From a virus, in the UHGV virus genome UHGV-1430452: a DNA stretch of 64,000 bases. One strand, 5' to 3'. The position numbers and the translations under genes were made by a program. Below, one piece after another: positions 1 to 64,000 of the stretch. The stretch's first letter is position 1, and each line of letters begins with the position of its first letter. Under the pieces are notes generated by a model. The model was not told the DNA's origin. It searched no databases and saw only the letters and a list, made by a program, of their open reading frames with translations.

Positions 1-35
1 ATAATGATTATCACTGCTATTAAAATATCAATCAT
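1..35 (-). CDS. 5' end of a CDS running off the left edge (MIDILIAVIII..., hydrophobic)
   Basis: ATG at 35 with AAGGAG 5 nt upstream on the minus strand. The reading frame continues past position 1. Confidence 0.4.
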   Translation of the reverse strand, partial: MIDILIAVIII

Positions 36-46
36 ACTTACTCCTT

Positions 47-499
47 TCATCTATGCTGATCGCAGCACCCATTATCGTAATCGAATTCTTCTCGATCTAA
101 TGCGCAGTAATAGCCAGATATGTTATCGCAAGTCTCTTCATCATAATAGTCTTCAAAATCACAATGAACACACTCCCCGCAGCAATGTTTTTCTCTAATA
201 TCTTCAACATTCGCATACTCATCATCTCCGGTTAAACGTAATAATTCTTTAATCTCATCGTCTGTTAAATCGAGTTCACCAGAGTTAAGTCTACTTCTCA
301 AATATTCTGAAAATACAACATCCGAATTACTTGTATAATCAGAAATGATATCACCTAACTTGTCATAAGCATCCGGTCCTTCTCCATATTCCTCAGCACA
401 TTTCTTACTATTCGGAATATAGTACATACACTGATCTCCGGAAACATCACAATAGTATCTTCCTTCATCCGGATCAAATTTTGCAGCTTTACAAGACAT
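47..499 (-). CDS. Hypothetical Cys-rich acidic protein (150 aa from the SD-supported start)
   Basis: ORF track 47..550. The internal ATG at 499 has GAAAGGAG 6 nt upstream. There are Cys clusters at both ends (CKAA..C..C..C and HCCGECVHC..C..C..CC). Confidence 0.6.
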   Translation of the reverse strand: MSCKAAKFDPDEGRYYCDVSGDQCMYYIPNSKKCAEEYGEGPDAYDKLGDIISDYTSNSDVVFSEYLRSRLNSGELDLTDDEIKELLRLTGDDEYANVEDIREKHCCGECVHCDFEDYYDEETCDNISGYYCALDREEFDYDNGCCDQHR

Positions 500-518
500 A
501 GTTTTCTCCTTTCTACAA

Positions 519-803
519 TTAACAAAATTCAAGTCCATACCAAGTATCATTGATTTTAGTTACTTTTAATTTGTCTTCATAATACTCGTTTTTATAATTA
601 TCAATCAGCTTCTTTTTAGCTTTTGATAAATTTGTAAACCATTCCTTATCATACATATCGTAATCCCATTCCCAACTGTCTGGTTCAGTCGCTGTACCGA
701 AGCTATCAATAATAAAGCTATCCTTGCCTAAGAACCCGACAGTATCGACTAAGATACCATCGTCGTAAATACAATATACTTTTCTACCAAGCTTTGGTTT
801 CAT
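519..803 (-). CDS. Hypothetical protein (94 aa)
   Basis: ORF track; SD-like GGAAAGGGGAAA upstream of the start. Confidence 0.6.
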   Translation of the reverse strand: MKPKLGRKVYCIYDDGILVDTVGFLGKDSFIIDSFGTATEPDSWEWDYDMYDKEWFTNLSKAKKKLIDNYKNEYYEDKLKVTKINDTWYGLEFC

Positions 804-816
804 AGTTTCCCCTTTC

Positions 817-960
817 CTATTTATTGCTCTTTAATTCGTTAGATAACGATAACACGATAAGTCCAGCAAATATCAACCAAGCATCCGGTGAAATATTTGA
901 AGTCTGTGCGTTAGTTCCAAAGACAAAACATAAAATTAATAGTATTAATATAGTAATCAT
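817..960 (-). CDS. Small predicted membrane protein (47 aa, MITILILLILCFVFG...), below the ORF-track cutoff
   Basis: Hand translation of the minus strand. It has two hydrophobic stretches, its stop lies 13 nt before the next gene's start, and its SD is weak. Confidence 0.35.
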   Translation of the reverse strand: MITILILLILCFVFGTNAQTSNISPDAWLIFAGLIVLSLSNELKSNK

Positions 961-983
961 ATATTTATTCGAATCCTTTCCGT

Positions 984-1032
984 AAAAATAAAACAAAAGA
1001 GTCTCAACTAAATATCAATCTAGTTAAGACTC
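984..1032 (-). terminator. Intrinsic terminator after 1047..1262
   Basis: Plus strand GAGTCTCAACTA...TAGTTAAGACTC hairpin with a U-run on the minus strand (plus-strand A-run 984..998). Confidence 0.6.
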
Positions 1033-1046
1033 CTTTGTGTGATAAA

Positions 1047-1262
1047 TCATCTTTTTTTAGTAATCGGAATATTCAAATTCATACCACTCTCTTTCAAATC
1101 CTTACGGACATTATCGAATTCCTCTTTCCACTTATCAGTCCAGTCTCCGGCCTTTGTCTTTTCAGGTCTTGTGAACCTGATTTTAGACAGATCGCATCCC
1201 TTTTCTTTAAGTCCGTTTGCTACTTCGATAATTTCCTTAATAATTTTTCCATCAGTATTCAT
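1047..1262 (-). CDS. Hypothetical protein (71 aa)
   Basis: ORF track; AAAGGAGGAAT SD; preceded by box copy 1 and followed by a terminator. Confidence 0.65.
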   Translation of the reverse strand: MNTDGKIIKEIIEVANGLKEKGCDLSKIRFTRPEKTKAGDWTDKWKEEFDNVRKDLKESGMNLNIPITKKR

Positions 1263-1297
1263 TTCAATTCCTCCTTTAATAAAAAAATGTTTTATTT

Positions 1298-1322
1298 CAT
1301 TAAAGTAGATGTTTTTTACGCG
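1298..1322 (-). promoter_or_regulatory. Early-box copy 1
   Basis: Plus strand CATTAAAGTAGATGTTTTTTACGCG; 36 nt upstream of the start at 1262. Confidence 0.5.
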
Positions 1323-1580
1323 TTATTTCCTAATAAACTGTCCACATGATCCGCAATAATGATCATACTCAGCTGTAGGTATTGGTGCCTCGCATGTCGG
1401 ACATAATTTAAGAGATCCCTGGTCTGGATCGTCCGCCACTCGATATTTTAATTCACTAACTACTTCTGTAAAAAGATCGGCGTTAGGTCCACCGTTTTTA
1501 ATTTCCAAATCTCTAAGTTCTCTCATTCTATTTACAATATTGATTACTCTCTGATTTCTTTCTTCTAAATATTTTTTCAT
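1323..1580 (-). CDS. Hypothetical protein with C-terminal 4-Cys zinc-ribbon-like motif (85 aa)
   Basis: ORF track; CPTC...(12 aa)...CGSC near the C-terminus; charged helical N-terminus. Confidence 0.6.
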   Translation of the reverse strand: MKKYLEERNQRVINIVNRMRELRDLEIKNGGPNADLFTEVVSELKYRVADDPDQGSLKLCPTCEAPIPTAEYDHYCGSCGQFIRK

Positions 1581-1581
1581 C

Positions 1582-2196
1582 TTATTTCTCCTTTCTTACT
1601 ACCCTAGCTCTCTCAAAAATATAATTGTTAATATTATCAGGACCGTTACCATAGCGTTGTACATATGGCACTCCTAAAACATTTCTACCATTTACAAATC
1701 TATGTTCTCCGATCCCGATAACTTCGTGTTTCTCATATCGTCCACTACTATTCATAATGAACACAATATCACCGACTTTAATCTCATTTACTGGAGTTTC
1801 TACAGCATCTAGGAATTCTCCGAGCTGTTCTTTTAATGGTTGACGAATATCAATCTCTTTAAGGAATTCGTCTAGATCATAACCTTCATGATAGTCTTCA
1901 CCACCAACATGTCTAACAATATCCCAGTCTTTTACGACATAAATACCATTATCCAACCAGTAATCCTCGACTTCACTTTCCCTTACATCAGTCTCAATTC
2001 CGATAGATAAGTTTCCACCAAAGAAATTACCTACGACCTGACAGAATCTAGCCATACCGTAGGAATCATCAAATCCTCTATGCTCTTTTAACTCACAGTA
2101 TTTAAGAAATGCAGTAACGCTATCAATACCTCCATTCCAATGCAAATATACTCCGATGTCTTTTCCTTCTGGTTTTACGATAGCTCTGTTACCCAT
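1582..2196 (-). CDS. Hypothetical protein (204 aa)
   Basis: ORF track; TAGGAGCTGAC SD context; no family recognised. Confidence 0.65.
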   Translation of the reverse strand: MGNRAIVKPEGKDIGVYLHWNGGIDSVTAFLKYCELKEHRGFDDSYGMARFCQVVGNFFGGNLSIGIETDVRESEVEDYWLDNGIYVVKDWDIVRHVGGEDYHEGYDLDEFLKEIDIRQPLKEQLGEFLDAVETPVNEIKVGDIVFIMNSSGRYEKHEVIGIGEHRFVNGRNVLGVPYVQRYGNGPDNINNYIFERARVVRKEK

Positions 2197-2219
2197 GTTA
2201 AGTCAGCTCCTAAGTTGAT

Positions 2220-2420
2220 TTATTTTAAAATGCCTTTATGTCTACATAACTCTAGCAACATTTCATTCTCTTCTTGTAAAGCCTCTAATTTATCGGCAGC
2301 ATTCTTACAGTAAATATGAATCGCATTAGACATTTTATCCGTTTCATCCAACGGAACTTTCGTTAATGGAAACATATTTACAAGCCAACGTAGAGACTTA
2401 GCTTCTGGTACTTCTTTCAT
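2220..2420 (-). CDS. Hypothetical protein (66 aa)
   Basis: ORF track; GAAAGGAGAAACGA SD. Confidence 0.55.
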   Translation of the reverse strand: MKEVPEAKSLRWLVNMFPLTKVPLDETDKMSNAIHIYCKNAADKLEALQEENEMLLELCRHKGILK

Positions 2421-2451
2421 TCGTTTCTCCTTTCAAATATCAGCTCCTAAT

Positions 2452-2601
2452 TTAGTCTATCTTTACTATTTGTTCTATGCCGCCATCCCTAAGCTCACGA
2501 TTTACAACTTGTGCTCCGTAAATTTCAAAATAGTCTGATTCTACAATTTGCAAATCCTTTGGCAATTGTTCTAAAATATCGATAAGTTCACCTACTGTCA
2601 T
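2452..2601 (-). CDS. Small hypothetical protein (49 aa, MTVGELIDILEQLPKDLQIV...), below the ORF-track cutoff
   Basis: Hand translation; GAAAGGAGAAAC SD 4 nt upstream of the ATG at 2601. It fills an otherwise empty gap in a tightly packed operon. Confidence 0.5.
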   Translation of the reverse strand: MTVGELIDILEQLPKDLQIVESDYFEIYGAQVVNRELRDGGIEQIVKID

Positions 2602-2626
2602 TTAGTTTCTCCTTTCAAATATCAAC

Positions 2627-2977
2627 TCACAAATCCTCATAGCTATGAGCAATCAATGCGTAAATACTTTTATCTAAAACAAACGCATTATCGCCATCAT
2701 TTCCGAAACCGATTACTCTATGATTCTTCAAGTTGTCACCGTGGAATTTCGCATCAATACAACTTTCATCTTTGCTAGTCTGCATAACACAAAAAGTGAC
2801 ATAATTATCGTTAGGAAGTTTTATAGATATAGTGTTCATCCAGTCTTTAGATTTATGGTCCAAATGAGACATATCAACTGTATAGTGATTACATTTGTTG
2901 AATGTCGGATAACCTAATTTCTCAGCTTCCTCGATTGAACATTTAGTAAATATCAATTCTTTTTGTGTTGCTTCCAT
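2627..2977 (-). CDS. Hypothetical protein (116 aa)
   Basis: ORF track; TAGGGAGCTGAC SD context. Confidence 0.6.
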   Translation of the reverse strand: MEATQKELIFTKCSIEEAEKLGYPTFNKCNHYTVDMSHLDHKSKDWMNTISIKLPNDNYVTFCVMQTSKDESCIDAKFHGDNLKNHRVIGFGNDGDNAFVLDKSIYALIAHSYEDL

Positions 2978-3019
2978 TGTTGGTCAGCTCCCTAAGTTAG
3001 TTTTAATGCTTAACATTAA

Positions 3020-3061
3020 ATATAAAAAGAAGAAGCCCCAGCTAAATATAGCCAGAGCTTC
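3020..3061 (-). terminator. Intrinsic terminator after 3067..3321
   Basis: Minus strand GAAGCTCTGGCT-atattt-AGCTGGGGCTTC then TTCTTTTTAT. Confidence 0.6.
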
Positions 3062-3066
3062 ATACT

Positions 3067-3321
3067 TTACTTGCAATGAAATCCCATTACTACTTTTTCT
3101 TCAGATTCATTTTCCTTATTTTCTTCCGGTTCAACTTTGATTTTCGCTTTCTCGCATACCTCCTGTGCGATTTCGTTACCTTCTTTAGCAGCAAACTTCA
3201 ATGTACCAAGGCCGATACCTGTAATAACTGCCTGAGCCATTTCCGCTGCAAACTTACCCATAGCAACTCCAAATGACACTGCAAATGCTGCTTTGCGTAA
3301 ATCTTTAAATTGTCCATTCAT
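3067..3321 (-). CDS. Small Gly/Ala-rich hydrophobic-helix protein with charged tail (84 aa)
   Basis: ORF track; AAAGGAGGAAC SD; box copy 2 upstream and a terminator downstream. Confidence 0.6.
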   Translation of the reverse strand: MNGQFKDLRKAAFAVSFGVAMGKFAAEMAQAVITGIGLGTLKFAAKEGNEIAQEVCEKAKIKVEPEENKENESEEKVVMGFHCK

Positions 3322-3357
3322 TTTAAGTTCCTCCTTTAAGAAATATAGACTTCATTC

Positions 3358-3382
3358 CATTAAAGGCGATGTTTATGTCGCG
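3358..3382 (-). promoter_or_regulatory. Early-box copy 2
   Basis: Plus strand CATTAAAGGCGATGTTTATGTCGCG; upstream of 3067..3321. Confidence 0.55.
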
Positions 3383-3384
3383 TA

Positions 3385-3714
3385 TTATCTATTTTTCTTA
3401 CCGTAAGCGGAATAATCCCTACGCTTTGGAGTTACTGGTGCTTCTGGTTTTTCCGGACTTTCTTCCACCACCTCAACAGCATCGACGGGAGTGTCTGGCT
3501 TCTCTTCTTTTTTGACTTCTCCGTATGCGCTGCTAGTCTCGACTTTCTTACCGTTAACTCTTTTCTTCCATTCACAATCAAACTCTTCATCGATGCCAGA
3601 CTTGTAAGAAAACGTGCAAATATACTCCTGTCCTGTTTTTGAATCTGTGTAAATATCACCGATAGCTCCTTCTGTTCTTCTTGTTGGTGCTCCTACTCCT
3701 GTTAATTTAGCCAT
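3385..3714 (-). CDS. Hypothetical protein with Pro/Glu-rich C-terminal half (109 aa)
   Basis: ORF track; SD ATGGAGGATAA. Confidence 0.6.
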   Translation of the reverse strand: MAKLTGVGAPTRRTEGAIGDIYTDSKTGQEYICTFSYKSGIDEEFDCEWKKRVNGKKVETSSAYGEVKKEEKPDTPVDAVEVVEESPEKPEAPVTPKRRDYSAYGKKNR

Positions 3715-3733
3715 TGATATTATCCTCCATAAT

Positions 3734-3952
3734 TTAAACTTTTTCTATTTTGCATTCATCACTGAGTAACCAGTTAAGACTTACTCCAGATAAACAAGGG
3801 TGTGGTGCAAAACCAGGTAATTTGATTAATGAACCCTGCTTACTATCGAAATAATAAATATCGTTACTCTTCTGATTTGTAAATCTGAAGTATTCAGACG
3901 GCCCAATACCGAGCCGCCTTCTGATTAAAAATATAATTAATCTATTTAACAT
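3734..3952 (-). CDS. Hypothetical protein (72 aa)
   Basis: ORF track; SD GAAAGGAGCGA. Confidence 0.5.
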   Translation of the reverse strand: MLNRLIIFLIRRRLGIGPSEYFRFTNQKSNDIYYFDSKQGSLIKLPGFAPHPCLSGVSLNWLLSDECKIEKV

Positions 3953-3967
3953 ATCGCTCCTTTCTGA

Positions 3968-4465
3968 TTACTCTTCCGGATGTTCCTCCGCTGCAAATCT
4001 GGATGAGAATCTGTCAATATCCTGAGTTACACACATTGACTGCAAATATGCTGCACGGAATGGTTTACCGTTAATCTCAGAATCATACGGTCTGATATCA
4101 AGATCGACACTTGCAATATCAATTTCGTCGAGCATGGATACTGTTTCTTCATCAAGTTTGACTCTATTTCTACCAGACTGAAGATATACAATAGGGCCTC
4201 TGTCGTTAAATTTGACTTTAACTGGAAGATAGATAAATGGTTCATCTCCATCTTCTCTTGGCGGTTTGATCTTTACATTCCATCCTGCTCCAAACTTATT
4301 TACATCATTCTGCAAAGCTTCTGCCATTTCTTCGTTAGGGATAATCAAAGCGAAGTTACGGTCTCCTTCTTTGTTGAATTTACCGCCTTCTCCTCTGAAG
4401 TTTCTGAAAATGATTCTTGCGTCATCGATCTGTAATACTCCTCTTGGTGCGAATGTTAATTCCAT
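3968..4465 (-). CDS. Putative ssDNA-binding protein (T7 gp2.5/DUF2815-style OB-fold; tentative)
   Basis: It has an acidic C-terminal tail (AAEEHPEE) and a beta-rich body, and sits next to the replicase. The family assignment is from memory only. Confidence 0.4.
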   Translation of the reverse strand: MELTFAPRGVLQIDDARIIFRNFRGEGGKFNKEGDRNFALIIPNEEMAEALQNDVNKFGAGWNVKIKPPREDGDEPFIYLPVKVKFNDRGPIVYLQSGRNRVKLDEETVSMLDEIDIASVDLDIRPYDSEINGKPFRAAYLQSMCVTQDIDRFSSRFAAEEHPEE

Positions 4466-4573
4466 AATGTTAATCTCCTTTTAAATAAATATAGTTTTTA
4501 ATGGATTTGATTTAATTGCTGCGTTGGACTTTTGTTTAACTTCCTCGCATATGATTGCTCCTTTCTTGTGATA

Positions 4574-4613
4574 GAAAAACAAAAAGAGTCTCAACCATAA
4601 TCGGTCAAGACTC
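4574..4613 (-). terminator. Terminator-like hairpin + U-run located downstream of box copy 3, in the leader of the SSB-like gene
   Basis: Plus strand GAGTCTCAACC-ataatc-GGTCAAGACTC. The minus strand continues TTTTTGTTTTTC. Confidence 0.5.
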
Positions 4614-4623
4614 CTTATCTCTT

Positions 4624-4649
4624 CATTAAAGCCGTTGTATTTTTCGCGA
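4624..4649 (-). promoter_or_regulatory. Early-box copy 3 (followed by a terminator-like hairpin)
   Basis: Plus strand CATTAAAGCCGTTGTATTTTTCGCGA; upstream of the SSB-like gene. Confidence 0.55.
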
Positions 4650-4655
4650 TTCGTA

Positions 4656-4946
4656 CTATCGTAAAGATTTTGGGACAAGGCTTTTGATAATCTTTTTCTG
4701 ATGCTCGTCCAGATCGTGATATAGAGTGAAACCCGTTGCCCCATTATACTCATCGCCAAACTGTTTGTAGTACATAGATTGTTTCCATAACTCCGGATAC
4801 TCTTTTTTGTACTTTGCGAGTTCTTTTGCTTTCTTGTCATACTGTTTATCCGAAATTATATTATTATCTAACTCGTAATAAATATATGAATGAAGTATGA
4901 TATATCTTTGCAAGTAATCTATGTATTCGAGGGTTGTTAGTTCCAT
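4656..4946 (-). CDS. Stand-alone NAD-dependent DNA ligase domain-Ia-like protein (96 aa)
   Basis: LHSYIYYELDNNIISDKQYDKKAKELAKYKKEYPEL...FG follows the LigA N-terminal pattern H-x-Y-x-Y..D.P.IsD.eYD.L..EL..LE..yPEL....G. It overlaps the replicase stop by 10 nt. Confidence 0.5.
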   Translation of the reverse strand: MELTTLEYIDYLQRYIILHSYIYYELDNNIISDKQYDKKAKELAKYKKEYPELWKQSMYYKQFGDEYNGATGFTLYHDLDEHQKKIIKSLVPKSLR

Positions 4947-7900
4947 GGCAGCTCTACATCTTCATCATCGAATGGAATTTCCTCAGGAGATCCTTCCGGT
5001 ATGTTCATGAAGTCTGGTAAATGAGAATCTCTAAAAGGAGGTTCATGCCGATCTGAAGCATCCCAAGGCGGAGTACCAACATATGGATCGTCTGATATGA
5101 ACCACTCAGCGTCTCCGTATTGACCAATAGTTTCAAGAGCATCATCCACAAGCTTTCGATAATATGAACGATCAATATTTTCTTCATTTCCCGGAGACAT
5201 CATTAACTCGGATTCAAGCCAACGGAAACCAGTTGTTCCTGTAGCTGCATAATATTTACCGTTCTGTTCTCGCATCAATAGTCCTCCACCCTTTCCAGGC
5301 TTAACCGGACAAAATTGCCCAACTTTACCTACGAAATGATAGTCATGACCTTCAGCTATTAAATCGTTTAATCTTCGACACTCACTTTCGAAAGTTGTGT
5401 CCGATAACTTACCTTTCCTGTACTTATCTTCAAGTTTGGATAGTTCTTTTTCATACTCGGATACATCTGGAAGTTTTTCGTTCATATCCAAATATAAAGC
5501 AGATTTTACTGAGAATGCTTCGCACATATCTTTCAACTCAATTGGTTCTTTACTGAACAGTGTTTTAAATACATACGGAACTGCAAACTGTTTTCCAGTA
5601 GCTGTCCATTCTCCGGCATTCTTTCCATCTTTAAACCTAGCCACGTACACAGCATCATTTACTAAACAGAATTTTTCAAAGTTAGCCTCTGTTTCAAATG
5701 TATATCCGTATTCTTTACCGAATTTGGTTACGAAATCAATAATATCAGGAGTAGCATCGGGTATCTTTATGGAATCTGTCTTGATATGACAAACAGTAAA
5801 TCCTCGTTTCTGAACTTCTCTTTTCAATAATGTCATGAAGAGAGCTCCTCTTTTGGCAACAATGTTATCCTTATTTCTAGGATCTCTAAATTCATTTACG
5901 AAGCCAGCTGATGTCAAACCATAAATGGAATTGATAACAATCTTAAGTGCCTGCGCTAAATCAGCAGCCTGTTCTTCATTTAAGTATGGTTTCAACGCTC
6001 CACCTAATAATTGTCCAGCTGTTTCAAAGTCTTTATGCTTAATTGCAACACGAGCTTTTACAATATCCTCAAACCGTTTTGTATATTCTGGTCCAAATAG
6101 ACATTCGAATATAATACTGTGAGGATGCTGAGAAGCAATGTCTCCATCCCATACATTACCGTAATGCCCAGGTTCAGAGTAAACCCGACCGCCTTCTCCA
6201 ATGGCTTCGCCTAAATATGTTGATTTACCAAACTCAAAAGTATAGCCTTTAAAGAATGGAAGAATGCTATAACCTTCTGGAAGCTTTTCGCCAGGAACGT
6301 AAGATCGATATAATGGAAGACCCTCAGAATCAAATACTCTGAAATCATAATCATCTCCGAATTTAATTCTATATTCATCATAACGATCTGAGCTAACCGG
6401 TTCCGCCAAGTATCTATAGTTGAATACATTCTGCGGTTTTTTATTATTTCCAAATATAATTCTTTTAGAAAGAGTATTTGTCGTATCATTAACTGTAACG
6501 TTTGTAATATCATGTAAGAGTTTTACAAGATCAACCTGAATCTGTCTAGCAACAAAGTCTGCTTTTCTTGCATTGAATACAGCTTCCGTCGCAATGACAT
6601 CATTATCGCAATACTCAGCAACCTTTGCCCATAATTCTTCTGGAACTGGTTGATCCCAAGGAAGACCAAGCTCTTGATGATGAATACCCAGTTCAATCTC
6701 CCATTTCTTTAAACTCTGTTTCACAGTTGACATATCATATACATCAATGTAACCAAGATTATATGCCTCACCAAACATGCCATTATCACGGCTTCCCTTT
6801 GGAGCATTAATAATTCTTTGAGATAACTTATATATTTCCTCATTTGTGTATCCCATAAGTCTAGCATAAATGATATGTCTGTCGTATTTACGTCCATTAA
6901 AATCAACAAGTTTAAACTTTAGAAGATTTTCTATTTCTGCTGGTGTAGGATTAATTAATCTAACTACTGTTTTTCCTTCTCCAGCAAACTTATAGTTTAC
7001 CAAAAATAAATTTGGGAATACCTCACAATCATAGAATACAAGATCGTCAGTATCACCCTCATTACTTGTCTCTGAAGCCTCTTCACTCTTAAACGCCATC
7101 TGATTAACTAACTTCAAACACTCATCAGCCTGGTTACTACTACTCGCCGCCAAAGCAAATACAGCATTTTTCATATCAGACACATCATATCCAATACCAC
7201 TCTCATAAGCCTCATCCAAAAGTTTCTTAATCATTTGAATACTTGGAGCTGTGTTACCCATAATTTCTTTATTCAGATGTTTCTTAAGAACGGATCTCAA
7301 ATATTTCTCATTCTTAATACCATCAAAGTTAATCACATTTTTCACCTCTTTCAACGGAAGACCTGAGCTAATTGTACGAATAACAAGATTGACACACTTA
7401 GTAAGTTTTCTTCTAAGAGATGTTTTACCGGTAAATACCTTAATCTCGATATCCTCATCAAATATACGACTTAATTCACTCACATCACCGTTATAAATAT
7501 AATGAAGATGAATACCTCCACCACTTTTGCTTAACTCAGCATATGTTGGAGGCCATTTACTAGCTGCTTCAAGATTCTTCTCGAAACATTTATTACCATT
7601 CTCGTCCTTAATATCAAAGTCAATAACTACATGATTTTCAGGGACCTTGACGTAATGAAGTTTTGATGTGTCAAGTTCTGATAGGGTAGTTGAAACTTCA
7701 TCCCATGGCTTCGTCGGAGTTTCTTTTGAAGTAGCATATTGAGCTGGACAATCAGAACATTCTTTATCAAAAATAGACTCCTGTTCTTCAAATATAAGCC
7801 AGCTCTCAGTTTTCTCATCTCCAATAGGTTTCTCTGCTTTAACCTTTTTCTTCCCACCAATAGAGTCTTCGAAAATATCAGTCTTAAAACCGTCGTAATA

Positions 7901-9163
7901 ACTCAGCAGCTTACTTCCATCTTCTTTCTCCACCTTCTCATCAAATTCCAAAAAATAGTTTCTCAACTCGTCTTTGAATTTTGTCTTAGAAAATGGATAC
8001 GGCACTTTTGCTTCCTCACAGTAGTTTTTATACATCTCCCATGCTGCTTTTAGCGTAGTACCATCTTCTTTCTTGAAGACACTGAATGAATCACATACGA
8101 AGTTATAAAAGTCATTAGAAGCCATAAGCATGTCCTTCGGAGCGTAAGTATCGTAATACTCTGGATCTTCTTTAAAGACTTGTAAACAATGATATGCGAT
8201 TGCTCCCAACTCAAAATCAACCTGTTTGGTCAATCTACGATATTCTCGAATCGGTATCTTGTTTCCAGTAGGACGAACGTCAATCAAACGCCTTAGTAAA
8301 CCAGACTTAGCATCAGTGATCTTAACAGGTGTGTTTGTACCCATAAATAAAAAACATTTGAATCTTGTTTCATATTGTCCTTTAAATTTTTCATTCATGG
8401 TCATTATCTCGTGTGAAATCACCGAGTTTAAGCGCGTATTATCTTCGATTTTTGATAAATCACCATCATGTTGTATCGCTACAAGAGGGTTATTCTTAAA
8501 CGGTTCCAGAGCGAAAACATTATTCGGATTACCCAAAGCTTTTGCGTCAAAAGAACAACAATATCCTTCAAATAATTTCTCGATAATATTTATGATAGTT
8601 GATTTACCAGTACCACCAGCTCCGTAAAGCACCAGGAACTTTTGAAGTATTTTTGATTCCCCAGATACAACGGAGCCGATAGCCCATTCTATTTTACGTC
8701 GTTCTTCTTCGGAATATAGAGTACCGATGAGTTTATCCCATGCAGAAATATCGCCAGGTTCGAGAGGATACGGGAGTCTCTTGCTTGCGAAATTCTCTCT
8801 GCTTAATTCTGTGTTTGAAAATATAAGTTCATCATCGAGTACAGCAAAGTTATCACGCATCTGTTTCTGACAATATTTATGGAACTTATCGATTGAGCCA
8901 CTGTCAGCATCCCACATATACTTAATTACAGGAGTACCTTCAAGACGTCCTTCATTTTCAGCGACATATCTATCAAGTTCTCTATCTACAAGACGGGTTA
9001 CATCGTCTTCATCTGTACTCCACATCTTTCGATCTTCATCCCAGATAGCGTAAAAGTCCCTACCTCGAATCATGAGATCTTTAGATTTCAACATTTTGAA
9101 CTTAGGAGAAACATCAACACTGCTTTTATTCGTCTTCGTTGATACTGTCATGAAGTCCAACAT
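4937..9163 (-). CDS. Replicase polyprotein: SF3 (D5/P4-type) helicase + prim-pol primase + 3'-5' exonuclease/family-B DNA polymerase (1408 aa)
   Basis: Walker A GAGGTGKS (nt 8600..8623). Prim-pol motifs VVIDFD (7613..7630) and GGGIHLHY (7499..7522). Exo motifs FYDCEVF, FNGRKYD, YCDNDV. PolB motifs DIASQHPHS, KIVINSIYG (5918..5944) and IKTDS (5771..5782). Confidence 0.85.
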   Translation of the reverse strand: MLDFMTVSTKTNKSSVDVSPKFKMLKSKDLMIRGRDFYAIWDEDRKMWSTDEDDVTRLVDRELDRYVAENEGRLEGTPVIKYMWDADSGSIDKFHKYCQKQMRDNFAVLDDELIFSNTELSRENFASKRLPYPLEPGDISAWDKLIGTLYSEEERRKIEWAIGSVVSGESKILQKFLVLYGAGGTGKSTIINIIEKLFEGYCCSFDAKALGNPNNVFALEPFKNNPLVAIQHDGDLSKIEDNTRLNSVISHEIMTMNEKFKGQYETRFKCFLFMGTNTPVKITDAKSGLLRRLIDVRPTGNKIPIREYRRLTKQVDFELGAIAYHCLQVFKEDPEYYDTYAPKDMLMASNDFYNFVCDSFSVFKKEDGTTLKAAWEMYKNYCEEAKVPYPFSKTKFKDELRNYFLEFDEKVEKEDGSKLLSYYDGFKTDIFEDSIGGKKKVKAEKPIGDEKTESWLIFEEQESIFDKECSDCPAQYATSKETPTKPWDEVSTTLSELDTSKLHYVKVPENHVVIDFDIKDENGNKCFEKNLEAASKWPPTYAELSKSGGGIHLHYIYNGDVSELSRIFDEDIEIKVFTGKTSLRRKLTKCVNLVIRTISSGLPLKEVKNVINFDGIKNEKYLRSVLKKHLNKEIMGNTAPSIQMIKKLLDEAYESGIGYDVSDMKNAVFALAASSSNQADECLKLVNQMAFKSEEASETSNEGDTDDLVFYDCEVFPNLFLVNYKFAGEGKTVVRLINPTPAEIENLLKFKLVDFNGRKYDRHIIYARLMGYTNEEIYKLSQRIINAPKGSRDNGMFGEAYNLGYIDVYDMSTVKQSLKKWEIELGIHHQELGLPWDQPVPEELWAKVAEYCDNDVIATEAVFNARKADFVARQIQVDLVKLLHDITNVTVNDTTNTLSKRIIFGNNKKPQNVFNYRYLAEPVSSDRYDEYRIKFGDDYDFRVFDSEGLPLYRSYVPGEKLPEGYSILPFFKGYTFEFGKSTYLGEAIGEGGRVYSEPGHYGNVWDGDIASQHPHSIIFECLFGPEYTKRFEDIVKARVAIKHKDFETAGQLLGGALKPYLNEEQAADLAQALKIVINSIYGLTSAGFVNEFRDPRNKDNIVAKRGALFMTLLKREVQKRGFTVCHIKTDSIKIPDATPDIIDFVTKFGKEYGYTFETEANFEKFCLVNDAVYVARFKDGKNAGEWTATGKQFAVPYVFKTLFSKEPIELKDMCEAFSVKSALYLDMNEKLPDVSEYEKELSKLEDKYRKGKLSDTTFESECRRLNDLIAEGHDYHFVGKVGQFCPVKPGKGGGLLMREQNGKYYAATGTTGFRWLESELMMSPGNEENIDRSYYRKLVDDALETIGQYGDAEWFISDDPYVGTPPWDASDRHEPPFRDSHLPDFMNIPEGSPEEIPFDDEDVELPWN

Positions 9164-9374
9164 TCATCTTATGGCCTCCTTTCATTTTTTTAATATATGA
9201 TTCTAATGTTTCATAGCACCAGTCATAAAAATTATGGTAAGTAAAAACAAAATCCGAGCCGCTTTTTATGCGAACTCGGACACTATCTTTACCGTTGGGG
9301 AACCAGTCTTCTACATGAATTGCAATTTCCGGAAATTGTTTGCTAAATTGTTTATATACATCTTCGTGCTTCAT
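9126..9374 (-). CDS. Hypothetical protein (82 aa)
   Basis: ORF track; overlaps the replicase start region. Confidence 0.55.
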   Translation of the reverse strand: MKHEDVYKQFSKQFPEIAIHVEDWFPNGKDSVRVRIKSGSDFVFTYHNFYDWCYETLESYIKKMKGGHKMNVGLHDSINEDE

Positions 9375-9383
9375 ATCTTACCT

Positions 9384-9938
9384 CTAAACAAAAGTATCTA
9401 AATACCATAACATTTGAATCCAGATTTCAAATTTACGTAAGTCATGATCGCAATTCTTAACTCTGAATAATCCACCGCGGCCGTCGGGTTCATATTCACG
9501 TTTGAGAAATGTGTTGATCACTTCTCTAACATACTTTTTATCAAACCTGGAATCATACATACCGCCCAAACCGAGATTTACGATCATCTTCCAGAACCAT
9601 TGTCCTGTTCTATCGCCGACACTCGGATCGTCCATAATATCTTCGCAACGAATTGCAAGAGCTATTATCATTTCTAGGATACTACATGGACGAGATAACA
9701 TATCGACGATAACTTCTCGGCTTTCAGGGCTGTATATTTCATAAGCAAACCGACTTCTCAGATTTTCTCCGTCAGTTTCTCTGTTCTCATCTTTTGGGAT
9801 GCTGTATCTGAATTCAATCTCATGTAAATATTCCAAAAGCTTTTTATATGAATTTGCTTTGGCATATCTACCACTGCATACCAGATTATACATCCACTCG
9901 AAATATTCTATCTCAATTTCAGTCCTCGTCACCGCCAA
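9384..9938 (-). CDS. Hypothetical protein (184 aa)
   Basis: ORF track; no family recognised. Confidence 0.6.
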   Translation of the reverse strand: MAVTRTEIEIEYFEWMYNLVCSGRYAKANSYKKLLEYLHEIEFRYSIPKDENRETDGENLRSRFAYEIYSPESREVIVDMLSRPCSILEMIIALAIRCEDIMDDPSVGDRTGQWFWKMIVNLGLGGMYDSRFDKKYVREVINTFLKREYEPDGRGGLFRVKNCDHDLRKFEIWIQMLWYLDTFV

Positions 9939-10512
9939 CTACCTCGCTGTAACTTCCGTAATCTCTAAGGATTTCGTAATATGACTTAAAATTAGGATTT
10001 TTGATATACACAGTATCGTCTTCATACTCTCCGAAATGGGAAGCGAAATCCTCTCCTACCATCTCGTCAATATTACCAATTATTCTGTCACGTTCATCCG
10101 CGAGCACTCCATCACCTTCATAATATGTCAGAGTGATCATCGGATAATCCTGCTCCCATGTCTCTTCTGGAGCAATTACTTCAGGTCCGCCCATGTCATC
10201 TGCTTCCTCCTTTTCTTTCTCTTTCATAGCCTGCTCGTTAATATAACCGAGCTCCTGTACTTTATCTCTGATTTCCTGAACAGTAAGTTTATCCGGATTT
10301 TCAATACCATCTTTTAAACCTTCCGTTAAAGCCTCTCCAACTTTTTTACAAGCTTTGCTCTCAGAATAGCGATCCCTAAGGAATTCATTCTCTTCGGTTT
10401 TGTCAGCAATGATCTGCTCGTACTTGGTTTTAACTAACTTCCATGTTACTACCGAACCGATTGCACCTCCAGCTAAGAATATCATTCCTTTAATTAATAA
10501 ATTCTTGTTCAT
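9919..10512 (-). CDS. N-terminally membrane-anchored acidic protein (197 aa)
   Basis: ORF track; hydrophobic segment IFLAGGAIGSVVTW followed by a Glu/Asp-rich body. Confidence 0.6.
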   Translation of the reverse strand: MNKNLLIKGMIFLAGGAIGSVVTWKLVKTKYEQIIADKTEENEFLRDRYSESKACKKVGEALTEGLKDGIENPDKLTVQEIRDKVQELGYINEQAMKEKEKEEADDMGGPEVIAPEETWEQDYPMITLTYYEGDGVLADERDRIIGNIDEMVGEDFASHFGEYEDDTVYIKNPNFKSYYEILRDYGSYSEVVGGDED

Positions 10513-10524
10513 TTGTTTCTCCTT

Positions 10525-10722
10525 TCACTCAGAGTATATAAGTTCGTACTCACCGCTATCATTTTGTTCCTCGTTTGGATCAGTCTTTACCGATAACACC
10601 GTCACTGCTAGTCCACCGAATAACAGTGAAATACTCATAAGAATCCCTCCTGCGATATGACGTCTTTTCTTTGTATTTAACGAATGGTCTATCATTGATA
10701 GAATTCTTCCGAGCTTCTCCAC
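10525..10722 (-). CDS. Small membrane protein (65 aa, GTG start)
   Basis: ORF track; TM segment IAGGILMSISLLFGGLAVTVL; GGGAGAG SD. Confidence 0.5.
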   Translation of the reverse strand: MEKLGRILSMIDHSLNTKKRRHIAGGILMSISLLFGGLAVTVLSVKTDPNEEQNDSGEYELIYSE

Positions 10723-10741
10723 TTATATCTCTCCCTTTGTT

Positions 10742-10870
10742 TTATTTAGTTGCTGTTGTAGTTTTTAAAATATGCGAATTCCCCTCAATAGGATGAGTAA
10801 GAATCATAAGTCCACTGACAAAACAAATCCCAGCAATAGTGGCAAACGTAATTGATAACTTTTCTTTCAC
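10742..10870 (-). CDS. Small membrane protein (42 aa, GTG start overlapping the upstream stop as GTGA)
   Basis: Hand translation gives (M)KEKLSITFATIAGICFVSGLMILTHP...; the start/stop overlap suggests translational coupling. Confidence 0.4.
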   Translation of the reverse strand: MKEKLSITFATIAGICFVSGLMILTHPIEGNSHILKTTTATK

Positions 10871-11118
10871 GTTAAGTCAGTCCTTTCATTCTTTTCGAAC
10901 GGATTTGGTTGCAACGCTAAAACAAAGTAGTCATCGACGATTTTAGCACCTTTTACTTTGCCGATTTCAATCATTGCTTTAACTGTTGCAGTTCCACAAT
11001 TCCATCTCACAGCTGCTTTTTCTGCTGAGATAAATAACGGCGTAAGATTCTGACTGAATAACTCTTTGTCTTCCAAACCGTTCTCCAAAATATAAATGAT
11101 TAACTCTCTACCGGTCAT
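10867..11118 (-). CDS. Hypothetical protein, possible excisionase/MerR-type HTH (83 aa)
   Basis: ORF track; the segment ISAEKAAVRWNCGTATVKAMIEIGKVKGAKI looks like a winged HTH. This is weak. Confidence 0.35.
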   Translation of the reverse strand: MTGRELIIYILENGLEDKELFSQNLTPLFISAEKAAVRWNCGTATVKAMIEIGKVKGAKIVDDYFVLALQPNPFEKNERTDLT

Positions 11119-11270
11119 AAATCTCTCTCCATTTTTGATATATACTCTTCAGGAAATATGGAATCGATAGACTTCAAGATGTCATTTAGATCATCTTCAT
11201 CCATCGGTTCACTTAGAGTACAGGCTACTGCAATTTTTAAGTTATTGAGTCTTTCTCGTAAATCGGTCAT
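11115..11270 (-). CDS. Small acidic protein (51 aa, MTDLRERLNNLKIAV...), below the ORF-track cutoff
   Basis: Hand translation; AAGGAGAATTGA SD; its stop overlaps the next ATG (ATGA). Confidence 0.5.
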   Translation of the reverse strand: MTDLRERLNNLKIAVACTLSEPMDEDDLNDILKSIDSIFPEEYISKMERDL

Positions 11271-11373
11271 TCAATTCTCCTTATACTTACCCTCAGCCTC
11301 ATGCACGAAGCCAAGGGTAGTCAAACATATCTCTGTAGGGATTCCCAGACCCGAGATTATCGAGTCCTGACAT

Positions 11374-12312
11374 TCAAATCATGTTGAGAATATCCCCATC
11401 CACATTGAAATCAAGAAGAATAGTTCTCTCATAACCGTTCACGAAGTTACGATTTGCCTCGTTGTAAGTGTTATAGATTCCGAAATCTACGAAATTATCA
11501 CCTACTGGATGTTTCTCGTCATAAATCCATCCAACAATCTGACCTGCCTGTGTACGCGGGATTCCGAGCATATCATATACTTCATTCAGGAACAGATGAC
11601 CTTTCGTTTTCAACATGTCATTTGCATAACGCTGCTGATCTTTAAGGAACATTAGATTGAATTCAGGATCTTTAGTCCATCCTGTACATCCATCATCGAA
11701 GAATTTAGCATAATCGCTGTAACTGTCGAGAGTTGCTACATTTGCTGTTTTCTTAACAGTAGTTTCTGTACCATCTTCATTTACAACAGTCTCTTCGATT
11801 TCTTTTGCTTTGATGTTGTACTTCAGTTCTTTATCAAGCTCTTCACCAAATCTCTCAATAACACGACCACGATATTCCTTGAAGCCTTTGTCAATAGTTG
11901 CATAAGCGGCTGCAAGTGCTAAGTTACGTTTACGAAGAATATGATGACCACTAAGAATAGCAGCGATAGAAACTGTTCCAAGGATTACTGCTGGAGCATA
12001 AAGTTTTGCTACCTTTACGGCTGTTTGAGTATACATGATAGTTAAATCTTTCTTACCATCTTCTTCTGTGTACTCTTTACCTTCTGGAACCATATCTGGA
12101 TTTTCCATAAATTCATGAATTTTCTCGATTTTTTCTTTTGGCTCAGCGAGCACCTCATCGAGTTTAGTAGTTGCTTTACATGCCATTACAGCAGAGCCAA
12201 CTACACCAACAATACCTGCGCCAACCAAGATTTCAGGGCTATGCTTTTTAAATTTAAAACCTACACGATGGAGGCTTCTAGTTACTGTGTTCATAATTTC
12301 TAATTTTGCCAT
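11374..12312 (-). CDS. Two-TM membrane protein, paralogue 1 of 3 (DUF6353-like; name from memory)
   Basis: It shares SPEIL.G.GI.G...SAV.A.KAT.K, a second TM, A..Y......Y..kV.e..GE and ..L...Y..LG......G...GW with 14387..15214 and 16675..17442. Confidence 0.6.
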   Translation of the reverse strand: MAKLEIMNTVTRSLHRVGFKFKKHSPEILVGAGIVGVVGSAVMACKATTKLDEVLAEPKEKIEKIHEFMENPDMVPEGKEYTEEDGKKDLTIMYTQTAVKVAKLYAPAVILGTVSIAAILSGHHILRKRNLALAAAYATIDKGFKEYRGRVIERFGEELDKELKYNIKAKEIEETVVNEDGTETTVKKTANVATLDSYSDYAKFFDDGCTGWTKDPEFNLMFLKDQQRYANDMLKTKGHLFLNEVYDMLGIPRTQAGQIVGWIYDEKHPVGDNFVDFGIYNTYNEANRNFVNGYERTILLDFNVDGDILNMI

Positions 12313-12314
12313 GA

Positions 12315-12761
12315 TTATTTACTCTCCTTTTCTAATTCTTTACAAAATTCCATTAAACTTTTACCGCGAATAAGAATATCGTTTGGTGTTAAAACAATAT
12401 CAGGTTCCTTGCTCTTATTCGGATTCTCAACATATTCAATAAGCCTATTGAGATACCACTGAGCTTTCTTTAAGTCCTCAATGCCGTTTTTCTTTTTCCA
12501 GCGACATAAATACTTCATTGCATTACCTGTACAAAATGCTTCTAATCCGTTAAGACCATCACAAAAGGCCTCGATAACGTCGATAGTTTCGAGACCTGAT
12601 TTTGACTGATAATGATCCGGATGATTCACCATATCGTTTTTGGCAACCCATTGTGTCGGAATACAAAAAGGATCATCGCTCGTTATACAGTGTTTACAAG
12701 CTTCCGATCCCATTGTACGACCACAATTGTCACAATCATATTTGCTTTTTGTTATACTCAT
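12315..12761 (-). CDS. DUF3310-family protein with extra N-terminal Cys cluster
   Basis: HPDHYQ..LETIDVIEAF...AMKYLCRWKKKNGIEDLKKAQWYLNRL matches the DUF3310 signature. There is an N-terminal CDNCG...CKHC cluster. Confidence 0.65.
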   Translation of the reverse strand: MSITKSKYDCDNCGRTMGSEACKHCITSDDPFCIPTQWVAKNDMVNHPDHYQSKSGLETIDVIEAFCDGLNGLEAFCTGNAMKYLCRWKKKNGIEDLKKAQWYLNRLIEYVENPNKSKEPDIVLTPNDILIRGKSLMEFCKELEKESK

Positions 12762-12771
12762 AGTTTTCCTT

Positions 12772-13080
12772 TCAAATATAATCTTTTACCTTCTTGCCAG
12801 TGTTATAAATCTCTCGTTCGATTCCTAGACCAAAAGGTAATCTAACACTCTCTAATTCAGACAGCATTACATAACCCCATTCCCATTCAAAAAGATGACA
12901 ATAACCGTATAATAACCAGTCACCGTCATCTTGTTTTTCACCTTCTGTAATTAACCAGGTACCTGTTCCAGTTGGATTAAAATACTTAACTACTACATCA
13001 GCTTCTTCCATCTTTCCTTCCTGAGAACCAATCGGATAATTTTCAAAAGTTTTCTCCAATTCATCGGTCATTAGTAGCAT
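12772..13080 (-). CDS. DUF2958-family protein
   Basis: YPIGSQEG..VVVKYFNPTGTGTWLITEGE...LYGYCHLFEWEWGYVMLSELE matches the DUF2958 signature. Confidence 0.6.
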   Translation of the reverse strand: MLLMTDELEKTFENYPIGSQEGKMEEADVVVKYFNPTGTGTWLITEGEKQDDGDWLLYGYCHLFEWEWGYVMLSELESVRLPFGLGIEREIYNTGKKVKDYI

Positions 13081-13112
13081 CGTAACGACACATCCTTATT
13101 GTGTATTTTTAT

Positions 13113-13721
13113 TTAGTCAATTGGCATAGCTTTTGGCAACTTAAGAACATATCCATCTTTAATTCTCACAGTCTCGGCAGTACGAATGTTTGTCCATCCG
13201 TATTTGTTACTTGTATACGGTGCTGGAAGAGCAGCCATATCATACATATCAGCTACAGTAACAAAGCCATATGTGTCTATAAGATCTACCATCTGTTCTC
13301 TTACAGCCTCACATTCACCGCGAGAATCAAACACAAGATCATCATAATCAAACCGGCCTTTTGCACGTAGACCACCATCACGTCGATCGTCTTTCTTATC
13401 GTCATAATAACTTCGGTAAGATATCTTGTTCCCAGTCTTACGCTTATTACTTCCAGAACCGCCGTAAAGAATCATGTCGGCACCATCAGTAACAATATCC
13501 AAGATTGCTTTCTTAATTGCTGGAATCAAAACATCCAAGACAATATATGATTTAACATTAGCTGCATCTTCGGAAATGAACATGCTTGCTAATTTACGTC
13601 CTTCGTTTTTCTTCGTTTTCACTTTACCATTAACAACTTTCTGCACCCTCTTTTCTTTCGTAGGCGCTTCAGTTGCTTTTTCTTCTTTGCTCTTATGAGA
13701 ATTCGGTTGATATTCTCTCAT
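13113..13721 (-). CDS. Hypothetical basic protein (202 aa)
   Basis: ORF track; Lys-rich N-terminus; no family assigned. Confidence 0.6.
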   Translation of the reverse strand: MREYQPNSHKSKEEKATEAPTKEKRVQKVVNGKVKTKKNEGRKLASMFISEDAANVKSYIVLDVLIPAIKKAILDIVTDGADMILYGGSGSNKRKTGNKISYRSYYDDKKDDRRDGGLRAKGRFDYDDLVFDSRGECEAVREQMVDLIDTYGFVTVADMYDMAALPAPYTSNKYGWTNIRTAETVRIKDGYVLKLPKAMPID

Positions 13722-13735
13722 TTTCTTATCACCTC

Positions 13736-13939
13736 TTAATTAACCATTTTGATTTCACCAGGCAATGTTATCCTCACACCTGGCAATAAATTTAATTGTT
13801 TCTTAGCCTGATAAGTTAAGTTACTCCTGGCTTTTTGTTTTGATGAAGCACTTGTTTCACCCTTCCAACGATCGATCATGCATTTATCAAACGACATTAC
13901 AGGACCTTCGTATGTGTATTTGTCATACTCTTCGTTCAT
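13736..13939 (-). CDS. Hypothetical protein (67 aa)
   Basis: ORF track; TAGGAGGTAAC SD. Confidence 0.55.
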   Translation of the reverse strand: MNEEYDKYTYEGPVMSFDKCMIDRWKGETSASSKQKARSNLTYQAKKQLNLLPGVRITLPGEIKMVN

Positions 13940-13950
13940 TGTTACCTCCT

Positions 13951-13992
13951 AGAAACAAAAAGAGAAGAGTCCCATAATTGAGACCCGTCTCT
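13951..13992 (-). terminator. Intrinsic terminator after 14012..14317
   Basis: Minus strand AGAGACGGGTC...GACTCTTCTCT then TTTTGTTTCT. Confidence 0.55.
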
Positions 13993-14011
13993 TTTTCGAA
14001 TACTTTAAATG

Positions 14012-14317
14012 TTATTTCTCGGCTGCTTCCTCGTCGATTTCTTCCTCGATAACGGATTCATCTTCAGGTTCATCAACCTCTTCAACCTCGACCCATTTCA
14101 GTCTTTTCTTGGCTTTCTTCTTTTTAGGCTGCTCGTCTTTCTTTTTGGATTTGATTTTCTTGTAAGCTGCTGCTCCTAATGCAACTGCTCCAGCAATCAA
14201 TCCTACTGTCAGACCGATAGCCTTTCCAGATCCACCTTCTTCTACTGAATAGTCTTCCGGCTCCAGGTCAATAACCTCAACCTCGTTATCCATTACTTCG
14301 TCTTTGATTTCGCTCAT
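14012..14317 (-). CDS. Single-TM protein with acidic ends and a poly-Lys segment (101 aa from the SD-supported start)
   Basis: ORF track 14012..14359. The ATG at 14317 has AAAGGAGGATC upstream. The ATG at 14359 is the ATG inside box copy 4. Confidence 0.55.
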   Translation of the reverse strand: MSEIKDEVMDNEVEVIDLEPEDYSVEEGGSGKAIGLTVGLIAGAVALGAAAYKKIKSKKKDEQPKKKKAKKRLKWVEVEEVDEPEDESVIEEEIDEEAAEK

Positions 14318-14356
14318 AGCAAGATCCTCCTTTAAAATAATTTTAAGTATTTTCTT

Positions 14357-14381
14357 CATAAAGCACTGTGTATTTTTCGCG
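14357..14381 (-). promoter_or_regulatory. Early-box copy 4
   Basis: Plus strand CATAAAGCACTGTGTATTTTTCGCG; upstream of 14012..14317. Confidence 0.5.
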
Positions 14382-14386
14382 TATGA

Positions 14387-15214
14387 TTAATAGTAGCTAT
14401 CGAAACCATATTCCGGAGGCATCAGATGATCAATAACAATACACGGTTCATTATCTTCCGTAATTTGAGCACTATATCTCACATCGATTTTGCCTTTATC
14501 GATTCTCCAACCGATGCTATTACCAACTTCGGTATGCTTAAGACCAATTTCGTCATAGAAATCATTCAGAGAAATATACATCTCGTTACCGTTGATCATT
14601 CTCTCATTAAGAGTAAGAACAGCATTTTTAATCTTGTCGATATCCGATCTGAAATATCTGTCGGAATGACTGTCATAACACAACGTGTTACCTTTACCTG
14701 TCATGATAATCTGAGTGTCTGCAACCGGATGTTCTTCAACTTGCTTCTTAGCGACTTTATCTCTGATGTTATTTTCCTTCTTCTCTCCGATAGTCTCTAC
14801 CACTTTCTCTCTGTAGTCAGACAGTGCTGTTGTAGATAACTGATATGCTGTTGCCAATGCTGCGTTACGTCTTACATGTACGGAATTAGCACCGATAAGA
14901 CAAGCGACTGACGCAATGCCAGTGATAGCTGCTGGAATATAAGGTTTCCAAGCTGCTTTTACTGTTTCGACAGGTGTGAGATTTAAAGCGTTTCTTTCGT
15001 CTTCTTCTGTGAAAATACCGCCTTCATGAGCTTCTTTCTCTTTAAACTTCTTCTCTTCCTCGATTAACTCCATAGCTTTTGGTGTTGCTTTTACTGCAAG
15101 CACAACAGTAGATATCATACCTGCGATACCAATGCCAGTAAGAATTTCCGGACTGCGTTTTTTCATTACATATTTTGCAGTGTTTAAAAATTTTGTTACA
15201 TTTGGTTTGTTCAT
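14387..15214 (-). CDS. Two-TM membrane protein, paralogue 2 of 3 (DUF6353-like)
   Basis: Alignable by eye along its length with 11374..12312 and 16675..17442. Confidence 0.6.
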   Translation of the reverse strand: MNKPNVTKFLNTAKYVMKKRSPEILTGIGIAGMISTVVLAVKATPKAMELIEEEKKFKEKEAHEGGIFTEEDERNALNLTPVETVKAAWKPYIPAAITGIASVACLIGANSVHVRRNAALATAYQLSTTALSDYREKVVETIGEKKENNIRDKVAKKQVEEHPVADTQIIMTGKGNTLCYDSHSDRYFRSDIDKIKNAVLTLNERMINGNEMYISLNDFYDEIGLKHTEVGNSIGWRIDKGKIDVRYSAQITEDNEPCIVIDHLMPPEYGFDSYY

Positions 15215-15242
15215 TTTTTATCTCCTTTCATGAACAGTTAAA

Positions 15243-15262
15243 TTGTTTTTACCAAAAATCCC
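15243..15262. repeat. 20-mer TTGTTTTTACCAAAAATCCC, copy A (just 3' of the tRNA on the minus strand)
   Basis: Identical to 63964..63983. Both continue into a short hairpin (TCCC-gagt-GGGA here). Confidence 0.7.
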
Positions 15263-15303
15263 ACTCGGGAAAATTTTGATCTTGAAAAAATAGAAATCGA
15301 AAA

Positions 15304-15375
15304 GAAACAGTGTAGGACTCGAACCCACAACCTACAGATATAAGTCTGTTGCTCTACCAATTGAGCTAACTGTTT
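15304..15375 (-). tRNA. tRNA, probably Ile(UAU), with a 6-nt anticodon loop (72 nt)
   Basis: Hand fold: acceptor AAACAGT/ACTGTTT, D arm GCTC-AATTGGTA-GAGC, anticodon stem ACAGA/TCTGT with loop CTTATA, variable loop AGGTT, T arm GTGGG-TTCGAGT-CCTAC, discriminator C. Confidence 0.7.
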
Positions 15376-15380
15376 CTTCT

Positions 15381-15407
15381 CATAATAGCGCTTGTAAATT
15401 TCGCGAA
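15381..15407 (-). promoter_or_regulatory. Early-box copy 5 (drives the tRNA)
   Basis: Plus strand CATAATAGCGCTTGTAAATTTCGCGAA. The TATTAT ends 6 nt before the mature tRNA 5' end at 15375. Confidence 0.6.
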
Positions 15408-15420
15408 TATAGATCTTCAG

Positions 15421-15452
15421 AAACAAAAAAGAAGAACCCCGAAGGATTCTCC
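15421..15452 (-). terminator. Intrinsic terminator (UUCG tetraloop) after 15452..15622
   Basis: Minus strand GGAGAATCC-TTCG-GGGTTCTTC then TTTTTTGTTT. Confidence 0.65.
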
Positions 15453-15622
15453 TAGACTTTCTTCTGAAGCTCAGAAACTGCTTTCTTCAACTCTTCAAAC
15501 TCCTTTTCTTTTTTCTGATCTGATAATGCACCTGCTATAGCCATAATACCTGTTACTACAACACCTGCATATTTTCCGACAGACTTCAGAAGCGGATTAT
15601 TGATAATACCTTTGAATTTCAT
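15452..15622 (-). CDS. Mini-protein (56 aa, MKFKGIINNPLLKSVGKYAGVVVTGIMAIAGAL + Lys/Glu tail), below the ORF-track cutoff
   Basis: Hand translation; GGAGACGAGAAAA SD; box copy 6 upstream and a UUCG-loop terminator downstream. Confidence 0.55.
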   Translation of the reverse strand: MKFKGIINNPLLKSVGKYAGVVVTGIMAIAGALSDQKKEKEFEELKKAVSELQKKV

Positions 15623-15646
15623 TTTTCTCGTCTCCTTTCTTCATTC

Positions 15647-15672
15647 CATTAAAGGAAATGTTTTTGTCGCGA
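15647..15672 (-). promoter_or_regulatory. Early-box copy 6
   Basis: Plus strand CATTAAAGGAAATGTTTTTGTCGCGA; upstream of 15452..15622. Confidence 0.55.
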
Positions 15673-15709
15673 TACCGGTTTCGCTATATCAAAATATCAT
15701 CGTTTATCG

Positions 15710-16165
15710 TCACCCGTGTATGGGTAAATCCATTTTGATTTTGTCAGGATTCATAATGAGGATACTATCGCAGTCCCAGCCATACAGATCCCAATATAAC
15801 TGATGATCAGCTGATAAATTTAACTCGATGGCATCATAGCCAAGTTCAATGCATTTCTCGAAATCTATCAGTGTACTTATTGATTTCCATACCGGGTCAG
15901 CAATTGTTGGAAGTTCCTTTAATTTTTCTACGGAATCTATAACGAATATATTGGCTTCCGGAAGAGTGAATATGAAACTATTTTCTTCAATACATTCACG
16001 AAAATTTTCTCTTTCACACCAGTCTTTCCAACCTAATTTGGCATCTATCGGACTAGCCCAAAGACCTCCTCTAGGTTTAACCCAGCATTGCTCATTTTGA
16101 ATAGGTTTAAATAAGTTTGGATTAAAAGTTGCATGTCCGTAATGAATATAAATCTTGTCTTGCAT
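15710..16165 (-). CDS. Hypothetical protein (151 aa; a GTG at 16198 is an alternative start)
   Basis: ORF track 15710..16198. The ATG at 16165 has GAAAGGA 7 nt upstream. Confidence 0.6.
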   Translation of the reverse strand: MQDKIYIHYGHATFNPNLFKPIQNEQCWVKPRGGLWASPIDAKLGWKDWCERENFRECIEENSFIFTLPEANIFVIDSVEKLKELPTIADPVWKSISTLIDFEKCIELGYDAIELNLSADHQLYWDLYGWDCDSILIMNPDKIKMDLPIHG

Positions 16166-16203
16166 ATTACTATCCTTTCGTTCAAAAACATATGTCACTT
16201 AGT

Positions 16204-16238
16204 AACAAAAAGAAAAGAGGCCCCTATTTCAGGACCTC
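16204..16238 (-). terminator. Intrinsic terminator overlapping the stop of 16224..16427
   Basis: Minus strand GAGGTCC-tgaaata-GGGGCCTC then TTTTCTTTTTGTT. Confidence 0.6.
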
Positions 16239-16427
16239 AAATTTCTCTTTTTTATTTTTCTTGATTTTATTCTCAACGGATTCTTTCCATTGATTCGCTT
16301 TAGTTGCCACTGCCTGTCTGACTTCTGGAATAGCAAGTGCCGAACCGACAACCGTTACTGCCGGCACAACAATCTGTCCAATCCAAAGTCTTACTTCTCT
16401 CATAGCATCAATATTTTTGCGTTTCAT
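16224..16427 (-). CDS. Mini-protein with hydrophobic helix + Lys-rich tail (67 aa)
   Basis: ORF track; AAAGGAGGATAAAAC SD; box copy 7 upstream and a terminator downstream. Confidence 0.6.
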   Translation of the reverse strand: MKRKNIDAMREVRLWIGQIVVPAVTVVGSALAIPEVRQAVATKANQWKESVENKIKKNKKEKFEVLK

Positions 16428-16459
16428 AGTTTTATCCTCCTTTAAAAATATAATCTTTT

Positions 16460-16485
16460 CATTAAAGGCGTTGTTTATTTAGCGA
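16460..16485 (-). promoter_or_regulatory. Early-box copy 7 (AGCGA variant)
   Basis: Plus strand CATTAAAGGCGTTGTTTATTTAGCGA. It overlaps the stop of 16479..16661. Confidence 0.5.
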
Positions 16486-16661
16486 GTGTAATGGATATGC
16501 TCATTGTTTAATTCGTCGAGATGTTTAATAAAATCTAAATATCTTTTATTTCGTCTATTCTCCACAAAGTTTATAACTAACCAAGCAATCCCTACGATAG
16601 GCAAGCCAACGAATACTAATAGAAATAGTAAGCATGTAATCATAGAAACAAGCGTATTCAT
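16479..16661 (-). CDS. Small membrane protein (60 aa from the SD-supported start)
   Basis: ORF track 16479..16694. The ATG at 16661 has GAAAGGAG upstream. TM segment LLFLLVFVGLPIVGIAWLVI. Confidence 0.55.
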   Translation of the reverse strand: MNTLVSMITCLLFLLVFVGLPIVGIAWLVINFVENRRNKRYLDFIKHLDELNNEHIHYTR

Positions 16662-16674
16662 AAATCTTCTCCTT

Positions 16675-17442
16675 TCAATACTCTTCGTAATCAATGAACG
16701 GCTCTGTGAAATCTACAATATAACATTCAATACCGTCGTCCATTTCTACTTTTGTATGGTGGAAATATAGCCAACCATCCCAGTACATTTCATACATCTG
16801 AGCTGCGGACCAACCCATAAATTCACCGTAATCCTGTCGATCAATCTCTAGTAAATCGTAATAATCGTTTAAAGATGCACCACCGGATTGAGATAGCATT
16901 TTATTAATCTCATACTCTGCTCTCAATTGAGTTTCTTTCGTCACACGGTAATAACGTTTGGAATATTCATCGTAGAATAGTGTTTTGCCATCCTCGTATT
17001 CGTCGTCATATTCTTCTTTGTCTTCTTCCTCGTAATGGTCTTTTGCTACAGCAGCACGAATGAGTTTGTCTCCGTCTTCACCATATAACTTTTTAACTTT
17101 GTTTTTGTACTCTTTGTGAGTTTGGTCTAGTAAGGCATAAGCAGATGCGATGGCTGCTTGGGAATGTTTGTTTAATAGATTCGCGCCAAATATGCAAGCT
17201 AGGGTTCCTGTTCCAATCAATAAGGAAGGAATATATGTTGGTCCTGCTACTCGAATAGTCTCCCATTTTGTTAATTCATCTCCTTTCTCTTCTTCAGCTA
17301 GTTCAATAAGTTCCATTGCTTTCGGAGTAGCTTTAACCGCCATTACAGCTGTACCTACCACTCCGGCAGCTCCTAATACTGTTAATATAGTAGAGCTGTT
17401 TTTCTTTACGAATCTTTTCGAAACTGTTAGTAAGTCATTCAT
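16675..17442 (-). CDS. Two-TM membrane protein, paralogue 3 of 3 (DUF6353-like)
   Basis: ORF track 16675..17451; ATG at 17442 preferred over the GTG. It shares VKATPKAMELIE with paralogue 2. Confidence 0.6.
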   Translation of the reverse strand: MNDLLTVSKRFVKKNSSTILTVLGAAGVVGTAVMAVKATPKAMELIELAEEEKGDELTKWETIRVAGPTYIPSLLIGTGTLACIFGANLLNKHSQAAIASAYALLDQTHKEYKNKVKKLYGEDGDKLIRAAVAKDHYEEEDKEEYDDEYEDGKTLFYDEYSKRYYRVTKETQLRAEYEINKMLSQSGGASLNDYYDLLEIDRQDYGEFMGWSAAQMYEMYWDGWLYFHHTKVEMDDGIECYIVDFTEPFIDYEEY

Positions 17443-17472
17443 TTCCAGCACGCTCCTTGGCGATAAATTTGG

Positions 17473-17528
17473 TAAAAATAAAAAGAGAAAGAAAAGAGTC
17501 AGCTTGTTGTGTAAACCAAGTCTAACTC
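17473..17528 (-). terminator. Terminator-like hairpin + long U-rich run located downstream of box copy 8, in the leader of paralogue 3
   Basis: Minus strand GAGTTAGACTTG-gtttacacaa-CAAGCTGACTC then TTTTCTTTCTCTTTTTATTTTT. Confidence 0.45.
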
Positions 17529-17563
17529 AATTCTTTTTGTCATTATCCGAAATAACAATATCC

Positions 17564-17590
17564 CATAACAGGTGATGTAATTTTCGCGAA
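17564..17590 (-). promoter_or_regulatory. Early-box copy 8 (followed by a terminator-like hairpin)
   Basis: Plus strand CATAACAGGTGATGTAATTTTCGCGAA. Confidence 0.55.
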
Positions 17591-17593
17591 TCC

Positions 17594-17815
17594 CTACTGC
17601 TCAAAAAATAAAACTACATCTACCGGATCTTTGAAGTGCTGCTCCTCCACTACTTCTTTAAATTCTTCAAATGATTCCGGTTCGTATTCTTGTAAATATA
17701 AAATCTGTTCAAGCAATCTTCCGTAAAATCCTTGAGAATTAGATAGCATTTTTACCACACCAATGACTTGTTCAACATCATAACCGTCTGCTTTCTTTTC
17801 CATAGCGTTTGCCAT
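17594..17815 (-). CDS. Hypothetical acidic protein (73 aa from the SD-supported start)
   Basis: ORF track 17594..17824. The ATG at 17815 sits in the recurrent GGAG..TTCAAAATG context. It is preceded by a ~170-nt GC-rich leader. Confidence 0.6.
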   Translation of the reverse strand: MANAMEKKADGYDVEQVIGVVKMLSNSQGFYGRLLEQILYLQEYEPESFEEFKEVVEEQHFKDPVDVVLFFEQ

Positions 17816-17993
17816 TTTGAACACTCCTTTAATTGGTTTTTGATAAAAATAAAAAGAGAATACAATGACTTCAGGGTCGGCCCAACGAAAACCGTTGCCC
17901 GGTGGGTAGCATGTTTTATTACGTTATTACGTGCCGCTACGCCTTCGTGTCTCACCACTGGATTTCCACCAGTATCTATCCATTGCTTTCTCT
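17816..17993 (-). ncRNA. Candidate structured 5' leader / cis-regulatory RNA (class unknown)
   Basis: This ~170-nt gap between box copy 9 and the start at 17815 is visibly GC-richer than its surroundings. Several helices can be drawn: CUGG/CCAG, GUAGC/GCUAC with GUGG/CCAC, ACGU/ACGU and CAACG/CGUUG. Confidence 0.35.
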
Positions 17994-18020
17994 CATAATA
18001 GGTGATGTAATTTTCGCGAA
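17994..18020 (-). promoter_or_regulatory. Early-box copy 9 (consensus copy; followed by the GC-rich leader)
   Basis: Plus strand CATAATAGGTGATGTAATTTTCGCGAA. Confidence 0.6.
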
Positions 18021-18047
18021 TAGAAAAAGAAAATGCCTAGTTTTTAA

Positions 18048-18311
18048 CTAGACAAATTCTTTAATAATTATTGTTCCACCAACTACATCGATTTTTATTT
18101 TATTCATCGCTTTCAACATACTAGCCACTTTTTGCACTGGTAACTTACTTGTGAAACCATAGAACACCAAGTCGCCCATGGTATATACATGCCCTACTGA
18201 ATACTTAACTTCAATATCGGCTGTATATTTGCCAAGGCAATCCATTGCTCCTAAATTTTTCACAACTTCGTTTTTATTCGCGCATAAAGTAATTTCATAT
18301 TTAGTAAACAT
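18048..18311 (-). CDS. Hypothetical protein (87 aa)
   Basis: ORF track; TAAGGAGGAAT SD; box copy 10 upstream. Confidence 0.6.
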   Translation of the reverse strand: MFTKYEITLCANKNEVVKNLGAMDCLGKYTADIEVKYSVGHVYTMGDLVFYGFTSKLPVQKVASMLKAMNKIKIDVVGGTIIIKEFV

Positions 18312-18346
18312 ATAAATTCCTCCTTATTCGATTTCATTGTTTTTCT

Positions 18347-18373
18347 CATAATAGGTGATGTAATTTTCGCGAA
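18347..18373 (-). promoter_or_regulatory. Early-box copy 10 (identical to copy 9)
   Basis: Plus strand CATAATAGGTGATGTAATTTTCGCGAA. Confidence 0.6.
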
Positions 18374-18410
18374 AACAAAAGAGAAAGGGCCCATGTTACT
18401 GAGCCACTTT
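18371..18410 (-). terminator. Intrinsic terminator after 18396..18536
   Basis: Minus strand GAAAGTGGC...GCCCTTTC then TCTTTTGTTTTC. Confidence 0.5.
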
Positions 18411-18536
18411 CGCTTTCTTATGATTTTTAACTGCTTTCTTAGAAACCTCTACTGCTTTATTCACTGCATCACTTGCCAAACTACCGACTACCAATCCGCC
18501 AGCAATCTCAATAATGTGTCTAACTAAAACATTCAT
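18396..18536 (-). CDS. Mini-protein (46 aa, MNVLVRHIIEIAGGLVVGSLASDAVNKAVEVSKKAVKNHKKAKVAQ), below the ORF-track cutoff
   Basis: Hand translation; AGGAGGAATC SD; box copy 11 upstream and a terminator overlapping the stop. Confidence 0.55.
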   Translation of the reverse strand: MNVLVRHIIEIAGGLVVGSLASDAVNKAVEVSKKAVKNHKKAKVAQ

Positions 18537-18572
18537 TTTAGATTCCTCCTGTTAAGCAATTTATTATCTTTC

Positions 18573-18599
18573 CATAATAGGACTTGTAATTTTCGCGAA
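18573..18599 (-). promoter_or_regulatory. Early-box copy 11
   Basis: Plus strand CATAATAGGACTTGTAATTTTCGCGAA. Confidence 0.6.
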
Positions 18600-18630
18600 T
18601 TAAAAGAAAAGACACCGTGTTTCAGGTGCC
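18600..18630 (-). terminator. Intrinsic terminator after 18630..18857
   Basis: Minus strand GGCACC-tgaaacac-GGTGTC then TTTTCTTTTAATT. Confidence 0.55.
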
Positions 18631-18857
18631 TAATCCTCTGAATCAACCATTTGTTCAATTTTCAGTAATACTTTCTGATCAATTTCTCCATCCGCATTGA
18701 TATGAAATCGTATTTTACCATCCTTCATCTCAGCTTCTATCTCACTAATACGGATGTCTGGTTTGACTCCAATATTTTTGTATATAGCTCTAGATATAAG
18801 TTTGGCTACCATACCTCTCATAAATCTAGTAGATAATTTAATTTTCATTTCGTCCAT
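18630..18857 (-). CDS. Hypothetical protein (75 aa)
   Basis: ORF track; GGAGGAGGTAATT SD; box copy 12 upstream and a terminator downstream. Confidence 0.6.
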   Translation of the reverse strand: MDEMKIKLSTRFMRGMVAKLISRAIYKNIGVKPDIRISEIEAEMKDGKIRFHINADGEIDQKVLLKIEQMVDSED

Positions 18858-18884
18858 AATTACCTCCTCCTTCTAGGTTGTTTC

Positions 18885-18912
18885 CTATAATAGGGGAAGT
18901 TTAAGTCGCGAA
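18885..18912 (-). promoter_or_regulatory. Early-box copy 12
   Basis: Plus strand CTATAATAGGGGAAGTTTAAGTCGCGAA. Confidence 0.55.
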
Positions 18913-18944
18913 AACAAAAGAAAGAGCAGTGGGTGACACCGCTC
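18911..18944 (-). terminator. Intrinsic terminator after 18944..19051
   Basis: Minus strand GAGCGGTG-tcacc-CACTGCTC then TTTCTTTTGTTTT. Confidence 0.6.
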
Positions 18945-19051
18945 TAACTGTTTCTCAAAAATCGAATGAGAATCCATACAAGCCATAATCCTCCGGTTGC
19001 AAATACTAATACAAAGTCGATAAGCAATCCGAATAATCCACGCTTTTTCAT
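18944..19051 (-). CDS. Mini membrane protein (35 aa, MKKRGLFGLLIDFVLVFATGGLWLVWILIRFLRNS)
   Basis: Hand translation; AAAGGAGAAGATAATC SD. I prefer it over the overlapping 61-aa ORF-track frame (18885..19070), whose ATG lies inside the SD. Confidence 0.5.
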   Translation of the reverse strand: MKKRGLFGLLIDFVLVFATGGLWLVWILIRFLRNS

Positions 19052-19078
19052 GATTATCTTCTCCTTTCATTTTCTTTT

Positions 19079-19103
19079 CACAATAGGAGAAGTTTTTATC
19101 GCG
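19079..19103 (-). promoter_or_regulatory. Early-box copy 13
   Basis: Plus strand CACAATAGGAGAAGTTTTTATCGCG. Confidence 0.5.
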
Positions 19104-19123
19104 TGCATTATCAGTTCCTTCAA

Positions 19124-19156
19124 ATACAAAATAAAAGAGACCAATCGGCCTCTCTT
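19124..19156 (-). terminator. Intrinsic terminator after 19155..19304
   Basis: Minus strand AGAGAGGCC-gatt-GGTCTCT then TTTATTTTGTATTT. Confidence 0.55.
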
Positions 19157-19304
19157 ACATGTTTCGTTTAGAAAGTTCTTCTGCTACCTTCTTTGCAATC
19201 TTTTCATCCAATAACTTATCTGTACTTTGTTTCCCTGCGAATGTTAATCCCGCACTAACAATAGCTGTTATAAGCTTTGCAATTCTAATTACTTTTGGTG
19301 ACAT
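19155..19304 (-). CDS. Mini-protein (49 aa, MSPKVIRIAKLITAIVSAGLTFAGK + Lys/Glu tail), below the ORF-track cutoff
   Basis: Hand translation; GAAAGGAGGTATATTT SD; box copy 14 upstream and a terminator downstream. Confidence 0.55.
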   Translation of the reverse strand: MSPKVIRIAKLITAIVSAGLTFAGKQSTDKLLDEKIAKKVAEELSKRNM

Positions 19305-19319
19305 AAATATACCTCCTTT

Positions 19320-19347
19320 CTATAATAGAAGAGGTTTAAATCGCGCG
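19320..19347 (-). promoter_or_regulatory. Early-box copy 14
   Basis: Plus strand CTATAATAGAAGAGGTTTAAATCGCGCG. It overlaps the stop of 19336..19695. Confidence 0.5.
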
Positions 19348-19695
19348 TCTATCGAAGCAAGTTTCCCATCGTTCTCGCTTAACTGGCTTCATTTTCATAG
19401 TCCACATCATTTGTCGGACCGTTACGGTGGGATATAAACCGTTCTCAGGTTCTCCCGATCTATCCTCGAAGAACTCCAGGAATCTTTCATGTAAATATAA
19501 AGTGTCTGTCAGCCACGGATCAATCTCGCCCCACCAGGTATTTTTCGTCGCTGGATCATATCGCTGCTGAATAACAGCTAGTCCTTTTCGTCCCATTTTG
19601 AATAAAGTACATTTACTGTAAACTGGATGATCACATTCATAAGTTTCTCCGTACATCGATACATAAACTTTTGGCTTTTCGTAGTGATAACGCAT
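19336..19695 (-). CDS. Hypothetical protein (119 aa)
   Basis: ORF track; AAAGGATAATAGTAAT SD-like region; box copy 15 upstream. Confidence 0.6.
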   Translation of the reverse strand: MRYHYEKPKVYVSMYGETYECDHPVYSKCTLFKMGRKGLAVIQQRYDPATKNTWWGEIDPWLTDTLYLHERFLEFFEDRSGEPENGLYPTVTVRQMMWTMKMKPVKRERWETCFDRRAI

Positions 19696-19723
19696 ATTAC
19701 TATTATCCTTTCTTTAACTTTAG

Positions 19724-19751
19724 TTATATAACTTTTGTTTAAACTCTCGCG
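19724..19751 (-). promoter_or_regulatory. Early-box copy 15 (divergent)
   Basis: Plus strand TTATATAACTTTTGTTTAAACTCTCGCG; between the tRNA-like element and 19336..19695. Confidence 0.4.
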
Positions 19752-19791
19752 TTAGGAAATATAAAAGAAGAAAAAAAAAGAAAAGACTATG

Positions 19792-19868
19792 GGAATAGCG
19801 CGGGATTCGAACCCACGACGTTGAGTTTCCTCTTATTCTTCCATTAGAACTAACCGTCTTAACTATTC
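19792..19868 (-). tRNA. tRNA-like element with canonical acceptor + T arm but a non-canonical body (77 nt; isotype undetermined, possibly a pseudo-tRNA)
   Basis: Acceptor GAATAGT/GCTATTC; T arm GTGGG-TTCGAAT-CCCGC. The 45-nt interior cannot be folded into D + anticodon arms. It pairs instead as GACGGTTAGTT/AACTCAACGTC around a purine-rich 20-nt loop. Confidence 0.5.
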
Positions 19869-19917
19869 CAGAGACTTCTTCCGATATATTGCTATACGGG
19901 AATTGTTCTCTTCTTTT

Positions 19918-19945
19918 CTATAATAGGAAATGTTTATTTAGCGAA
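19918..19945 (-). promoter_or_regulatory. Early-box copy 16 (upstream of the tRNA-like element, ~45-nt leader)
   Basis: Plus strand CTATAATAGGAAATGTTTATTTAGCGAA. Confidence 0.5.
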
Positions 19946-19977
19946 AGAAAATAGCCCAGGCGTTTAACCCGAGCTAA
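19944..19977 (-). terminator. Intrinsic terminator after 19989..20357
   Basis: Minus strand TAGCTCGGG-ttaaacg-CCTGGGCTA then TTTTCTTTC. Confidence 0.6.
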
Positions 19978-19988
19978 TTCTCTTAAAC

Positions 19989-20357
19989 TTATTCGTTACC
20001 ATTGAGTTTCTCAATAGCTTCAACCTTCCTGCTGTCAAACATCGTAGAATTTACAATACTCATCACAGCTTTGTAATATGTTTTCGGCTGATCCTTCTTG
20101 AGCAACTCTATCGCCTGAACTTTACGACTATCAAACATGCTGCTGTTCATTATCGAAGCTACCGCACTGTCATAATCTGCTGTGCTAAATATATCCGCTA
20201 ATAAATCAACTTCATATGTGTCCTGTTTTCGTTTCTTTTCACGCAATACAACTGCCACAATTGGAATCGCAATACCAATCCCATTTGCTACATATTCTGT
20301 GATTTTCCATAAACTCTCTTTTGTTTTCTCGCTAGTTAAAACTTCTTTGATTTTCAT
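19989..20357 (-). CDS. N-terminally anchored protein with an internal duplication (122 aa)
   Basis: ORF track; repeat SIMNSSMFDSRKVQAIELL / SIVNSTMFDSRKVEAIEKL; box copy 17 upstream. Confidence 0.6.
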   Translation of the reverse strand: MKIKEVLTSEKTKESLWKITEYVANGIGIAIPIVAVVLREKKRKQDTYEVDLLADIFSTADYDSAVASIMNSSMFDSRKVQAIELLKKDQPKTYYKAVMSIVNSTMFDSRKVEAIEKLNGNE

Positions 20358-20384
20358 ATCAATAACCTCCTATAAGTTTATTCT

Positions 20385-20411
20385 CATAACAGGCGTTGTA
20401 ATAATAGCGAA
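20385..20411 (-). promoter_or_regulatory. Early-box copy 17
   Basis: Plus strand CATAACAGGCGTTGTAATAATAGCGAA. Confidence 0.5.
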
Positions 20412-20447
20412 AAAGAAGAGCCTAAGTCATTTCGACTCAAGCCCTTC
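20409..20447 (-). terminator. Intrinsic terminator after 20458..20841
   Basis: Minus strand GAAGGGCTTGAGTC-gaaat-GACTTAGGCTCTTC then TTTTTCGC. Confidence 0.65.
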
Positions 20448-20457
20448 CATTTTGAAA

Positions 20458-20841
20458 TTACTTTTTTGGGAGTAACTTCTGAATGAATCCTCGACCCATT
20501 ATTGTTGTGATGGTTCCAGTCTCTTCGAATTTGATAGACTTGATTGTGCCCCAGATAGTAACCGCTGTCGGTATAACAATACCCGCTCCTGTTAAGCAAT
20601 TCTTAACAACTCGATCTTTTCGTTCATCTTTAAGCTGCTCTGCTCTTAATTCAGCATCAACATTTTGCTGATCCTTTTTAAGTTCTTGTTCAGCCTTAAT
20701 TTTCTCAAGTTCGATTGCTCGATCACATAACTTTGTCAGGCCGTCTACCGTATTTTTGTACTTATCTGTACCTACTTCAAGTTTTCCTAACTCTTCGAAT
20801 TCGTCCTGAATCTCATCTTTTAATAATGTTTCAATACTCAT
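20458..20841 (-). CDS. Coiled-coil protein with C-terminal TM segment (127 aa from the SD-supported start)
   Basis: ORF track 20458..20871. The ATG at 20841 follows AAGGAGGAGTTCAAA. The ATG at 20871 is the ATG of box copy 18. Confidence 0.6.
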   Translation of the reverse strand: MSIETLLKDEIQDEFEELGKLEVGTDKYKNTVDGLTKLCDRAIELEKIKAEQELKKDQQNVDAELRAEQLKDERKDRVVKNCLTGAGIVIPTAVTIWGTIKSIKFEETGTITTIMGRGFIQKLLPKK

Positions 20842-20868
20842 TTTGAACTCCTCCTTATATTCGTATTT

Positions 20869-20894
20869 CATAATAGGGAATGTTATTTTTGCGA
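20869..20894 (-). promoter_or_regulatory. Early-box copy 18
   Basis: Plus strand CATAATAGGGAATGTTATTTTTGCGA. It overlaps the stop of 20883..21092. Confidence 0.5.
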
Positions 20895-21092
20895 CAGATC
20901 TACTCTAAGCATTACGTGTTTATCTTTTCGTAGCTTATATGCCTTACCACTATCTATTTCTAAAAATAAATACGGTGCTGAGTCTGGATCTGAGCTGTCT
21001 ACTTTCAGTGTGCCGATTGGCTTTTTTACTAAGAGTGTCGTTGCCACAACTGCACCTATCAGCATACCTACTAATAAAAATAAAAGTTCCAC
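20883..21092 (-). CDS. Small N-terminally anchored protein (69 aa, GTG start)
   Basis: ORF track 20883..21158. The GTG at 21092 has AGGAGGA 6 nt upstream. The GTG at 21158 has no SD. Confidence 0.5.
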   Translation of the reverse strand: MELLFLLVGMLIGAVVATTLLVKKPIGTLKVDSSDPDSAPYLFLEIDSGKAYKLRKDKHVMLRVDLSQK

Positions 21093-21113
21093 TACGCTAC
21101 TTCCTCCTTTCTT

Positions 21114-21136
21114 CAATAGAATTGTTTTATCGAAAA
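21114..21136 (-). promoter_or_regulatory. Early-box copy 19 (degenerate, TCGA instead of TCGCGA)
   Basis: Plus strand CAATAGAATTGTTTTATCGAAAA. Confidence 0.3.
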
Positions 21137-21235
21137 CTCCCTCCCGGGAAATTTTCACTTTAGAATTTTAATATTGTTTCCTGTCACCTATGTACGGAAT
21201 ATCTATTCTAGATTAGAGTTTGTTTTAATCTAGGT

Positions 21236-21262
21236 TAAAGAAAAAAGAGAGCCTAAGCCCTC
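21236..21262 (-). terminator. Intrinsic terminator overlapping the stop of 21253..21489
   Basis: Minus strand GAGGGC-ttag-GCTCTC then TTTTTTCTTT. Confidence 0.5.
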
Positions 21263-21489
21263 TTATCTGTCATAAAACTTGGTAACTGAAGTTCTGGTTT
21301 ATAAGTCATTAACTCTGCTTCATATAGCCTCATGATAATAGCTATCTCATCTTCATGAATACTTTTTATCAACTTAAAGACTTTATCATAATCAACATCT
21401 GATTTATTCTTCATTTGACAAATATAATCCACGAGTCTGGTATACTTATCATCCGCAGTTCCTATCATTGCCGCAAATTTAACTTCCAT
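21253..21489 (-). CDS. Hypothetical protein (78 aa)
   Basis: ORF track; TAAGGAGGATAAATT SD; box copy 20 upstream and a terminator downstream. Confidence 0.6.
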   Translation of the reverse strand: MEVKFAAMIGTADDKYTRLVDYICQMKNKSDVDYDKVFKLIKSIHEDEIAIIMRLYEAELMTYKPELQLPSFMTDKRA

Positions 21490-21523
21490 AATTTATCCTC
21501 CTTAAATTTAAAGTTTTATGTTT

Positions 21524-21551
21524 CTATAAAGTAGTATGTATTTTTGGCGAA
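21524..21551 (-). promoter_or_regulatory. Early-box copy 20 (GGCGAA variant)
   Basis: Plus strand CTATAAAGTAGTATGTATTTTTGGCGAA. Confidence 0.45.
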
Positions 21552-21585
21552 AAAGAAAAGAAGAGACCGATTAGGCCTCCTCTTT
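21549..21585 (-). terminator. Intrinsic terminator after 21571..21771
   Basis: Minus strand AGAGGAGGCC-taatc-GGTCTCTTCT then TTTCTTTTTC. Confidence 0.6.
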
Positions 21586-21771
21586 AAATAACTCAGGGTA
21601 TTTCTCCATCAGTTCTTTTCTGTCTCGTTCAATGTCTTTTTCTATATGCTCGATTTCTGCTTCCAATTTACCTGTGCTTTTACCTAAACGGTAACCCAGA
21701 TAAGATCCTACAGCATAAACCAATCCGGCATATAAACCAAAACCTAAACCAGCTTTTAAATTAGCTTTCAT
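21571..21771 (-). CDS. Mini-protein, Gly-rich hydrophobic helix + charged coiled tail (66 aa; YtxH-like appearance)
   Basis: ORF track; TAGGAGTGATC SD; box copy 21 upstream and a terminator downstream. Confidence 0.6.
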   Translation of the reverse strand: MKANLKAGLGFGLYAGLVYAVGSYLGYRLGKSTGKLEAEIEHIEKDIERDRKELMEKYPELFKEEA

Positions 21772-21797
21772 GATAGATCACTCCTATAATTTATTCT

Positions 21798-21823
21798 CAT
21801 AATAGGCGTTGTTTTAGTCGCGA
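21798..21823 (-). promoter_or_regulatory. Early-box copy 21
   Basis: Plus strand CATAATAGGCGTTGTTTTAGTCGCGA. The TCGCGA lies in the last codons of 21814..22002. Confidence 0.55.
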
Positions 21824-22002
21824 TCATCAAACGGTACTTCTATGTTTTCAATCTCGTCAGAAATAATCTCCCCGTCACCGATAAGTAGTTCTCTTTTGTT
21901 TATTTGATTAACGCTAGTTCGATATATACCCTCAGCTACTGCTAGTCCGATAAATGTACTTACTCCCCAAAGAATTCCTTTGATTAATTTATTAGTATCC
22001 AT
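21814..22002 (-). CDS. Small membrane-anchored acidic protein (62 aa from the SD-supported start)
   Basis: ORF track 21814..22062. The ATG at 22002 follows GAGAGGAAAATTCAAA. The longer frame would run through the upstream terminator hairpin. Confidence 0.55.
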   Translation of the reverse strand: MDTNKLIKGILWGVSTFIGLAVAEGIYRTSVNQINKRELLIGDGEIISDEIENIEVPFDDRD

Positions 22003-22037
22003 TTTGAATTTTCCTCTCATGATATATTCTCTATTGG

Positions 22038-22070
22038 AAATCAAAAGGAAGAGTATCTGCATAGATACCC
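22038..22070 (-). terminator. Intrinsic terminator after 22083..22298
   Basis: Minus strand GGGTATCT-atgc-AGATACTC then TTCCTTTTGATTT. Confidence 0.55.
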
Positions 22071-22082
22071 GCCTTTTTGTTT

Positions 22083-22298
22083 TTAATTATTGCTTGTGGT
22101 CCAACCCATGTTGTTCTGTGTGAATGAGTTGTTAATGCCGTTGATAGTTCTTACTCTATCCTCGTACAATGAATTGTCGCTAATGATGCTAACTCCGAAT
22201 TTCCATTTGAAGTCTGGAATTTCGTTAGCTGCTTTCATAGCTTCATCCCATTTCTCAAGGAAGACTTCTATCGCATATCCTCTCTCTACACTATCCAT
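22083..22298 (-). CDS. Hypothetical protein (71 aa)
   Basis: ORF track; AAAGGAGGGTAACGAC SD; box copy 22 upstream. Confidence 0.6.
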   Translation of the reverse strand: MDSVERGYAIEVFLEKWDEAMKAANEIPDFKWKFGVSIISDNSLYEDRVRTINGINNSFTQNNMGWTTSNN

Positions 22299-22325
22299 GT
22301 CGTTACCCTCCTTTATAATAATTTT

Positions 22326-22353
22326 CTATAAAGGAGCGTGTAATTTTCGCGAA
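22326..22353 (-). promoter_or_regulatory. Early-box copy 22
   Basis: Plus strand CTATAAAGGAGCGTGTAATTTTCGCGAA; the first copy downstream of the regulator gene. Confidence 0.55.
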
Positions 22354-22401
22354 TATCTAATCCCGTGCATTAATCAACTTCAGATTCTCACTTCGTTCTA
22401 A

Positions 22402-22821
22402 TCAATCCCTAGCATTCGATAGCAGCCAAAAGAACCTTCTGTACCTGTCGTAATACATGTCTCTACCGCACGGAATATCTAACTTTGACCGCAGGTAAGT
22501 ATACGATAAACCCTCTGTAACCGCTTTTAAAATGTAATCGTACAAATAACGGTCTGCATCCAAAGCTATCCTCTCGATTAGATCGATTTTCTCTTTATAA
22601 TAAGCTCTCAAGATTGCTCTCTTACCTGTTGGATCACCAGGCATATTGCTCGTTGGGATTTTCTCGATCATGGATAACGGTACAGAATGATCGTTAAAAG
22701 CAGCATAAGCACTCTTCCATATCGGATACTGTAAACAAAAATGTTTTAGTTCGTAATATCGATGTTTGCTAATCCAGTATTTGTTGTTCTCAGACAGCTC
22801 TGGACGTATTCTTGTTGCCAT
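22402..22821 (-). CDS. Putative phage transcription regulator (sigma region-4 / RinA-ArpU-like; tentative)
   Basis: 139 aa. It is the second gene (after the hand-called 56-aa ORF 22790..22960) downstream of cro in the early leftward operon. The C-terminal LSYTYLRSKLDIPCGRDMYYDRYRRFFWLL resembles HTH tails of small phage activators. No search was run. Confidence 0.35.
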   Translation of the reverse strand: MATRIRPELSENNKYWISKHRYYELKHFCLQYPIWKSAYAAFNDHSVPLSMIEKIPTSNMPGDPTGKRAILRAYYKEKIDLIERIALDADRYLYDYILKAVTEGLSYTYLRSKLDIPCGRDMYYDRYRRFFWLLSNARD

Positions 22822-22960
22822 TTTGATTTTTCTCCTTCAATTTATTCTTCCTGCATTTATCTGCTTTCTTCATAAATTTAACAGTGGCTTTTTCCAACTT
22901 CTCTCTATCAACTTCTCCATAAACATTAACGATAGCATTCTTATAACGGTATGTTTCCAT
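22790..22960 (-). CDS. Small basic protein (56 aa, METYRYKNAIVNVYGEVDREKLEKA...), below the ORF-track cutoff
   Basis: Hand translation. It starts 3 nt after the cro stop and overlaps the next gene by 32 nt. The SD is weak (GGAG 11 nt upstream). Confidence 0.35.
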   Translation of the reverse strand: METYRYKNAIVNVYGEVDREKLEKATVKFMKKADKCRKNKLKEKNQNGNKNTSRAV

Positions 22961-22962
22961 CA

Positions 22963-23172
22963 CTATTTACTCCGTGATAAGAATATGTCCAATGCTTCTA
23001 GGTTAGTTAATCCAAGAACCTCTTTTAACTTAGCCGCTTCATTTACCGTAAATGCATCAAATCCATTTAGCTTACGATAAAAAGAAGATCTGTTGATGTC
23101 GATCAGATCAGCGGTCTTAGCCACGTTCAATCCCTTTTCGACTATCTTGCCTTTTAATTTATTCGCATTCAT
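22963..23172 (-). CDS. Cro-like HTH regulator (69 aa from the SD-supported start)
   Basis: ORF track 22963..23181; GAGGTGA SD 8 nt before the ATG at 23172. LKGKIVEKGLNVAKTADLIDINRSSFYRKLNG is an HTH. It is divergent from the repressor. Confidence 0.7.
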   Translation of the reverse strand: MNANKLKGKIVEKGLNVAKTADLIDINRSSFYRKLNGFDAFTVNEAAKLKEVLGLTNLEALDIFLSRSK

Positions 23173-23214
23173 GCACATCACCTCTCGCTGTATTTGTCGC
23201 TTATCTGCAACAAC

Positions 23215-23247
23215 ACGAGAATATCACCAGCTTACTTTTTCTGTCAA
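23215..23247 (-). promoter_or_regulatory. Candidate leftward (cro/early) sigma-A-type promoter
   Basis: On the minus strand, TTGACA (plus 23242..23247) is followed after 16-18 nt by TGATATTCT. The exact -10 register is ambiguous. Confidence 0.45.
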
Positions 23248-23276
23248 TAACTTTTTCGCATAAAACGAAAACGATT

Positions 23277-23288
23277 TATTCTAGAATA
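23277..23288. promoter_or_regulatory. Perfect 12-bp palindrome TATTCTAGAATA between the divergent promoters (candidate operator)
   Basis: Read directly. AGAATA half-sites also occur at about 23218 and 23342. Confidence 0.4.
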
Positions 23289-23296
23289 CAATTTAT

Positions 23297-23325
23297 TTGC
23301 ATATATGCGATTTTGTGTGTATCAT
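23297..23325 (+). promoter_or_regulatory. Candidate rightward (repressor) promoter; the -35 overlaps the palindrome GCATATATGC (23299..23308)
   Basis: TTGCAT (23297..23302), a 17-nt spacer ending TGTG, then TATCAT (23320..23325). Confidence 0.5.
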
Positions 23326-23397
23326 ATGGATTGATAAGAGAAGAATAAGAAAGAGTCCTAAGACTCATCTTCGCGATAGTATAAAGGAGTTAACCGA

Positions 23398-23994
23398 ATG
23401 ACAATAGGACAAAAAATAAAAGAATTACGCAATCAACTTAATATGTCGGTGGATGATCTTGCTGTGAAACTGGGTAAGAACCGTGCGACTATCTACCGCT
23501 ATGAACGAGGAGATATCGAGAACCTCCCTCTCGATGTACTAGAACCATTAGCAAATGCTCTTGAGACCACACCTGGTTATTTAATGGGATGGGAAGAAAC
23601 TACGAAAAAGAAAGAGCCTTCAATTATCGATGAAGTTACCATGGGTGACGTTTTTAAAGCGTTACGTCTAGGAAGTAATTTATCGATAGAGGAATTTTCG
23701 CATGAGATTGGATTATCTGCCCAAGACATAAGCAATTATGAAGCAGGAAAGACTCCTATACCTGTAAATATAATTAATCTTGTTGCTGATTTCTTTGGCA
23801 TATCAATAGCGGAAATAGTTAAGGCACACAAAAACAGCGAAAATAGAACGCCTTCTGGTTTCGAAATGAAAAAGGAACGATTTGAACGTTTTAAAGTTTG
23901 GAATAAAGAGTTTGGACGAATACATTTTACTGATGAAGAAATCAATAAAATAATGGAATATACAAGGTTCTTACTTAGCCAAAGAAGACAGTAA
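23398..23994 (+). CDS. CI-like repressor with two XRE-type HTH domains and no S24 peptidase domain
   Basis: IGQKIKELRNQLNMSVDDLAVKLGKNRATIYRYERG and FKALRLGSNLSIEEFSHEIGLSAQDISNYEAG are both HTH_XRE-like. The C-terminus is short and lacks Ser/Lys protease motifs. Confidence 0.75.
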   Translation: MTIGQKIKELRNQLNMSVDDLAVKLGKNRATIYRYERGDIENLPLDVLEPLANALETTPGYLMGWEETTKKKEPSIIDEVTMGDVFKALRLGSNLSIEEFSHEIGLSAQDISNYEAGKTPIPVNIINLVADFFGISIAEIVKAHKNSENRTPSGFEMKKERFERFKVWNKEFGRIHFTDEEINKIMEYTRFLLSQRRQ

Positions 23995-24079
23995 GTCTAC
24001 ATAGGTTTACTCTATTTAAAGGAGGTGATGCCTGAATTCAGTTCATCGTAGAATTTACATCAAAGGAAAGGTGGAACCA

Positions 24080-25657
24080 ATGACAACGTTTGATATGAAC
24101 AACGCTGTAGACAATGCGTTCGGTATGGACGTATATGCTATCTATCTTCGGAAAAGTCGAGCCGATGTAGAAGCAGAAAAACTTGGAGAAGGAGAAACAC
24201 TAGCAAGGCATAGAAAGATACTAACAGAACTTGCTGCTAGAAAAGGATTGTATATCGGTAAGATTTACGAGGAAATTGTATCTGGTGAAACAATCGAAGC
24301 TAGACCTGAAATACAAAAACTGATAGAAGATTGTTATAAAGGGAAATATAGAGGAATCCTAATAGTAGAAGTTACTCGTCTATCTCGTGGTAATCAAGGA
24401 GACGCTCAAAAAATACTCGACTGTCTCAAATATTCGAATAGAAACAATGGTGTATTAGTTATCACTCCTACTAAGACTTATGACGTTGCACACAGCCAAG
24501 AAGACGAAGAATATATGGAGTTTGAATTGTTTATGTCTCGTCGAGAATATAAGATGATTCAAAAGCGTATGGATCGTGGCCGTAAACAAGCAGTCGTAGA
24601 AGGAAACTTCATGGGTAGTTACCGTCCCTATGGATATGACATCTTAAAAACCAAGACCGGACGAACACTTATACCGAATGAAGATGAAGCTCCTATCGTG
24701 AAAATGATTTACGAATGGACAGTTAACGATAATTTATCTCCTTTCAAGATAGCTGAGCGTTTAACTAATATGGGTGTTCCTACTTATTATGGTGAGAAGG
24801 ATTGGTCTAAAGAAACAGTTAAAACCATTTTGACGAATCAGACATACATGGGTAAAGTTCGTTGGAATGATCGAATGACTGTTAAGACTATGGTCGACGG
24901 AGAACTTAAAGCTACACGACCTCGTTCAAATCATTCCGATCACTTCATGCTATATGATGGAAAACATATGAAACACGCACTCGTCGACGAAGAAACATTC
25001 AAAGCAGCCTCCTCTCGCTTTCATAACGATAGGACAAGATCAAATCTAAAACTTGTTAATCCTCTTGCAGGACTTCTATTTTGTAAGAAATGTGGTAAAT
25101 CTATGGGTTATCAATCATATAGACATAAGAAAAACGGACCAATGGATCGATACAATCATAGACAGTCTGCTAATGGATGCAAGGTTAAGTCAGCAGTTGC
25201 TGAGGATGTTATAAAAGCTGTTATACATGCTTTGAAACTTTATATAGAAGATTTCGAATTTAAGTTAGACAACACTCCAGATGTTGACGAAAATTCAATC
25301 AATACGCAGCTCGAAGCTTTACAAAAAGAAATACGAAAATCCGAACGAAAACTTGCTAAGCTATTCGATTCTTGGGAAGATGAGAAGATAACAGATAATG
25401 AATTTGTTCAAAGGAAAGCCGTCCATAATCAGAAGATAGAAAATATAAAGAGGCAAATGGAAGAACTCGAATATTCGATACCAGAAAGAGAAGAATATGA
25501 GGATAAAATAATATTGCTGTCTGAAGCACTTGTCGCTATCACAGACGAATCGCTTGACGCAGATATTAAGAACGAGTATCTTAAAAGAATCATTGATAGA
25601 ATAGAGTTTAGTAGAGAGAATAACTCAGAGTTTATACTAGATATAGACTTATGCTAA
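24080..25657 (+). CDS. int: Large serine recombinase (integrase)
   Basis: YAIYLRKSRAD (catalytic Ser), VTRLSRG, a recombinase domain, the zinc ribbon CKKCGK...C and a C-terminal coiled coil. ATG at 24080 after AAAGGAAAGGTGG (the ORF-track GTG is at 24071). Confidence 0.85.
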   Translation: MTTFDMNNAVDNAFGMDVYAIYLRKSRADVEAEKLGEGETLARHRKILTELAARKGLYIGKIYEEIVSGETIEARPEIQKLIEDCYKGKYRGILIVEVTRLSRGNQGDAQKILDCLKYSNRNNGVLVITPTKTYDVAHSQEDEEYMEFELFMSRREYKMIQKRMDRGRKQAVVEGNFMGSYRPYGYDILKTKTGRTLIPNEDEAPIVKMIYEWTVNDNLSPFKIAERLTNMGVPTYYGEKDWSKETVKTILTNQTYMGKVRWNDRMTVKTMVDGELKATRPRSNHSDHFMLYDGKHMKHALVDEETFKAASSRFHNDRTRSNLKLVNPLAGLLFCKKCGKSMGYQSYRHKKNGPMDRYNHRQSANGCKVKSAVAEDVIKAVIHALKLYIEDFEFKLDNTPDVDENSINTQLEALQKEIRKSERKLAKLFDSWEDEKITDNEFVQRKAVHNQKIENIKRQMEELEYSIPEREEYEDKIILLSEALVAITDESLDADIKNEYLKRIIDRIEFSRENNSEFILDIDLC

Positions 25658-25680
25658 ATGGTGGCTTTGCTGCCTGTAAG

Positions 25681-25711
25681 ACCTGCACTAAAATGGTGTA
25701 GGTAACTTTTT
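25681..25711 (+). terminator. Intrinsic terminator after the integrase
   Basis: ACCTGCAC-taaaatg-GTGTAGGT followed by AACTTTTT. Confidence 0.55.
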
Positions 25712-25718
25712 CCCCGAC

Positions 25719-25766
25719 ATATATATCATGGTTGTGTTTCTTTTATATCGCCACCATGATATATAT
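25719..25766. repeat. 14-bp perfect inverted repeat ATATATATCATGGT / ACCATGATATATAT with a 20-bp spacer (attP or operator candidate)
   Basis: Read directly. ATATATC-like words recur five times between 25719 and 25812. The palindrome TTGATATATCAA lies at 25789..25800. Confidence 0.5.
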
Positions 25767-25813
25767 CACAGGGAAACTATTCTAAACGTTGATATATCAA
25801 GGAGGAGATATAC

Positions 25814-26065
25814 ATGAGAATAGTATGGAAAGACAGTGCGCCTAAAACAAAACCTTGGTTGACGTTCAAATATAGAGAACATATCGTTAGCCAATATGGA
25901 GATGGATGGATTACCGATATACCTGGTGATAACAATATCTATTTTCCGAGAGAGTGTGCTTATAATGCAATCGATAAGTCTCTAGGTGGAAAGACACGAA
26001 AAGCTAATCCTCAAAGACATAAATTAGGAATAAAAGTTATTGGTAGAAAGGACGATGTATCATGA
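25814..26065 (+). CDS. Hypothetical protein, tandem paralogue A (83 aa, MRIVWKDS...)
   Basis: ORF track; GGAGGAGATATAC SD. It shares MRIVWKDS, GW...I.GDNN.Y, A.NAID and G(I/K)..IG.K.D with the next gene. Confidence 0.65.
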   Translation: MRIVWKDSAPKTKPWLTFKYREHIVSQYGDGWITDIPGDNNIYFPRECAYNAIDKSLGGKTRKANPQRHKLGIKVIGRKDDVS

Positions 26066-26313
26066 GAATCGTATGGAAAGATAGTCATAAGCCAAAAGAA
26101 TATGAACCTATGAAATATCGAAATATTTACATCTTCGGTACTCCTGAAGGATGGGAAGTAAATATAAAAGGAGATAATAATCTATACAAGACTCATTACT
26201 GTGCTATGAATGCGATTGATGATTACTTTGGAGATTTTGGAGAACGTGGTACAGAAAAACGTAAACGATATGGAATACAAATAATAGGTAAGAAAAATGA
26301 TGAGACTGCATGA
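26062..26313 (+). CDS. Hypothetical protein, tandem paralogue B (83 aa, MRIVWKDS...)
   Basis: ORF track; its start overlaps the previous stop (ATGA). Confidence 0.65.
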   Translation: MRIVWKDSHKPKEYEPMKYRNIYIFGTPEGWEVNIKGDNNLYKTHYCAMNAIDDYFGDFGERGTEKRKRYGIQIIGKKNDETA

Positions 26314-26322
26314 ATCTCAAAA

Positions 26323-26356
26323 GCCACTTCCTTTTCTGGAGGTGGCATATTTTTAT
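26323..26356. terminator. Bidirectional intrinsic terminator between convergent genes
   Basis: GCCACTTCC-ttttct-GGAGGTGGC with a T-run on the plus side (ATATTTTTAT) and TTTTGAG on the minus side. Confidence 0.6.
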
Positions 26357-26361
26357 CTAGG

Positions 26362-26904
26362 TTAGACATTTCTATTTTCGTATGACGTAAATTTTACATT
26401 TGTGTACTCGTTAACCAAAAAGCTACATGCTTCATTAACTGTTTTAACGACGGATTCCCCTTCTATATAACTCTGATAATTCCTTCTTTGATTTTCAAAT
26501 TTAAGATCAGGTTCAACCATGGTATCTACACTTAACCATATTAGTTCCGTAGTATAGTCTTCGGTAAAATATCCTTTTATAAAAACCTCTTTCTTTCCAA
26601 CCGTTCCGATTAGTTTTATAAACGACATATCATGCTTCGTCAGATTAAACGCATATCTTATTCCTTTTACATATTGCCCGCCAAGTTTCCTCGACTTAAT
26701 TGTTTCATAGTAATTATCTTTATTGTTGTTCTTTTTATGCCACTCATCCGATATACAAATCCACATTAAAAGTTCGCTTAAAGTTGCAACCATGGATATG
26801 CTATTTTGTTTGTCGCTTGTGCTTAAATATTCATGAAATCTTTTATGAGATTCTCTTAATCCATGGTTTATATACATTAGCCTAAATTCTTCGACACTAT
26901 TCAT
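26362..26904 (-). CDS. Hypothetical stand-alone protein in the int-proximal moron position (180-183 aa)
   Basis: ORF track 26362..26913. The ATG at 26904 is better spaced from AAAGGAGGA. It is bracketed by terminators. No family recognised. Confidence 0.6.
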   Translation of the reverse strand: MNSVEEFRLMYINHGLRESHKRFHEYLSTSDKQNSISMVATLSELLMWICISDEWHKKNNNKDNYYETIKSRKLGGQYVKGIRYAFNLTKHDMSFIKLIGTVGKKEVFIKGYFTEDYTTELIWLSVDTMVEPDLKFENQRRNYQSYIEGESVVKTVNEACSFLVNEYTNVKFTSYENRNV

Positions 26905-26969
26905 TATCTGCATTCCTCCTTTTATCGTAATATTCGACCATATAGGAGAAATTTCCTTTTAACCATATG

Positions 26970-27002
26970 AAGAAAAATAAAAGGGGCTGTTTTATTCGCC
27001 CC
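26970..27002 (-). terminator. Intrinsic terminator ending the late (lysis) operon
   Basis: Minus strand: GGGGC-gaataaaaca-GCCCC followed by TTTTATTTTT. Confidence 0.7.
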
Positions 27003-27009
27003 AATTATT

Positions 27010-27318
27010 TTACATCTTGTGTGAAATCTCCTCGCAATGCTTTTCCAATGATTTGATTCGTTCTTCGTGACCCTGATTTTGAATTTTCAGCTCGTCTATT
27101 TCAGATCCATGATTCGTAACCCGAGTCTTCAAGTTATTAATCATCTCGGTCAAGAAGTTTATAGTCGCGTTGAGTTTGATTATGTTTTCGTTTAGCTTTT
27201 CGATAGGCTCATTTTTAGAATGTTCTTCCTGAGTAATATCCTTCCTCAGTTTCATATAGAAAGCGAACACTGAGCCTATGACTGTTAAGACAATGATTAT
27301 AACTTGATTCTCTGCCAT
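27010..27318 (-). CDS. XhlA-like membrane/coiled-coil lysis accessory protein
   Basis: It has an N-terminal TM (VIIIVLTVIGSVFAFYM) and a heptad coiled coil, and sits directly downstream of the holin. Confidence 0.5.
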   Translation of the reverse strand: MAENQVIIIVLTVIGSVFAFYMKLRKDITQEEHSKNEPIEKLNENIIKLNATINFLTEMINNLKTRVTNHGSEIDELKIQNQGHEERIKSLEKHCEEISHKM

Positions 27319-27320
27319 AG

Positions 27321-27614
27321 TTATTTTTCCTTCGCTGTATTATTATCGTCTTTCTTACCTTCTACAAATCTACTAAATCCCTGATGTAGACCTGTAGATG
27401 CCAGACCCATAACTGCACCATATACGATGGAATCGACAGAGATGCCGCTTACTGCCGTATTCAATGCTGCGCCGACAACAGCCAGGATGACTGGAATATC
27501 GTCGTTAGGGATACGTTTTAAAAAAGTCGCATGTTTGATGATATATCCAACCACCAGACAAGCGACCATTACTACAAGTACGAAATGTTCAGTTAAAATT
27601 TTTGCGAAATCCAT
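27321..27614 (-). CDS. Holin (97 aa; hydrophobic segments plus a charged C-terminus)
   Basis: Hydrophobic segments HFVLVVMVACLVVGYII, IPVILAVVGAALNTAV and IVYGAVMGLASTGL, then KKDDNNTAKEK. It lies at the end of the tail-fibre cluster. Confidence 0.7.
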   Translation of the reverse strand: MDFAKILTEHFVLVVMVACLVVGYIIKHATFLKRIPNDDIPVILAVVGAALNTAVSGISVDSIVYGAVMGLASTGLHQGFSRFVEGKKDDNNTAKEK

Positions 27615-27638
27615 TTTGAATTACCTTCCTTTCTTTTA

Positions 27639-28274
27639 CTAATTAACTTTTTCCCATCCAGCAGGATATGCCTCAGGGGAGTACACGTTGTTATCGATAA
27701 GTGAAACGTACTTCTCGTTATTGAATGTTATCTTATCTCCCTTTTTATATGCCGTCTCAGCGTTGATCGGCTGTTTAAATTCTGGATACTCAACGTTAGG
27801 ATCTGAGATTTCAACATACAAGGACGGAGAAACATCCGGCTTCCATTCTTCAGTAGATGTGAACGGATCTGACGCGACAACCTTATAGAATTTATCCTGA
27901 TAGATAAAGCGATCTCCTTTGCTATATGTAACTCCCACAACATATTCCGGATACATATATCTCATAATATAAGCATCTTTGTCAGAAGCTTGTTTAAGTG
28001 TAAGATCGAACTGCAACTCTTCAAGTTTCTTAGTTCCTTCTTCGATAGCTGCTTCTTTTTCTTTTTCTTTCAGGATATTATTGTAATGCTCTTCGTCATA
28101 AACTAGATGGTATTTCTTATCCTCTTCGTTAAGTTTCAAAGCATAACAATGTAATTTGGAAAGATCCACAACAGTATCATCGAGAATCGCACAAATATAA
28201 TTATTGCGTAATTGACGAAGAGAAATGTTAGTTATCTCTCCATTGACGTTTTCCGCTTCAACATAAACATTCAT
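27639..28274 (-). CDS. Hypothetical protein with two CBM5/12-like carbohydrate-binding motifs
   Basis: YSKGDRFIYQDKFYKV....W.P and YKKGDKITFNNEKYVS...P..YPAGWEKV resemble Y..GD.V.Y.G..Y......P....W. Confidence 0.4.
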   Translation of the reverse strand: MNVYVEAENVNGEITNISLRQLRNNYICAILDDTVVDLSKLHCYALKLNEEDKKYHLVYDEEHYNNILKEKEKEAAIEEGTKKLEELQFDLTLKQASDKDAYIMRYMYPEYVVGVTYSKGDRFIYQDKFYKVVASDPFTSTEEWKPDVSPSLYVEISDPNVEYPEFKQPINAETAYKKGDKITFNNEKYVSLIDNNVYSPEAYPAGWEKVN

Positions 28275-28290
28275 TGCTCATCACCTCCCC

Positions 28291-28626
28291 TTAAACATCA
28301 ACAGCCCCCGTATAGGAAGGCTGAGTTTTTAACCAATCGTATGCATTTTGAATTAGATCGCCTATAAGTAGTTTCTGAGCCTCATCCCATTCAATGCTAA
28401 GATAATCCATGTTGGTGTATGGAAAAGATGGCTCTCCTATGATTCTACCAGCCATATAATCCTTATCGTATTGACGACCTTCTTTATCAATGTACGATTC
28501 TACAATAATAGTAGCTCGCTGATTAATTTCTACGTTAATGGCGGCAATATGATGATAGCTTACTACTACACCATTAGCGGTTTTAATGTTTACTTCTATA
28601 GCCAAAATATCACTCCTAAACTCCAA
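28291..28626 (-). CDS. Putative tail-fibre assembly/chaperone-like protein, paralogue of 31069..31350
   Basis: Both small genes sit directly after a fibre gene. They share ..YH.I..I......I.V.SYID......AY.(W/Y)LKT.P.(Y/F).GA.D(V/I) at the C-terminus. Confidence 0.45.
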   Translation of the reverse strand: MEFRSDILAIEVNIKTANGVVVSYHHIAAINVEINQRATIIVESYIDKEGRQYDKDYMAGRIIGEPSFPYTNMDYLSIEWDEAQKLLIGDLIQNAYDWLKTQPSYTGAVDV

Positions 28627-31048
28627 TTACTTGTCTAAGAACAAACCTGTTATTGGTATAAGCAACTCCATTGTTTCCCTGTCCGGTATAGTTATTTTCA
28701 ACCCCACCGGTGAGTTTGCCATCAGATATGTTCAATACTTTAACACTCGCATATCCGCAAACTTCAGACATAAGCGTGAAACACCACGGTTTTCCTGAGT
28801 ATGTAGAAACAGCGCTTTTAGGCACGAAGAAGCTATGTAATCTTGTATTAGTAGCAGACCCATTATAATAGTCAGAGAATATCAATACGATTCCATGAGG
28901 TTGATTTGATACAGGGCTACTAAAAGTTATGGTATGAGTATTACTCGGCCATAAACTTCCGGTCCATAGTGTATTATTTGTAAACCTTTCGGTAACTGAA
29001 CCTCTTACAAAGCCATTATCAGCAGTAAACGTCATAGCAGTTCTGATACTGTGAGGGGAATATGAATCTGTTGGGGTCATGAGAAAATAATTTTCGCTAC
29101 TCCCATCAACTTTTCTAGCAAACATTTTTACTGTAGGACTGACTCCTCCTCTATCCCCTTTAACGCTAACATAAGAAGCCACACCATCGTGTGACTCAAA
29201 ATTTGCTAACATATCAGCAATATCTGCTCTTAATACCACGCGATACTCTCCATCATAGCGGCTAGTGTAAATTGTTTCAGTAGTTGAGGCAGCATTAGCT
29301 TCGTATGTAATGATTGGATCATCATCATCTTCGAAATAAACGAGAACATCGTCTGTAAATGCTTCATCGTTTTCGATGACTAAAGTACCTTTTACAGTAG
29401 ATATCTTACCTCTACCGTTATTCATGGATATTACTGTATTATCTGAATTTTTCCCGAGATCTATTAACGATTCACCAAAAGTAGCCAACTCAGTAATTCC
29501 GTTTCTCATTTCGATGTCTGTACTACTAATAAGAATATTTCTGCCAAGAGTTGATGTTCTCTTATCAGCAACCATAAGTCCATTAGCATCGAAACCGAGG
29601 AAGTTTGTAGCGGTTTTAGCAGCTTCTACAGCCTGACCATAAGGATCAATCCAGCTACTCCATGTTGAAGTTGAAGTTCCAACACGCCAATATTCTTTTC
29701 CAGTACCTTCGACTTTGGCTGTCTGTCTCGGATATCCTCCGCTAGTATCTTTGTACGGCATATCAGTTCGTAAATGACAGTAAGTCCCTACTCCAGACAA
29801 TCCTATAGTAGAACAATACTTGAATTCGGCAACTGATGTACTAGGATAATTATTTATGTAATATAGCGGCGGGTAATTCGAATTTTTGGTATCTTTTACG
29901 TCAAGTCCGTCGCCTTTTGGTCCTTGTGGTCCAGTAGGTCCTTGTGGTCCTGTTGCGCCTGTACTACCAGTTTCTCCTCGTGGTCCAGTAGGTCCTTGTG
30001 GTCCAGTGGCTCCTGTGGCTCCGGTGTTACCAGTAATACATACACCATTAGATGATGGAGTATATGATGTAGTGTTGTCTGTGTACGTTACCAGTGTTCT
30101 TCTCCAAATATACTTTCCATCAGCCCACGTAGGTTGACTCGTACTCCATGATCCACCTGTTAATGTTGTCGGGGAATTGGATGAATAGAACTGTTCTTGT
30201 GTACTTTTTATGGTAGAACCCAGTGTTACGCTCAATCCATTAGCAGTCTGTTCTAGAGTAGAGACCTCGCCTTCCAAATCTGTTACTTTCGAACTTAAAC
30301 CACTGGCAGTCTGTTCTACCGTACTAACCCTGTTTCCAAGAGAAGTAGTTTCCTGTACATTTGCTTCTATTCTGTCAGCATTTTGATCGATACTGGATTT
30401 AGCGTTTGTTAGATCTGTAGTGAGCTTCGATACATCCGAAGTTAAGCCATCAGCAGTCTGTTCAAGCGTGCTTGTCCTGACACCTAATTCATTTGTGGCG
30501 TTCACATTTGCTGTAATACGTTCTCTTTCTATGTTCAGATCAGCTTCGTACTCCGTTCTGAGGTCATTCACGGCTTCCCATGAACTATCACAAACTGGGC
30601 TTGTGTATGCATTTGACGTTGGGTTCTTATACGTAATGAGATATCTCGTCCATAAATACATACCAGTAGACCAGGTAGGCATGGAAGTTACCCATGACCC
30701 GCCTGTCTGTGTTGTTTTGGAAGTGCTTAAATAATATTGCTGAGTGATGCTATCAATGCCAGTACCAGTAGGACCCTGAGATCCTGTTGCCCCGTCGGTT
30801 CCATTCTTAGGTATGTAAGATACTGAATATGTTGTAGATGTATCACCCTCTGTATATGTAATGACGGTTCTGCTCCACAAATACTGTCCAGGTGATACAG
30901 AGGGGATTGTCGTACTCCATGTACCGTTTGGAGGATTTGTGCCTGACGTACCAGCCTGATAAGTTATGACTGTGGATGTAATTCCCTTGCCGTCTATTCC
31001 GTCTATAATGTCCGAGATAGTAACCTCGGCTTTAGCTATCACAGCCAA
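28616..31048 (-). CDS. Tail fibre protein with three W..(S/T)..P...YLW.R modules, coiled-coil segments and a collagen-like G-X-Y tract
   Basis: GTWSTTIPSVSPGQYLWSR, GSWVTSMPTWSTGMYLWTR and GSWSTSQPTWADGKYIWRR; G-X-Y run GNTGATGATGPQGPTGPRGETGSTGATGPQGPTGPQGPKGDG. Confidence 0.75.
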   Translation of the reverse strand: MAVIAKAEVTISDIIDGIDGKGITSTVITYQAGTSGTNPPNGTWSTTIPSVSPGQYLWSRTVITYTEGDTSTTYSVSYIPKNGTDGATGSQGPTGTGIDSITQQYYLSTSKTTQTGGSWVTSMPTWSTGMYLWTRYLITYKNPTSNAYTSPVCDSSWEAVNDLRTEYEADLNIERERITANVNATNELGVRTSTLEQTADGLTSDVSKLTTDLTNAKSSIDQNADRIEANVQETTSLGNRVSTVEQTASGLSSKVTDLEGEVSTLEQTANGLSVTLGSTIKSTQEQFYSSNSPTTLTGGSWSTSQPTWADGKYIWRRTLVTYTDNTTSYTPSSNGVCITGNTGATGATGPQGPTGPRGETGSTGATGPQGPTGPQGPKGDGLDVKDTKNSNYPPLYYINNYPSTSVAEFKYCSTIGLSGVGTYCHLRTDMPYKDTSGGYPRQTAKVEGTGKEYWRVGTSTSTWSSWIDPYGQAVEAAKTATNFLGFDANGLMVADKRTSTLGRNILISSTDIEMRNGITELATFGESLIDLGKNSDNTVISMNNGRGKISTVKGTLVIENDEAFTDDVLVYFEDDDDPIITYEANAASTTETIYTSRYDGEYRVVLRADIADMLANFESHDGVASYVSVKGDRGGVSPTVKMFARKVDGSSENYFLMTPTDSYSPHSIRTAMTFTADNGFVRGSVTERFTNNTLWTGSLWPSNTHTITFSSPVSNQPHGIVLIFSDYYNGSATNTRLHSFFVPKSAVSTYSGKPWCFTLMSEVCGYASVKVLNISDGKLTGGVENNYTGQGNNGVAYTNNRFVLRQVIGV
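29903..30036 (-). repeat. Collagen-like G-X-Y coding tract inside the 810-aa fibre
   Basis: The plus strand shows repeated ggtcc/tggtcc periodicity. Translation gives about 14 G-X-Y triplets. Confidence 0.8.
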
Positions 31049-31068
31049 ATAACATCACTGTCCTTTCT

Positions 31069-31350
31069 CTAAATATCTGTAGCTCCCTCGAATTCAGGAA
31101 GTGTTTTAAGATACTCATATGCAAGTTCAATTGTCATATTAGGACTATAATCTGTCTCATAAGTCTTGCTCTTTTTATAAGCAACAGAATCGAATGTGTC
31201 TTTTTCGTCATTCCTTGCATGTTCATCAATGTATGAGAGAACCGCTATGGAATTCTGCCGATTGATTGTCGACTGAATAAATAAGATTCTATGATAGTTT
31301 GTAGTAACGCCGTCCAGTTGTTTAATAGCTTTACATAATGCCATAATCAT
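31069..31350 (-). CDS. Putative tail-fibre assembly/chaperone-like protein, paralogue of 28291..28626
   Basis: See 28291..28626. It sits directly after fibre gene 31359..33143. Confidence 0.45.
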   Translation of the reverse strand: MIMALCKAIKQLDGVTTNYHRILFIQSTINRQNSIAVLSYIDEHARNDEKDTFDSVAYKKSKTYETDYSPNMTIELAYEYLKTLPEFEGATDI

Positions 31351-31358
31351 CAGTCTCC

Positions 31359-33143
31359 TTAACTAAAAGTAATCTTTCCGTCCCAATATATACCAATAGC
31401 ATCATTGTTTGTTACATTTGTTGTGTTAGTAAAAACTACTTTAATATAAACACCAACTCCATATGTAGCGTACGTATCATATGAATCGGGTTTCACATAA
31501 ACAGAAGCAGCCGATCCGTGTGTATACTTAGTGTTCTGCCTTAATACAAAACCGTCCAAACTGGTAGCCGTTGCAGTTGGTGATCCTATTATTGGTTTTG
31601 ACATAGGAACCCAGAATGAAATATCTCTGCCGGAATTAGTCACATAACCAGCAGTTCGTAATGTTATCGAAATGGTATCTCCACGCGAATAATATGGTTT
31701 GTATGTACCTGGACTAGCCAAGTCACTAATACCAAATGTTATGTTATGACCATAAATATTCGTGTTGCCCGTTCTAGCATCCCAGTTTCCATACCCGACA
31801 ATAGTATTACCATATTGGTTCTGAGCCTGGAATGCTTCGTGATAAGTCCCATCGGTAGCATTTTTAGCTATAATGGAATTCGGAGAATCCAGAACCACAT
31901 CTTGCCTAAAATAAGCTTTATAATTAACATCAAAAGCGTCATTTAACTCAGCTGGTTTACCAATTGATACACCTTTTCCTCCAGCTTTAAAGTCGATAGG
32001 AAATCTAGCACCACCAAGAGTTTTCTTAACCGATGTAGTACCATTCTTACTATCAGTTACTTTAATTGTGAATTCATAAGATTTATCAACGTTTAACGCA
32101 TTATCTCCTACTACTACAGAAGCGCTTCCACTATTACCAGATGCAGAGATGGTTTTCGTGTTGGTCAACCATGACACAGTTACTGATGTTACCGGGTTTG
32201 ATCCGGTTAACTGACTACAAGACCAATTAAATGTAATCTTACAATAAGTTCCGGTTTCCTGTGTCGTACCGCTTGAATTACAACGAGTAACTTTCACGCT
32301 TGATATAGTTGGAGGCTTATACGCAAGTTCCCATACAGCGTAAAGAGTAATAGCAGCATTTGAAGTATAGTTAGCTCCTGCCGCATAAGCTACAGCACCT
32401 GTCGCAGACTTAGCCCAACCTTTAAAGTTATAGTTCGTCCTGGTAGGTTTAGTAGTTGATAATTTAAGAGTTACACCGTACGTTTTCGTTTGCTGTGCAG
32501 GTGCTCCACTTCCTCCGTTAGCATTATAAGTAACTTTGTAAGTGATAGCCTGCCATACCGCATAAAGAGTAACACTCGCATTTGCTGTATAACTTGCCCC
32601 AGCAGCATAAGCCACACCCCCAGTAGAAGATGTGGCCCAACCTTTAAATGTATATCCTGTTCTCGTAGGTTTTGTAGACGATAATGTAATGTTTGTTCCA
32701 TGCCATTTTGTCTGTTGAGATGGAGCACCTGAACCTCCGTTTGCGTTATAACTAATCTTATAGGAAGTTTTAGCCGCAACCGAGATCGATCCACTGGCAG
32801 TCTTAGTTCCAGCGTAGGTTCCGCTCCATGTGAAATTCATTTCAAAGGAGAACCACAAAGCGATAGATCTTGCTGATGTTCCCTTTGTAATAGTTACGGT
32901 TCCACTTGTAATTGTCTGAGAACTTTTACCACCTATGGAGAATGTTCCAGATTTAACAACTTTACCATCTATTTTGACACTGTAATTTTTCGCAACGCTA
33001 GAGTTAACAGTATATCCATGAGTTACCCATTTGAGTGTCCAAGAAAGTGTGGCAGTGGTTGCAGTACTACTTGACTGAGTTACTACAAGTTGAACCTGCG
33101 GACAGGATGAACTACCAAATTGTGCCGTTGTTAAAGTTGCCAT
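31359..33143 (-). CDS. Tail fibre / receptor-binding protein with two Listeria-Bacteroides (Flg_new/InlB-B-type) repeats
   Basis: Y(K)ISYNANGGSGAP.QQTK..G....LS.TKPTR.GY.FKGWA.S.TG.VAYAAGA.YT.NA..TLYAVW occurs twice. Confidence 0.7.
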   Translation of the reverse strand: MATLTTAQFGSSSCPQVQLVVTQSSSTATTATLSWTLKWVTHGYTVNSSVAKNYSVKIDGKVVKSGTFSIGGKSSQTITSGTVTITKGTSARSIALWFSFEMNFTWSGTYAGTKTASGSISVAAKTSYKISYNANGGSGAPSQQTKWHGTNITLSSTKPTRTGYTFKGWATSSTGGVAYAAGASYTANASVTLYAVWQAITYKVTYNANGGSGAPAQQTKTYGVTLKLSTTKPTRTNYNFKGWAKSATGAVAYAAGANYTSNAAITLYAVWELAYKPPTISSVKVTRCNSSGTTQETGTYCKITFNWSCSQLTGSNPVTSVTVSWLTNTKTISASGNSGSASVVVGDNALNVDKSYEFTIKVTDSKNGTTSVKKTLGGARFPIDFKAGGKGVSIGKPAELNDAFDVNYKAYFRQDVVLDSPNSIIAKNATDGTYHEAFQAQNQYGNTIVGYGNWDARTGNTNIYGHNITFGISDLASPGTYKPYYSRGDTISITLRTAGYVTNSGRDISFWVPMSKPIIGSPTATATSLDGFVLRQNTKYTHGSAASVYVKPDSYDTYATYGVGVYIKVVFTNTTNVTNNDAIGIYWDGKITFS

Positions 33144-34516
33144 TATGAATCACTTCCTTTCCAAATGAGACCCATGTTACCGTTACTGCGCTCTGCAAAT
33201 GCAAATCCGCCAAATGCTAATTCATCCTCAACTTCTGCTTTTCCGATTTTTAACGATTGGTTAGTTACATATGCCGGGACGGTTGTACCATCCATGAATT
33301 TTATAGCTGTATTGGTGATTAGAACTTTAAACGAACTCTCATTTCCAAGCTCAATGCACGGTTCGTCTCCATCAGTTGTGATTCGAATATAATTCGTTAA
33401 CTCTTCCAAACCTGTCACAGCATTTTCCAATGCAGTGATATCTCCACCTTGAGCGTCAATATCATTCTCCAAAGACTTTATTCCATCAATAGCATTCTGT
33501 AATTGAGTTAAAGTCTCACCCATAGAAAATATCCATCCACTTGATGTTTGCTCCATTAACGAAGCTCCGCTACCGTCAACAACCATGGTAGATATTGAAT
33601 CAGCTATCTGTGAAATCCTAGATTCTGCTTGTTCGATACGTTCAGTCAATCTATCGGCTGCATCTTGAGCAGCATTTTCCGCTGCTTCTAAGCCATTAGA
33701 TGACGCTAAATCTTCCGGAGCCGGTGTCCAGTCGGTTGCTTTGTTTCCGAGTTCGAATTTAACATTTCGAATTTTGCAACCTACCTGTGTTGGACAATAT
33801 ATCTCTATTTTGTTACTACTAATCAAGTCAGTTCCTTCTTCTCCTTTATCAGCAACGGTAATGTCCAATTCTTGATGTACCCAAGTAGTTCCAACAGCCT
33901 GGATTGAATTGTTTATAGTCATTACATATCTGGGTGTTCCGTTCGTATTATATACATTGCAAGTTGTACTTCCGTTTGGACTAACGATATCAAAACTCAT
34001 TTTGACTTTTTCCCCAACGAAGTTACTCATAGGAACTGTCAGATTATAAAATTGTGAAAAAGAACCTGTATCTTGATATGTTGCTAAGACATATTCATTA
34101 TTTTCATCAAATGGTAAACCACTACGACCATCACCATCATAATCAACGTCTCTTGTTCCGAAATAGTTTCTTCCTCCTATTTCAAGTCCGTCAATCTTAT
34201 TATTAGTGCTATTCGCAGTGTTCTGTGCATTAACCGCTTTGTTGTATGCCTGCTTCGCCGCTTCATACGAGCTCGATTTCGAAACTGACGAATATCTAAA
34301 ATTCCCATTTGTAAATACAGTACAATCCACGAAATATAAAGTATTAGTAGATCCAGCACTGTATGAAGGTTCCGTCAATGACCAATTACCGCCTGGCGGA
34401 TTACTTGTGGGTTTGGCCGGGATGTTGGTAGTAGACGATTGTAACAGATAATATCGAGTTACAGATTCTATATCAACGATATGGGATATTGTTATCTCGG
34501 CCTTCCCCCTAATCAT
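33143..34516 (-). CDS. Tail fibre/baseplate-associated protein with central coiled coil
   Basis: The N-terminal KAEITISHIVD motif is shared with the two neighbouring fibre genes. It has one PPGGNWSLTEP module and a heptad-rich C-terminal third. Confidence 0.55.
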   Translation of the reverse strand: MIRGKAEITISHIVDIESVTRYYLLQSSTTNIPAKPTSNPPGGNWSLTEPSYSAGSTNTLYFVDCTVFTNGNFRYSSVSKSSSYEAAKQAYNKAVNAQNTANSTNNKIDGLEIGGRNYFGTRDVDYDGDGRSGLPFDENNEYVLATYQDTGSFSQFYNLTVPMSNFVGEKVKMSFDIVSPNGSTTCNVYNTNGTPRYVMTINNSIQAVGTTWVHQELDITVADKGEEGTDLISSNKIEIYCPTQVGCKIRNVKFELGNKATDWTPAPEDLASSNGLEAAENAAQDAADRLTERIEQAESRISQIADSISTMVVDGSGASLMEQTSSGWIFSMGETLTQLQNAIDGIKSLENDIDAQGGDITALENAVTGLEELTNYIRITTDGDEPCIELGNESSFKVLITNTAIKFMDGTTVPAYVTNQSLKIGKAEVEDELAFGGFAFAERSNGNMGLIWKGSDS

Positions 34517-34526
34517 ATTAAGCTCC

Positions 34527-35651
34527 TTACTGCTCTAACTGAGCGGTATAAACTACAGAATTAGTAACCTCAGCCGCTGATACGCTCAATGTCTTACTGG
34601 TTTTAATTGCTGTAGTTGATCCCTGTTTATACCATTTAATACTTCCAAGAGATCCGCATACTCCGGCGTCCGTGATTGACTGTTCAATAGCGCCTTTAAA
34701 TACATGAGCTGTTAATACAGTAGAGCCGGAATTGTTCTTAAATATAGTTCCGTTTGAGGAAGTAATGGTAATTGTAATAGCATCAGCTCCAGCATTACCC
34801 TGAGCACCTGTTGCTCCATGAGTTCCGATGATTGCTGGAGTAGAAGAAGCTGTCTGACCATTTGTATATGTAGTCTTCTGATATGACCAAATATATTTGT
34901 TTGTTGTTGTAGTTGCTGTCGGTGTAGTTGACCATCCACTTGTAGATGTAGTCACTCCACTTGATGCGGATGTTGTAAGGTAGAAAGTTTCAACCTTCGA
35001 TATGCCATTACCTGTAGCACCTGTCTGACCTGTAGCTCCTGTTGCCCCATGAGTACCAATAATGACAGGTGTGGTTGTGGTCGGAGAACCTGTAGTATAC
35101 GAAATTTTCTGATAACTCCACAAATATTTGTTAGTTGTTGTAGTGGACTGCATTGATGTTGTCCATCCGGTAGTAGAAGTAGTAACACCAGAAGGAGATG
35201 ATGAAGCCAGGTAGTAGGTTTCAACTCCCGTAATACCTTTTCCCGGAGATCCAGTAGCTCCTGTCTGTCCAGTTGCTCCTGTCTGCCCCTTCATCGCTAC
35301 CGCAAACGAGAACTTCTTATTTACGGTGATTCCATCCACTACTACAGGTATTGTAGCCTCACAAGCTTCTGTAATTGCAGCTGTTGTTGTGAATGTTATT
35401 TTCACGGCTGATGTTCCACTGTTTGCCACAGATGCACTAATTCCTTCTGGACAAGTTATATTAGCTGCTGTAACACTAACCGATGAACACTGATTTGTTC
35501 CGCAGAATGCAACAGCTTCTGTAGTACAAGTCAGACCAGTAGCTGTACCGCTAGTACCTCCAACAAAAGTGTAAGCTTCACTAGTTAACATGACTGAATA
35601 CGCGTCTGTAACGTCTATAATCGTAATCTGATCAGCTGATCTAATTGCCAT
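34527..35651 (-). CDS. Tail fibre-like protein with short G-X-Y runs and two W..S...T..KY(L/I)WSYQK modules
   Basis: GQTGATGQTGATGSPG and GATGATGQTGATG; a duplicated ~70-aa module; N-terminal SADQITIIDV motif. Confidence 0.6.
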   Translation of the reverse strand: MAIRSADQITIIDVTDAYSVMLTSEAYTFVGGTSGTATGLTCTTEAVAFCGTNQCSSVSVTAANITCPEGISASVANSGTSAVKITFTTTAAITEACEATIPVVVDGITVNKKFSFAVAMKGQTGATGQTGATGSPGKGITGVETYYLASSSPSGVTTSTTGWTTSMQSTTTTNKYLWSYQKISYTTGSPTTTTPVIIGTHGATGATGQTGATGNGISKVETFYLTTSASSGVTTSTSGWSTTPTATTTTNKYIWSYQKTTYTNGQTASSTPAIIGTHGATGAQGNAGADAITITITSSNGTIFKNNSGSTVLTAHVFKGAIEQSITDAGVCGSLGSIKWYKQGSTTAIKTSKTLSVSAAEVTNSVVYTAQLEQ

Positions 35652-35669
35652 TTTGATTTTCCTCCCTTA

Positions 35670-37244
35670 TTAAACAATTAATTGACATAGAAATGTGATT
35701 TTTGTATCGACGTCTTCAGGACTTAGTGTGAAGGTAAAACCATCGTTGCCAAGTCGCTCATCGTCGGCTGATATAACTCCAAATGAATCGTCATTAAGTC
35801 GTTGCCAGCTCCATTCAAGGTATGCACCAGGACCAACTGCCTCTTTAAGGGTTTTCATATCTGTAATTCTTCTGCTTCCACGATAAATAACCGCCGATAA
35901 TACGGTGGCTACTTGATCGTTCTTAAATACAGTTCCTCTCGATGATTCAATCCTCAAAAGAGTTGTTACTTCATCCTCAATCTGGGTCATATGATTTTTG
36001 ATGCTATCAATCTCTTCTTGAAGACTTGGACCGCTGCTACCACCAGCAGACATTGATATGCTGTTTGCTGATATTTCGAGCTTATAAGTACCGTCTTCTG
36101 TTTTATAATATTTCAAGAAATTGCTAGAGTCTCCGAAAGCTATTTGCCCCTCATTATCGAGATAAATACCACGAGTATTGTTATCTACAGTCTCTTTAAC
36201 TCCAGAATATATGGAATTGTTTGTTATATTAAGTCCACCAATAGTTGCGCCAAAAGCAACCAAATCGCTAACTGATATCTTCTCTGCTGTTACTGATTTC
36301 GCTCTAATGACTTGTCCATTAAGGCTGTTATAATCAGTTTGTTCGGCTTCTGTGGTAACTCCATCTGTATTAAGTTTGTAATATAGACCGTCTTCACCTT
36401 TCACCACTAACTTATCAGCAACAATAGTATTGGCTTCAATCATGTCACCACGGATAGTAACACCGACCAACTCTCCTGTGAGCGTTTGATCTCCTACAAC
36501 CAAATCTTTAATAAGACCACTTTCAGTAAATAAGTTTGTAATAGCAGCTTTTCCGATATTGGAAAAATCGATATTGGCATATTTACCGTCAAGGTTGGCA
36601 ATTGTAGCGTTGATGGCAGTTAAATCCTCTGTGGTAAGATTCTTGAAGTTACCAAAGTCAGATTCTAAATTATGAATATTAGCGTCGACAGCTTCCAGAC
36701 TTCCTATTGTCGCGTATTTAATATCAGCTATATCGGCATCGAGTTTCTTAGCGTTTAAGTTTTCTATTTCCGCAGAATTAGCGGTTAGTTTCCCTTCAAT
36801 TGTTGCATCATTGGCTTTTAATGTTTCAATATCGGCTTTGCTAGCAGTCAATGTATCTTTAATAGTCACATTATCACTGACTAAGTCATCGATACGACCC
36901 ATCTGAGCATCGAATTCTTTAGTACTTACTTTGTCAGCAATTACTATTTCGAATTCTGATATTTGATCACCAATTTCCGTAACAACTTTATTACTAGCCG
37001 ACGGGGATGACGTGCTACCAGTGACAGTCGCAGAATGGTCTTTAATTGTCACAATAACTCGGTCACCGTTTTCTACTACTGTAGTAGATTTCATAGGTGT
37101 TAATAGATCAGACCCATCAAGCTTTACAAATTTCTCACCATTGTAATCGACTATTGTTCCAAAAGAGGTGCTTTCGGAAGGTTCCTTTTTGGTATCTTTA
37201 GTCGCTTTTACGAATTGTGATATCAAATCGCTAGAGAGTCCCAT
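35670..37244 (-). CDS. Minor structural / tail-tip fibre protein (gp58-like N-terminus; tentative)
   Basis: 524 aa, following Tal-like and Dit-like genes. It has repeated coiled segments (DATIEGKLTANSAEIENL...). Confidence 0.5.
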   Translation of the reverse strand: MGLSSDLISQFVKATKDTKKEPSESTSFGTIVDYNGEKFVKLDGSDLLTPMKSTTVVENGDRVIVTIKDHSATVTGSTSSPSASNKVVTEIGDQISEFEIVIADKVSTKEFDAQMGRIDDLVSDNVTIKDTLTASKADIETLKANDATIEGKLTANSAEIENLNAKKLDADIADIKYATIGSLEAVDANIHNLESDFGNFKNLTTEDLTAINATIANLDGKYANIDFSNIGKAAITNLFTESGLIKDLVVGDQTLTGELVGVTIRGDMIEANTIVADKLVVKGEDGLYYKLNTDGVTTEAEQTDYNSLNGQVIRAKSVTAEKISVSDLVAFGATIGGLNITNNSIYSGVKETVDNNTRGIYLDNEGQIAFGDSSNFLKYYKTEDGTYKLEISANSISMSAGGSSGPSLQEEIDSIKNHMTQIEDEVTTLLRIESSRGTVFKNDQVATVLSAVIYRGSRRITDMKTLKEAVGPGAYLEWSWQRLNDDSFGVISADDERLGNDGFTFTLSPEDVDTKITFLCQLIV

Positions 37245-37250
37245 TAAATA

Positions 37251-38309
37251 TCACCCCCATAATTTAGTTGTAAATACAGCTTTCTCTGTAACTGGACATC
37301 CAGGCTCACATTTGATAGATTGACTAACAACTTTGGCTTTTATGTTACTTATTCCAGCTCGTTTATAGTTAAGACGTACACAATCATTTAACCGTACAGG
37401 ACAATACGCGTGAGTATATGTCACCGTATATTCAAGGCAGGACACTTCACGGAGTAATTGCTCTGCATATTTTTGAATCTGTGATTCGGTCGGTATACCT
37501 GACAAGCTAGGATTAGTCACTCGATGTAAAATCTCTCGACCGCGATTGATAGTAGAAGTTGGACTATTTTCGTCGTCATTAACTGCCCTACCGTAATAAA
37601 TATCGTTAGCGTCAGAGTATACTACCTCAACAACATTCGGTATTCCGTACAGATCATGATTTACTGTTATCTCAGGATACAAGATAGAACTATTATTATC
37701 ATCATAGGTATGAACAGGTTGCAAAGAGGCCGTATCCTGATCGGGAGCGAAAAGAATACGACCTAATTCGTCTAAACTAAGTTTATATTTTGCATTTGAT
37801 ATCAAATCCGAAGTAAATGTTATCCAAGTATCATCCGTGTTTGCTACAAAATCGTTATATAATTCAGTCTCATTGTCTGCTTTTATAACTGGTGCTCTTA
37901 CGTTGTCACGACATATCTGATAGGCCATTTTCATGATGTTCTCGCCTTTTAATATGGAATATCCAAGAGGTGGTGGATTCTCCTTTAACTCAATCAGTGG
38001 TGTGTAAGCGTCAAGAGTGTTGTCTTGTTTCTTACCGTCGAATGATGAGGATGGGGTTTGAACTAAGTAAGTGCCTAGAGGATGTTTCTCAGTTAATCCA
38101 TTTTGAATCGTAATGAGATAAACCCTCACATAGCACTCACCGATAGTTTCCGTAATATCTAATGTAGCTGATCCAAGTGTTTCAGCCCCTGAGTCTCTGG
38201 AAATAGAACACGATTTCACGGTATCTATTCGTTTCATATCTTTCCATGTGCCTGGATCGACTATATAGTATTCAAATGTCTGTTCCATCGACTTAGTCCA
38301 ATCTGGCAT
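37251..38309 (-). CDS. Tail-associated (Tal/baseplate-hub-like) protein
   Basis: ORF track 37251..38327; ATG at 38309 after GAAGGAGGTATCTGAT. The call rests on its position after the Dit-like gene. Confidence 0.5.
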   Translation of the reverse strand: MPDWTKSMEQTFEYYIVDPGTWKDMKRIDTVKSCSISRDSGAETLGSATLDITETIGECYVRVYLITIQNGLTEKHPLGTYLVQTPSSSFDGKKQDNTLDAYTPLIELKENPPPLGYSILKGENIMKMAYQICRDNVRAPVIKADNETELYNDFVANTDDTWITFTSDLISNAKYKLSLDELGRILFAPDQDTASLQPVHTYDDNNSSILYPEITVNHDLYGIPNVVEVVYSDANDIYYGRAVNDDENSPTSTINRGREILHRVTNPSLSGIPTESQIQKYAEQLLREVSCLEYTVTYTHAYCPVRLNDCVRLNYKRAGISNIKAKVVSQSIKCEPGCPVTEKAVFTTKLWG

Positions 38310-38310
38310 A

Positions 38311-40890
38311 TCAGATACCTCCTTCAACTCTTGTTATGTCTAGAGTAACCGGAATAGTGACATCGGAATGTTTCTGATTAAAAGATACAGTGATGTTTGC
38401 CCAATAGCCGCTTCCGGACGGTTCCCTAACATACACATCACCCATCCATACGGATAAACGCCGTAATGCATAAAGAGTCTCTTTGTCTTCCTTAGGAATA
38501 ACCATATTCCAAGTTGCAGAAGCGCCAACATGAGTGCCATAATAACTAACCGGATACTTTCTTCCGATATAATTTACGAGTGTACTATCCGGTTTGTTAT
38601 TGTCTGATACATCAATGTTGTAAGGGATTTTCAGCATCGAACCTACCCATGGAGGAGTTTCGAGTTCTTCGTCTTCAGTTGTGTTAAAATTGGTCCATTC
38701 ATCGTCCCACTGAATTATTACGGAATTGCCTCCTACTGGATACCCAGGTGGATCATAGTAACTAACAGAACCTGTACTTTTCGATGTGGCGACAATTCTA
38801 TATCGCGCGTAATCTAAAGCTGGGTGTGGATCAGTTACGTATGATTCATCTAAAGGAGATAGACCGGTAGCTAGCTCGGTAAATGTTCCATCAAACTCTT
38901 TCCTATAAACCGATAGCTCAACATCGGCCACAGCTTCCGACATTTCGTTCAAACAATATGGACTTATGTATGCTGTGTATGTTTCTTCGTCAATTCCTAT
39001 TTCTGCATCCGGTTCATATGTGAATTCAGTCCATGATACATCGAATTCTAATTCCGCTTCTGACGTAAGACCGGAATCCATAGAAGCAGTGCATTTAACT
39101 GTATAGCTGATGGCATTTTCGAGATCTATACTATGTGCAGAGATCTCCAATAACAACTGCTCTTTAGTGTCAAAGTACTGAGAATATAATGCTTCTCCTG
39201 CGTTTATTATTTTCTCATTGCCTATTTCATCAACTGTTGTGTAAACTTCATTCGATGTTATTTCAACATGATATCCAATTGGCATCTGAGTGTTAGGACC
39301 AGTTTCACACTTAAGATAAATAGGAAACGAATTTACTGTAGTGATAATATTATTTTGATTATCAGTCAAATTCATGGACAATGTGGCCGGAGCATAAACG
39401 TTAACTGTTCTCTGTATCGACCAATCGCCATACTGTTTAGTTACACCAGCAGTTCTAACTCGCCACTTTATAACAGTGCCTTCTTTGTATTGGGTAGTAT
39501 CCACAGAATAGAAACTGGTTCTATCTTTATCTTCTTCGACATTGGTATTTTCTATAGTGTGGGTTATTTTTTCTTCATCATAATATATCTCTAATTCAGC
39601 AAACGTCTGACTAGAGCCGTCTTCCGCATTATGAACCCAATATAGAAGTAACTCTTCCCCAGTAATCGCGGTAGTTGTTGAAGACCATGTTGTAGGAGCT
39701 GATGGACTTTTACCAATAACTATGGATTTAATCGATGTCCATGACGATTCTCCATTATCGTTTACAGCTCGTACTCTAAAGAAATATTCCTGTCCTGATT
39801 CCATCCCGGTTATCTGAGCATATTGGTAAGCAGTAGATGTCACGCTTTTAACCTCTCCAGGATTTTGATCGAAATACGATTGTTTTGTTGTATATTCGAT
39901 AGTAAAGCTTGTAGCATTCTCTACTTTTTCCCATTTAAGCTGCACAGACGTGTCCGACGTAGCCTTGATGAAAATTATTTCTTTAGGAGCTGCTGGTACT
40001 GTTCCTGCTGAATTCGAGTAATCAGACCATTCGCCATAGATTTTATCGCTTCCGTATAGGTTCACTGCTCTACAACGAACTCTGTAGTCTGAACCTGGAT
40101 TAATAGTAAAAGACGCCACAGCTCTACAGGTCTGAACCTTTACTGTCGACGTCTTAAACCGAGTTGCCCCACTATAAACTTCAAAAGCGATCTGGTCAGT
40201 TCTAGGATCATCAATGTTATCGATAGTTGCTGTTAATGTGTACTTATCGATTTTTACACTTGGTGCATTAGGCTTAGCAGGAGGATTACCTGCAAAATTC
40301 AAGTATGCACTAGCTTTAGTGGCAGTCCAATAAGCAACGTCTTTACCATTCACCTTATGCTTTTTAGCGACAGGTTTAACATATACCATGACACTTATCG
40401 CATTTGACGGGACGGTGTATGTAGATTGGTGTACTTTTTCTTGTGAATTACTTCCTACAAAAAATATTCCATCACCAGTGCTATAACGCCATTCAACTTG
40501 ATAATAATCTACATAAGAGGTAGCTCTTGGTGCTGCGAAAAAAGATACTGACCTGGTTCCATCACCGAAGTCAGTACCACTTCCATCTTTTATCAGATAT
40601 CCGACATTTATAGCGGACTGAATATTATGAGTACCACTTTTATTCCTGCCTAGAACAGCTCTTGCTCCTTTAATCTGAGTAATTTTCCATGTCTCATTAA
40701 AAACCCAGGAGGAAATGCTAACACCGTTATACCATGTAGCACCACTTTGAATTGTTACCCATTCGCCTACTCGATAGTTTCCAATTTGTTCTGCATATAT
40801 TTTTGCCGGTTCTTTAAAGTCCCATGTAGCGTAATATGTACTATCTGTACCAGACTGAAGCGCTAATTTAAGATTGGTAACTGACGCCAT
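38311..40890 (-). CDS. Distal-tail (Dit-like) protein extended by fibronectin type III domains
   Basis: It sits immediately after the tape measure. FN3 signature PAAPKEIIFIKATSDTSVQLKWEKVENATSFTIEY...YFFRVRAVNDNGESSW. The C-terminal region resembles siphovirus tail-component proteins. Confidence 0.6.
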   Translation of the reverse strand: MASVTNLKLALQSGTDSTYYATWDFKEPAKIYAEQIGNYRVGEWVTIQSGATWYNGVSISSWVFNETWKITQIKGARAVLGRNKSGTHNIQSAINVGYLIKDGSGTDFGDGTRSVSFFAAPRATSYVDYYQVEWRYSTGDGIFFVGSNSQEKVHQSTYTVPSNAISVMVYVKPVAKKHKVNGKDVAYWTATKASAYLNFAGNPPAKPNAPSVKIDKYTLTATIDNIDDPRTDQIAFEVYSGATRFKTSTVKVQTCRAVASFTINPGSDYRVRCRAVNLYGSDKIYGEWSDYSNSAGTVPAAPKEIIFIKATSDTSVQLKWEKVENATSFTIEYTTKQSYFDQNPGEVKSVTSTAYQYAQITGMESGQEYFFRVRAVNDNGESSWTSIKSIVIGKSPSAPTTWSSTTTAITGEELLLYWVHNAEDGSSQTFAELEIYYDEEKITHTIENTNVEEDKDRTSFYSVDTTQYKEGTVIKWRVRTAGVTKQYGDWSIQRTVNVYAPATLSMNLTDNQNNIITTVNSFPIYLKCETGPNTQMPIGYHVEITSNEVYTTVDEIGNEKIINAGEALYSQYFDTKEQLLLEISAHSIDLENAISYTVKCTASMDSGLTSEAELEFDVSWTEFTYEPDAEIGIDEETYTAYISPYCLNEMSEAVADVELSVYRKEFDGTFTELATGLSPLDESYVTDPHPALDYARYRIVATSKSTGSVSYYDPPGYPVGGNSVIIQWDDEWTNFNTTEDEELETPPWVGSMLKIPYNIDVSDNNKPDSTLVNYIGRKYPVSYYGTHVGASATWNMVIPKEDKETLYALRRLSVWMGDVYVREPSGSGYWANITVSFNQKHSDVTIPVTLDITRVEGGI

Positions 40891-40894
40891 TAGC

Positions 40895-43800
40895 TTATAT
40901 CCTCCTTTCTATCACGGCTGCTCTTACAATTTCTTTAACAGCTTCTGTAATATTGCTTCCATCATCATAAGTAAGACCGTTAATGTTATATGAAACACCA
41001 CCAACATTACCTAAGTCTTTACGAAGTCTGTTTATTGCTGAAACAACATCATCCATAGATCCATTTTGAATTCTTTCACCCATCATAGAATTTATGGTGT
41101 TTAGTCTTGACATTACTCCCAATGTAGGAGTTCCATTCAACATGCCGTTAATTGCACTAGCTCCAGATTTAATATCAGACAAATCAAGGACTGGTCTTAT
41201 TGTCGGCTGAGTGTTGATATCTCCGTCAAGAAGACTCGAAATTCTCGACATTGCTGTTTGAGTACTGTTAACAGCGTTATCGGACATTCTAGAAATAGAT
41301 TGTTTCACTAATCCTCCGAACATACCGATACCCTTAGCAAATCCAATAGGAACATATGAACCTATTTTCATGAACACCCTTGAAGGTGAATGAATAGCAA
41401 GATTAGCCCTAGCTGCTGCCGATGCTGCCGCTGCCATTGAAGCTGCTGCATTTGCCGCCGACCAAATGTTCGCTTGAATACCTGCTACAAATCCGCTAGC
41501 TACATAAGATCCAGAACTATAAAAGCTTGAATAATATCCTCTAGTAGAAGATACTGCTGAAGACAATATCGACGTTGTTGTGTTCACAACACTTGAAGCT
41601 CTACTTCGCATACCGTTTACGAATTGTGTCATTAAAGCAACGCCATTAGTTCCAAATACGGATCTTTTACTGCTAATAGCTTTAAGCATCGAGTTGATAA
41701 TATTGGTAGCTGTTGATGTTACCAATGCTTGTTTTGATTTCAAACCATTAGAGAAAGATGTAATTAAGTTCGATCCAATGTTCGACATCTTAGACGTTGA
41801 ACCACTAAATGATTTAGTAATACTATTCATAGAAGTTTGACCCAAAGTAGATACAGCAGTTTTAAACGATGCTACGCCGCTTGTGTTAAGTCCGGCCAAA
41901 CTACTAATAAAATTCTTAATCTTAGTAGCCGCTGTTATAGAGCTAGATATTGATCCGACATTTATACCTGCAACAGAATCAGAGTAACTTTTTAAAGTAC
42001 TTCCGATAGTTCCTATCTTAAAGTTTGAAACTCCACTAGAATCCAAACTTGATAGTCCCTGAATAAAAGTCTTTAATCTATTTGCCGCAGTAACAGAAGA
42101 TGTAACTTTACCAGAGTCCACATTTTCAACCGACTTAGAGTAGCTCTTCAAAGTAGTTCCAATAGATCCTATTTTGAAGTTACTAACACCACTACTATCC
42201 AATCCCGTAAGACTTGATACAAAATTTCTAAGTCTATTTGCTGATGATATGGATGATGAGACTATACCCGGGTCCATATCTTTAACGGAGTTTCCGTAGT
42301 CCTGCATAGCCTTACCTATGGAATTAATCTTGAAGTTTTCAATACCGCTTGTATCAAGACCCACCAGACTAGCTATTAAACTCTTAAGTCTTAAAGCTAC
42401 TGAGACTGCTGTGTTTACTTTAGCGATATCGATATCGGCTACAGATTCTCCGAACTTACCTATAGCCTGTCCAATATTAACCAAATGACCGTCTCCGGCT
42501 CCAACACCTGCAAAGCTACTAACACCACTTGCATCGAGATCGGCTAAAGCGGTAATCAGGTTTTTAATCCTATAAGCGGCTGTTATGGCGGTGTTTATAC
42601 CATCAGAGTTTATGTTTGCAGCGTCTGTTGAGAATGTAGTCATGGCCGAGCTGAATTTTTCGACGTATTTTGAGAATTCCTCAAGATTCATCTTACCGTC
42701 AAACCAGCCTTCTTCTGGAAGGGCTTCTTGAAGAGCTATAATAGCGCTACCTGCATTCGTTACGGATGTTACGACTGCTTCCGATATACCGTCCTCTCCC
42801 ATTCCGGTTTTAAGTTTGCCCATAGCTGTAGCAAATTGACCTATGTTTTCGCCAAAAGTTCCTAAGTCATCTTTTCCGGTAAACCAGTCGATTACTCCTC
42901 CCATATTCTCAAGAGAAGATTGTAATCCAGCAAGTTTAGTAGCCGCATTTATAATAGAAGTAATTGAATCATCATCTATTTTTGTATCTCCTAAATCGGC
43001 AAAAGCAGTTTTCATCGATCCCATAAAGCTAGCGACACTAGACCCAAAAGTCCCTAAGTCGTCCCTTCCAGTGAACCAGTCAACCACTCCTCCTATATTT
43101 TCAAGCGATGACTGCAAGCCTGATAATTTAGTAGCTGCGTCGATGATTATGCCGATTGCTTCGGTATTTATTTTGACTCCGTCTAAGCTTGAAAATGCTT
43201 TTGTCATAGATCCTATAAATAGACCTATATTTACACCAAATGTGCCGAGGTCGTCTCTACCTTTAAACCAGCTTATTACTCCACCTATTGGTTCGAGTGC
43301 TGACTGCAATCCTGCTAATTTAGTTGATCCATCGATAATGGTAGTCAAAGCTTCAGAATTAAATTCAACACCATCAAGACTCTGAAAAGCAGTTTTCATA
43401 GAGAATATAAATTGAGCTACGTTTGTTCCAAAAGTTCCAAGATCATCTCTACCTTTAAACCAACTTATTACTCCGCCTATAGGTTCCAATGACGATTGTA
43501 AATTAGCTAGAATAGTAGTAGCACTTATTATTGCGGTTAATCCTTCTGTGTTTAAAGTAATTCCTTCTAGATCAGAGAACGCAACTTTCATGGAAGATAT
43601 GAATTCTCCTACACTTTCTCCAAATGTGCCGAGGTCGTCTCTACCTTTAAACCAGCTTATTACTCCGCCTATTGGTTCAAGGCTAGATTGAAGTTTACTC
43701 AGTTCAGCAGCTCCAGTAATGATCGATGTTAAAGCTTCCGTATTGAAGGATACTCCGTCAAGACCTAGAAAAGCATTCTTCATTGAGAATATAAATTGAC

Positions 43801-46800
43801 CGACGTTAGTTCCGAAAGTCGCGAGGTCATCCCTGCCAGAGAACCAATCCATAACACCGCCTATAGGCTCCAATGACGATTGTAATTCGCTAAGTTTCGT
43901 TGCTACATTTATCACAGCGCCCATTGCCGCCTCGTCTATTGTGATTCCAGCAGAAGCTTGCGATATCGCTTTCATAGCATTGAAGAACGCAACACCATCG
44001 GTCTCAAACTTCTCCATAGAAGTACCACCGAGAGTGAATATGTCAGCGATAGAAGTACCAACTGTTGTAAATCCTATCTCTGCCATAGCACTCATTAAAT
44101 CGGACACGCCATCGAAAGATCCTGATTTAATACCACTAGCATTTTCGCTTGCTATAGCTAGTTTGTCCATGAAATCAGCAATATTTTGACCTATTTCCGG
44201 TAAACTTCCGGTAATACCTTCTCCGATTCCTCCTATGAATGCTCCGATTCCTTTGCCGATTGCGTTTCCTATTTTTCCTAATAATCCACCGCCAGCTTCA
44301 ACAAGGGACGAAAAACCTGGAATTTTAGATAACCCACCGATTGCTGCCAGAAGTACTGCTATCTCAGCTATTACAGCACCAACGGCTAATACTCCGGTCA
44401 TTGCTGGGCCGGCTAAAGCTCCAGCTCCGGCGAATACTTTCATCAATATTCCGATTACTCCGAATGCACCTATGCCTTTTAGCATAGTATCCATATCTAA
44501 ATTGCCTATCGAATCGACGATACCTTTGACAACTTGTCCGACAAAATTCATTATTGCCGATATTAATTCTGGAGTATGCTCGGCAAGACTATTAATAACT
44601 CCGATTATAAAACCGAGAAGTGAATCGACAATCTGTGGTGCATACTGTTCTAATGCGTCTAAAACGCCTAAGAGCAGTTTCAGAAAACTTTCAGCCAATT
44701 GAGGTGCATATTCTCCTATAACTTTTGCGATTTCGACGATACCTCGACCTATTACTTCAGCAATTTGTGGAATCAATCCTAAAATACCGGTGATTATAAC
44801 TGTTATTGATGCGACAAGCGCTGTGGCACCAGCAGTTCCAGCAGTAGCAAGAGCTGTGAATCCAGCTGATAGAGCAAGTATACCAACGCCAATTCCAGCT
44901 ATAGCTACAGCAAATATAGCCATCGCAGCGGATAAACCAAGTATTGCCGGAGTGAGTGGACTCAGAAGAGCTCCAGCTACTCCTATTACTACAAAGGCTC
45001 CAGCAAGAGTTACGAGACCTTTTACTATGCTCTCCCAACTCATAGATCCTAATGATTTCAATACAGGTGTTAAAATTGCTAATCCAGCAGCTGCAACAAC
45101 TAATGCGGCAGACCCCTTAAGAGATCCACTCATGGCTTTTAATCCAATAGATAGCTCGACCAAAGCTATTCCAAGTACAACGAGTCCTTTTCCTATACTC
45201 TCCCAGCTCATCGATCCTAATGATTTTAAGACTGGAGTTAATATAGCAAGTGCTGACGCCATCAAAAGCATTTGACCGCCGAACTTAGCGATAGATCCAC
45301 TACCCTTGCTCATAATTTTAGAAGCTAACACCAGCATTGTAACAATACCTAATATTCCAGCTCCACCTTTAGCTAATTCGTTCCAACTCATAGAACCCAA
45401 ACTCTTACCAACAGCAGCCAAAATGCCAACCGCAGCTGACATGATAAGCATCTGTCCAGCAAATTTGGTTATAGACTTACTTTCAGTATTCATGAGTTTG
45501 GCAGCACCAACTAATATAGCGACTATTCCTAATATTCCGGCCCCACCTTTGGCTAATTCTTCCCAACTCATTGAACTGAGAATTTTAGCGACTCCAGATA
45601 ACGCTGCTATTGCTGCTGATAATATAAGCATCTGTCCAGCAAATTTGGTTATAGACTTACTTTCGGTATTCATAAGTTTAGCAGCCGCGACGAGTATAGC
45701 TACCATTCCACCAATACCAACGAGGCCTTTTGCTACACCGTTCCAATCAAGTCCAGCTATAATTTTCATAGCGCCTGCTAATATAAGAATAGCTGCTCCG
45801 AGTCCAATCATCTGAACAGTTCTAGCTATACCTGACAAACTTGATACTATACCAGATAAAGGTTTGACACTTTTGCTGTTTATTTTTTCAAGCACTGCTA
45901 ATGCAGATATCAACTCTACAAACAAACCGCCTATTGCGCCTAAAGAACTTCCGAGTTTATCCTCGTCTATTCCAGATATGACAAAAAGAGCCGCTGCCAG
46001 TATTCCAATAGCACCCGCTATTTTTAGCAATGTTCCGGCTTTAAGATTCTGTTGCCATGATTCCAAACTTCCCTTAACGCCATCAAGTATTTTTTTAACG
46101 TTATCTAAGAAACTTATTTTTTCGAATGGATCAGATAATCCTTTAATAAAGTTTCTTATGGCTAGTAATATTCCAGCAAACAATCCGCTGTTTAATACTT
46201 CGAAAATATCGCCTTTACCAAAGGCATCGGCTATCATATTACCTATATCGGAAAAAGCTTCTCCGATGGCCGCGCCAACCGACTTTATAGTGTTCCATAG
46301 ACCGGAAAAGAAGCCAAGAAAACCTTGAAGTGTAGGAGAAATCTTAAAACTCTCAATAAGTGAGCGTCCAAACTCTGCTATTTTTGAAATCCCGTTGCTA
46401 AGAAATCCAACAATTTTATCAACTGCGTCGCCAAACAGATTTCCTTCTACTATGGAGTCTCTCACATTCGAGATAAAATCTCCAAAAGAACTCGTTGCAT
46501 CCAGTATTCCTCCACCAAGTCCGGTGAAGTTTCCAATAATATCTAGAGCGCCTTTTCCAACAGCTTTAAAAGCCTCTATAACAATATCGATAGCGGAAAA
46601 GATTCCTTTAAATGTAGATTTTATTTTAGATGCAGCGCCTTCACTTACTTTTAAAGTATCAGTGAAAGCTTTGAATCTATCAATCATACTTACTACTTGG
46701 TCGACTGTAGTAGGTGGAAATATCTCTCTAAAAGCTTCTTTTATCGGTTTTATTATATCTCCAAGGAATTTGAATATATTTTTCAAACCCTCTATAATTT

Positions 46801-48442
46801 TTTCTCTACCGCCAAGCTCGGTTATTCCATCGATAAGACCATCTATGTTGTCTTTTAATTTATTCGTAGATTCGTTTGCTTCATTTAGCGCTTTTAATGT
46901 AGCGTCATCAACGATACCTGTTATTTCTAAATCGTTAGCTTCCTGAAAAGCTTTAATAGCTGACTCTGTGGCACTTCCGAAAATTCCATCAGCACCAGAA
47001 TCGCCAATATCATAGTTAAGGCTTTGTAATGCTTTTTGTACTTTTGTTACGTCGTCTCCTGTATTACCTTTCGATAAACCGGCTTCGACTCCACTTAAAT
47101 CTACAAGTTCGCCTTTTAATCCGCTAACAGCTTCTTTTAAAATATCAGAAGATATGGCACCAGATTGAAAAGCTTTTTCTAGAGAACCATATTTTTTTAT
47201 GATCTCGTCCATATTAACGCCATGGTCCTCAGCAATCGATCTAACTTTTTCCTCAAAAGTATCGGTTTCTACACCAGCTTCATTTATTTTTTTTACAAGC
47301 TTATCCCAGTTAGAAGACATCGCGCCTTCCAATAATTCGTTACGAGATTTCGCTGATGATTCAACCATCTTTCCAATGGTATCTGAAATTCCAGTGAACA
47401 ATTCTTTGGAGTCTTCAAAATCACCGACAAGTATTCTCCAAGTTTGACCCCATCCAGATTGGAGAGATTCTTTTACCGTATCTATCAGCTGTGTGAATGT
47501 TTTTACTTTTGTAGCAGCGTCTTCAGCGTCCTTCGCTAAAGCCATAATATCGTTTGCTTGAGATTCGCTATAACCTTGGGCAATAAGATCGGCCTTACTA
47601 TATGCGCCAGACAATTGGTTAAGAGTTTCAGTTAATACCTCGGTCGTTAACCATTCACCTTTTGTTAGGCTTTCTCTAAAGCTGCCATATGTATCAATAG
47701 CTTGTTTAGCGCCTGTTCCCAAAAGTTCAGACGTTCTAACAAGTGCGTCCTGAAATACCTTACCACCCATACCGGCATTAACAACTGAGTTCCAGTCCAT
47801 AAGACTAACTTTACCTGCCGCCAATGCCTGAGAAAGCTGATACATCGCAGTAGATGCCTGTTGAGAAGTTGATCCAGAAACTGCGGCCAAGTTCGCAATA
47901 CCTTTAATAGCATTAACTGAGGTATCAAGTTTTACACCAGCTGCTGTAAACGTACCGATATTACGAGTCATTTCCGTAAAATTGTAAATCGTCTTATCGG
48001 CATATGTATTTAGCTCATCTAAAGCCTTATTTACAATATCAACATTAGTGCCTTCCTGCCTTGTATTGGATAGAATTGTCTGAATAGCACCAATCTGAGT
48101 TTCGTATTCTTGGAAACCGCTTTTAACCGGATCTATAGTTAATGCTGATATCATACGTTTACCAGTGTTAACAGCCTGGTTAGTGATGTTTGCTAAAGCA
48201 GTTACACCAGCGACCTGTAGTGCTGAAAATTTAGCCTGAACTGTCTCTATACCACTGCTCATTCCTGCAAAGCTAACACCTTTAGCAGCCTTACCGACAT
48301 TCTCCAACCCTTTGGAGGCACCAGATAGATTTAACTTTTGTTTGAGCTTATCGAGAGTTGACATACTGGTTGCGACTCCGCTCTCAAACTGCTTATTGTC
48401 GAACCGCATCTCCAAGACTCTGTTGTCAATAGTCGTACTCAT
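40895..48442 (-). CDS. Tape measure protein (2515 aa) with multi-TM core and three internal repeat families
   Basis: The call rests on size, position, the N-terminal TMP-like region, long Ala/Gly/Ile-rich hydrophobic stretches and the repeats annotated separately below. Confidence 0.85.
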   Translation of the reverse strand: MSTTIDNRVLEMRFDNKQFESGVATSMSTLDKLKQKLNLSGASKGLENVGKAAKGVSFAGMSSGIETVQAKFSALQVAGVTALANITNQAVNTGKRMISALTIDPVKSGFQEYETQIGAIQTILSNTRQEGTNVDIVNKALDELNTYADKTIYNFTEMTRNIGTFTAAGVKLDTSVNAIKGIANLAAVSGSTSQQASTAMYQLSQALAAGKVSLMDWNSVVNAGMGGKVFQDALVRTSELLGTGAKQAIDTYGSFRESLTKGEWLTTEVLTETLNQLSGAYSKADLIAQGYSESQANDIMALAKDAEDAATKVKTFTQLIDTVKESLQSGWGQTWRILVGDFEDSKELFTGISDTIGKMVESSAKSRNELLEGAMSSNWDKLVKKINEAGVETDTFEEKVRSIAEDHGVNMDEIIKKYGSLEKAFQSGAISSDILKEAVSGLKGELVDLSGVEAGLSKGNTGDDVTKVQKALQSLNYDIGDSGADGIFGSATESAIKAFQEANDLEITGIVDDATLKALNEANESTNKLKDNIDGLIDGITELGGREKIIEGLKNIFKFLGDIIKPIKEAFREIFPPTTVDQVVSMIDRFKAFTDTLKVSEGAASKIKSTFKGIFSAIDIVIEAFKAVGKGALDIIGNFTGLGGGILDATSSFGDFISNVRDSIVEGNLFGDAVDKIVGFLSNGISKIAEFGRSLIESFKISPTLQGFLGFFSGLWNTIKSVGAAIGEAFSDIGNMIADAFGKGDIFEVLNSGLFAGILLAIRNFIKGLSDPFEKISFLDNVKKILDGVKGSLESWQQNLKAGTLLKIAGAIGILAAALFVISGIDEDKLGSSLGAIGGLFVELISALAVLEKINSKSVKPLSGIVSSLSGIARTVQMIGLGAAILILAGAMKIIAGLDWNGVAKGLVGIGGMVAILVAAAKLMNTESKSITKFAGQMLILSAAIAALSGVAKILSSMSWEELAKGGAGILGIVAILVGAAKLMNTESKSITKFAGQMLIMSAAVGILAAVGKSLGSMSWNELAKGGAGILGIVTMLVLASKIMSKGSGSIAKFGGQMLLMASALAILTPVLKSLGSMSWESIGKGLVVLGIALVELSIGLKAMSGSLKGSAALVVAAAGLAILTPVLKSLGSMSWESIVKGLVTLAGAFVVIGVAGALLSPLTPAILGLSAAMAIFAVAIAGIGVGILALSAGFTALATAGTAGATALVASITVIITGILGLIPQIAEVIGRGIVEIAKVIGEYAPQLAESFLKLLLGVLDALEQYAPQIVDSLLGFIIGVINSLAEHTPELISAIMNFVGQVVKGIVDSIGNLDMDTMLKGIGAFGVIGILMKVFAGAGALAGPAMTGVLAVGAVIAEIAVLLAAIGGLSKIPGFSSLVEAGGGLLGKIGNAIGKGIGAFIGGIGEGITGSLPEIGQNIADFMDKLAIASENASGIKSGSFDGVSDLMSAMAEIGFTTVGTSIADIFTLGGTSMEKFETDGVAFFNAMKAISQASAGITIDEAAMGAVINVATKLSELQSSLEPIGGVMDWFSGRDDLATFGTNVGQFIFSMKNAFLGLDGVSFNTEALTSIITGAAELSKLQSSLEPIGGVISWFKGRDDLGTFGESVGEFISSMKVAFSDLEGITLNTEGLTAIISATTILANLQSSLEPIGGVISWFKGRDDLGTFGTNVAQFIFSMKTAFQSLDGVEFNSEALTTIIDGSTKLAGLQSALEPIGGVISWFKGRDDLGTFGVNIGLFIGSMTKAFSSLDGVKINTEAIGIIIDAATKLSGLQSSLENIGGVVDWFTGRDDLGTFGSSVASFMGSMKTAFADLGDTKIDDDSITSIINAATKLAGLQSSLENMGGVIDWFTGKDDLGTFGENIGQFATAMGKLKTGMGEDGISEAVVTSVTNAGSAIIALQEALPEEGWFDGKMNLEEFSKYVEKFSSAMTTFSTDAANINSDGINTAITAAYRIKNLITALADLDASGVSSFAGVGAGDGHLVNIGQAIGKFGESVADIDIAKVNTAVSVALRLKSLIASLVGLDTSGIENFKINSIGKAMQDYGNSVKDMDPGIVSSSISSANRLRNFVSSLTGLDSSGVSNFKIGSIGTTLKSYSKSVENVDSGKVTSSVTAANRLKTFIQGLSSLDSSGVSNFKIGTIGSTLKSYSDSVAGINVGSISSSITAATKIKNFISSLAGLNTSGVASFKTAVSTLGQTSMNSITKSFSGSTSKMSNIGSNLITSFSNGLKSKQALVTSTATNIINSMLKAISSKRSVFGTNGVALMTQFVNGMRSRASSVVNTTTSILSSAVSSTRGYYSSFYSSGSYVASGFVAGIQANIWSAANAAASMAAAASAAARANLAIHSPSRVFMKIGSYVPIGFAKGIGMFGGLVKQSISRMSDNAVNSTQTAMSRISSLLDGDINTQPTIRPVLDLSDIKSGASAINGMLNGTPTLGVMSRLNTINSMMGERIQNGSMDDVVSAINRLRKDLGNVGGVSYNINGLTYDDGSNITEAVKEIVRAAVIERRI
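41850..42560 (-). repeat. TMP repeat family 2: ~49-aa units (...L.GLD(S/T)SGVSNFKIG(S/T)IG..LKSYS.SV...), 4-5 copies
   Basis: Seen in the translation and as recurring DNA blocks. Boundaries are approximate. Confidence 0.7.
42650..43900 (-). repeat. TMP repeat family 1: ~63-aa units centred on LQSSLEPIGGVISWFKGRDDLGTFG, 6 copies + 1 degenerate
   Basis: Near-identical DNA blocks, e.g. gtgccgaggtcgtctctacctttaaaccagcttattactcc at about 43241 and 43621. Boundaries are approximate. Confidence 0.8.
44990..45800 (-). repeat. TMP repeat family 3: hydrophobic ~55-60-aa units each containing SMSWE(E/S)(L/I).KG, about 5 copies
   Basis: The translation shows SMSWEELAKG, SMSWNELAKG, SMSWESIGKG and SMSWESIVKG plus LDWNGVAKG. 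Boundaries are approximate. Confidence 0.7.
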
Positions 48443-48816
48443 ATCTTAGTAACCTCCCTCCAGGCCTCTTCTGCCATTTTGTCAAAAATAGGCTGAATCG
48501 CAGGATTGATATAATCTCTCCCTTGAACCCAGCCTCCAGTACCAGTCCCATGACCATATTGCAAAATAATAGCGATTGGTACACCTTTATTAATGTTAGA
48601 GTTTGTAAAAGTAATCTTTGCTGATCCGGATGTATTCTCAATTTCGTATCCCCACGATTTAGCAGTCAATCCAGATTCTACAGGAGTAGCAGACATAAGA
48701 GCAGCCACCCCTTCCCGACCATATTTGTCGAGTACGCTGAGCTTTGCATTCCCTTTAAGTTTCTCAAAATATCGAGTAACTTTAGAGAAGTCTCCCTTAT
48801 GTCTGAAACTAATCAT
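48439..48816 (-). CDS. HK97 gp10-family tail-component protein
   Basis: MISFRHKGDFSKV...LDKYGREGVAAL...TPV.SG.TA.SW.YE......A.I...N....G.PIAI.LQYGHGT matches the gp10 pattern. Its stop overlaps the TMP start. Confidence 0.6.
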   Translation of the reverse strand: MISFRHKGDFSKVTRYFEKLKGNAKLSVLDKYGREGVAALMSATPVESGLTAKSWGYEIENTSGSAKITFTNSNINKGVPIAIILQYGHGTGTGGWVQGRDYINPAIQPIFDKMAEEAWREVTKI

Positions 48817-48831
48817 TTTGATCTTTCTCCT

Positions 48832-50550
48832 TTACAGTAGCTCGTTAACTCGATCCTGAATTTTCTGAATCATGTTGTGATCGTATCCAGCTTTTGCGAG
48901 GGCATTAATTCGTGCATCTCCATTACCGTATTTTCCGGCAATGACATCACGGGCTACATTATCAATCACTATCTGATTTACTTTCTTCTGCACAGTGTCT
49001 GGATTATAACCAGCTTTCTTGAGAGCAGACACACGAGCATCACCATTACCCCATTTTCCAGCTAAAACCTCTTTAGCTACTTCATCGATAGATTTAGTAG
49101 GTTTTGCAGGAGCTTTAAGTAGTTCATTCACTTTCTTCTGTACAGTGTCTGGATTATAACCAGCTTTCTTGAGAGCAGACACACGAGCATCACCATTACC
49201 CCATTTTCCAGCTAAAACCTCTTTAGCTACTTCATCGATAGATTTAGTAGGTTTTGCAGGAGCTTTAAGTAGTTCATTCACTTTCTTCTGTACAGTGTCT
49301 GGATTATAACCAGCTTTCTTGAGAGCAGACACACGAGCATCACCATTACCCCATTTACCGGCGATTACTTCTTTAGCAATTTCATCGATAGATTTGGTCG
49401 GTTTTGGCGTAGATGTAGGTTTAGATGTTGGTGCTGGTGTGGAAGAACTTTTCGCATATTTTGGTCTAGCAAAACCACGAATCATACCCCAGCCAACCGG
49501 AATGGTACGTCTTGCTACTGCTTCTCCTCTGTTACCTTCAATCGCTGTGATTTGTCCGTTTGAAACAGATTCCACATACCCGATATGATCAGAATATCCG
49601 TCGTTTGGCTGAGTCTTATCATCCCAGTTATAAACAATTACATCACCAGGTTTCGGAGTAATGGTGCCGTCCTCGACCCAAATGCCTTTCTGCTTAAAAA
49701 TCTTAATATGTTCCTCACAACCAACTTCTGTACCGATGAGATCGACTGCTCCGGATTTGATAGCTGCTGCTGATACTGTACAATCACACCATTCATCATT
49801 AGGTTTAATAGCGTATCCGCGAGCCAAAGGTTTGTGAGAATTATAGATGTTAAGAATCTCAATATATTTACCGTTAGCTTCAGAATAACCGAGCCAACTT
49901 CTCATAACATTAAGAACGTCCTGTGCTGTTACACCCAATTCCGTATCCTCCTGTTTTCCGTAAAAATAGTTCATGTCGACTTTACCTTTAATACCGCCTA
50001 CAGTTCCGGAACTCGTATACTGATGAACCAAACAACCGTAATCTGCTTTTCCGTTATAATCAGCGAGCCAGAATTTGTACTGTTTAATCAGATCATGATT
50101 ATACCAATTTCGATAGTAGTCGATATTTGCGTAGATTCCAGCTTTGTATCCCTGAGATTCTACGTACTCACAAAAGATTCTTGTAAAGTTATTACATTCA
50201 TTTTTACCAAGTCTCACACCTTTTGCAGCTGCTTTCTTGACTGTGTCATATTCGAAATCTGCGAAGATGATTGTGTTTTTATCAAGACCAGCTTTTCTAA
50301 CAACATCAACACAGAATTTTGCTTCGTCAAGTGCGCCCTGTTCGTTTAAGGCATAAATAAAATGGTAAGTTCCTATAATCGGAATCTTGTTGTTTTTACA
50401 CCCATTGACATACTCATAGAATTTTGAATCTACTGTCTTCCTGTAAGAAGATCTAAGAATCGCGAACTCTATTCCGGAGGACTTGACTTTAGAAAAATCT
50501 ACATCTCCCTGCCAATAGCTGATATCAATTCCTTTCTTCACAATCATCAT
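48832..50550 (-). CDS. Peptidoglycan hydrolase: GH25 muramidase + NlpC/P60-or-CHAP-like cysteine peptidase + 4 CW_7 (Cpl-7) cell-wall-binding repeats
   Basis: The N-terminal GIDISYWQGDVDFSKVKSSGIEFAILRSSY is GH25-like. The centre has WCDCTVSAAAIKSG...DHIGYVESV...IEGN. The C-terminus has 4x SIDE(I/V)AKEV(I/L)AGKWGNGDARVSALKKAGYNPDTVQKKVN. Confidence 0.85.
   Translation of the reverse strand: MMIVKKGIDISYWQGDVDFSKVKSSGIEFAILRSSYRKTVDSKFYEYVNGCKNNKIPIIGTYHFIYALNEQGALDEAKFCVDVVRKAGLDKNTIIFADFEYDTVKKAAAKGVRLGKNECNNFTRIFCEYVESQGYKAGIYANIDYYRNWYNHDLIKQYKFWLADYNGKADYGCLVHQYTSSGTVGGIKGKVDMNYFYGKQEDTELGVTAQDVLNVMRSWLGYSEANGKYIEILNIYNSHKPLARGYAIKPNDEWCDCTVSAAAIKSGAVDLIGTEVGCEEHIKIFKQKGIWVEDGTITPKPGDVIVYNWDDKTQPNDGYSDHIGYVESVSNGQITAIEGNRGEAVARRTIPVGWGMIRGFARPKYAKSSSTPAPTSKPTSTPKPTKSIDEIAKEVIAGKWGNGDARVSALKKAGYNPDTVQKKVNELLKAPAKPTKSIDEVAKEVLAGKWGNGDARVSALKKAGYNPDTVQKKVNELLKAPAKPTKSIDEVAKEVLAGKWGNGDARVSALKKAGYNPDTVQKKVNQIVIDNVARDVIAGKYGNGDARINALAKAGYDHNMIQKIQDRVNELL
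48975..49410 (-). repeat. Tandem 150-bp near-identical coding repeats (CW_7 units plus linkers)
   Basis: The blocks at 49111..49260 and 49261..~49350 are identical by eye. The unit beginning at about 48975 is nearly identical. A fourth, divergent unit lies at 48835..48970. Confidence 0.85.
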
Positions 50551-51107
50551 CCTTTCGAATTGAATTTCTTTCTTCGAGCTGCATTCATTTCAGCATAACG
50601 ACTCATTAATTCTCGCTTACTTGTCTGTTTAGGTGGCTCATTGTGAGCACTACATACCCTTATCAAAGTAATAAGTCTATTAAGATGCCATTTTTCACAC
50701 TCAAATGGAATATTGTTTGCAATCATCCAATAATATATAAGCTCTGACGTTATGATCTCTCGATTTTTCTTTCCAGATCTTCTGTCATTGATAGTAGTTG
50801 CTGTCATTGGAGCATAAATATAGTCAGTTATTTGCTTTAAGTTATCTTCACTTAACCGACCATACACACTTGGATCAACATTCTTATTGAGTGTCATACA
50901 CCTTATGTAATCTATTGTTTCTTCAATGGTTTTCTCTTTATTTGTATAAAAAGGTTTACACCATTTTGATTCCCATTTTGAAAGAGAGATGAGTGAATGT
51001 TCTAATTGTAGTGTCTGCTCTTTCTGAGCTGGCACGGGTATAAACACTTGATTTCCTTCATCCCATAATTCGTCAGCTTCTCTAGCAGGTACTATAATCT
51101 GAATCAT
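50547..51107 (-). CDS. Hypothetical tail-module protein (186 aa; chaperone-position gene)
   Basis: ORF track. It has its own GGAGGG SD. It is in the -1 frame relative to 51137..51550, but a TGA two codons upstream of its ATG blocks a fusion. Confidence 0.55.
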   Translation of the reverse strand: MIQIIVPAREADELWDEGNQVFIPVPAQKEQTLQLEHSLISLSKWESKWCKPFYTNKEKTIEETIDYIRCMTLNKNVDPSVYGRLSEDNLKQITDYIYAPMTATTINDRRSGKKNREIITSELIYYWMIANNIPFECEKWHLNRLITLIRVCSAHNEPPKQTSKRELMSRYAEMNAARRKKFNSKG

Positions 51108-51136
51108 TACTCATCCCTCCATTGTGTTCGAATTTA

Positions 51137-51550
51137 TTAAGCTCCTGGAAGCAGATTCTTTGAATTAGCTTCCTGTGCAACATCAGCCGGAACGATGCCG
51201 TTAATAAATGCCGCTGCTGCTTCTGCGTCTGTAGCAAGTTCCATGAAGAGTGTGGAATAAGCTTCTGTCTGTGAAAACTTTCTTGACAGTGGTCTTCCGT
51301 CCTCATCAAGTTTCATGAAACCTTTACCATCCGGAGCCTTTTCTCCATATGCTTTAAGAATAAGATCTTTAAAGATAGCTACGATTGTCGGAGTATCCTG
51401 TGCTGCCACGACTTTCTCAATCATCTCAGCGAATCCACCAACTGTAGATAATTCCATCTCCATAATTTCTGCTTTAGAAAGGTTGAAGTAATATGTATCT
51501 TCTCTTTCTACTCCGTTGTAATCTGTGTATTTAATAGCTTTTTTTAACAT
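51137..51550 (-). CDS. Putative tail assembly chaperone (gpG-position, acidic 137 aa)
   Basis: It sits directly after the major tail protein gene. Size and charge are typical. No sequence family was assigned. Confidence 0.45.
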   Translation of the reverse strand: MLKKAIKYTDYNGVEREDTYYFNLSKAEIMEMELSTVGGFAEMIEKVVAAQDTPTIVAIFKDLILKAYGEKAPDGKGFMKLDEDGRPLSRKFSQTEAYSTLFMELATDAEAAAAFINGIVPADVAQEANSKNLLPGA

Positions 51551-51586
51551 GTTGTTCTCCTTTCAATTTTTCAACGTTTAATAATT

Positions 51587-51621
51587 AAAAAAAAAGACCC
51601 CACCTATTGCTAAGCGGGGCC
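51587..51621 (-). terminator. Strong intrinsic terminator after the major tail protein gene
   Basis: Minus strand: GGCCCCGC-ttagcaata-GGTGGGGTC followed by T9. Confidence 0.7.
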
Positions 51622-51646
51622 TATCGTTATTCCATTACTTAGTTAC

Positions 51647-52312
51647 TTACGCACCTGTCGTAGTTTTCATCATAGTAGCAACCTCATCCGGGAGTGGAAG
51701 TCTTGCTTCTGTATCCTCGTCACCGTAAAGAACTGCCTCCAGTGCTGCCAGTTTAGTTGGATCAGCTGTGGTAGAGTCGATTATGAGATGAGATGTAGGT
51801 TTGAAATTAGCTACAGATACCGGAGTAGTACTACACTCCCAGGACATAGTAGCCGCTTCCGGACTATCATTTACAGTCGCACGAGATACTTCGGAAGGAG
51901 CTGCAAGAGCACCGTATACCAGATGCAGTTTGTAACCATGTGATTCGCCCTCTGTATCATTACCAATAAGGCTTCGATAAGATAAACCGAAATTTTTACG
52001 TTTCTGCTGTCCAATCTTAACGCCGGTTGCAATTTCTCCTTCACCGTTACATTCTGCGAATTCATCGGGATACATATAAGCTTCGATTGTGAAACCAAAT
52101 TCCTCAGCGGACATAAGTGTCACATACTTAATGTTATCTGCATAGAGCGGTGTCGGTTCTGCTCCAGATGGTGATTCTGTTACAGCTGTAAGACCATTCC
52201 ATGCTGCTCCTTTCGGATAGTTTCCATCAGTTCCCATTGGATAAATTACGCCATGATCGACGCCAGTTTCAAACAAACGTTCGCCTGTTGCGTCCCATAC
52301 AAGTTTAGCCAT
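51647..52312 (-). CDS. Major tail (tube) protein
   Basis: 221 aa, lying between the connector genes and the chaperone/TMP region. It is followed by a strong terminator, consistent with a highly expressed structural gene. Confidence 0.65.
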   Translation of the reverse strand: MAKLVWDATGERLFETGVDHGVIYPMGTDGNYPKGAAWNGLTAVTESPSGAEPTPLYADNIKYVTLMSAEEFGFTIEAYMYPDEFAECNGEGEIATGVKIGQQKRKNFGLSYRSLIGNDTEGESHGYKLHLVYGALAAPSEVSRATVNDSPEAATMSWECSTTPVSVANFKPTSHLIIDSTTADPTKLAALEAVLYGDEDTEARLPLPDEVATMMKTTTGA

Positions 52313-52326
52313 ATTTGATTTCCTCC

Positions 52327-52647
52327 TTAATAATATAGCGTTAATACATCGTGATTGAGATTATCGGCTTTATACAGCCTATCGTAAGAGCAGTATGGAA
52401 GTTCCATAAGCTTCTGTATAACAGGATTATCCGGTAATTTACTAATCACGGTAATGTCATATTTCCTACGTGTTAAATATGTTGAGTTGTTAGCTTTCAT
52501 GGTTTCGATATCACTTAATGAATACACAATAGCTGGATAACTCATTTGAAGTGACGCTGGGGGTTGATAGAAAACCTGGTTACTACCAAGAAGTTCTTCA
52601 AGTTTCGCTTGTAGTTCTAATCTACTAGCCACGCCACACACCCCCAA
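52327..52647 (-). CDS. Head-tail joining / tail-terminator-position protein (start uncertain: TTG 52647 or GTG 52632)
   Basis: ORF track; position between the adaptor and the major tail protein. Confidence 0.45.
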   Translation of the reverse strand: MGVCGVASRLELQAKLEELLGSNQVFYQPPASLQMSYPAIVYSLSDIETMKANNSTYLTRRKYDITVISKLPDNPVIQKLMELPYCSYDRLYKADNLNHDVLTLYY

Positions 52648-52942
52648 TCGATAATATCAGTCTAGGATACTGAACTTCGACGTCTGTCACTTTCCATTTC
52701 TCATTTGAGAATTCAATCCAAGTCATGGCAGATACATGATCTCTGGCGTAGGGATCGGCCACTATACTAATCTGGTTTGAGATATTAATATCATCGTTAA
52801 CGTTTCCAGAATTCTGCCGTTTCCACCGATTGCTCATGATATCACCAAAATACTGACGTTCGACGATTTCATCTTCTATCCAGACACCAGGCTCAACCTC
52901 GCCAGTATAAGTAAATCCGATCTTCCCACACCATTTATTCAT
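52625..52942 (-). CDS. Head-tail adaptor / head-closure-like protein
   Basis: 105 aa immediately after the capsid gene. The pattern ...ISIVADPY......YIEF....W.V..VE...PR..LSIGG is typical of small head-closure proteins (from memory). Confidence 0.45.
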   Translation of the reverse strand: MNKWCGKIGFTYTGEVEPGVWIEDEIVERQYFGDIMSNRWKRQNSGNVNDDINISNQISIVADPYARDHVSAMTWIEFSNEKWKVTDVEVQYPRLILSIGGVWRG

Positions 52943-52966
52943 GTTCTATCACTCCATTTTGAATTG

Positions 52967-54904
52967 TTAGGCAGTTTCTTTCACGAATTCAAGAGCTACT
53001 GCGGAATACGGTTTAACAAGTGTACCGGAGCAACGTGTCTCCATAAGATACTTCTGCTTGTTGTAATCGATATCGAAATCATCGAAGAAGTTGATTTCTC
53101 CACCCTTATCTGTACCTACGTTGTAATCTTTAAGATTTACATAGATACCAGCAAGCTCATATGTCTTATTTTCATCGTCTGTTCTTGTAAGACCTTCCAT
53201 TACCGGAACCGGAACGATTTCTCTTACGCGAAGAGATGCTGCAAGTTTCTGTACGCTATCATAGATAACACGTCCGTTTGTATCTTCAATGAGCAAGCAA
53301 TCTGTAAGCATATCCTCAGACATGAACATATCAGGGTTGCCAGATCCTTTATAATTCTTTCTGGATTTGATGCAAGCTTTGATGAATGCCTTAGCTTTCT
53401 CTTCAGCAGTAGCGGAATCGCTTACATTGATAGCTGCTTTAACTGTGAAAAGATCTTCCATCTTCCAGATAGGTCTGATGCAGTCCTCATTGATTTTATC
53501 GTTAGCCTCTTCAACCGGATCTCTTCCATCACCGATAAGGAATGCGCGAGCAAGTTCCTCATCAAGCATCATACGAACTTCTCTCTTCAGCCATGGAAGA
53601 ATATCGAAATCTGTAATATCAAGCATGTCATCGCGATCTAATGCCTGTTTCTTGTATACAGTTGTTGGATTTGTTACACGTTTGAGAAGCTTAAATACTT
53701 CTTCAATTTTAAGTTTGCCTTTCTGGTATCCCTTTGCTCTAGCCTGTGCTGCTGTGATGTCAGCAAAGATAGTTTTGATACGGGAGAACGGTGTGTGATG
53801 TACTCCGCCAAGTACTTTTGATACCCAATCGTCATTACGTTTGATAAATTCCGGTTCATTGTTAAGATTCTTTGCATCCGGGAATAAGATGTCAATGTCT
53901 GTGATACCATGAGCAAGCACTGCCTCTTTAAGAGAACCTGAGCGTTTCGCATCTTCGAAAATCGCAGTCATCTCGGAGTGTGTAAGCACATCATCTGCCA
54001 TAGGGGTTTCATTGTCGAATACGTTGTGTTTCATATTTTTGTTTCCTCCTTCATTTTCATCATCTTCTTCGGTTTCAACACCAGCATCTTCTAATGCCTG
54101 TCCGATCATAGCGTACACAACAGTTTTCTGTTTCTCAGAAAGAGTGTTGAATACATCAGCTACAGTTTCTTCTTTGTTTTCTCCCTTTGTTTCTTCCTCG
54201 GCATGTTTTACTTCTTCCTCAGAATGGGTTACTTCTTCTTTGTCTGGTTTATCATCGTTTTCTTCTTTGATACCAGCATCTTCTAATGCCTGTCCGATCA
54301 TAGCGTACACAACAGTTTTCTGTTTTTCAGAAAGAGTGTTGAATACATCAGCTACAGTTTCGTCCTTATTTTCTTCGGCATTATGTTTTTTGGTTTCTTC
54401 TGCCATTTTTTCTTCTCCTTTCTCAGAAGTATCTGCGTGGAACAATGACTCCACATTTTCGATATATTCGCCTGAGCTGATATATCCCTCTTCATAAGAA
54501 TCTTCGCCATGCATCATGACAGACTCTATTACTGCGCCTGGATTAGCACCAGCTAAAACCAAACTAAGCTCACGAATGACTCCGTGAACTACATTACTTC
54601 CCTGCTGTTTAAGTCTGTTGGCATATATGGAAAATCTATTCACATCACCATGCTGAACCAGCAATTTAGCATTCTGCCCTGATTCCGTATCGTTAAATGT
54701 GCAATATGCATACACACCTTCGTCCCTGTTTTCCAGCAAGGCATGACCGAGCACTTCATCTACGCTATTATGCTGATGATTCCAAACTAACGGTACAGTT
54801 TCACCATCGCACTCTTTGAATGCATCTTTCATGATGACTCTACCGTCCGCACACAGCATGTCAGCTTTAGTAGCCCAGCCAGAACAATCATATGACTTAG
54901 CCAT
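52967..54904 (-). CDS. Prohead serine protease (HK97/S78-type) - linker - major capsid protein fusion (645 aa)
   Basis: The N-terminus has VPLVWNHQHNSVDEVLGH...VIRELSLVLAGANPGA (S78-like). The middle is an acidic duplicated linker. The C-terminal ~330 aa is HK97-fold MCP-like, ending ...GTLVKPYSAVALEF. Confidence 0.75.
   Translation of the reverse strand: MAKSYDCSGWATKADMLCADGRVIMKDAFKECDGETVPLVWNHQHNSVDEVLGHALLENRDEGVYAYCTFNDTESGQNAKLLVQHGDVNRFSIYANRLKQQGSNVVHGVIRELSLVLAGANPGAVIESVMMHGEDSYEEGYISSGEYIENVESLFHADTSEKGEEKMAEETKKHNAEENKDETVADVFNTLSEKQKTVVYAMIGQALEDAGIKEENDDKPDKEEVTHSEEEVKHAEEETKGENKEETVADVFNTLSEKQKTVVYAMIGQALEDAGVETEEDDENEGGNKNMKHNVFDNETPMADDVLTHSEMTAIFEDAKRSGSLKEAVLAHGITDIDILFPDAKNLNNEPEFIKRNDDWVSKVLGGVHHTPFSRIKTIFADITAAQARAKGYQKGKLKIEEVFKLLKRVTNPTTVYKKQALDRDDMLDITDFDILPWLKREVRMMLDEELARAFLIGDGRDPVEEANDKINEDCIRPIWKMEDLFTVKAAINVSDSATAEEKAKAFIKACIKSRKNYKGSGNPDMFMSEDMLTDCLLIEDTNGRVIYDSVQKLAASLRVREIVPVPVMEGLTRTDDENKTYELAGIYVNLKDYNVGTDKGGEINFFDDFDIDYNKQKYLMETRCSGTLVKPYSAVALEFVKETA
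54080..54169 (-). repeat. Direct repeat copy 1 (90 bp) inside the protease-capsid linker
   Basis: One mismatch by eye against 54272..54361, offset 192 bp. It encodes ETVADVFNTLSEKQKTVVYAMIGQALEDAG. Confidence 0.85.
54272..54361 (-). repeat. Direct repeat copy 2 (90 bp) inside the protease-capsid linker
   Basis: See copy 1. Confidence 0.85.
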
Positions 54905-54943
54905 TTTGATTTTCTGCCTCCTTTTTAATTAACTTAAACTGCA

Positions 54944-55210
54944 TTAAACCGAAGCAGTGAAAGTAACAGCTGTTGAACTTCCATCACTAGCGATAAGACC
55001 AGTAGACTTAAGGCATACCGGTTTGTAATATGTATCTGTCATGTAAACAGTTACTCCTTTAAGGAATAACTCCTGGAGATCTTCCTTCATGACTTTCTCC
55101 GCTTTTGCTTCCTTATCGTAGAACAGAACTTTTGAAGAATTTGCATATAAAACAACTGTTTTTACAAACTTTTCATCATATGCTGCATTAACTGTTTCTC
55201 TTTTAGCCAT
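54944..55210 (-). CDS. Hypothetical head-module protein (88 aa from the SD-supported start)
   Basis: ORF track 54944..55279. The ATG at 55210 follows AATGGAGGAAAATAATT. Confidence 0.55.
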   Translation of the reverse strand: MAKRETVNAAYDEKFVKTVVLYANSSKVLFYDKEAKAEKVMKEDLQELFLKGVTVYMTDTYYKPVCLKSTGLIASDGSSTAVTFTASV

Positions 55211-55253
55211 AATTATTTTCCTCCATTTGTTAATAATGTGTATTGTTTCACAA

Positions 55254-56525
55254 TCATAGGTCCGAAATTGGTGTGTCACCTAATGAGGGTTCTTCCTCTG
55301 GTGGAATATCTTCTTCACTTATATCCGGAGTTGGATTCAATCCAGTTCCTGTTTGATTGATGTTGCTATTTACTAACTGGTCAGCTTTTGGATCATCTGA
55401 TGGTTTCATACCAATAATCTGTCGAACCTCATTAGCTGTAAGTATTTCATTCTGCGTAAACACTCCAGCGATTTCAGCCAGTTTACTAAGAGGAACGAGT
55501 CTAAACGAATCTCTGAAGAATTTGATAGTCTGATTCTGAGATCGTGCTGTCTTTGTTAAAAACTTGCGTTTCATCTCATCGACGATTGCTGCGACAATTG
55601 GCTCAATAGTCCTTGAATAGTAGTTCAGCATTTCTTCTTCGCTCGCTGATCCATCGAGTATCGCCTGTGTGATTCCAAGCTGGCTGTATAGTTGAGCAGT
55701 TAGATATTCCACTTGTTTCATCAGGTTATTGTCGAGAGGTCTGTTTAACTGCACTATCTTTTCAGTTCCATCAACATAGCCAATACCGTAAGTGGAACCG
55801 CTTAGCTGTTGCTCCAGGTCCGCACGTCTTTCATTAGCTAGTTTTCGCCGAGCTTCAGATTTAATAGAATATGGTAGCTGAATAATCATGTCCAATTTTC
55901 CACTACTGATACGTTCGTCCATTCTATCGAGAAGGGCAAGTTTTCGCGTAAGACGCTGCATGGTAGAATTATGCTCATTGATAACCGCATATAAAGGATT
56001 CTCAACTATAGCTACCATTTTCTTTTCAAGCTTAATGTCTTCTCGTTCTCCTGTTCGTTCATTGTAAACTCTAACTTTCACATGGTTTGGATACCATTCA
56101 AGAATTTTACCAGTTCGCATGGAAAGTATTTTATATGATTCAGTTTGAGATGGATCTATATCTGTATCAACAGGAACTATTGCTACACAGCCCTCGTCAA
56201 GCATAGACATAACGATATCTTGTGTGAATGCTCTACCAGTCTGATCGATATTCGCTTCAAGATTCAGACATTTATTAAGAGTCGAATCAATCTTTTCTAT
56301 AAATCTACCGTTACTGTCTATACGACAGTGATTAATATTTATAGAAGAGACATCCAAAGCTATTCGATTAAAAATAGCAGTAACAACAGATCGCTCATTA
56401 CCCCTAGTGAATCTCGGCCTATCCGGTCTATTTGAATATCCTGGACCAATGTTACGAGAGTCATATGTCGGATCTCGGTTCATGAAAGCATTCCACGAAT
56501 GCCGAAGTCTATCTATAAAATCCAT
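55254..56525 (-). CDS. Portal protein (putative)
   Basis: 423 aa, lying between the terminase and the protease-capsid gene. The call rests on position and size. No family was confirmed. Confidence 0.6.
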   Translation of the reverse strand: MDFIDRLRHSWNAFMNRDPTYDSRNIGPGYSNRPDRPRFTRGNERSVVTAIFNRIALDVSSININHCRIDSNGRFIEKIDSTLNKCLNLEANIDQTGRAFTQDIVMSMLDEGCVAIVPVDTDIDPSQTESYKILSMRTGKILEWYPNHVKVRVYNERTGEREDIKLEKKMVAIVENPLYAVINEHNSTMQRLTRKLALLDRMDERISSGKLDMIIQLPYSIKSEARRKLANERRADLEQQLSGSTYGIGYVDGTEKIVQLNRPLDNNLMKQVEYLTAQLYSQLGITQAILDGSASEEEMLNYYSRTIEPIVAAIVDEMKRKFLTKTARSQNQTIKFFRDSFRLVPLSKLAEIAGVFTQNEILTANEVRQIIGMKPSDDPKADQLVNSNINQTGTGLNPTPDISEEDIPPEEEPSLGDTPISDL

Positions 56526-56539
56526 TTTGATTTTACCTC

Positions 56540-57136
56540 CTATGGTGTTGATGGATTAAGACTTTCAGCGATTTTAGCGTCTATGTATGAATGTATTTCA
56601 GCTATATCCGCTTCCGTCCAATAATCAGTACCTCTGACAGGTGTCTTCCCATCAGTACCAGGATCTCCTTTTGGTCCAGCATCACCAGTATCACCTTTTG
56701 GTCCCTGAACACCCTGTTCACCTTGAGGTCCGGTTAATCCTGTATCTCCCTTTGGACCCTGAATACCTTGTTCACCTTGAGGTCCAGTAGCTCCGGTATC
56801 ACCTTTTGGTCCCTGGATACCCTGTTCACCTTTCGGGCCTGTAGCTCCGGTATCACCTTTCGGACCTTTAAGACTAGCTAACCATTCAGTCTCGCTTCCT
56901 TCGAAACCAGTAGAAAGCGCTACTTGATAAGCAGAATCACCTGGATCTCCTTTTTCACCAGGAGGGCCAGGAGTGGTTGAACCAGTTCCTCCGTTAGTAA
57001 TGAGCTCGCATAATTCCCAAAGCAATTCTTCAGCTCTAGACTGAGGTCTCGGCAATCCTTCAGTACCTTTCTGTAAGATAGTATTTTTCATATATTCTTC
57101 AAATCTACTATCCGGTATGTATGTTTCATCGATCAT
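56540..57136 (-). CDS. Collagen-like repeat protein (198 aa)
   Basis: About 110 aa of G-X-Y (GPKGDTGATGPQGEQGIQ repeated with 54-bp DNA periodicity), flanked by short non-collagen ends. Confidence 0.8.
   Translation of the reverse strand: MIDETYIPDSRFEEYMKNTILQKGTEGLPRPQSRAEELLWELCELITNGGTGSTTPGPPGEKGDPGDSAYQVALSTGFEGSETEWLASLKGPKGDTGATGPKGEQGIQGPKGDTGATGPQGEQGIQGPKGDTGLTGPQGEQGVQGPKGDTGDAGPKGDPGTDGKTPVRGTDYWTEADIAEIHSYIDAKIAESLNPSTP
56641..56971 (-). repeat. G-X-Y collagen-like coding repeat, 54-bp periodicity
   Basis: Repeated ggtccctg(a/g)ataccctgttcacc... blocks on the plus strand. Confidence 0.8.
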
Positions 57137-57154
57137 TTTGTCACCTCTAAGTGC

Positions 57155-57400
57155 TTAGAGTTCAATTCCTTCAATGGCTGCTCTTACCTCAAGACATCTG
57201 AGATACTCGCCCATGTAACGTTTCTGCTCCTGAAGTTTTGCTATCGGGCAAGTTGGTTTGAAGTCGAGAACTCCTGCTTCATGTTTTACAAGCATCTGAT
57301 GTAATTTGTCATATCGAATCTTTGTCTGATAATACTCAGCTTTAAAACGATCTTTATAATCGGAACTATTCATAAGTTCAATCGTGTCTTTTAACTCCAT
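57155..57400 (-). CDS. Hypothetical protein (81 aa)
   Basis: ORF track; GGAGGTAAATTCAAA SD context. Confidence 0.6.
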   Translation of the reverse strand: MELKDTIELMNSSDYKDRFKAEYYQTKIRYDKLHQMLVKHEAGVLDFKPTCPIAKLQEQKRYMGEYLRCLEVRAAIEGIEL

Positions 57401-57420
57401 TTTGAATTTACCTCCTTATC

Positions 57421-57477
57421 TTATTTACGGCCGCCTTTCTTACCGCCTTTTCCTTTACGTCCACCTTTACATGCCAT
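57421..57477 (-). CDS. Micro-ORF, 18 aa, MACKGGRKGKGGKKGGRK (Gly/Lys/Arg only after MAC)
   Basis: Hand translation; AGAGGTGA SD 6 nt upstream. It exactly fills the gap between terL and the next gene. Confidence 0.4.
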   Translation of the reverse strand: MACKGGRKGKGGKKGGRK

Positions 57478-57489
57478 AGTTTTTCACCT

Positions 57490-59223
57490 CTATTCAAAAG
57501 CATCCTTGTTCAGTTTATAAGCAACGAACGCATCCATAAGTGCTGCAACGCAGTCAATCTTATGCTCTCGTTTGCGTTTATAAAGTTTTCTGTTACCGTT
57601 GGTGTCTTCAAGGGTGATACAGTTTCCCATAGCAAACGACATGATCTCTTCATCGAATCGAAGCATTCTCTCTTCAGAAAGGTTCTTTAATTCTCCAAGA
57701 GGAATAGATTCTGTCTTTGCTCCCTGAATTACTTTCTCAATACCAAACGGACCATTCTCGGTTTCCCATCTATTAACAAATTCCTTTGCTCCATACGGGT
57801 CAAAGCCGAAACACCGAACATCGTAATCACTATCGATAATATGTTTATCCAGATCGTCGTAAACTTGCATCATATCGAGGATCGCACCGTCGAGAACTAT
57901 CAAACTACCTTCATTCATAAACTGATCGTATTTCGTCCGCATAGCTGCTGGTAATTTCATCAGAGTTAATGAAGAAATATAGTTTCTAGTCTTAATACCG
58001 AACGTTCCATCCTGTAAAGGGAACATAAATGAGAATGAGCAAAAGTCGTCTCCCTGCGATAAGTCTGCTCCCATAGCACAAGGTAATCCCCAGTAATCTC
58101 TACGTCTATGAGGTATTGTCTCTTCATAAGTAAAGTAATAGGTATAACCTTCCAACGGGATTCCAAATCTTTTCGCAAGAATATCGTTCTTTGCTGCTGG
58201 GTTCTGTTCGGCTCTTTCCACGTCAAGCTGATATGCTTCAGGGCTAACGGTCTTTCCAATATTCGGATTAGCCTTAAGCCACATTTCTGGATTTCCTACT
58301 TCCTCAATATCATCGAGCTTATACCACCAGATTGATACGTGAGGATTAGTGTACTCGTCTCGAAGAATCTTAGATAATTCCATTTTGATTGTGTCGCCGC
58401 TACCATTTCGTACAGTACCTTCTGAACTGGTTGCCACAATAAGATAATCATCATTTTTTGAGGCACCCTGTTCAACAGCACCAACGACGTCTTCTCGTAC
58501 ATCTCCTGATAGCCATTCATCTATAGTGGAGATCTTATCTCTTCGTGACTGCAATTTATCGATGGACATTGGTAGAACTTCGATTATTGAATTTGTAAGG
58601 AAGTTCTCTACACCCTTTTTCGTACTAGCTAACTTCTGTCGATTCGCCCTTGAGCCTGTAGTATTCTGTAAAGAGCCCTCTGTTAAGAATTTAAACAAAG
58701 GACCTCTAGCTCTTGCTATAGCTGTACGAATAGGAGCTAATGTTGCTTCTGATTGTCTCATTGTCGGCGCGGTTACTAATTGCTGAGTAGTACTCGTGTC
58801 GACATTTAAAAAATAAGCCTGAATACATGCCGCATACATCGATTTAGCAGCACCTCTGGCTACGATCAAATACTGTTTGTTAACCAGTCGTTTCTTAATT
58901 CTCTTGGTAACATATCGTCCTTCGTCGTAGTCATAGACTGATCGTTCAACGAAGTAATACCAACCGAAAATCTGTTCCGCCCAAAGTTTAAACGAATCAA
59001 GTAAATGTAGATCTTCGCCATCAGTTAATGTGAGTTCGTTCTCACAATAATTAATAAAACCCTGGATCGCTTGGTCGTCATACCAAATTCCAGGGTTAGC
59101 TATAAGATCATCTATTCGATTCATCTCCATCGAGATTTCTTTACATATTGGGATTTCTCCTCGCATGACCGCCTCTCTAAAGCGGCCGTAATATTTCGGA
59201 ACAGCCGTGTTTGAAAGACTCAT
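57490..59223 (-). CDS. terL: Terminase large subunit
   Basis: 577 aa. ATPase-like LIVARGAAKSMY (Walker A-like) and YLIVATSSEG. The C-terminal nuclease-like region has GADLSQGDDFCSF and KIDCVAALMDA. Confidence 0.85.
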   Translation of the reverse strand: MSLSNTAVPKYYGRFREAVMRGEIPICKEISMEMNRIDDLIANPGIWYDDQAIQGFINYCENELTLTDGEDLHLLDSFKLWAEQIFGWYYFVERSVYDYDEGRYVTKRIKKRLVNKQYLIVARGAAKSMYAACIQAYFLNVDTSTTQQLVTAPTMRQSEATLAPIRTAIARARGPLFKFLTEGSLQNTTGSRANRQKLASTKKGVENFLTNSIIEVLPMSIDKLQSRRDKISTIDEWLSGDVREDVVGAVEQGASKNDDYLIVATSSEGTVRNGSGDTIKMELSKILRDEYTNPHVSIWWYKLDDIEEVGNPEMWLKANPNIGKTVSPEAYQLDVERAEQNPAAKNDILAKRFGIPLEGYTYYFTYEETIPHRRRDYWGLPCAMGADLSQGDDFCSFSFMFPLQDGTFGIKTRNYISSLTLMKLPAAMRTKYDQFMNEGSLIVLDGAILDMMQVYDDLDKHIIDSDYDVRCFGFDPYGAKEFVNRWETENGPFGIEKVIQGAKTESIPLGELKNLSEERMLRFDEEIMSFAMGNCITLEDTNGNRKLYKRKREHKIDCVAALMDAFVAYKLNKDAFE

Positions 59224-59266
59224 GATGTTTTTCTCCTGTTTTATTTTGTGTTCTATTTAGCACACT

Positions 59267-59839
59267 TTAACGACCATAACGAGCATTGTTCAATATTCTT
59301 GACACATAGGTTCGTCCAGTCTTTTTGTATGCTTCTTGAGATTCGAGCAACATAGCATCTGCCTTATCAGATAATCTTGAAGCATCTTCGAACATTTTAT
59401 TATACTCCTTAGCATCTGCTGTTTTGTTCTGTGCAGAAGCTATAAATCTTGAAACTGCGTTTTTACCAAGTTTCTTGCGCTGCTCTTTAACCTGATTCCA
59501 CTTTGCATCAGCAACATCACTAGCTTTTGATGCTGCATCAACCTTTTTAGAATAATCTTTTACTGCTGATTTTTTGGCATCTACTTTCGCTTTCTTTATG
59601 TCGGCTTTTGCTTCTCTTAAAGAAGCCTTAGCTGCATCTCTTTGGATCTTATTACCTTTTCGAATAGCTCCAATACCGTTCAACTGACCAGAATTCCTAG
59701 CTGCTTTACGAGCTTCTAATCCATCAGCTCTGGCTTTCTTAGAGGCTTGTCTAAAGGTCGGCTGATCGCTTCTCCTTCTAACTCCCCACTTCATGCCTTT
59801 TACACCGTAGTGCATTAATTTGTCATCATAGTATCCCAT
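59267..59839 (-). CDS. Paralogue 4 of the HYGVKGMKWG(V/I)RR N-terminal-motif family (190 aa, Lys/Ala-rich)
   Basis: N-terminus MGYYDDKLMHYGVKGMKWGVRRRSDQ. Confidence 0.65.
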   Translation of the reverse strand: MGYYDDKLMHYGVKGMKWGVRRRSDQPTFRQASKKARADGLEARKAARNSGQLNGIGAIRKGNKIQRDAAKASLREAKADIKKAKVDAKKSAVKDYSKKVDAASKASDVADAKWNQVKEQRKKLGKNAVSRFIASAQNKTADAKEYNKMFEDASRLSDKADAMLLESQEAYKKTGRTYVSRILNNARYGR

Positions 59840-59868
59840 TTTGAATTTTCACCTCTTATCTCAAATAG

Positions 59869-61005
59869 TTATGTGTTCCCGGACAGCATCCCAATGATTT
59901 CTCTATCCGATAGTTTCGTGTTCGGATGTTGTTTACGATAATTATTTATCGCTTTTGTGTTAAAAGCATATGATACTCCTACTGGAACAGTTGCTCCCAA
60001 AGCATACGTAGCTCCCTTTTTTGAGCCAGTTATTATTTTGTTGACGTAGTCTTCAGCTTTCTGTATTTTCTTAGCTTGATCAAGATTCTTTGAAATCTCA
60101 TCAACCGTTAATTCTCTAAAATTAGTTACAGAAATCTTTCCTTTCGCATCAAATACTATGAGAGGATTTTTTGTCTTGTAGTCATTAAACTTCATATCGT
60201 TAATGTCTTGAATAGCATTATATCCTTTTGATTTCATAGCACTATAAAATGTTTTGGATGAATATGAATCATGATTCCCAGCTAATTTAGAATTGAAATT
60301 TTCATACAGTTTTGATAACTCACTATCTGTATACGTTCCGAATTTAGCAAATCTTATAGGCTTTTCATTCGAACTTATAGAGCTTGGTAGATTATGTACA
60401 TACTCTGCGAACTTTTTATCATTCTTATAAAGATCTTTGAATACTTTCTTCGCATTATTCTTAGAAGCAACTTTGACATCATCTTTAACTAATAAAGACA
60501 TCACATATGCTTTTCCAGTCTGTTGATATCGTTCTCTACCAAGTTTACCTGCATATTTTATGTTATCGGTTTTCTTGTATGAAGCGAAGAAATTATCGTA
60601 TAACTTTCCTCCGGTATCTTTCATCTCTACTCGTTGCAACAACTTTCCAGACTTTATAGTTTTATCACAGTAATCTTTAATGTACTTATTTGTTGCATAT
60701 GCAGCTATCGAAGCAACTGTGATACCGGCTGTTATGGCTATGATTTTCTCAGTTTTGATACGTCTATCAGCCGCCATCTTAGCCTGTTTAGGACTCATCC
60801 CTTTGCTAATATACTTAGATTCAATCCTCGATCTGTGACTCGATCTATTTGTGCTCTTATCGGATTCGTTTTGGTATTTATTCTTTCCAGCATTAGTGAG
60901 AGAACCGTCTTTATTTTGGTAACGTCTTATTCCCCATTTCATGCCTTTTACACCGTAATGGTAGAGTTCATCTGTAGAAGTTATTCTTGAAATTGCATAC
61001 TCCAT
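59869..61005 (-). CDS. Paralogue 3 of the same family (378 aa, one TM segment)
   Basis: DELYHYGVKGMKWGIRRYQNKDGSLTNAGKNKYQ. The C-terminal YSAMKSKGYNAIQDINDMKFNDYKTKNPLIVFD aligns with paralogue 2. Confidence 0.65.
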   Translation of the reverse strand: MEYAISRITSTDELYHYGVKGMKWGIRRYQNKDGSLTNAGKNKYQNESDKSTNRSSHRSRIESKYISKGMSPKQAKMAADRRIKTEKIIAITAGITVASIAAYATNKYIKDYCDKTIKSGKLLQRVEMKDTGGKLYDNFFASYKKTDNIKYAGKLGRERYQQTGKAYVMSLLVKDDVKVASKNNAKKVFKDLYKNDKKFAEYVHNLPSSISSNEKPIRFAKFGTYTDSELSKLYENFNSKLAGNHDSYSSKTFYSAMKSKGYNAIQDINDMKFNDYKTKNPLIVFDAKGKISVTNFRELTVDEISKNLDQAKKIQKAEDYVNKIITGSKKGATYALGATVPVGVSYAFNTKAINNYRKQHPNTKLSDREIIGMLSGNT

Positions 61006-61022
61006 TTTGACTCACCTACCTC

Positions 61023-62081
61023 TTAACTCAAATACTTATCAAGTTTACGGTTCACATAAGAATCGCACTCCGACACACTCTTCGTTCCGAGCTTAGATAC
61101 GAAACCAACTGTATTAGCTCCGATTTCCTTAACGATTCTTTCTGAATTGTATTTTCGATACAGCTTGTCTACAATTTTAGGATTCGCTTCGGTTACAGAC
61201 TGAAGTTTCACCGAATCTGTATCAAACACAATCATAGGTCTTTTCGCATGATAACTTGAATACTCCTTATCGTTATAGTCAAGTAAAGCATTATAACCTT
61301 TCTTCTTTAACTCTGAGTAGAAACGATTTTGTGCAGCTATCTCTTGTTGATTATGGTTTACAAGGGATAGATTCAGAGCCTTATAGATAGCCACCTTTTC
61401 AGAATTTCTAAGTTTACTTGGATCTTTCTCCAAAGCATTTTGAGCTTGTTTAAATAGAACCTGTTGAGTAGGTCGCCGCATCTTCTCTTTAGAGTCAGCT
61501 ATCGAAGCCTCTACATTCTTCTTAAACTCTGGCTCTTTCAATAAGTTTGCGGTTATGTAGCCAGCGTTCTCATCTGACGGAACTTTCAACTTCTTCACAG
61601 TTTCCAGTTTCAACTGATAAACCTTCATATTATTGCTTTTATCTCTTAGAGATTTTGCAACGTTGAAATCTTCCTCACTGCCGGTTGCCTCAGCCTGTTT
61701 CTCAGCACGTCTTGCATCCGAAGCAGCTCTACTCGTAAGATTCTTACCAAATAATCCGAGATACTTATCCATGTCTTTCTTTTTATATGTAGCGTAGAAT
61801 GCGAAATTCTCGAATTCTTTTGAAGTCTGGATTCGAGCGAATGTAGTACCTTTTCTTAAATATGTATCAACGTACTGCTTACCTGTGACTTGAGTTTTGA
61901 CAGTGTTTTTTAATTCAGAAACTTTCATACTCATTAACGTAGTCTTTTTCTGTGTGATATGAGTATCTGAAGAATTCTGATATCGTTTCTTACCAGATGG
62001 TGTCAATGTTCCGTCAGCATACTGATATCTCCTAACACCCCACTTTTGACCTTTAACGCCGTGATGATAAAGTTCTTCCAT
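61023..62081 (-). CDS. Paralogue 2 of the same family (352 aa)
   Basis: MEELYHHGVKGQKWGVRRYQYADGTLTPSGKKRYQ. The C-terminus has YSELKKKGYNALLDYNDKEYSSYHAKRPMIVFD. Confidence 0.65.
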   Translation of the reverse strand: MEELYHHGVKGQKWGVRRYQYADGTLTPSGKKRYQNSSDTHITQKKTTLMSMKVSELKNTVKTQVTGKQYVDTYLRKGTTFARIQTSKEFENFAFYATYKKKDMDKYLGLFGKNLTSRAASDARRAEKQAEATGSEEDFNVAKSLRDKSNNMKVYQLKLETVKKLKVPSDENAGYITANLLKEPEFKKNVEASIADSKEKMRRPTQQVLFKQAQNALEKDPSKLRNSEKVAIYKALNLSLVNHNQQEIAAQNRFYSELKKKGYNALLDYNDKEYSSYHAKRPMIVFDTDSVKLQSVTEANPKIVDKLYRKYNSERIVKEIGANTVGFVSKLGTKSVSECDSYVNRKLDKYLS

Positions 62082-62084
62082 AAC

Positions 62085-62630
62085 TTACTTACCACTTAGC
62101 GCTTTGATGGCTAAAGCAATGCTTAATGCCGACCCGGTTACTGCTAAAACATCACCGGTGGTTTCTAGCATTCTACTAGCATACTCGCGTCCTTTCGTGG
62201 TTTTTTGAGGAGCAAACATATCATTATATTGTTTCTCCAAAAGAGCTCTATTAATCTGATCACGCATTTCTTTATCGGTCATGTTGCTTAAGTCCATCTT
62301 TTGTTTCGGATTATTTCTGATAGACTTATCGGTCATGGTCTTTATATTACGGCTCAGTCCAGCAGTAGCATCGGTCAAAGATTTGGTTCTTTCCAAGTCT
62401 TCTTTAACATATCGTCTAGCATCTGCTATGTTGTCAGTTCGACCGTTCTTTTTAGACTGCTTATAATAAGTACCAGTAGACTCATCATACTTATTAAATT
62501 CTTTTTCTCTAGAGTCTCTTTCATATCTCTTCTGACCTTTTTCAGTAAGAGTACCATCCTTGTTCTGGTATCTTCTTACTCCCCATTTCATGCCTTTAAT
62601 TCCATGATGATAGAGTTCATTATTGTCCAT
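62085..62630 (-). CDS. Paralogue 1 of the same family (181 aa, C-terminal hydrophobic segment)
   Basis: MDNNELYHHGIKGMKWGVRRYQNKDGTLTEKGQKRYE. Confidence 0.65.
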   Translation of the reverse strand: MDNNELYHHGIKGMKWGVRRYQNKDGTLTEKGQKRYERDSREKEFNKYDESTGTYYKQSKKNGRTDNIADARRYVKEDLERTKSLTDATAGLSRNIKTMTDKSIRNNPKQKMDLSNMTDKEMRDQINRALLEKQYNDMFAPQKTTKGREYASRMLETTGDVLAVTGSALSIALAIKALSGK

Positions 62631-62985
62631 TTTGAATTACCTCCTTTCCAGTTTGTTCTGCCTCCACATTAAGTCTCCATTCAAGCTCGTTGATCATCTG
62701 TTTCATGGCTTCCATTACAGCAGAGCTAAGAGGAGGATCGAAAATAAGTCTAACCTTTAGATACATATAGGTTTTTACAGCCTCGAAGTTTTTGTTATCG
62801 GTCGGAAGAAATTCATCCCATGTAGTAAACTTATCCGTGATATGAAATCCATTACTAGGACCAACTCCCAACTGACTAAGTATCATGAATACAGAATTGA
62901 TATGCATGATGATATCAGAATCAAAGTGCTCATAATCTTCTGTTATACCGAGCATCTTTTTAACTGATGTAAGTATACTTTCCAA
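62620..62985 (-). CDS. gp6-like head-tail connector / DNA-packaging family protein (tentative)
   Basis: The N-terminal ILTSVKKMLGITEDYEHFDSDIIMHINSVF resembles the l..vK..LgI...d..fD..l motif of Phage_connect_1-type proteins. Confidence 0.4.
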   Translation of the reverse strand: MESILTSVKKMLGITEDYEHFDSDIIMHINSVFMILSQLGVGPSNGFHITDKFTTWDEFLPTDNKNFEAVKTYMYLKVRLIFDPPLSSAVMEAMKQMINELEWRLNVEAEQTGKEVIQNGQ

Positions 62986-63002
62986 TATTCACACCTCCTT
63001 CG

Positions 63003-63416
63003 CTATCGTTTCCAGGGACAAGTGTCATTTGGTTTTCGTTCTATTGGTTCTGTTATAAGTAAGCTCTCGTCTCCGTAGTGAATAGCGTTGTGGGTATTGA
63101 GTGTTGTAGAAATTACATTCTCTGGATCGAATACTTTCGGATCTCGTAGAAGAACGTCTTCTACTGAAATTGGATTTATATGATGCACGAGGATCTTACC
63201 CACTATCTCATAACCTTCACAGGCCAAATCACAGCCATTATCTCGAATAATTATTTCGTTACGAAAGCGCTTCCATTCTGTCGTACGATAAAGCATCTGA
63301 TTTAAATATCGATCATAGCCGAATGTCTCAACACCAACTTGTCCGCCGAGTTGTAAGTATCTAAAACGATCTAGAAAAGTTGGAAGCTTAATCAATTCGG
63401 AATATGTTCTATTCAT
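63003..63416 (-). CDS. HNH endonuclease
   Basis: CDLACEG...HHINPIS....NVISTTLNTHNAIH is an HNH motif. ORF track 63003..63446. The ATG at 63416 overlaps the upstream stop (ATGAATAG). Confidence 0.75.
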   Translation of the reverse strand: MNRTYSELIKLPTFLDRFRYLQLGGQVGVETFGYDRYLNQMLYRTTEWKRFRNEIIIRDNGCDLACEGYEIVGKILVHHINPISVEDVLLRDPKVFDPENVISTTLNTHNAIHYGDESLLITEPIERKPNDTCPWKR

Positions 63417-63753
63417 CTTCATACTCCTCCGGATCTCCCTGACCATTGTAATTTCTGAAAGCCTTCATAGCGTTCTCAACGAGAACCTTGTATTCTTTCT
63501 CATCCTCTATAGCATTGGTTTTAGCTTCTAACAGTTTATTCTCTTTTTTAAGTTTCTCTTTCTCTAACTCTGCTTTTGTAGTACCAAGTTTCAGAAAATG
63601 TGTGATGACCTGAGAAGAAGCAGTGCCTTCTATTAACTGCCTTTCAGCTAGGTCCACTGCCAATGAAATCATCTGGTTTTCTCTAGCTTCTGGAGATAAA
63701 GCAGGTCTCATCTTCTTACTTTCTTTCGATGAGCTTTTGCTTAGTTTAGGCAT
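63409..63753 (-). CDS. Putative terminase small subunit / packaging accessory protein
   Basis: 114 aa, the first gene of the packaging block, next to an HNH. The ...ENQMISLAVDLAERQLIEGTASSQVITHFLKLGT... segment is HTH-like. The assignment is by position and memory only. Confidence 0.35.
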   Translation of the reverse strand: MPKLSKSSSKESKKMRPALSPEARENQMISLAVDLAERQLIEGTASSQVITHFLKLGTTKAELEKEKLKKENKLLEAKTNAIEDEKEYKVLVENAMKAFRNYNGQGDPEEYEDE

Positions 63754-63963
63754 ACTTTCTGCCTCCTCTCGTTTAATTATTAGTTACTTTTGTGTTACTT
63801 TTAATTTGGTTTCATGTGGTATTTAAGAAGACTCATAAGGACAATGAAAAGAAACTATTAATATTGAAAGGAGAAACCTTAAACCTACACTGATCAACCT
63901 AGAACCTTCGGAGGTGTCCATATGAGCCTTGTTAAATACCGCATAAAACTAAACATACCACTT

Positions 63964-63983
63964 TTGTTTTTACCAAAAATCCC
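63964..63983. repeat. 20-mer TTGTTTTTACCAAAAATCCC, copy B (at the right edge of the window)
   Basis: Identical to 15243..15262. The flank is similar (GCCGGAGAACTTCTGA versus ACTCGGGAAAATTTTGA). Confidence 0.7.
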
Positions 63984-64000
63984 GCCGGAGAACTTCTGAA

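What the first reader, a model, noticed from the sequence alone, without database searches (positions are those of the whole stretch)
1298..22353. About 22 copies of a fixed-register box (minus strand TTCGCGAAAATTACA-N4-CCTATTATG) in front of early genes and both tRNA-type genes
By eye I find 22 intergenic copies, all in the same orientation as the genes. They share invariant spacing: on the plus strand, C(A/T)TAA(T/A)AGG at positions 1-9, TGT at 13-15 and CGCG at 22-25. Three copies (17564, 17994, 18347) are identical or differ by one base. Each box ends 20-35 nt upstream of an SD/start. In copy 5 the TATTAT ends 6 nt before the mature 5' end of the tRNA. The box combines a -10-like TATTAT with the perfect palindrome TTCGCGAA (TCGCGA core), and there is no TTGACA-like hexamer at 16-18 bp. 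It therefore does not look like an ordinary sigma-A promoter. It looks more like a phage-specific promoter class or a regulator/antiterminator loading site. I saw no full copy in the 27-64 kb structural half. Only a partial TTCGCGATAGTATAAAGG sits in front of the repressor gene. The sigma/RinA-like gene at 22402..22821, transcribed early from the cro promoter (third after cro and a hand-called 56-aa ORF), is the obvious candidate cognate factor.
Basis: partly seen in the sequence, partly recalled or inferred. Interest (0 to 1): 0.8.

Follow-up and report, generated by a model that had tools for sequence, protein, structure and literature searches.

The report
Conserved phage-specific promoter box family
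About twenty copies of a 30-base box before the early genes of this gut phage are almost certainly promoters of a class shared by phages of Clostridia, Lactococcus and Actinobacteria, which all carry the same putative phage RNA polymerase gene; that polymerase, not the neighbouring 139-aa protein, is the likeliest reader.

Summary
A weight-matrix scan finds 20 boxes (27-45 bits), all on the minus strand, all between 1298 and 22353, and nothing else above 8 bits in 64 kb. One more degenerate copy lies at 19724-19751.

Three details need correcting:
- The spacing is N3, not N4.
- The TCGCGA palindrome is not conserved; only CGC is.
- The TATTAT is not a sigma-70 -10 hexamer. tRNA-like genes and Shine-Dalgarno sequences begin 1-7 nt after it, so the RNA 5' end lies at the conserved purine right after TTAT.

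The box (T-CGC-rAAAAwwACA-N4-CTwTTAT|G-rAA) recurs, strand-pure, in hundreds of Clostridia prophages and in Faecalibacterium phage FP_oengus. A recognisable form occurs in Lactococcus phage 1706 and in Arthrobacter and Gordonia phages.

All these phages share a 900-1050-aa protein with a GADFDGD motif and a sigma-4-like C-terminal HTH, a putative single-chain RNA polymerase. Its operon is the last box-driven unit, and late genes have no box.

The 139-aa protein has a sigma-4-like fold, but it can be separated from the boxes in both directions.

Best reading: a promoter class specific to this phage group, probably read by the phage polymerase. Which polymerase reads it remains unproven, and I found no description of the box in the literature.

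The parts
22327..22353 (-). Box 1 (TTCGCGAAAATTACACGCTCCTTTATA). It is the first box and lies 49 nt after the orf139 stop codon.
   Evidence: PWM 32.7 bits; sequence seen.
21798..21824 (-). Box 2
   Evidence: PWM 38.2 bits. The ATG is 27 nt after the last base of the box.
21525..21551 (-). Box 3, directly after a terminator
   Evidence: PWM 27.6 bits. Terminator at 21585-21557.
20869..20895 (-). Box 4
   Evidence: PWM 32.3 bits
20385..20411 (-). Box 5, directly after a terminator
   Evidence: PWM 35.0 bits. Terminator at 20448-20414.
19919..19945 (-). Box 6. It is followed by a leader of about 60 nt and then a tRNA-like element with a T-arm (GGTTCGAATCC) and an acceptor stem.
   Evidence: PWM 36.1 bits; sequence. 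Not called by ARAGORN or Rfam.
19724..19751 (-). Degenerate box-like copy with altered spacing, in front of gene 19336-19695
   Evidence: Relaxed regular-expression hit. Below the PWM threshold.
19321..19347 (-). Box 7. The SD starts 4 nt after the box and the ATG is 17 nt after it.
   Evidence: PWM 27.8 bits.
19079..19105 (-). Box 8
   Evidence: PWM 34.8 bits
18886..18912 (-). Box 9, after a terminator
   Evidence: PWM 36.3 bits. Terminator at 18945-18923.
18573..18599 (-). Box 10 (consensus copy)
   Evidence: PWM 43.0 bits. Terminator at 18631-18610.
18347..18373 (-). Box 11 (consensus copy)
   Evidence: PWM 44.9 bits
17994..18020 (-). Box 12. It is followed by a non-coding stretch of about 130 nt before gene 17594-17824.
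   Evidence: PWM 41.6 bits; sequence.
17564..17590 (-). Box 13. It is followed by a non-coding leader of about 110 nt before the DUF6353 gene 16675-17451.
   Evidence: PWM 37.8 bits.
16460..16486 (-). Box 14
   Evidence: PWM 39.8 bits
15647..15673 (-). Box 15
   Evidence: PWM 36.7 bits
15381..15407 (-). Box 16, immediately in front of the tRNA-like gene
   Evidence: PWM 39.0 bits. A terminator at 15453-15430 lies upstream of it.
15303..15376 (-). tRNA-like gene with an aberrant anticodon loop. It starts 5-6 nt after the last base of the box and is followed by the DUF6353 gene 14387-15214.
   Evidence: ARAGORN; Rfam tRNA, 62 bits. The same box-to-tRNA-like arrangement occurs in about 45 distinct relatives.
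14357..14383 (-). Box 17
   Evidence: PWM 28.8 bits
4624..4650 (-). Box 18, in front of the ssDNA-binding protein gene 3968-4465
   Evidence: PWM 37.3 bits; Pfam hit.
3358..3384 (-). Box 19
   Evidence: PWM 38.6 bits
1298..1324 (-). Box 20
   Evidence: PWM 30.0 bits
22402..22821 (-). orf139. It is a conserved 139-aa protein of PHROG 11237 with no Pfam family and a sigma region-4-like C-terminal domain. It is the third gene of the repressor-controlled rightward operon.
23218..23247 (-). Canonical sigma-A-type promoter (TTGACA-N16/18-GATATT/TATTCT) for cro, orf57 and orf139
   Evidence: A conserved TTAACA-N17-TAGAAT lies at the equivalent place in at least 15 related prophages.
22051..22070 (-). 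First intrinsic terminator-like hairpin, after the gene that follows box 1. It would stop host-polymerase read-through coming from the cro promoter.
63940..64000 (-). Downstream part (TTCTCCGGCGGGAT...) of a conserved G-rich hairpin element. In relatives this element lies 280-430 nt after the putative RNA polymerase gene. Both the polymerase gene and the hairpin lie just outside the window.

Best explanation
**What the box is.** The boxes are promoters of a phage-specific class. Each box, with the SD-led gene (or tRNA-like RNA) after it and an intrinsic terminator at the end, forms a small transcription unit. Transcription starts at the conserved purine (G in 98% of family copies) immediately after TTAT. 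On that numbering the box runs from about -26 to +4:
- T at -26
- CGC at -24 to -22
- an A/T-rich stretch at -21 to -15
- ACA at -14 to -12
- CT at -7 and -6
- TTAT at -4 to -1
- G-R-A-A at +1 to +4

**Why it is probably not a host promoter.** This layout does not fit a sigma-70-type promoter. It resembles promoters of phage-encoded polymerases, such as T7-type TATA|G, phiKZ late T(-3)ATG(+1) and AR9 AACA-N6-T(A/G)(+1).

**Who reads it.** The box is shared by a large group of siphoviruses of Clostridia, Lactococcus and Actinobacteria. Their common denominator is a 900-1050-aa protein with a GADFDGD metal-binding motif and a conserved sigma-4-like C-terminal helix-turn-helix. I infer that this putative single-chain phage RNA polymerase reads the box, with its HTH contacting the CGC...ACA part.

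**The cascade.** The polymerase operon is itself the last box-driven unit. The late genes have no box and follow a separate G-rich hairpin element.

**Role of orf139.** In the temperate Clostridial members, orf139 is made by host polymerase from the repressor-controlled sigma-A promoter. It is most likely the switch that starts the cascade on induction. How it does so (adaptor for host polymerase, or antiterminator) is unknown.

**Shown:** the box, its placement, its conservation, its co-occurrence with the polymerase-like gene, and the limit on where the RNA 5' end can lie.

**Inferred:** promoter function, the exact start site, which polymerase reads the box, and the role of orf139.
For: **The box in the window and its relatives**
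- 20 strand-pure copies in the window.
- 78 of 80 Clostridia prophage loci carry 3-17 boxes, always on the strand of the early genes.
- The box pattern is found in more than 119 IMG/VR contigs, strand-pure in each locus.
- 30 unrelated gut-phage loci of 21 kb each have none.

**Placement**
- 34-36% of 888 distinct boxes are directly preceded by a hairpin plus T-tract, against 1-3% of controls.
- Terminator-like sites are enriched in the early region: 20 found against 5.1 expected, and 25 against 7.6 in FP_oengus.

**Limit on the 5' end**
- GGAGG starts at the conserved G in about 25 boxes. The start codon lies 13-19 nt from it in about 160.
- tRNA-like acceptor stems start 3-7 nt after the hexamer in about 45 distinct loci, mostly 4-5 nt. 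Most of these boxes are themselves preceded by terminator-like hairpins with a T-tract.
- In phage 1706 the full SD AGAAAGAAGG starts right after the hexamer.

**Conservation across lineages**
- FP_oengus: about 14 boxes.
- Arthrobacter phage Circum: 9 boxes, TCGCGTAAATTACA-N4-sTATAAT.
- Lactococcus 1706: 11 boxes.
- Gordonia Chikenjars: at least 7 boxes, TCGCAnAAATTACA-N4-CCTATAATGAGA.
- All are strand-pure.

**Link to the polymerase-like gene**
- 46 of 46 IMG/VR loci have a box 875-1376 nt upstream of the gene. Only one has a box in the sequence held downstream (10 kb in about two-thirds of the loci).
- The same arrangement occurs in FP_oengus and Circum.
- The window's own lineage has the gene about 950 nt upstream of the homolog of window gene 63003-63446.
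- GADFDGD is invariant. There is a weak PF05183 hit and a C-terminal Sigma70_r4_2 hit.
- The C-terminal HTH is conserved across all four lineages.

**Published parallels**
- phiKZ and AR9 promoter geometry: PMC7598289.
- The YonO promoter and any cofactors are still unknown: PMC5467207.
Against: - **Bootstrapping.** The polymerase operon is itself behind a box, in the window's relatives and in the lytic phage Circum. In the lytic phages every early gene examined is box-driven. A polymerase that reads the box would therefore have to be delivered with the virion, or be made first by host polymerase. I found no evidence of virion delivery. In the 1706 record several products are named 'structural protein', but orf75 is not one of them.
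- **The hexamer looks like a host -10 element.** It is a perfect sigma-A -10 consensus (TATAAT) in 9 of 9 Circum boxes and in the Chikenjars boxes, and TATAGT in 1706. This argues for host sigma-A involvement at least in those phages.
- **The polymerase assignment is weak.**
  - It rests on one motif, a sub-threshold Pfam hit (E = 0.004) and GenBank names.
  - hhalign against YonO gave nothing.
  - PDB sequence search found only the HTH.
  - The AlphaFold model was poor (pLDDT 52.9).
  - The fold search on that model did not finish.
- **The only characterised relative in kind behaves differently.** YonO of SPbeta transcribes late genes from a single start site (PMC5467207). SPbeta has no box (best PWM hit 11.6 bits).
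- **No transcript data** were available for any of these phages.
Confidence: 0.45

Rival explanations
1. Host RNA polymerase with its primary sigma factor reads the box.
- The hexamer (TATAAT / TATAGT / TwTTAT) is a true -10 element.
- The conserved CGC...ACA part replaces the -35 element. It is contacted by a conserved part of the host enzyme, or by a conserved phage regulator, for example for later shut-off.
- The phage polymerase transcribes only the late genes, as YonO does in SPbeta.
- A dual-use variant is possible: host polymerase fires weakly from the boxes to make the first phage polymerase, which then takes over at the same boxes.
- In temperate members the -10 is weakened (A at -11 in only 45% of copies), so the boxes stay silent in lysogens.
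For: - A perfect TATAAT sits in the same register in all 9 Circum boxes and in the Chikenjars boxes; 1706 has TATAGT.
- In these lytic phages the first early genes are box-driven and no extra factor is evident, which is simplest if the host enzyme starts them.
- The polymerase operon being the last box-driven unit fits a cascade of host polymerase first and phage polymerase late.
- YonO provides a precedent for a late-only phage polymerase.
Against: - A start 6-8 nt after the hexamer would fall inside the acceptor stems of most box-linked tRNA-like genes. It would also remove or truncate the SD in about 20% of boxes.
- There is no -35 and no TG extension, yet 1706 and the Clostridial phages infect Firmicutes, where such promoters are normally weak (my own knowledge of Firmicute promoters).
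- A at -11 is present in only 45% of 392 family boxes.
- This reading does not explain why 14 upstream bases are held constant in phages of two bacterial phyla.
- About 20 host-readable promoters would be hard to keep silent in a prophage.
Confidence: 0.25
2. The 139-aa protein is the cognate factor, acting as a sigma-like subunit or a MotA-like activator. It directs host RNA polymerase to the boxes, which makes them middle promoters.
For: - orf139 is the only conserved gene of the immediate-early operon. It lies between a sigma-A-type promoter and the first box.
- It has a sigma region-4-like fold.
- 78 of 80 prophage loci with orf139 carry boxes on the same strand.
- It would solve the bootstrapping problem on induction, because the first terminator (22070-22051) ends the cro operon.
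Against: - Recognisably the same box occurs in Lactococcus 1706, Arthrobacter Circum and Gordonia Chikenjars. 1706 and Circum gave no HMM hit (best E = 0.03-0.23), and tblastn found homologs in only 4 of 50,697 phage records.
- A 40%-identical family member sits between terL and portal of a phage that has no box.
- The protein has no region-2-like domain that could melt DNA. Only about 70 residues match sigma region 4.
- The start-site geometry does not fit a sigma-70-type holoenzyme.
Confidence: 0.15
3. The box acts in RNA, not DNA. It would be a processing site at which long transcripts are cut just before the conserved G, producing monocistronic mRNAs and tRNA-like precursors.
For: - The inferred 5' end at the conserved G is equally compatible with cleavage.
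- The box is always on the transcribed strand.
Against: - A third of the boxes sit directly after hairpin-plus-T-tract terminators, which would end any upstream transcript.
- The box has no conserved self-complementarity.
- The most conserved part lies upstream of the putative cut and would be lost from the downstream product.
- The reading needs an unexplained antitermination system.
Confidence: 0.05

Closest known systems
Promoters of phage-encoded non-canonical RNA polymerases: phiKZ non-virion polymerase late promoters T(-3)ATG(+1), and AR9 late promoters A(-11)ACA-N6-T(A/G)(+1)
   Same: - The conserved bases run right up to and include the start site.
- The box has TATG, with G as the inferred +1, and an upstream ACA.
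- There is no -35/-10 layout.
- The promoters are specific to the phage and are found before many genes (review PMC7598289).
   Different: - Those polymerases are multisubunit enzymes of jumbo phages. Here the candidate is a single chain of about 1000 aa in 55-90 kb siphoviruses, some of them temperate.
- The box is much longer (about 30 bp), and the spacing between ACA and the start is 10 nt rather than 6.
- No start site has been mapped here.
T7 / T3 / SP6 single-subunit polymerase promoters (-17 to +6, TATA|G start, purine-rich initial transcript)
   Same: - One contiguous conserved block of 25-30 bp.
- An A/T-rich upstream part, a specificity part, then a TATA-like melting segment directly before a G start and a purine-rich +2 to +6. 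The T7 promoter details are from my own knowledge.
   Different: - No T7-like (Pol A-type) polymerase is present. The only polymerase-like genes found are a primase/PolB-like fusion and the GADFDGD protein.
- The box genes include the earliest genes.
YonO of Bacillus prophage SPbeta (single-chain two-barrel RNA polymerase)
   Same: - A phage- or prophage-encoded single chain of about 100 kDa with a DxDGD-type motif.
- It lies upstream of the late genes in a temperate siphovirus of Firmicutes.
- Its promoter and cofactors are explicitly unknown (PMC5467207).
   Different: - No detectable sequence relationship (hhalign probability 0.2%).
- YonO has no match to any NCBIfam model, including the sigma-70 models that hit the C-terminal HTH of the gp55 family.
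- SPbeta has no box.
- YonO uses one late start site, not about 20 early ones.
T4 middle promoters (MotA box at -30 plus a sigma-70 -10 element; MotA/AsiA sigma appropriation), and phiEco32 gp36 or SPO1 gp28 phage sigma factors
   Same: - A phage-specific promoter class lacking a -35 element, with a conserved element near -30.
- It is switched on by a small phage protein made from an early host-type promoter. The T4, SPO1 and phiEco32 promoter details are from my own knowledge; the phiEco32 gp36 structure (9m7y) appeared in the fold search (PMC12276001).
   Different: - Those promoters keep the normal distance from the -10 element to the start site. Here the start must lie 1-3 nt after the hexamer.
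- The candidate factor orf139 is absent from three box-bearing lineages.
Promoter-early stem-loop cassettes of T4-type phages, and the 'moron' arrangement (promoter, gene, terminator)
   Same: - Many small genes are each bracketed by a repeated promoter-like box and a terminator hairpin. The hairpins themselves form a repeat family in FP_oengus.
- This could favour gene shuffling. The comparison is from my own knowledge.
   Different: - Those are host sigma-70 promoters.
- The box here is conserved across phages of two phyla rather than within one phage group.
Stoperators of cluster A mycobacteriophages
   Same: About 20-30 asymmetric sites in short intergenic gaps, all in one orientation relative to transcription (my own knowledge).
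   Different: - Stoperators are repressor sites tied to immunity and differ between immunity groups.
- This box is constant across phages with different repressors and in lytic phages with none annotated.
- It is coupled to RNA 5' ends and follows terminators.

Membership tests
Sigma-70 (sigma-A) type bacterial promoter | A -35 hexamer (TTGACA-like) 16-18 bp upstream of the -10 hexamer | tested here: not met
   No conservation at -35 in a logo of 392 distinct boxes. None of the box copies was picked up as a good match by the consensus scan.
Sigma-70 (sigma-A) type bacterial promoter | A -10 hexamer with A at -11 and T at -7 | tested here: inconclusive
   T at -7 is present in 99% of copies, but A at -11 in only 45% of Clostridial-phage boxes. 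The hexamer is a perfect TATAAT in Circum and Chikenjars and TATAGT in 1706.
Sigma-70 (sigma-A) type bacterial promoter | Transcription start 6-8 nt downstream of the -10 hexamer | tested here: not met
   This is indirect evidence. tRNA-like acceptor stems begin 3-7 nt after the hexamer, mostly 4-5 nt, and an SD can begin at the next base. No start site has been mapped experimentally.
RinA / DUF1492 family of late activators (membership of orf139) | Sequence or profile similarity to RinA (PF07374) | tested here: not met
   No Pfam hit at E <= 10 in 39 members. hhalign against 80alpha RinA gave probability 0.2%. There are only weak fold-level hits to DUF1492 proteins in BFVD, with E > 0.6.
RinA / DUF1492 family of late activators (membership of orf139) | Gene placed just upstream of the small terminase gene, controlling one late promoter | tested here: not met
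   In the window and in 80 prophages the gene heads the early operon.
Sigma factors (membership of orf139) | Region-4-like helix-turn-helix domain | tested here: met
Sigma factors (membership of orf139) | Region-2 domain that binds core polymerase and melts the -10 element | tested here: not met
   Only about 60-75 residues align to sigma factors. The N-terminal 60 aa form two short helices. No sigma Pfam or NCBIfam hit.
Two-barrel (YonO / RdRP-like) single-chain RNA polymerases (membership of the gp55-family protein) | Invariant DxDGD metal-binding loop | tested here: met
   GADFDGD is invariant in all 17 aligned members.
Two-barrel (YonO / RdRP-like) single-chain RNA polymerases (membership of the gp55-family protein) | Detectable homology or fold similarity to YonO, QDE-1-type RdRPs or the crAss gp66 polymerase | tested here: inconclusive
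   - PF05183 hit at E = 0.004, below the family cut-off.
- hhalign against YonO was negative.
- PDB sequence search found only the HTH.
- The AlphaFold model is poor (pLDDT 52.9).
Two-barrel (YonO / RdRP-like) single-chain RNA polymerases (membership of the gp55-family protein) | DNA-dependent RNA synthesis | not testable with these tools
   This needs purified protein.
Phage-polymerase-specific promoter (membership of the box) | Co-occurrence of the motif with the polymerase gene across divergent phages | tested here: met
   - Clostridial phages: 46 of 46 loci.
- FP_oengus, 1706, Circum, Chikenjars.
- Absent from 30 unrelated gut-phage loci, from SPbeta and from MT835477.
Phage-polymerase-specific promoter (membership of the box) | Initiation by the phage enzyme at the motif | not testable with these tools
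   This needs in vitro transcription, or rifampicin-resistant start sites mapped in vivo.

The most novel reading that the evidence does not exclude
The box would be the first defined promoter for a widespread, so far uncharacterised class of single-chain phage RNA polymerases.
- The enzyme has a GADFDGD catalytic loop and a built-in sigma-4-like HTH.
- It is annotated today mostly as 'HTH DNA-binding protein' in hundreds of actinobacteriophage, Lactococcus and gut Clostridia phage genomes.
- It would recognise a promoter of about 30 bp by itself and start at the G of TTAT|G.
- In lytic members it would have to enter the cell with the DNA. In temperate members orf139 would be a dedicated induction switch.
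Probability: 0.3. Interest if true: 0.9.

Novelty: new variant of a known kind. Interest (0 to 1): 0.74.

Why it matters
- **The open question.** If the box is the promoter of the GADFDGD/HTH protein, it supplies what is missing for single-chain two-barrel phage polymerases. The YonO paper states that the promoter sequence and the need for cofactors are unknown (PMC5467207).
- **Testable now.** Here there is a 30-bp consensus, hundreds of natural variants, and three culturable systems: L. lactis with 1706, Arthrobacter with Circum, and F. prausnitzii with FP_oengus.
- **Re-annotation.** A protein named only 'helix-turn-helix DNA-binding protein' in about 250 GenBank phage genomes and thousands of gut prophages would be re-annotated as a polymerase. 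The early gene units of these phages could also be predicted from sequence alone.
- **Tool potential.** A compact, self-contained polymerase-promoter pair that works in Firmicutes and Actinobacteria would be a useful expression tool.
- **If host polymerase reads the box instead.** A promoter architecture held constant in phages of two bacterial phyla, with an upstream element of unknown reader, would still be unusual.

Tried and rejected
**Checks on the observation**
- The pattern as given in the title (N4 spacing) finds nothing even with 3 mismatches. The spacing is N3.
- A palindrome-binding dimer at TCGCGA is rejected, because position 10 is A in 57% of family copies.

**Searches for a polymerase**
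- No polymerase gene lies inside the window. The structural module is ordinary: terminase, portal, capsid-protease fusion, a 2515-aa tape measure protein, tail fibres and lysin.
- The 1408-aa protein is a D5-type primase/helicase fused to a PolB-like domain.

**Tests on orf139 and its neighbours**
- The small ORF upstream of orf139 is not an obligate partner (a split sigma factor). It is not conserved: a 57-aa protein in the window lineage, and an unrelated 83-aa protein in most prophages.
- orf139 is not related to the polymerase's HTH (hhalign negative).
- orf139 is not related to RinA.

**Other dead ends**
- The SPbeta region from yonO to yonK shows no box. I could not place the published YonO start site on the record, so its promoter could not be compared.
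- Rfam finds only the one tRNA in the early region.
- The extended pairing between the leader and the 3' end of the tRNA-like genes was examined. It is uninformative, because purine-rich leaders pair trivially with the U-tract.
- Literature searches for the box, for orf139, or for a described promoter of this polymerase family found nothing relevant.

Full report
**1. The observation**

The pattern in the title matches none, because the spacer is N3 and not N4. A mismatch-tolerant scan followed by an iterated weight matrix gives 20 copies at 27-45 bits. All are on the minus strand and all lie between 1292 and 22358. No other site in the 64 kb scores above 8 bits on either strand, and shuffled sequence gives fewer than one hit above 10 bits.

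A relaxed regular expression adds one degenerate copy at 19724-19751. A contig that overlaps the left end of the window shows a further copy 4.9 kb beyond it.

The minus-strand consensus is wTCGCGAmAAAwwACA-nnnn-CTwTwAT-G/A-rAA. TTCGCGAA occurs in 6 of 20 copies. The hexamer is TATTAT in 9, TTTAAT in 5, TTTATA in 3, TGTTAT in 2 and TATTGT in 1.

**2. Setting**

The window is a temperate siphovirus of a Bacillota host; its genes have strong AAGGAGG ribosome-binding sites. Its landmarks are:
- a serine integrase and a CI-like repressor on the plus strand
- a canonical TTGACA-type promoter at 23247-23218 driving cro, a 57-aa ORF and orf139 on the minus strand
- the box-studded early region, which includes a primase/PolB-like fusion and three DUF6353 genes
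- an ordinary head-tail-lysis module without boxes

Terminator-like hairpins are enriched in the early region (20 against 5.1 expected), and many abut a box.

**3. The box is a family feature, not a peculiarity of this phage**

- orf139 has about 7900 homologs.
- 80 prophage loci were fetched from Lachnospiraceae, Oscillospiraceae, Hungatella, Enterocloster, Blautia and others. Of these, 78 carry 3-17 boxes each, always on the gene strand.
- A logo of 392 distinct boxes has these conserved positions: T5, C7-G8-C9, R10, A-rich 11-17, C18-A19, C24-T25, T27-T28-A29-T30, G31 (98%) and R-A-A. Nothing is conserved further upstream except a T-rich tract.
- Thirty 21-kb loci of unrelated gut phages have no box.
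- Across 888 distinct boxes, 34-36% are directly preceded by a hairpin plus T-tract, against 1-3% of control positions.

**4. Where the RNA must start**

- In about 160 of 885 distinct boxes the start codon lies 13-19 nt after G31. In about 25, GGAGG begins at G31 itself.
- In about 45 distinct loci a tRNA-like gene follows the box. Its acceptor stem begins 3-7 nt after the last T of the hexamer, mostly 4-5 nt. Most of these boxes are themselves preceded by terminator-like hairpins with a T-tract, so no upstream transcript can supply the RNA.
- In Lactococcus phage 1706 the complete SD AGAAAGAAGG begins right after the hexamer.

A start 6-8 nt after the hexamer, as for sigma-70-type promoters, would cut into these elements. 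The 5' end is therefore at about position 31, and the box spans roughly -26 to +4. This is an inference from sequence, not a mapped start site.

**5. orf139**

There is no Pfam, NCBIfam or PDB sequence match, and no profile similarity to RinA. The protein has no region-2-like domain.

It is the only conserved gene of the immediate-early operon. In many prophages it is preceded by a conserved TTAACA-N17-TAGAAT promoter.

**6. The turn: a polymerase-like gene just outside the window**

Faecalibacterium phage FP_oengus has these features:
- an orf139 homolog, gp03
- about 14 boxes, from position 2310 (directly after gp03) to 27708
- three DUF6353 genes and the same primase-polymerase
- a last box that precedes endonuclease, exonuclease and gp55

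gp55 is a 924-aa protein annotated as an RNA polymerase. It has an invariant GADFDGD motif, a weak RdRP Pfam hit and a C-terminal Sigma70_r4_2 HTH. The late genes have no box.

In 46 of 46 IMG/VR loci with a gp55 homolog, a box lies 875-1376 nt upstream of the gene (mostly 875-950 nt). Only one locus has a box in the sequence held downstream, which is 10 kb in about two-thirds of them.

The contig with a 99%-identical orf139 carries the gene about 950 nt upstream of the homolog of window gene 63003-63446. The right edge of the window falls about 60 nt after a conserved G-rich hairpin element that follows the polymerase gene in many relatives.

**7. Wider distribution**

The gp55 family occurs in 250 GenBank phage records from Arthrobacter, Gordonia, Streptomyces, Microbacterium and the Lactococcus 1706 group. 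In the genomes read in full it always sits at the end of the early region.

Three genomes were read in full, and all carry recognisably the same box, strand-pure, before their early genes:

| Phage | Copies | Box form |
|---|---|---|
| Arthrobacter Circum | 9 (one before the polymerase operon) | TCGCGTAAATTACA-N4-sTATAAT-rrA |
| Lactococcus 1706 | 11 | sCACAwGTTTTACA-N4-CTATAGTAGAAAG |
| Gordonia Chikenjars | at least 7 | TCGCAnAAATTACA-N4-CCTATAATGAGA |

1706 and Circum gave no orf139 hit by HMM search, and none of the three phages appears among the 4 phage records in which tblastn finds a homolog. Conversely, a 40%-identical orf139 family member lies between terL and portal of a gut phage that has no box and no gp55. 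orf139 and the box can therefore be separated in both directions. The box and the polymerase-like gene were never found apart.

The C-terminal HTH of the polymerase-like protein is conserved across all four lineages.

**8. Interpretation**

That the box is a promoter is well supported. It lies between terminators and genes, it is strand-pure, it is coupled to RNA 5' ends, and it is conserved.

Which enzyme reads it is not settled. I favour the phage protein (0.45) for three reasons:
- The start-site geometry is not sigma-70-like. It matches the TATG(+1)-type promoters of phiKZ and AR9 polymerases (PMC7598289).
- Fourteen upstream bases are constant in phages of two bacterial phyla, which points to a phage-encoded reader.
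- The polymerase-like protein, with its built-in HTH, is the one conserved candidate.

The main objections are these:
- Bootstrapping: the polymerase operon is itself box-driven, also in a lytic phage.
- The hexamer is a consensus TATAAT in the actinobacteriophages.
- The polymerase assignment is weak. There is no detectable similarity to YonO, the structure model is poor, and the fold search did not finish.

Host sigma-A reading or dual use (0.25), host polymerase plus orf139 (0.15) and RNA processing (0.05) remain as rivals.

In the temperate members orf139 most likely links the repressor-controlled promoter to the start of the cascade. Its mechanism is unknown.

**9. Novelty**

Searches of the held literature found no description of the box, of orf139, or of a promoter for this polymerase family. 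The YonO paper states that its promoter and cofactors are unknown. I class the finding as a new variant of a known kind, namely phage-specific promoters. It has a clear experimental route in culturable systems.

Noticed in passing
window 15303-15376 (-); also about 19780-19860 (-); relatives: - A module of box, tRNA-like RNA and DUF6353 gene recurs in about 45 distinct relatives.
- The tRNA-like genes have good acceptor, D and T arms. Their anticodon loops are aberrant: ARAGORN- or 4-base 'anticodons', and some are called as suppressor or SeC types.
- The window has three DUF6353 paralogs (14387-15214, 16675-17451, 11374-12312). Two of them follow a box-led non-coding leader.
   Followed up: partly
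window 17455-17560 and 17860-17990 (-): Two box-led non-coding stretches of about 110 and 130 nt have similar T-rich 3' ends (ttctctttttatttttaYCAAA) and lie before protein genes. They may be small RNAs or regulatory leaders. Rfam finds nothing there.
   Followed up: partly
just beyond window position 64000; L429 9340-9430; window 63940-64000 (-) holds its tail: - A conserved element, ggTATAGGGGGGG-hairpin-CCCCC..ATCGCGGCGG, lies 280-430 nt after the polymerase-like gene in at least 15 relatives.
- It sits ahead of the box-less late genes.
- It is a candidate late promoter or leader, and it also has a TATA|G-type junction.
   Followed up: partly
L272 27708-27766, and the equivalent regions in the 37 representative polymerase loci examined: The transcript from the last box, in front of the endonuclease-exonuclease-polymerase operon, begins with a purine-rich run (GAAGAGAGAGGA...). 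This run can pair with a downstream TCCTCTCTTTT to form a hairpin plus T-tract. It may be an attenuator that delays polymerase expression.
   Followed up: no
L513 35962-36375 (MT835477.1): An orf139 family member (PHROG 11237, 40% identity) lies between the large terminase and portal genes of an unrelated gut phage that has no boxes. The family therefore has at least two genomic contexts.
   Followed up: partly
window 25657-26362: The end of the lysis/structural module adjoins the integrase gene. The window is therefore in the circular (replicative or virion-permuted) arrangement rather than the integrated one, and attP should lie in this gap.
   Followed up: no
window 52967-54904 (-) and 4937-9163 (-): Three features are shared by the window, FP_oengus, Lactococcus 1706 and the Arthrobacter cluster AM and Gordonia phages: a capsid-protease fusion gene, a 1300-1400-aa primase/helicase-PolB-like fusion, and the endonuclease-exonuclease-polymerase module. 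This points to one large, cross-phylum group of siphoviruses.
   Followed up: partly
L272 2448-8703 (FP_oengus): The terminator hairpins between box units are themselves a repeat family (GGAGCTTACGAGAAATCGTAGGCTCT TTTT). Terminator plus box forms a repeated cassette that could promote gene shuffling.
   Followed up: no
L429 17116; also L445 15068, L450 12248, L456 11127 and 11255: In the closest relative (contig IMGVR_UViG_3300045988_061906) and in a few others, a full box occurs inside the otherwise box-less late region. This may mark an inserted moron-like gene.
   Followed up: no
L080 8638-9659; L036 9307; L013 9160: In some prophages one to five boxes lie upstream of orf139 itself. orf139 may therefore also be under box control there, giving positive feedback.
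   Followed up: partly

Follow-up and report, generated by a model that had tools for sequence, protein, structure and literature searches.

An intact reading frame for a member of the GP55-like 'four-in-one replicase' family in the viral genome UHGV-1430452

Can one viral polypeptide carry a helicase, a primase and a proofreading polymerase and, if so, is that arrangement new? The question is raised by a long open reading frame (ORF) in the 64,000-nt stretch of the virus genome UHGV-1430452 analysed here (the window). A sequence-only reading had proposed that this frame encodes a single 1408-aa polypeptide in which an SF3 helicase, a primase and an exonuclease-bearing family B DNA polymerase (PolB) are joined in an architecture that it did not recognise as described. 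Our analysis bears out the polypeptide and its three domains, and shows that the protein is an ordinary member of the known GP55-like 'four-in-one replicase' family (PHROG 4210). We consider it highly probable (roughly 0.93) that the ORF encodes the phage's replicative enzyme as a member of this family.

The architecture was already known. The fusion of an SF3 helicase, an AEP primase and a PolB was named in 2016 by Kazlauskas, Krupovic and Venclovas, who gave gp55 of Lactococcus phage 1706 as their example (NAR 44:4551, PMC4889955). In 2025, Zhang, Lu, Zhu and Huang purified GP55 and reported helicase, RNA primase, polymerase and 3'-5' exonuclease activities (NAR 53:gkaf542, PMC12205980). GP55 was expressed as a single, active polypeptide, was mainly a dimer by SEC-MALS and replicated ssM13 DNA de novo, a synthesis that required NTPs and its own primase; more than 1000 homologues were found, mostly in human-associated phages (PMC12205980). 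The claim of novelty thus does not hold: the architecture has been named and characterised, forms a PHROG family and is routinely annotated in actinophages, and we found a full-length homologue in 252 deposited phage genomes.

Results

Reading frame and domain organisation

The ORF lies on the minus strand, which the earlier reading had not specified, and runs unbroken from an ATG through its stop codon (Table 1). The plus-strand frame over the same interval contains many stops and is not open. At a G+C content of ~37%, about 7% of random codons would be stops, and we estimate the chance of 1408 open codons at ~1e-43; the ORF is therefore not explicable by chance. Two features favour the start at 9163: an AGGAGG motif 11 nt upstream, located inside the 3'-terminal part of the upstream ORF (9126..9374), and the N-terminus MLDF, which is near-invariant in the family.

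Table 1 Features of the replicase locus and its downstream neighbours.
Feature	Residues	Position	Strand	Basis
Replicase ORF (GP55-like 'four-in-one')	1-1408	4937..9163	-	translation; phrog_4210; GP55 alignment
Shine-Dalgarno AGGAGG		9175..9180	-	upstream of the ATG; sequence read directly
N-terminal beta-rich domain	~1-120	8804..9163	-	AF2 model; family-wide conservation
D5-type SF3 helicase region	~121-442	7838..8803	-	P-loop NTPase core; fold match
Walker A / P-loop GAGGTGKST	181-189	8597..8623	-	K187 = GP55 K189
Flexible linker and PriS-like AEP primase domain	~443-605	7349..7837	-	AEP fold; motifs
Alpha-helical domain (aHD)	~606-692	7088..7348	-	AF2 helices; mapping to GP55
PolB 3'-5' exonuclease subdomain	~693-900 (C-terminal limit approximate)	6464..7087	-	motifs; fold match to PolBs
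PolB polymerase subdomain	~901-1370	5054..6463	-	phrog_1252; Foldseek; motifs
48-aa insertion between exonuclease subdomain and Pol motif A	923-970	6254..6397	-	alignments
Predicted disordered C-terminal tail, acidic end ...PEEIPFDDEDVELPWN	1371-1408	4940..5053	-	pLDDT <50; alignment
Solo Nlig-Ia gene	96 aa	4656..4946	-	Pfam PF22745, 8.7e-22; phrog_6466
Phage ssDNA-binding protein	165 aa	3968..4465	-	Pfam PF24083, 5e-42; phrog_4787

Homology to the family extends over the full length. The phrog_4210 profile matches aa 2-1361 over positions 1-1290 of 1304 (1870 bits), and BLASTP aligns aa 7-1374 with aa 11-1315 of GP55 (39% identity, 886 bits); overall identity to this characterised enzyme is about 39-42%. 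By alignment, the GP55 domain boundaries 439/440 and 688/689 fall at 442/443 and 692/693. The resulting order, helicase, PriS-like AEP, aHD and PolB (exonuclease and polymerase), agrees with the AF2 secondary structure and the fold matches, the AF2 alignments being shallow (48 sequences, all ≥64% identical to the query). Fold searches on the predicted structures support all three enzymatic regions, and every motif previously quoted is present at the residues given for it. The aHD between primase and polymerase, a fourth module that GP55 requires for priming (PMC12205980), had been missed.

The protein begins with a domain of five strands and two helices (pLDDT mostly 80-90), which is kept in the actinophage and Lactococcus members. 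A stand-alone 165-aa paralogue of this domain is encoded by gene 51 of Streptomyces phage SendItCS. The helicase region that follows matches solved SF3 helicases in fold and carries the hallmarks of the D5/DUF5906 branch, namely Walker A (K187), Walker B (D233/D235), the sensor Asn of motif C (N277) and an Arg finger (R291/R292), before ending in a helical, winged-helix-like part.

In the AEP domain, motif I (DxD) is D515/D517 within VVIDFD (aa 512-517), motif II (sxH) is H552/H554 within GGGIHLHY (aa 548-555) and the acidic residue of motif III is probably E573. These are the elements of the AEP catalytic fold. By sequence alone the domain gives a weak Pfam Prim-Pol hit (E 0.083) and no significant match in the PDB. 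No PriL or PriCT accessory domain was matched in Pfam or PDB sequences; that slot is occupied by the four helices of the aHD (613-630, 639-654, 662-673 and 679-688 in the AF2 model).

The exonuclease motifs, which are kept in seven divergent family members, comprise ExoI (D712-C-E714), ExoII (FNGRKYD, aa 755-761, with N756/D761) and ExoIII (YCDNDV, aa 851-856, with Y851/D855). In the polymerase subdomain, motif A is DIASQHPHS (aa 1008-1016), motif B is KIVINSIYG (aa 1074-1082; K1074/N1078/Y1081/G1082) and motif C is IKTDS (aa 1127-1131; T1129-D1130-S1131). Pfam DNA_pol_B was not detected by sequence; phrog_1252 matches aa 690-1179 (5.6e-44), and the best 50 Foldseek matches in the PDB are all family B polymerases (E 5.5e-14 to 2.8e-11), headed by archaeal PolB, Pol alpha and E. 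coli Pol II. Two variants stand out: motif C reads KTDS instead of the canonical DTDS, and in motif A (S-Q-H-P-H-S) His takes the place of the steric-gate Tyr found in most PolBs, as it does in all seven diverse members compared. Both variants are shared across the family and are compatible with GP55 activity. The His could relax sugar discrimination.

Conservation of the catalytic residues

Mutational data on GP55 allow these assignments to be read at single-residue level. Helicase activity was abolished by K189A, primase by D509A and by Y655 and F667 mutants, exonuclease by D712A/E714A and polymerase by D949A (PMC12205980). Six of these seven residues are present here (K187, D517, Y659, D712/E714 and D1008), and the equivalents K187, D515/D517, Y659 (Y655 in GP55), D712/E714 and D1008 (D949) are invariant in 123 family sequences including this one. 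The exception is F667, which is L671 in our protein; in the same 123 sequences this column holds 64 F and 59 L, and Leu is a conservative, family-typical substitution. The motifs are kept across homologues from Lactococcus, Faecalibacterium, Gordonia, Arthrobacter and Streptomyces phages.

Comparison with related systems

GP55 (phage 1706, Fremauxvirus) has the same domain order, but our protein is 91 aa longer and its Pol motif A is preceded by WDGD rather than LLD. Neither GP55 nor the actinophage proteins have the 48-aa insertion, which is modelled with confidence (pLDDT about 88-95), and the protein of Faecalibacterium phage FP_oengus has a shorter one; a second insertion of ~33-50 aa lies near 1226-1275 relative to GP55. 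The C-terminal tail, acidic and aromatic-ended (...FDDEDVELPWN), is missing from GP55 and the actinophage homologues. The FP_oengus 'helicase/polymerase' (AUV56521) is a full-length homologue, as are the proteins of Gordonia, Arthrobacter, Streptomyces, Curtobacterium and Microbacterium phages annotated 'DNA primase/polymerase' (PHROG 4210). These homologues, annotated by similarity only, share the motifs and architecture at 44-58% identity and lack or shorten the clade-specific insertions and tail. Judging from the best phage matches, the phage probably infects a gut Firmicute, not Lactococcus.

More distant systems differ in their parts or order. Pas55 of Actinoplanes phage phiAsp2, the other triple fusion in the 2016 survey (PMC4889955), follows the same logic with an SF3 helicase, DnaG primase and PolA in one chain; its DnaG/TOPRIM primase and family A polymerase are unrelated to ours, and the likeness, drawn from its description, is one of analogy and not homology. 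In the D5/P4-alpha type (vaccinia D5, mpox E5, ASFV C962R, SaPI5 Rep, NrS-1 primase-polymerase), the primase is N-terminal to the helicase and there is no PolB domain, whereas here the AEP follows the helicase and PolB comes last. Such a reversed order, with an SF6 helicase, has been reported for phage N4 dns (PMC4889955). D5/P4-alpha enzymes are also hexamers, in contrast to the GP55 dimer, and have a PriL/PriCT/helix-bundle domain where GP55-type primases have the aHD. In the Seuratvirus/Nonagvirus coliphages (such as CAjan, and the 9g relatives JenK1/JenP2), DNA polymerase B stands alone, unfused to helicase or primase; its weak tblastn matches (~24% identity, E 1e-7 to 1e-9) are confined to the polymerase part of our protein (aa ~709-1175).

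Neighbouring genes

The gene directly downstream encodes the NAD+-binding Ia domain of NAD-dependent ligases (Nlig-Ia) on its own, with no ligase attached, and starts at an ATG located in the final 10 nt of the replicase ORF (overlap ATGGAACTAA). Of the relatives, L003 and L004 have it and L010-L012 lack it; in six cultured phages it is not among the one or two genes that directly follow the replicase. Nlig-Ia is thus an accessory gene and not a conserved replicase partner.

The conserved companion is the ssDNA-binding protein (SSB), whose gene follows the replicase in L003, L004, L010, L011 and L012 and whose product is 31% identical to 1706 gp66 (E 4e-21). It had been described as adjacent; it is nearby, but the Nlig-Ia gene intervenes. 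The spacing varies: the SSB gene is one gene away here, two genes downstream in FP_oengus and ~4 kb downstream of gp55 in 1706. No further replication enzyme could be recognised in the early genes scanned; the window is part of a longer contig, so further replication genes may lie outside it. The phage also has genes for a serine integrase and a repressor-like protein.

Alternative readings

An assembly error or unnoticed frameshift could in principle have fused separate helicase-primase and polymerase genes, and a few family representatives are indeed shorter (~930-985 aa, or ~950-1070 aa where the helicase part is lacking), which leaves room for split or truncated forms. Such an artefact is nevertheless very unlikely, its probability being close to nil. 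An independent 96.6-kb JGI contig encodes an identical protein (P0001, called from Met5), more than 120 independent full-length relatives (66-95% identity) come from different samples, and the gene is in one piece in the 252 deposited genomes, which include isolated and Sanger/Illumina-finished phages. GP55 is moreover active as one polypeptide (PMC12205980), and the apparent split in SendItCS is a small N-terminal paralogue beside a full-length gene. In the AF2 model of the N-terminal half (aa 1-700), pLDDT falls below 50 only at 347-349, in the linkers 434-452 and 606-617 and at the model's end; the domains are otherwise folded.

The function of individual modules might also differ from that in GP55. 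The AEP-like module could be dead or repurposed, for example for origin binding or scaffolding, with priming left to the host primase or another mechanism; the domain is unusually small and barely detectable by sequence profiles, the usual PriL/PriCT helper is missing and the residue essential in GP55 at F667 is Leu. Against this, no variation occurs at D515/D517, H552/H554 or Y659, about half of the family has Leu as the usual alternative at the F667 column, and the AEP and aHD of GP55 make RNA primers, an activity lost in D509A (PMC12205980), which together leave a dead module very improbable. We regard as less probable still that the PolB is of the protein-primed phi29 type, copying a linear genome from terminal proteins while AEP and helicase serve other roles. 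Zhang et al. did set the PolB motifs of GP55 in an alignment with phi29 DNA polymerase, and they reported strand displacement and very long products, but de novo synthesis by GP55 needs NTPs and its primase (PMC12205980). In structure, the domain comes closest to PolBs primed by RNA/DNA, the annotated neighbours include no recognised terminal-protein gene, and a serine integrase with a repressor-like protein is typical of a temperate, not a phi29-like, phage.

Discussion

The intact frame, the homology to GP55 over the full length, the folds found for the three enzymatic regions and the conserved catalytic residues all identify a GP55-like replicase; the activities, nucleotide preference and oligomeric state we ascribe to it follow by homology from GP55. 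From N- to C-terminus, the enzyme comprises a small beta-rich domain, a D5-type SF3 helicase, a flexible linker, a compact PriS-like AEP, the four-helix aHD in place of the usual PriL/helix-bundle cofactor, and a PolB with a 3'-5' proofreading exonuclease. The helicase would unwind DNA by NTP hydrolysis, the nucleotide being UTP/dTTP in GP55 (PMC12205980), and the AEP-aHD module would synthesise short RNA primers de novo, with loose specificity for the template site. The PolB domain, in the same subunit or in a partner, would then extend these with dNTPs and proofread, with strand displacement conferred by the helicase and the exposed strands coated by the nearby SSB.

What is specific to this protein are the two clade-specific insertions, the acidic tail and the translationally coupled solo Nlig-Ia gene. 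The 48-aa insertion, the tail and Nlig-Ia may make the replicase work differently from GP55, although we consider this unlikely. The tails of T7 gp4 and gp2.5 mediate contacts, and by analogy the acidic tail could dock the ssDNA-binding protein; Nlig-Ia could couple replication to the NAD+-dependent ligase of the host or to the level of NAD+. The proposal of a near-minimal replisome formed with the ssDNA-binding protein matches the account of phage 1706 by Zhang et al. (PMC12205980). With one multi-activity replicase and an SSB, the phage analysed here would need very few replication genes of its own.

An uninterrupted gene for a fused replicase

The 1408-aa protein, hereafter the replicase, is encoded by a single ORF, as the sequence-only reading had it. 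The ORF is on the minus strand; read on the plus strand, the same interval contains stops throughout. The ATG at 9163 (-) has an AGGAGG 11 nt ahead of it, and the start is well placed because the N-terminus, MLDF, is nearly invariant across the family. At a G+C content of ~37%, the chance of an open frame of 1408 codons is estimated to be of the order of 1e-43; a frame of this length cannot have arisen by chance. Nor is the ORF a one-off product of assembly: a JGI contig of 96.6 kb carries an identical protein (P0001), full-length relatives at 66-95% identity number more than 120, and 252 deposited phage genomes have a homologue covering at least 80% of the query. In the source database the gene carries the label 'hypothetical protein'. 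Megablast of window positions 1-25000 against phages returned a single distant relative (72.6% identity, 11% of the query); the collection of cultured phages does not include this phage.

Domain composition from profiles and predicted folds

With the single sequence, Pfam recognised the helicase core alone (DUF5906, aa 179-292, 7.4e-13), alongside weak matches to Pox_D5, E1 and VapE, while phmmer against the PDB returned 7ola and a non-significant match to E. coli Pol II (E 0.19). Such searches see only the helicase; recognition of the polymerase and primase required PHROGs, homologues and fold comparison. In PHROGs, phrog_4210 ('DNA polymerase') matched end to end (aa 2-1361, 1870 bits); aa 690-1179 also matched a polymerase family, and aa ~120-430 matched primase-helicase families. 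The AEP domain is scarcely detected by sequence profiles: the Pfam Prim-Pol profile reached E 0.083 in five of seven members, and no PDB sequence matched significantly. The sole PDB-sequence match of the AEP + aHD profile, a lactococcin-A immunity protein aligned to the aHD part (E 0.02), was set aside as a non-significant helical-bundle resemblance.

For reasons of length, the structure was predicted as two halves. The model of aa 1-700 has a pLDDT of 76.6, with low confidence at 347-349, 434-452 and 606-617 and over the final six residues; that of aa 680-1408 has a pLDDT of 83.4 and a pTM of 0.72, with a disordered tail from ~aa 1371. Foldseek placed the N-terminal half among D5-type SF3 primase-helicases, with SaPI5 Rep (7ola) first at 1.9e-11, ahead of ASFV C962R, the NrS-1 C-terminal region and mpox E5. 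For the C-terminal half, all 50 best matches were family B polymerases (E 5.5e-14 to 2.8e-11), including KOD, 9°N, Tgo, Pfu, Pol alpha and E. coli Pol II. The earlier assignment of helicase, primase and PolB domains is therefore correct, but it was incomplete, having missed the alpha-helical domain (aHD), which is predicted as four helices (613-630, 639-654, 662-673 and 679-688).

A member of the GP55 family

The sequence-only reading did not recognise the triple fusion as a described architecture; its novelty is refuted by the literature and the 252 genomes. A paper of 2016 had already listed the fusion of helicase, AEP primase and PolB, and it also notes that in phage N4 dns the AEP likewise lies C-terminal to a helicase, there of SF6 (PMC4889955). 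The four activities of the fusion were demonstrated in 2025 for GP55, gp55 of Lactococcus phage 1706 (PMC12205980). In that work, GP55 showed DNA polymerase activity (abolished by D949A), 3'-5' exonuclease activity (abolished by D712A/E714A), a UTP/dTTP-dependent helicase activity (abolished by K189A) on which strand displacement depends, and synthesis of RNA primers (abolished by D509A), starting preferentially with GTP at 5'-CCAAC-3'. The new domain, aHD, was essential for priming, which mutation of Y655 or F667 abolished. GP55 is a dimer by SEC-MALS, fully replicated ssM13 DNA de novo, and has more than 1000 homologues, mostly in human-associated phages (PMC12205980).

GP55 and the replicase share 39% identity over replicase aa 7-1374 (886 bits), with all motifs in register. 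Every motif named in the sequence-only reading lies at the residues assigned to it, and the same motifs are kept in homologues from Faecalibacterium, Gordonia, Arthrobacter, Streptomyces and Lactococcus phages. Residues were mapped from GP55 through an alignment of 123 family members, in which the GP55 domain boundaries 439/440 and 688/689 fall at 442/443 and 692/693. The replicase is an uncharacterised member of a family already described and biochemically characterised, and the gut-phage gene can with confidence be annotated as a GP55-like replicase.

Features of the window and of the replicase
Feature	Window (nt)	Strand	Replicase aa	Basis or GP55 counterpart
ssDNA-binding protein ORF	3968..4465			Pfam PF24083, 5e-42
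Solo Nlig-Ia gene, 96 aa, between replicase and SSB genes	4656-4946	-		
Replicase ORF, ATG start, 1408 codons + stop	4937..9163	-		ORF list, translation
Disordered acidic C-terminal tail	4940-5053	-	1371-1408	structure prediction
Motif A His	6125-6127	-	H1013	comparison of seven diverse members
Walker A GAGGTGKST			181-189	
Prim-pol motif VVIDFD			512-517	
Prim-pol motif GGGIHLHY			548-555	
ExoI DCE			712-714	
ExoII FNGRKYD			755-761	
ExoIII YCDNDV			851-856	
Pol motif A DIASQHPHS			1008-1016	
Pol motif B KIVINSIYG			1074-1082	
Pol motif C IKTDS			1127-1131	
Mapped residue			K187	K189; invariant in alignment
Mapped residues			D515/D517	D507/D509; invariant in alignment
Mapped residue			Y659	Y655; invariant in alignment
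Mapped residue			L671	F667; column 64 F / 59 L
Mapped residues			D712/E714	D712/E714; invariant in alignment
Mapped residue			D1008	D949; invariant in alignment
DUF6353 / phrog_2152 gene	11374-12312	-		
DUF6353 / phrog_2152 gene	14387-15214	-		
'tRNA-???'	15303-15376	-		ARAGORN, two-base anticodon (ta)
DUF6353 / phrog_2152 gene	16675-17451	-		
Repressor-like HTH protein	23398-23994	+		
Large serine integrase	24071-25657	+		phrog_95, 1.2e-91
2515-aa ORF, presumed tape measure	40895-48442	-		position
572-aa protein ahead of 2515-aa ORF	48832-50550	-		strong endolysin/amidase matches

The intact ORF, full-length homology, folds and conserved catalytic residues were shown for the protein itself. 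By homology it is the phage's replicase, and its activities, nucleotide preference and oligomeric state are inferred from GP55. On that analogy, the SF3 helicase would unwind DNA, the AEP and aHD would lay short RNA primers, and the PolB of the same or a partner subunit would extend them and proofread, with strand displacement conferred by the helicase.

Features that differ from GP55

Relative to GP55, the replicase carries a confidently modelled 48-aa insertion ahead of Pol motif A (aa 923-970): the gut clade shares it, FP_oengus has a shorter version, and the actinophage and Lactococcus proteins lack it. A second insertion, at ~aa 1226-1275, is otherwise found only in the closest relatives of the replicase. 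GP55 and the actinophage homologues lack the C-terminal tail as well. The final ~24 residues of the tail, acidic and aromatic (...PEEIPFDDEDVELPWN), are reminiscent of the acidic C-terminal tails through which protein contacts are made in the T7 replisome. Motif A reads DxxS(L/Q/M)-H-P-(H/S/T)-S in all seven diverse members compared, placing a His at the steric-gate Tyr position of the canonical DxxSLYPS, and motif C in the same members is KTDS, not DTDS. These variants, which Zhang et al. (PMC12205980) do not discuss, could affect discrimination between rNTPs and dNTPs.

Distribution of the AEP + aHD module

The possibility that the AEP + aHD module is found in further architectures was considered. 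Queried by itself (aa 455-700) in an exhaustive HMMER search, the module yielded 461 clusters (50% identity) at E ≤ 1e-3, 225 of them at E ≤ 1e-30. Among the 150 best representatives, 112 are proteins of 1200-1520 aa that have the module at about residues 430-740. From this placement and these counts, the family is large and the module appears essentially confined to the helicase-AEP-PolB architecture; shorter matches could be fragments. Recurrent shorter representatives either end ~240-290 aa past the aHD or lack the N-terminal helicase region; examples are P0127, P0141 and P0156 (~930 aa) and P0134, P0160 and P0177 (~960 aa). Such proteins may be fragments of metagenomic origin, or true variants that are split or have no helicase.

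Streptomyces phage SendItCS was considered as a case of a split replicase gene, and this was rejected. Its gene 55 (4277-8212) is full length, and the second tblastn piece, ~2.3 kb upstream, is gene 51 (1498-1995), a 165-aa N-terminal paralogue annotated 'DNA primase/polymerase'. The N-terminal domain of the replicase can apparently exist on its own.

Gene neighbourhood

The companion ssDNA-binding protein is real: it matches 1706 gp66 (31% identity, E 4e-21), and its gene comes after the replicase in relatives too. It had been described as adjacent to the replicase; it is nearby, with the Nlig-Ia gene between. Phage 1706 has GP55 and the ssDNA-binding protein GP66 as its only replication genes (PMC12205980), and no other recognisable replication enzyme was found among the scanned early-region ORFs of the window, itself part of a longer contig.

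The Nlig-Ia gene has its ATG in the final 10 nt of the replicase ORF (ATGGAACTAA), and its product corresponds to the NAD+-binding domain Ia of NAD-dependent ligases, with no ligase attached. Solo Nlig-Ia proteins are known from 81 phages (Iyer et al. 2022, PMC9503650). As a conserved, coupled partner of the replicase it was rejected, being missing in relatives at 82% and 67% identity; it is also missing from the gene or two directly downstream of the replicase in 1706, FP_oengus, Petito, Niktson, Popy, P092 and SendItCS. Since its occurrence among relatives is sporadic, Nlig-Ia is not a core partner.

Upstream of the replicase lie three paralogous DUF6353 genes, a triplet kept in relatives (loci L003, L010 and L012). 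The tRNA call is probably spurious, or else a degenerate tRNA-like element. The repressor-like and integrase genes, the only sizeable plus-strand genes, stand between the structural and early modules, and on this account a temperate phage or prophage is probable. The endolysin/amidase-like gene stands between the genes for head and tail, where a lysin is not usually found; because of this location its product may be a virion-associated lysin.

Significance

With the fusion catalogued, its activities demonstrated and its abundance in human-associated phages already reported, the replicase adds little to biology. Any novelty that remains would concern the insertions specific to the clade, the tail, the His at the steric gate and the coupled Nlig-Ia gene. 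The practical value of the case is the annotation of a 'hypothetical protein', a map of the catalytic residues established by experiment, and a set of clade-specific differences for testing a second member of the family.
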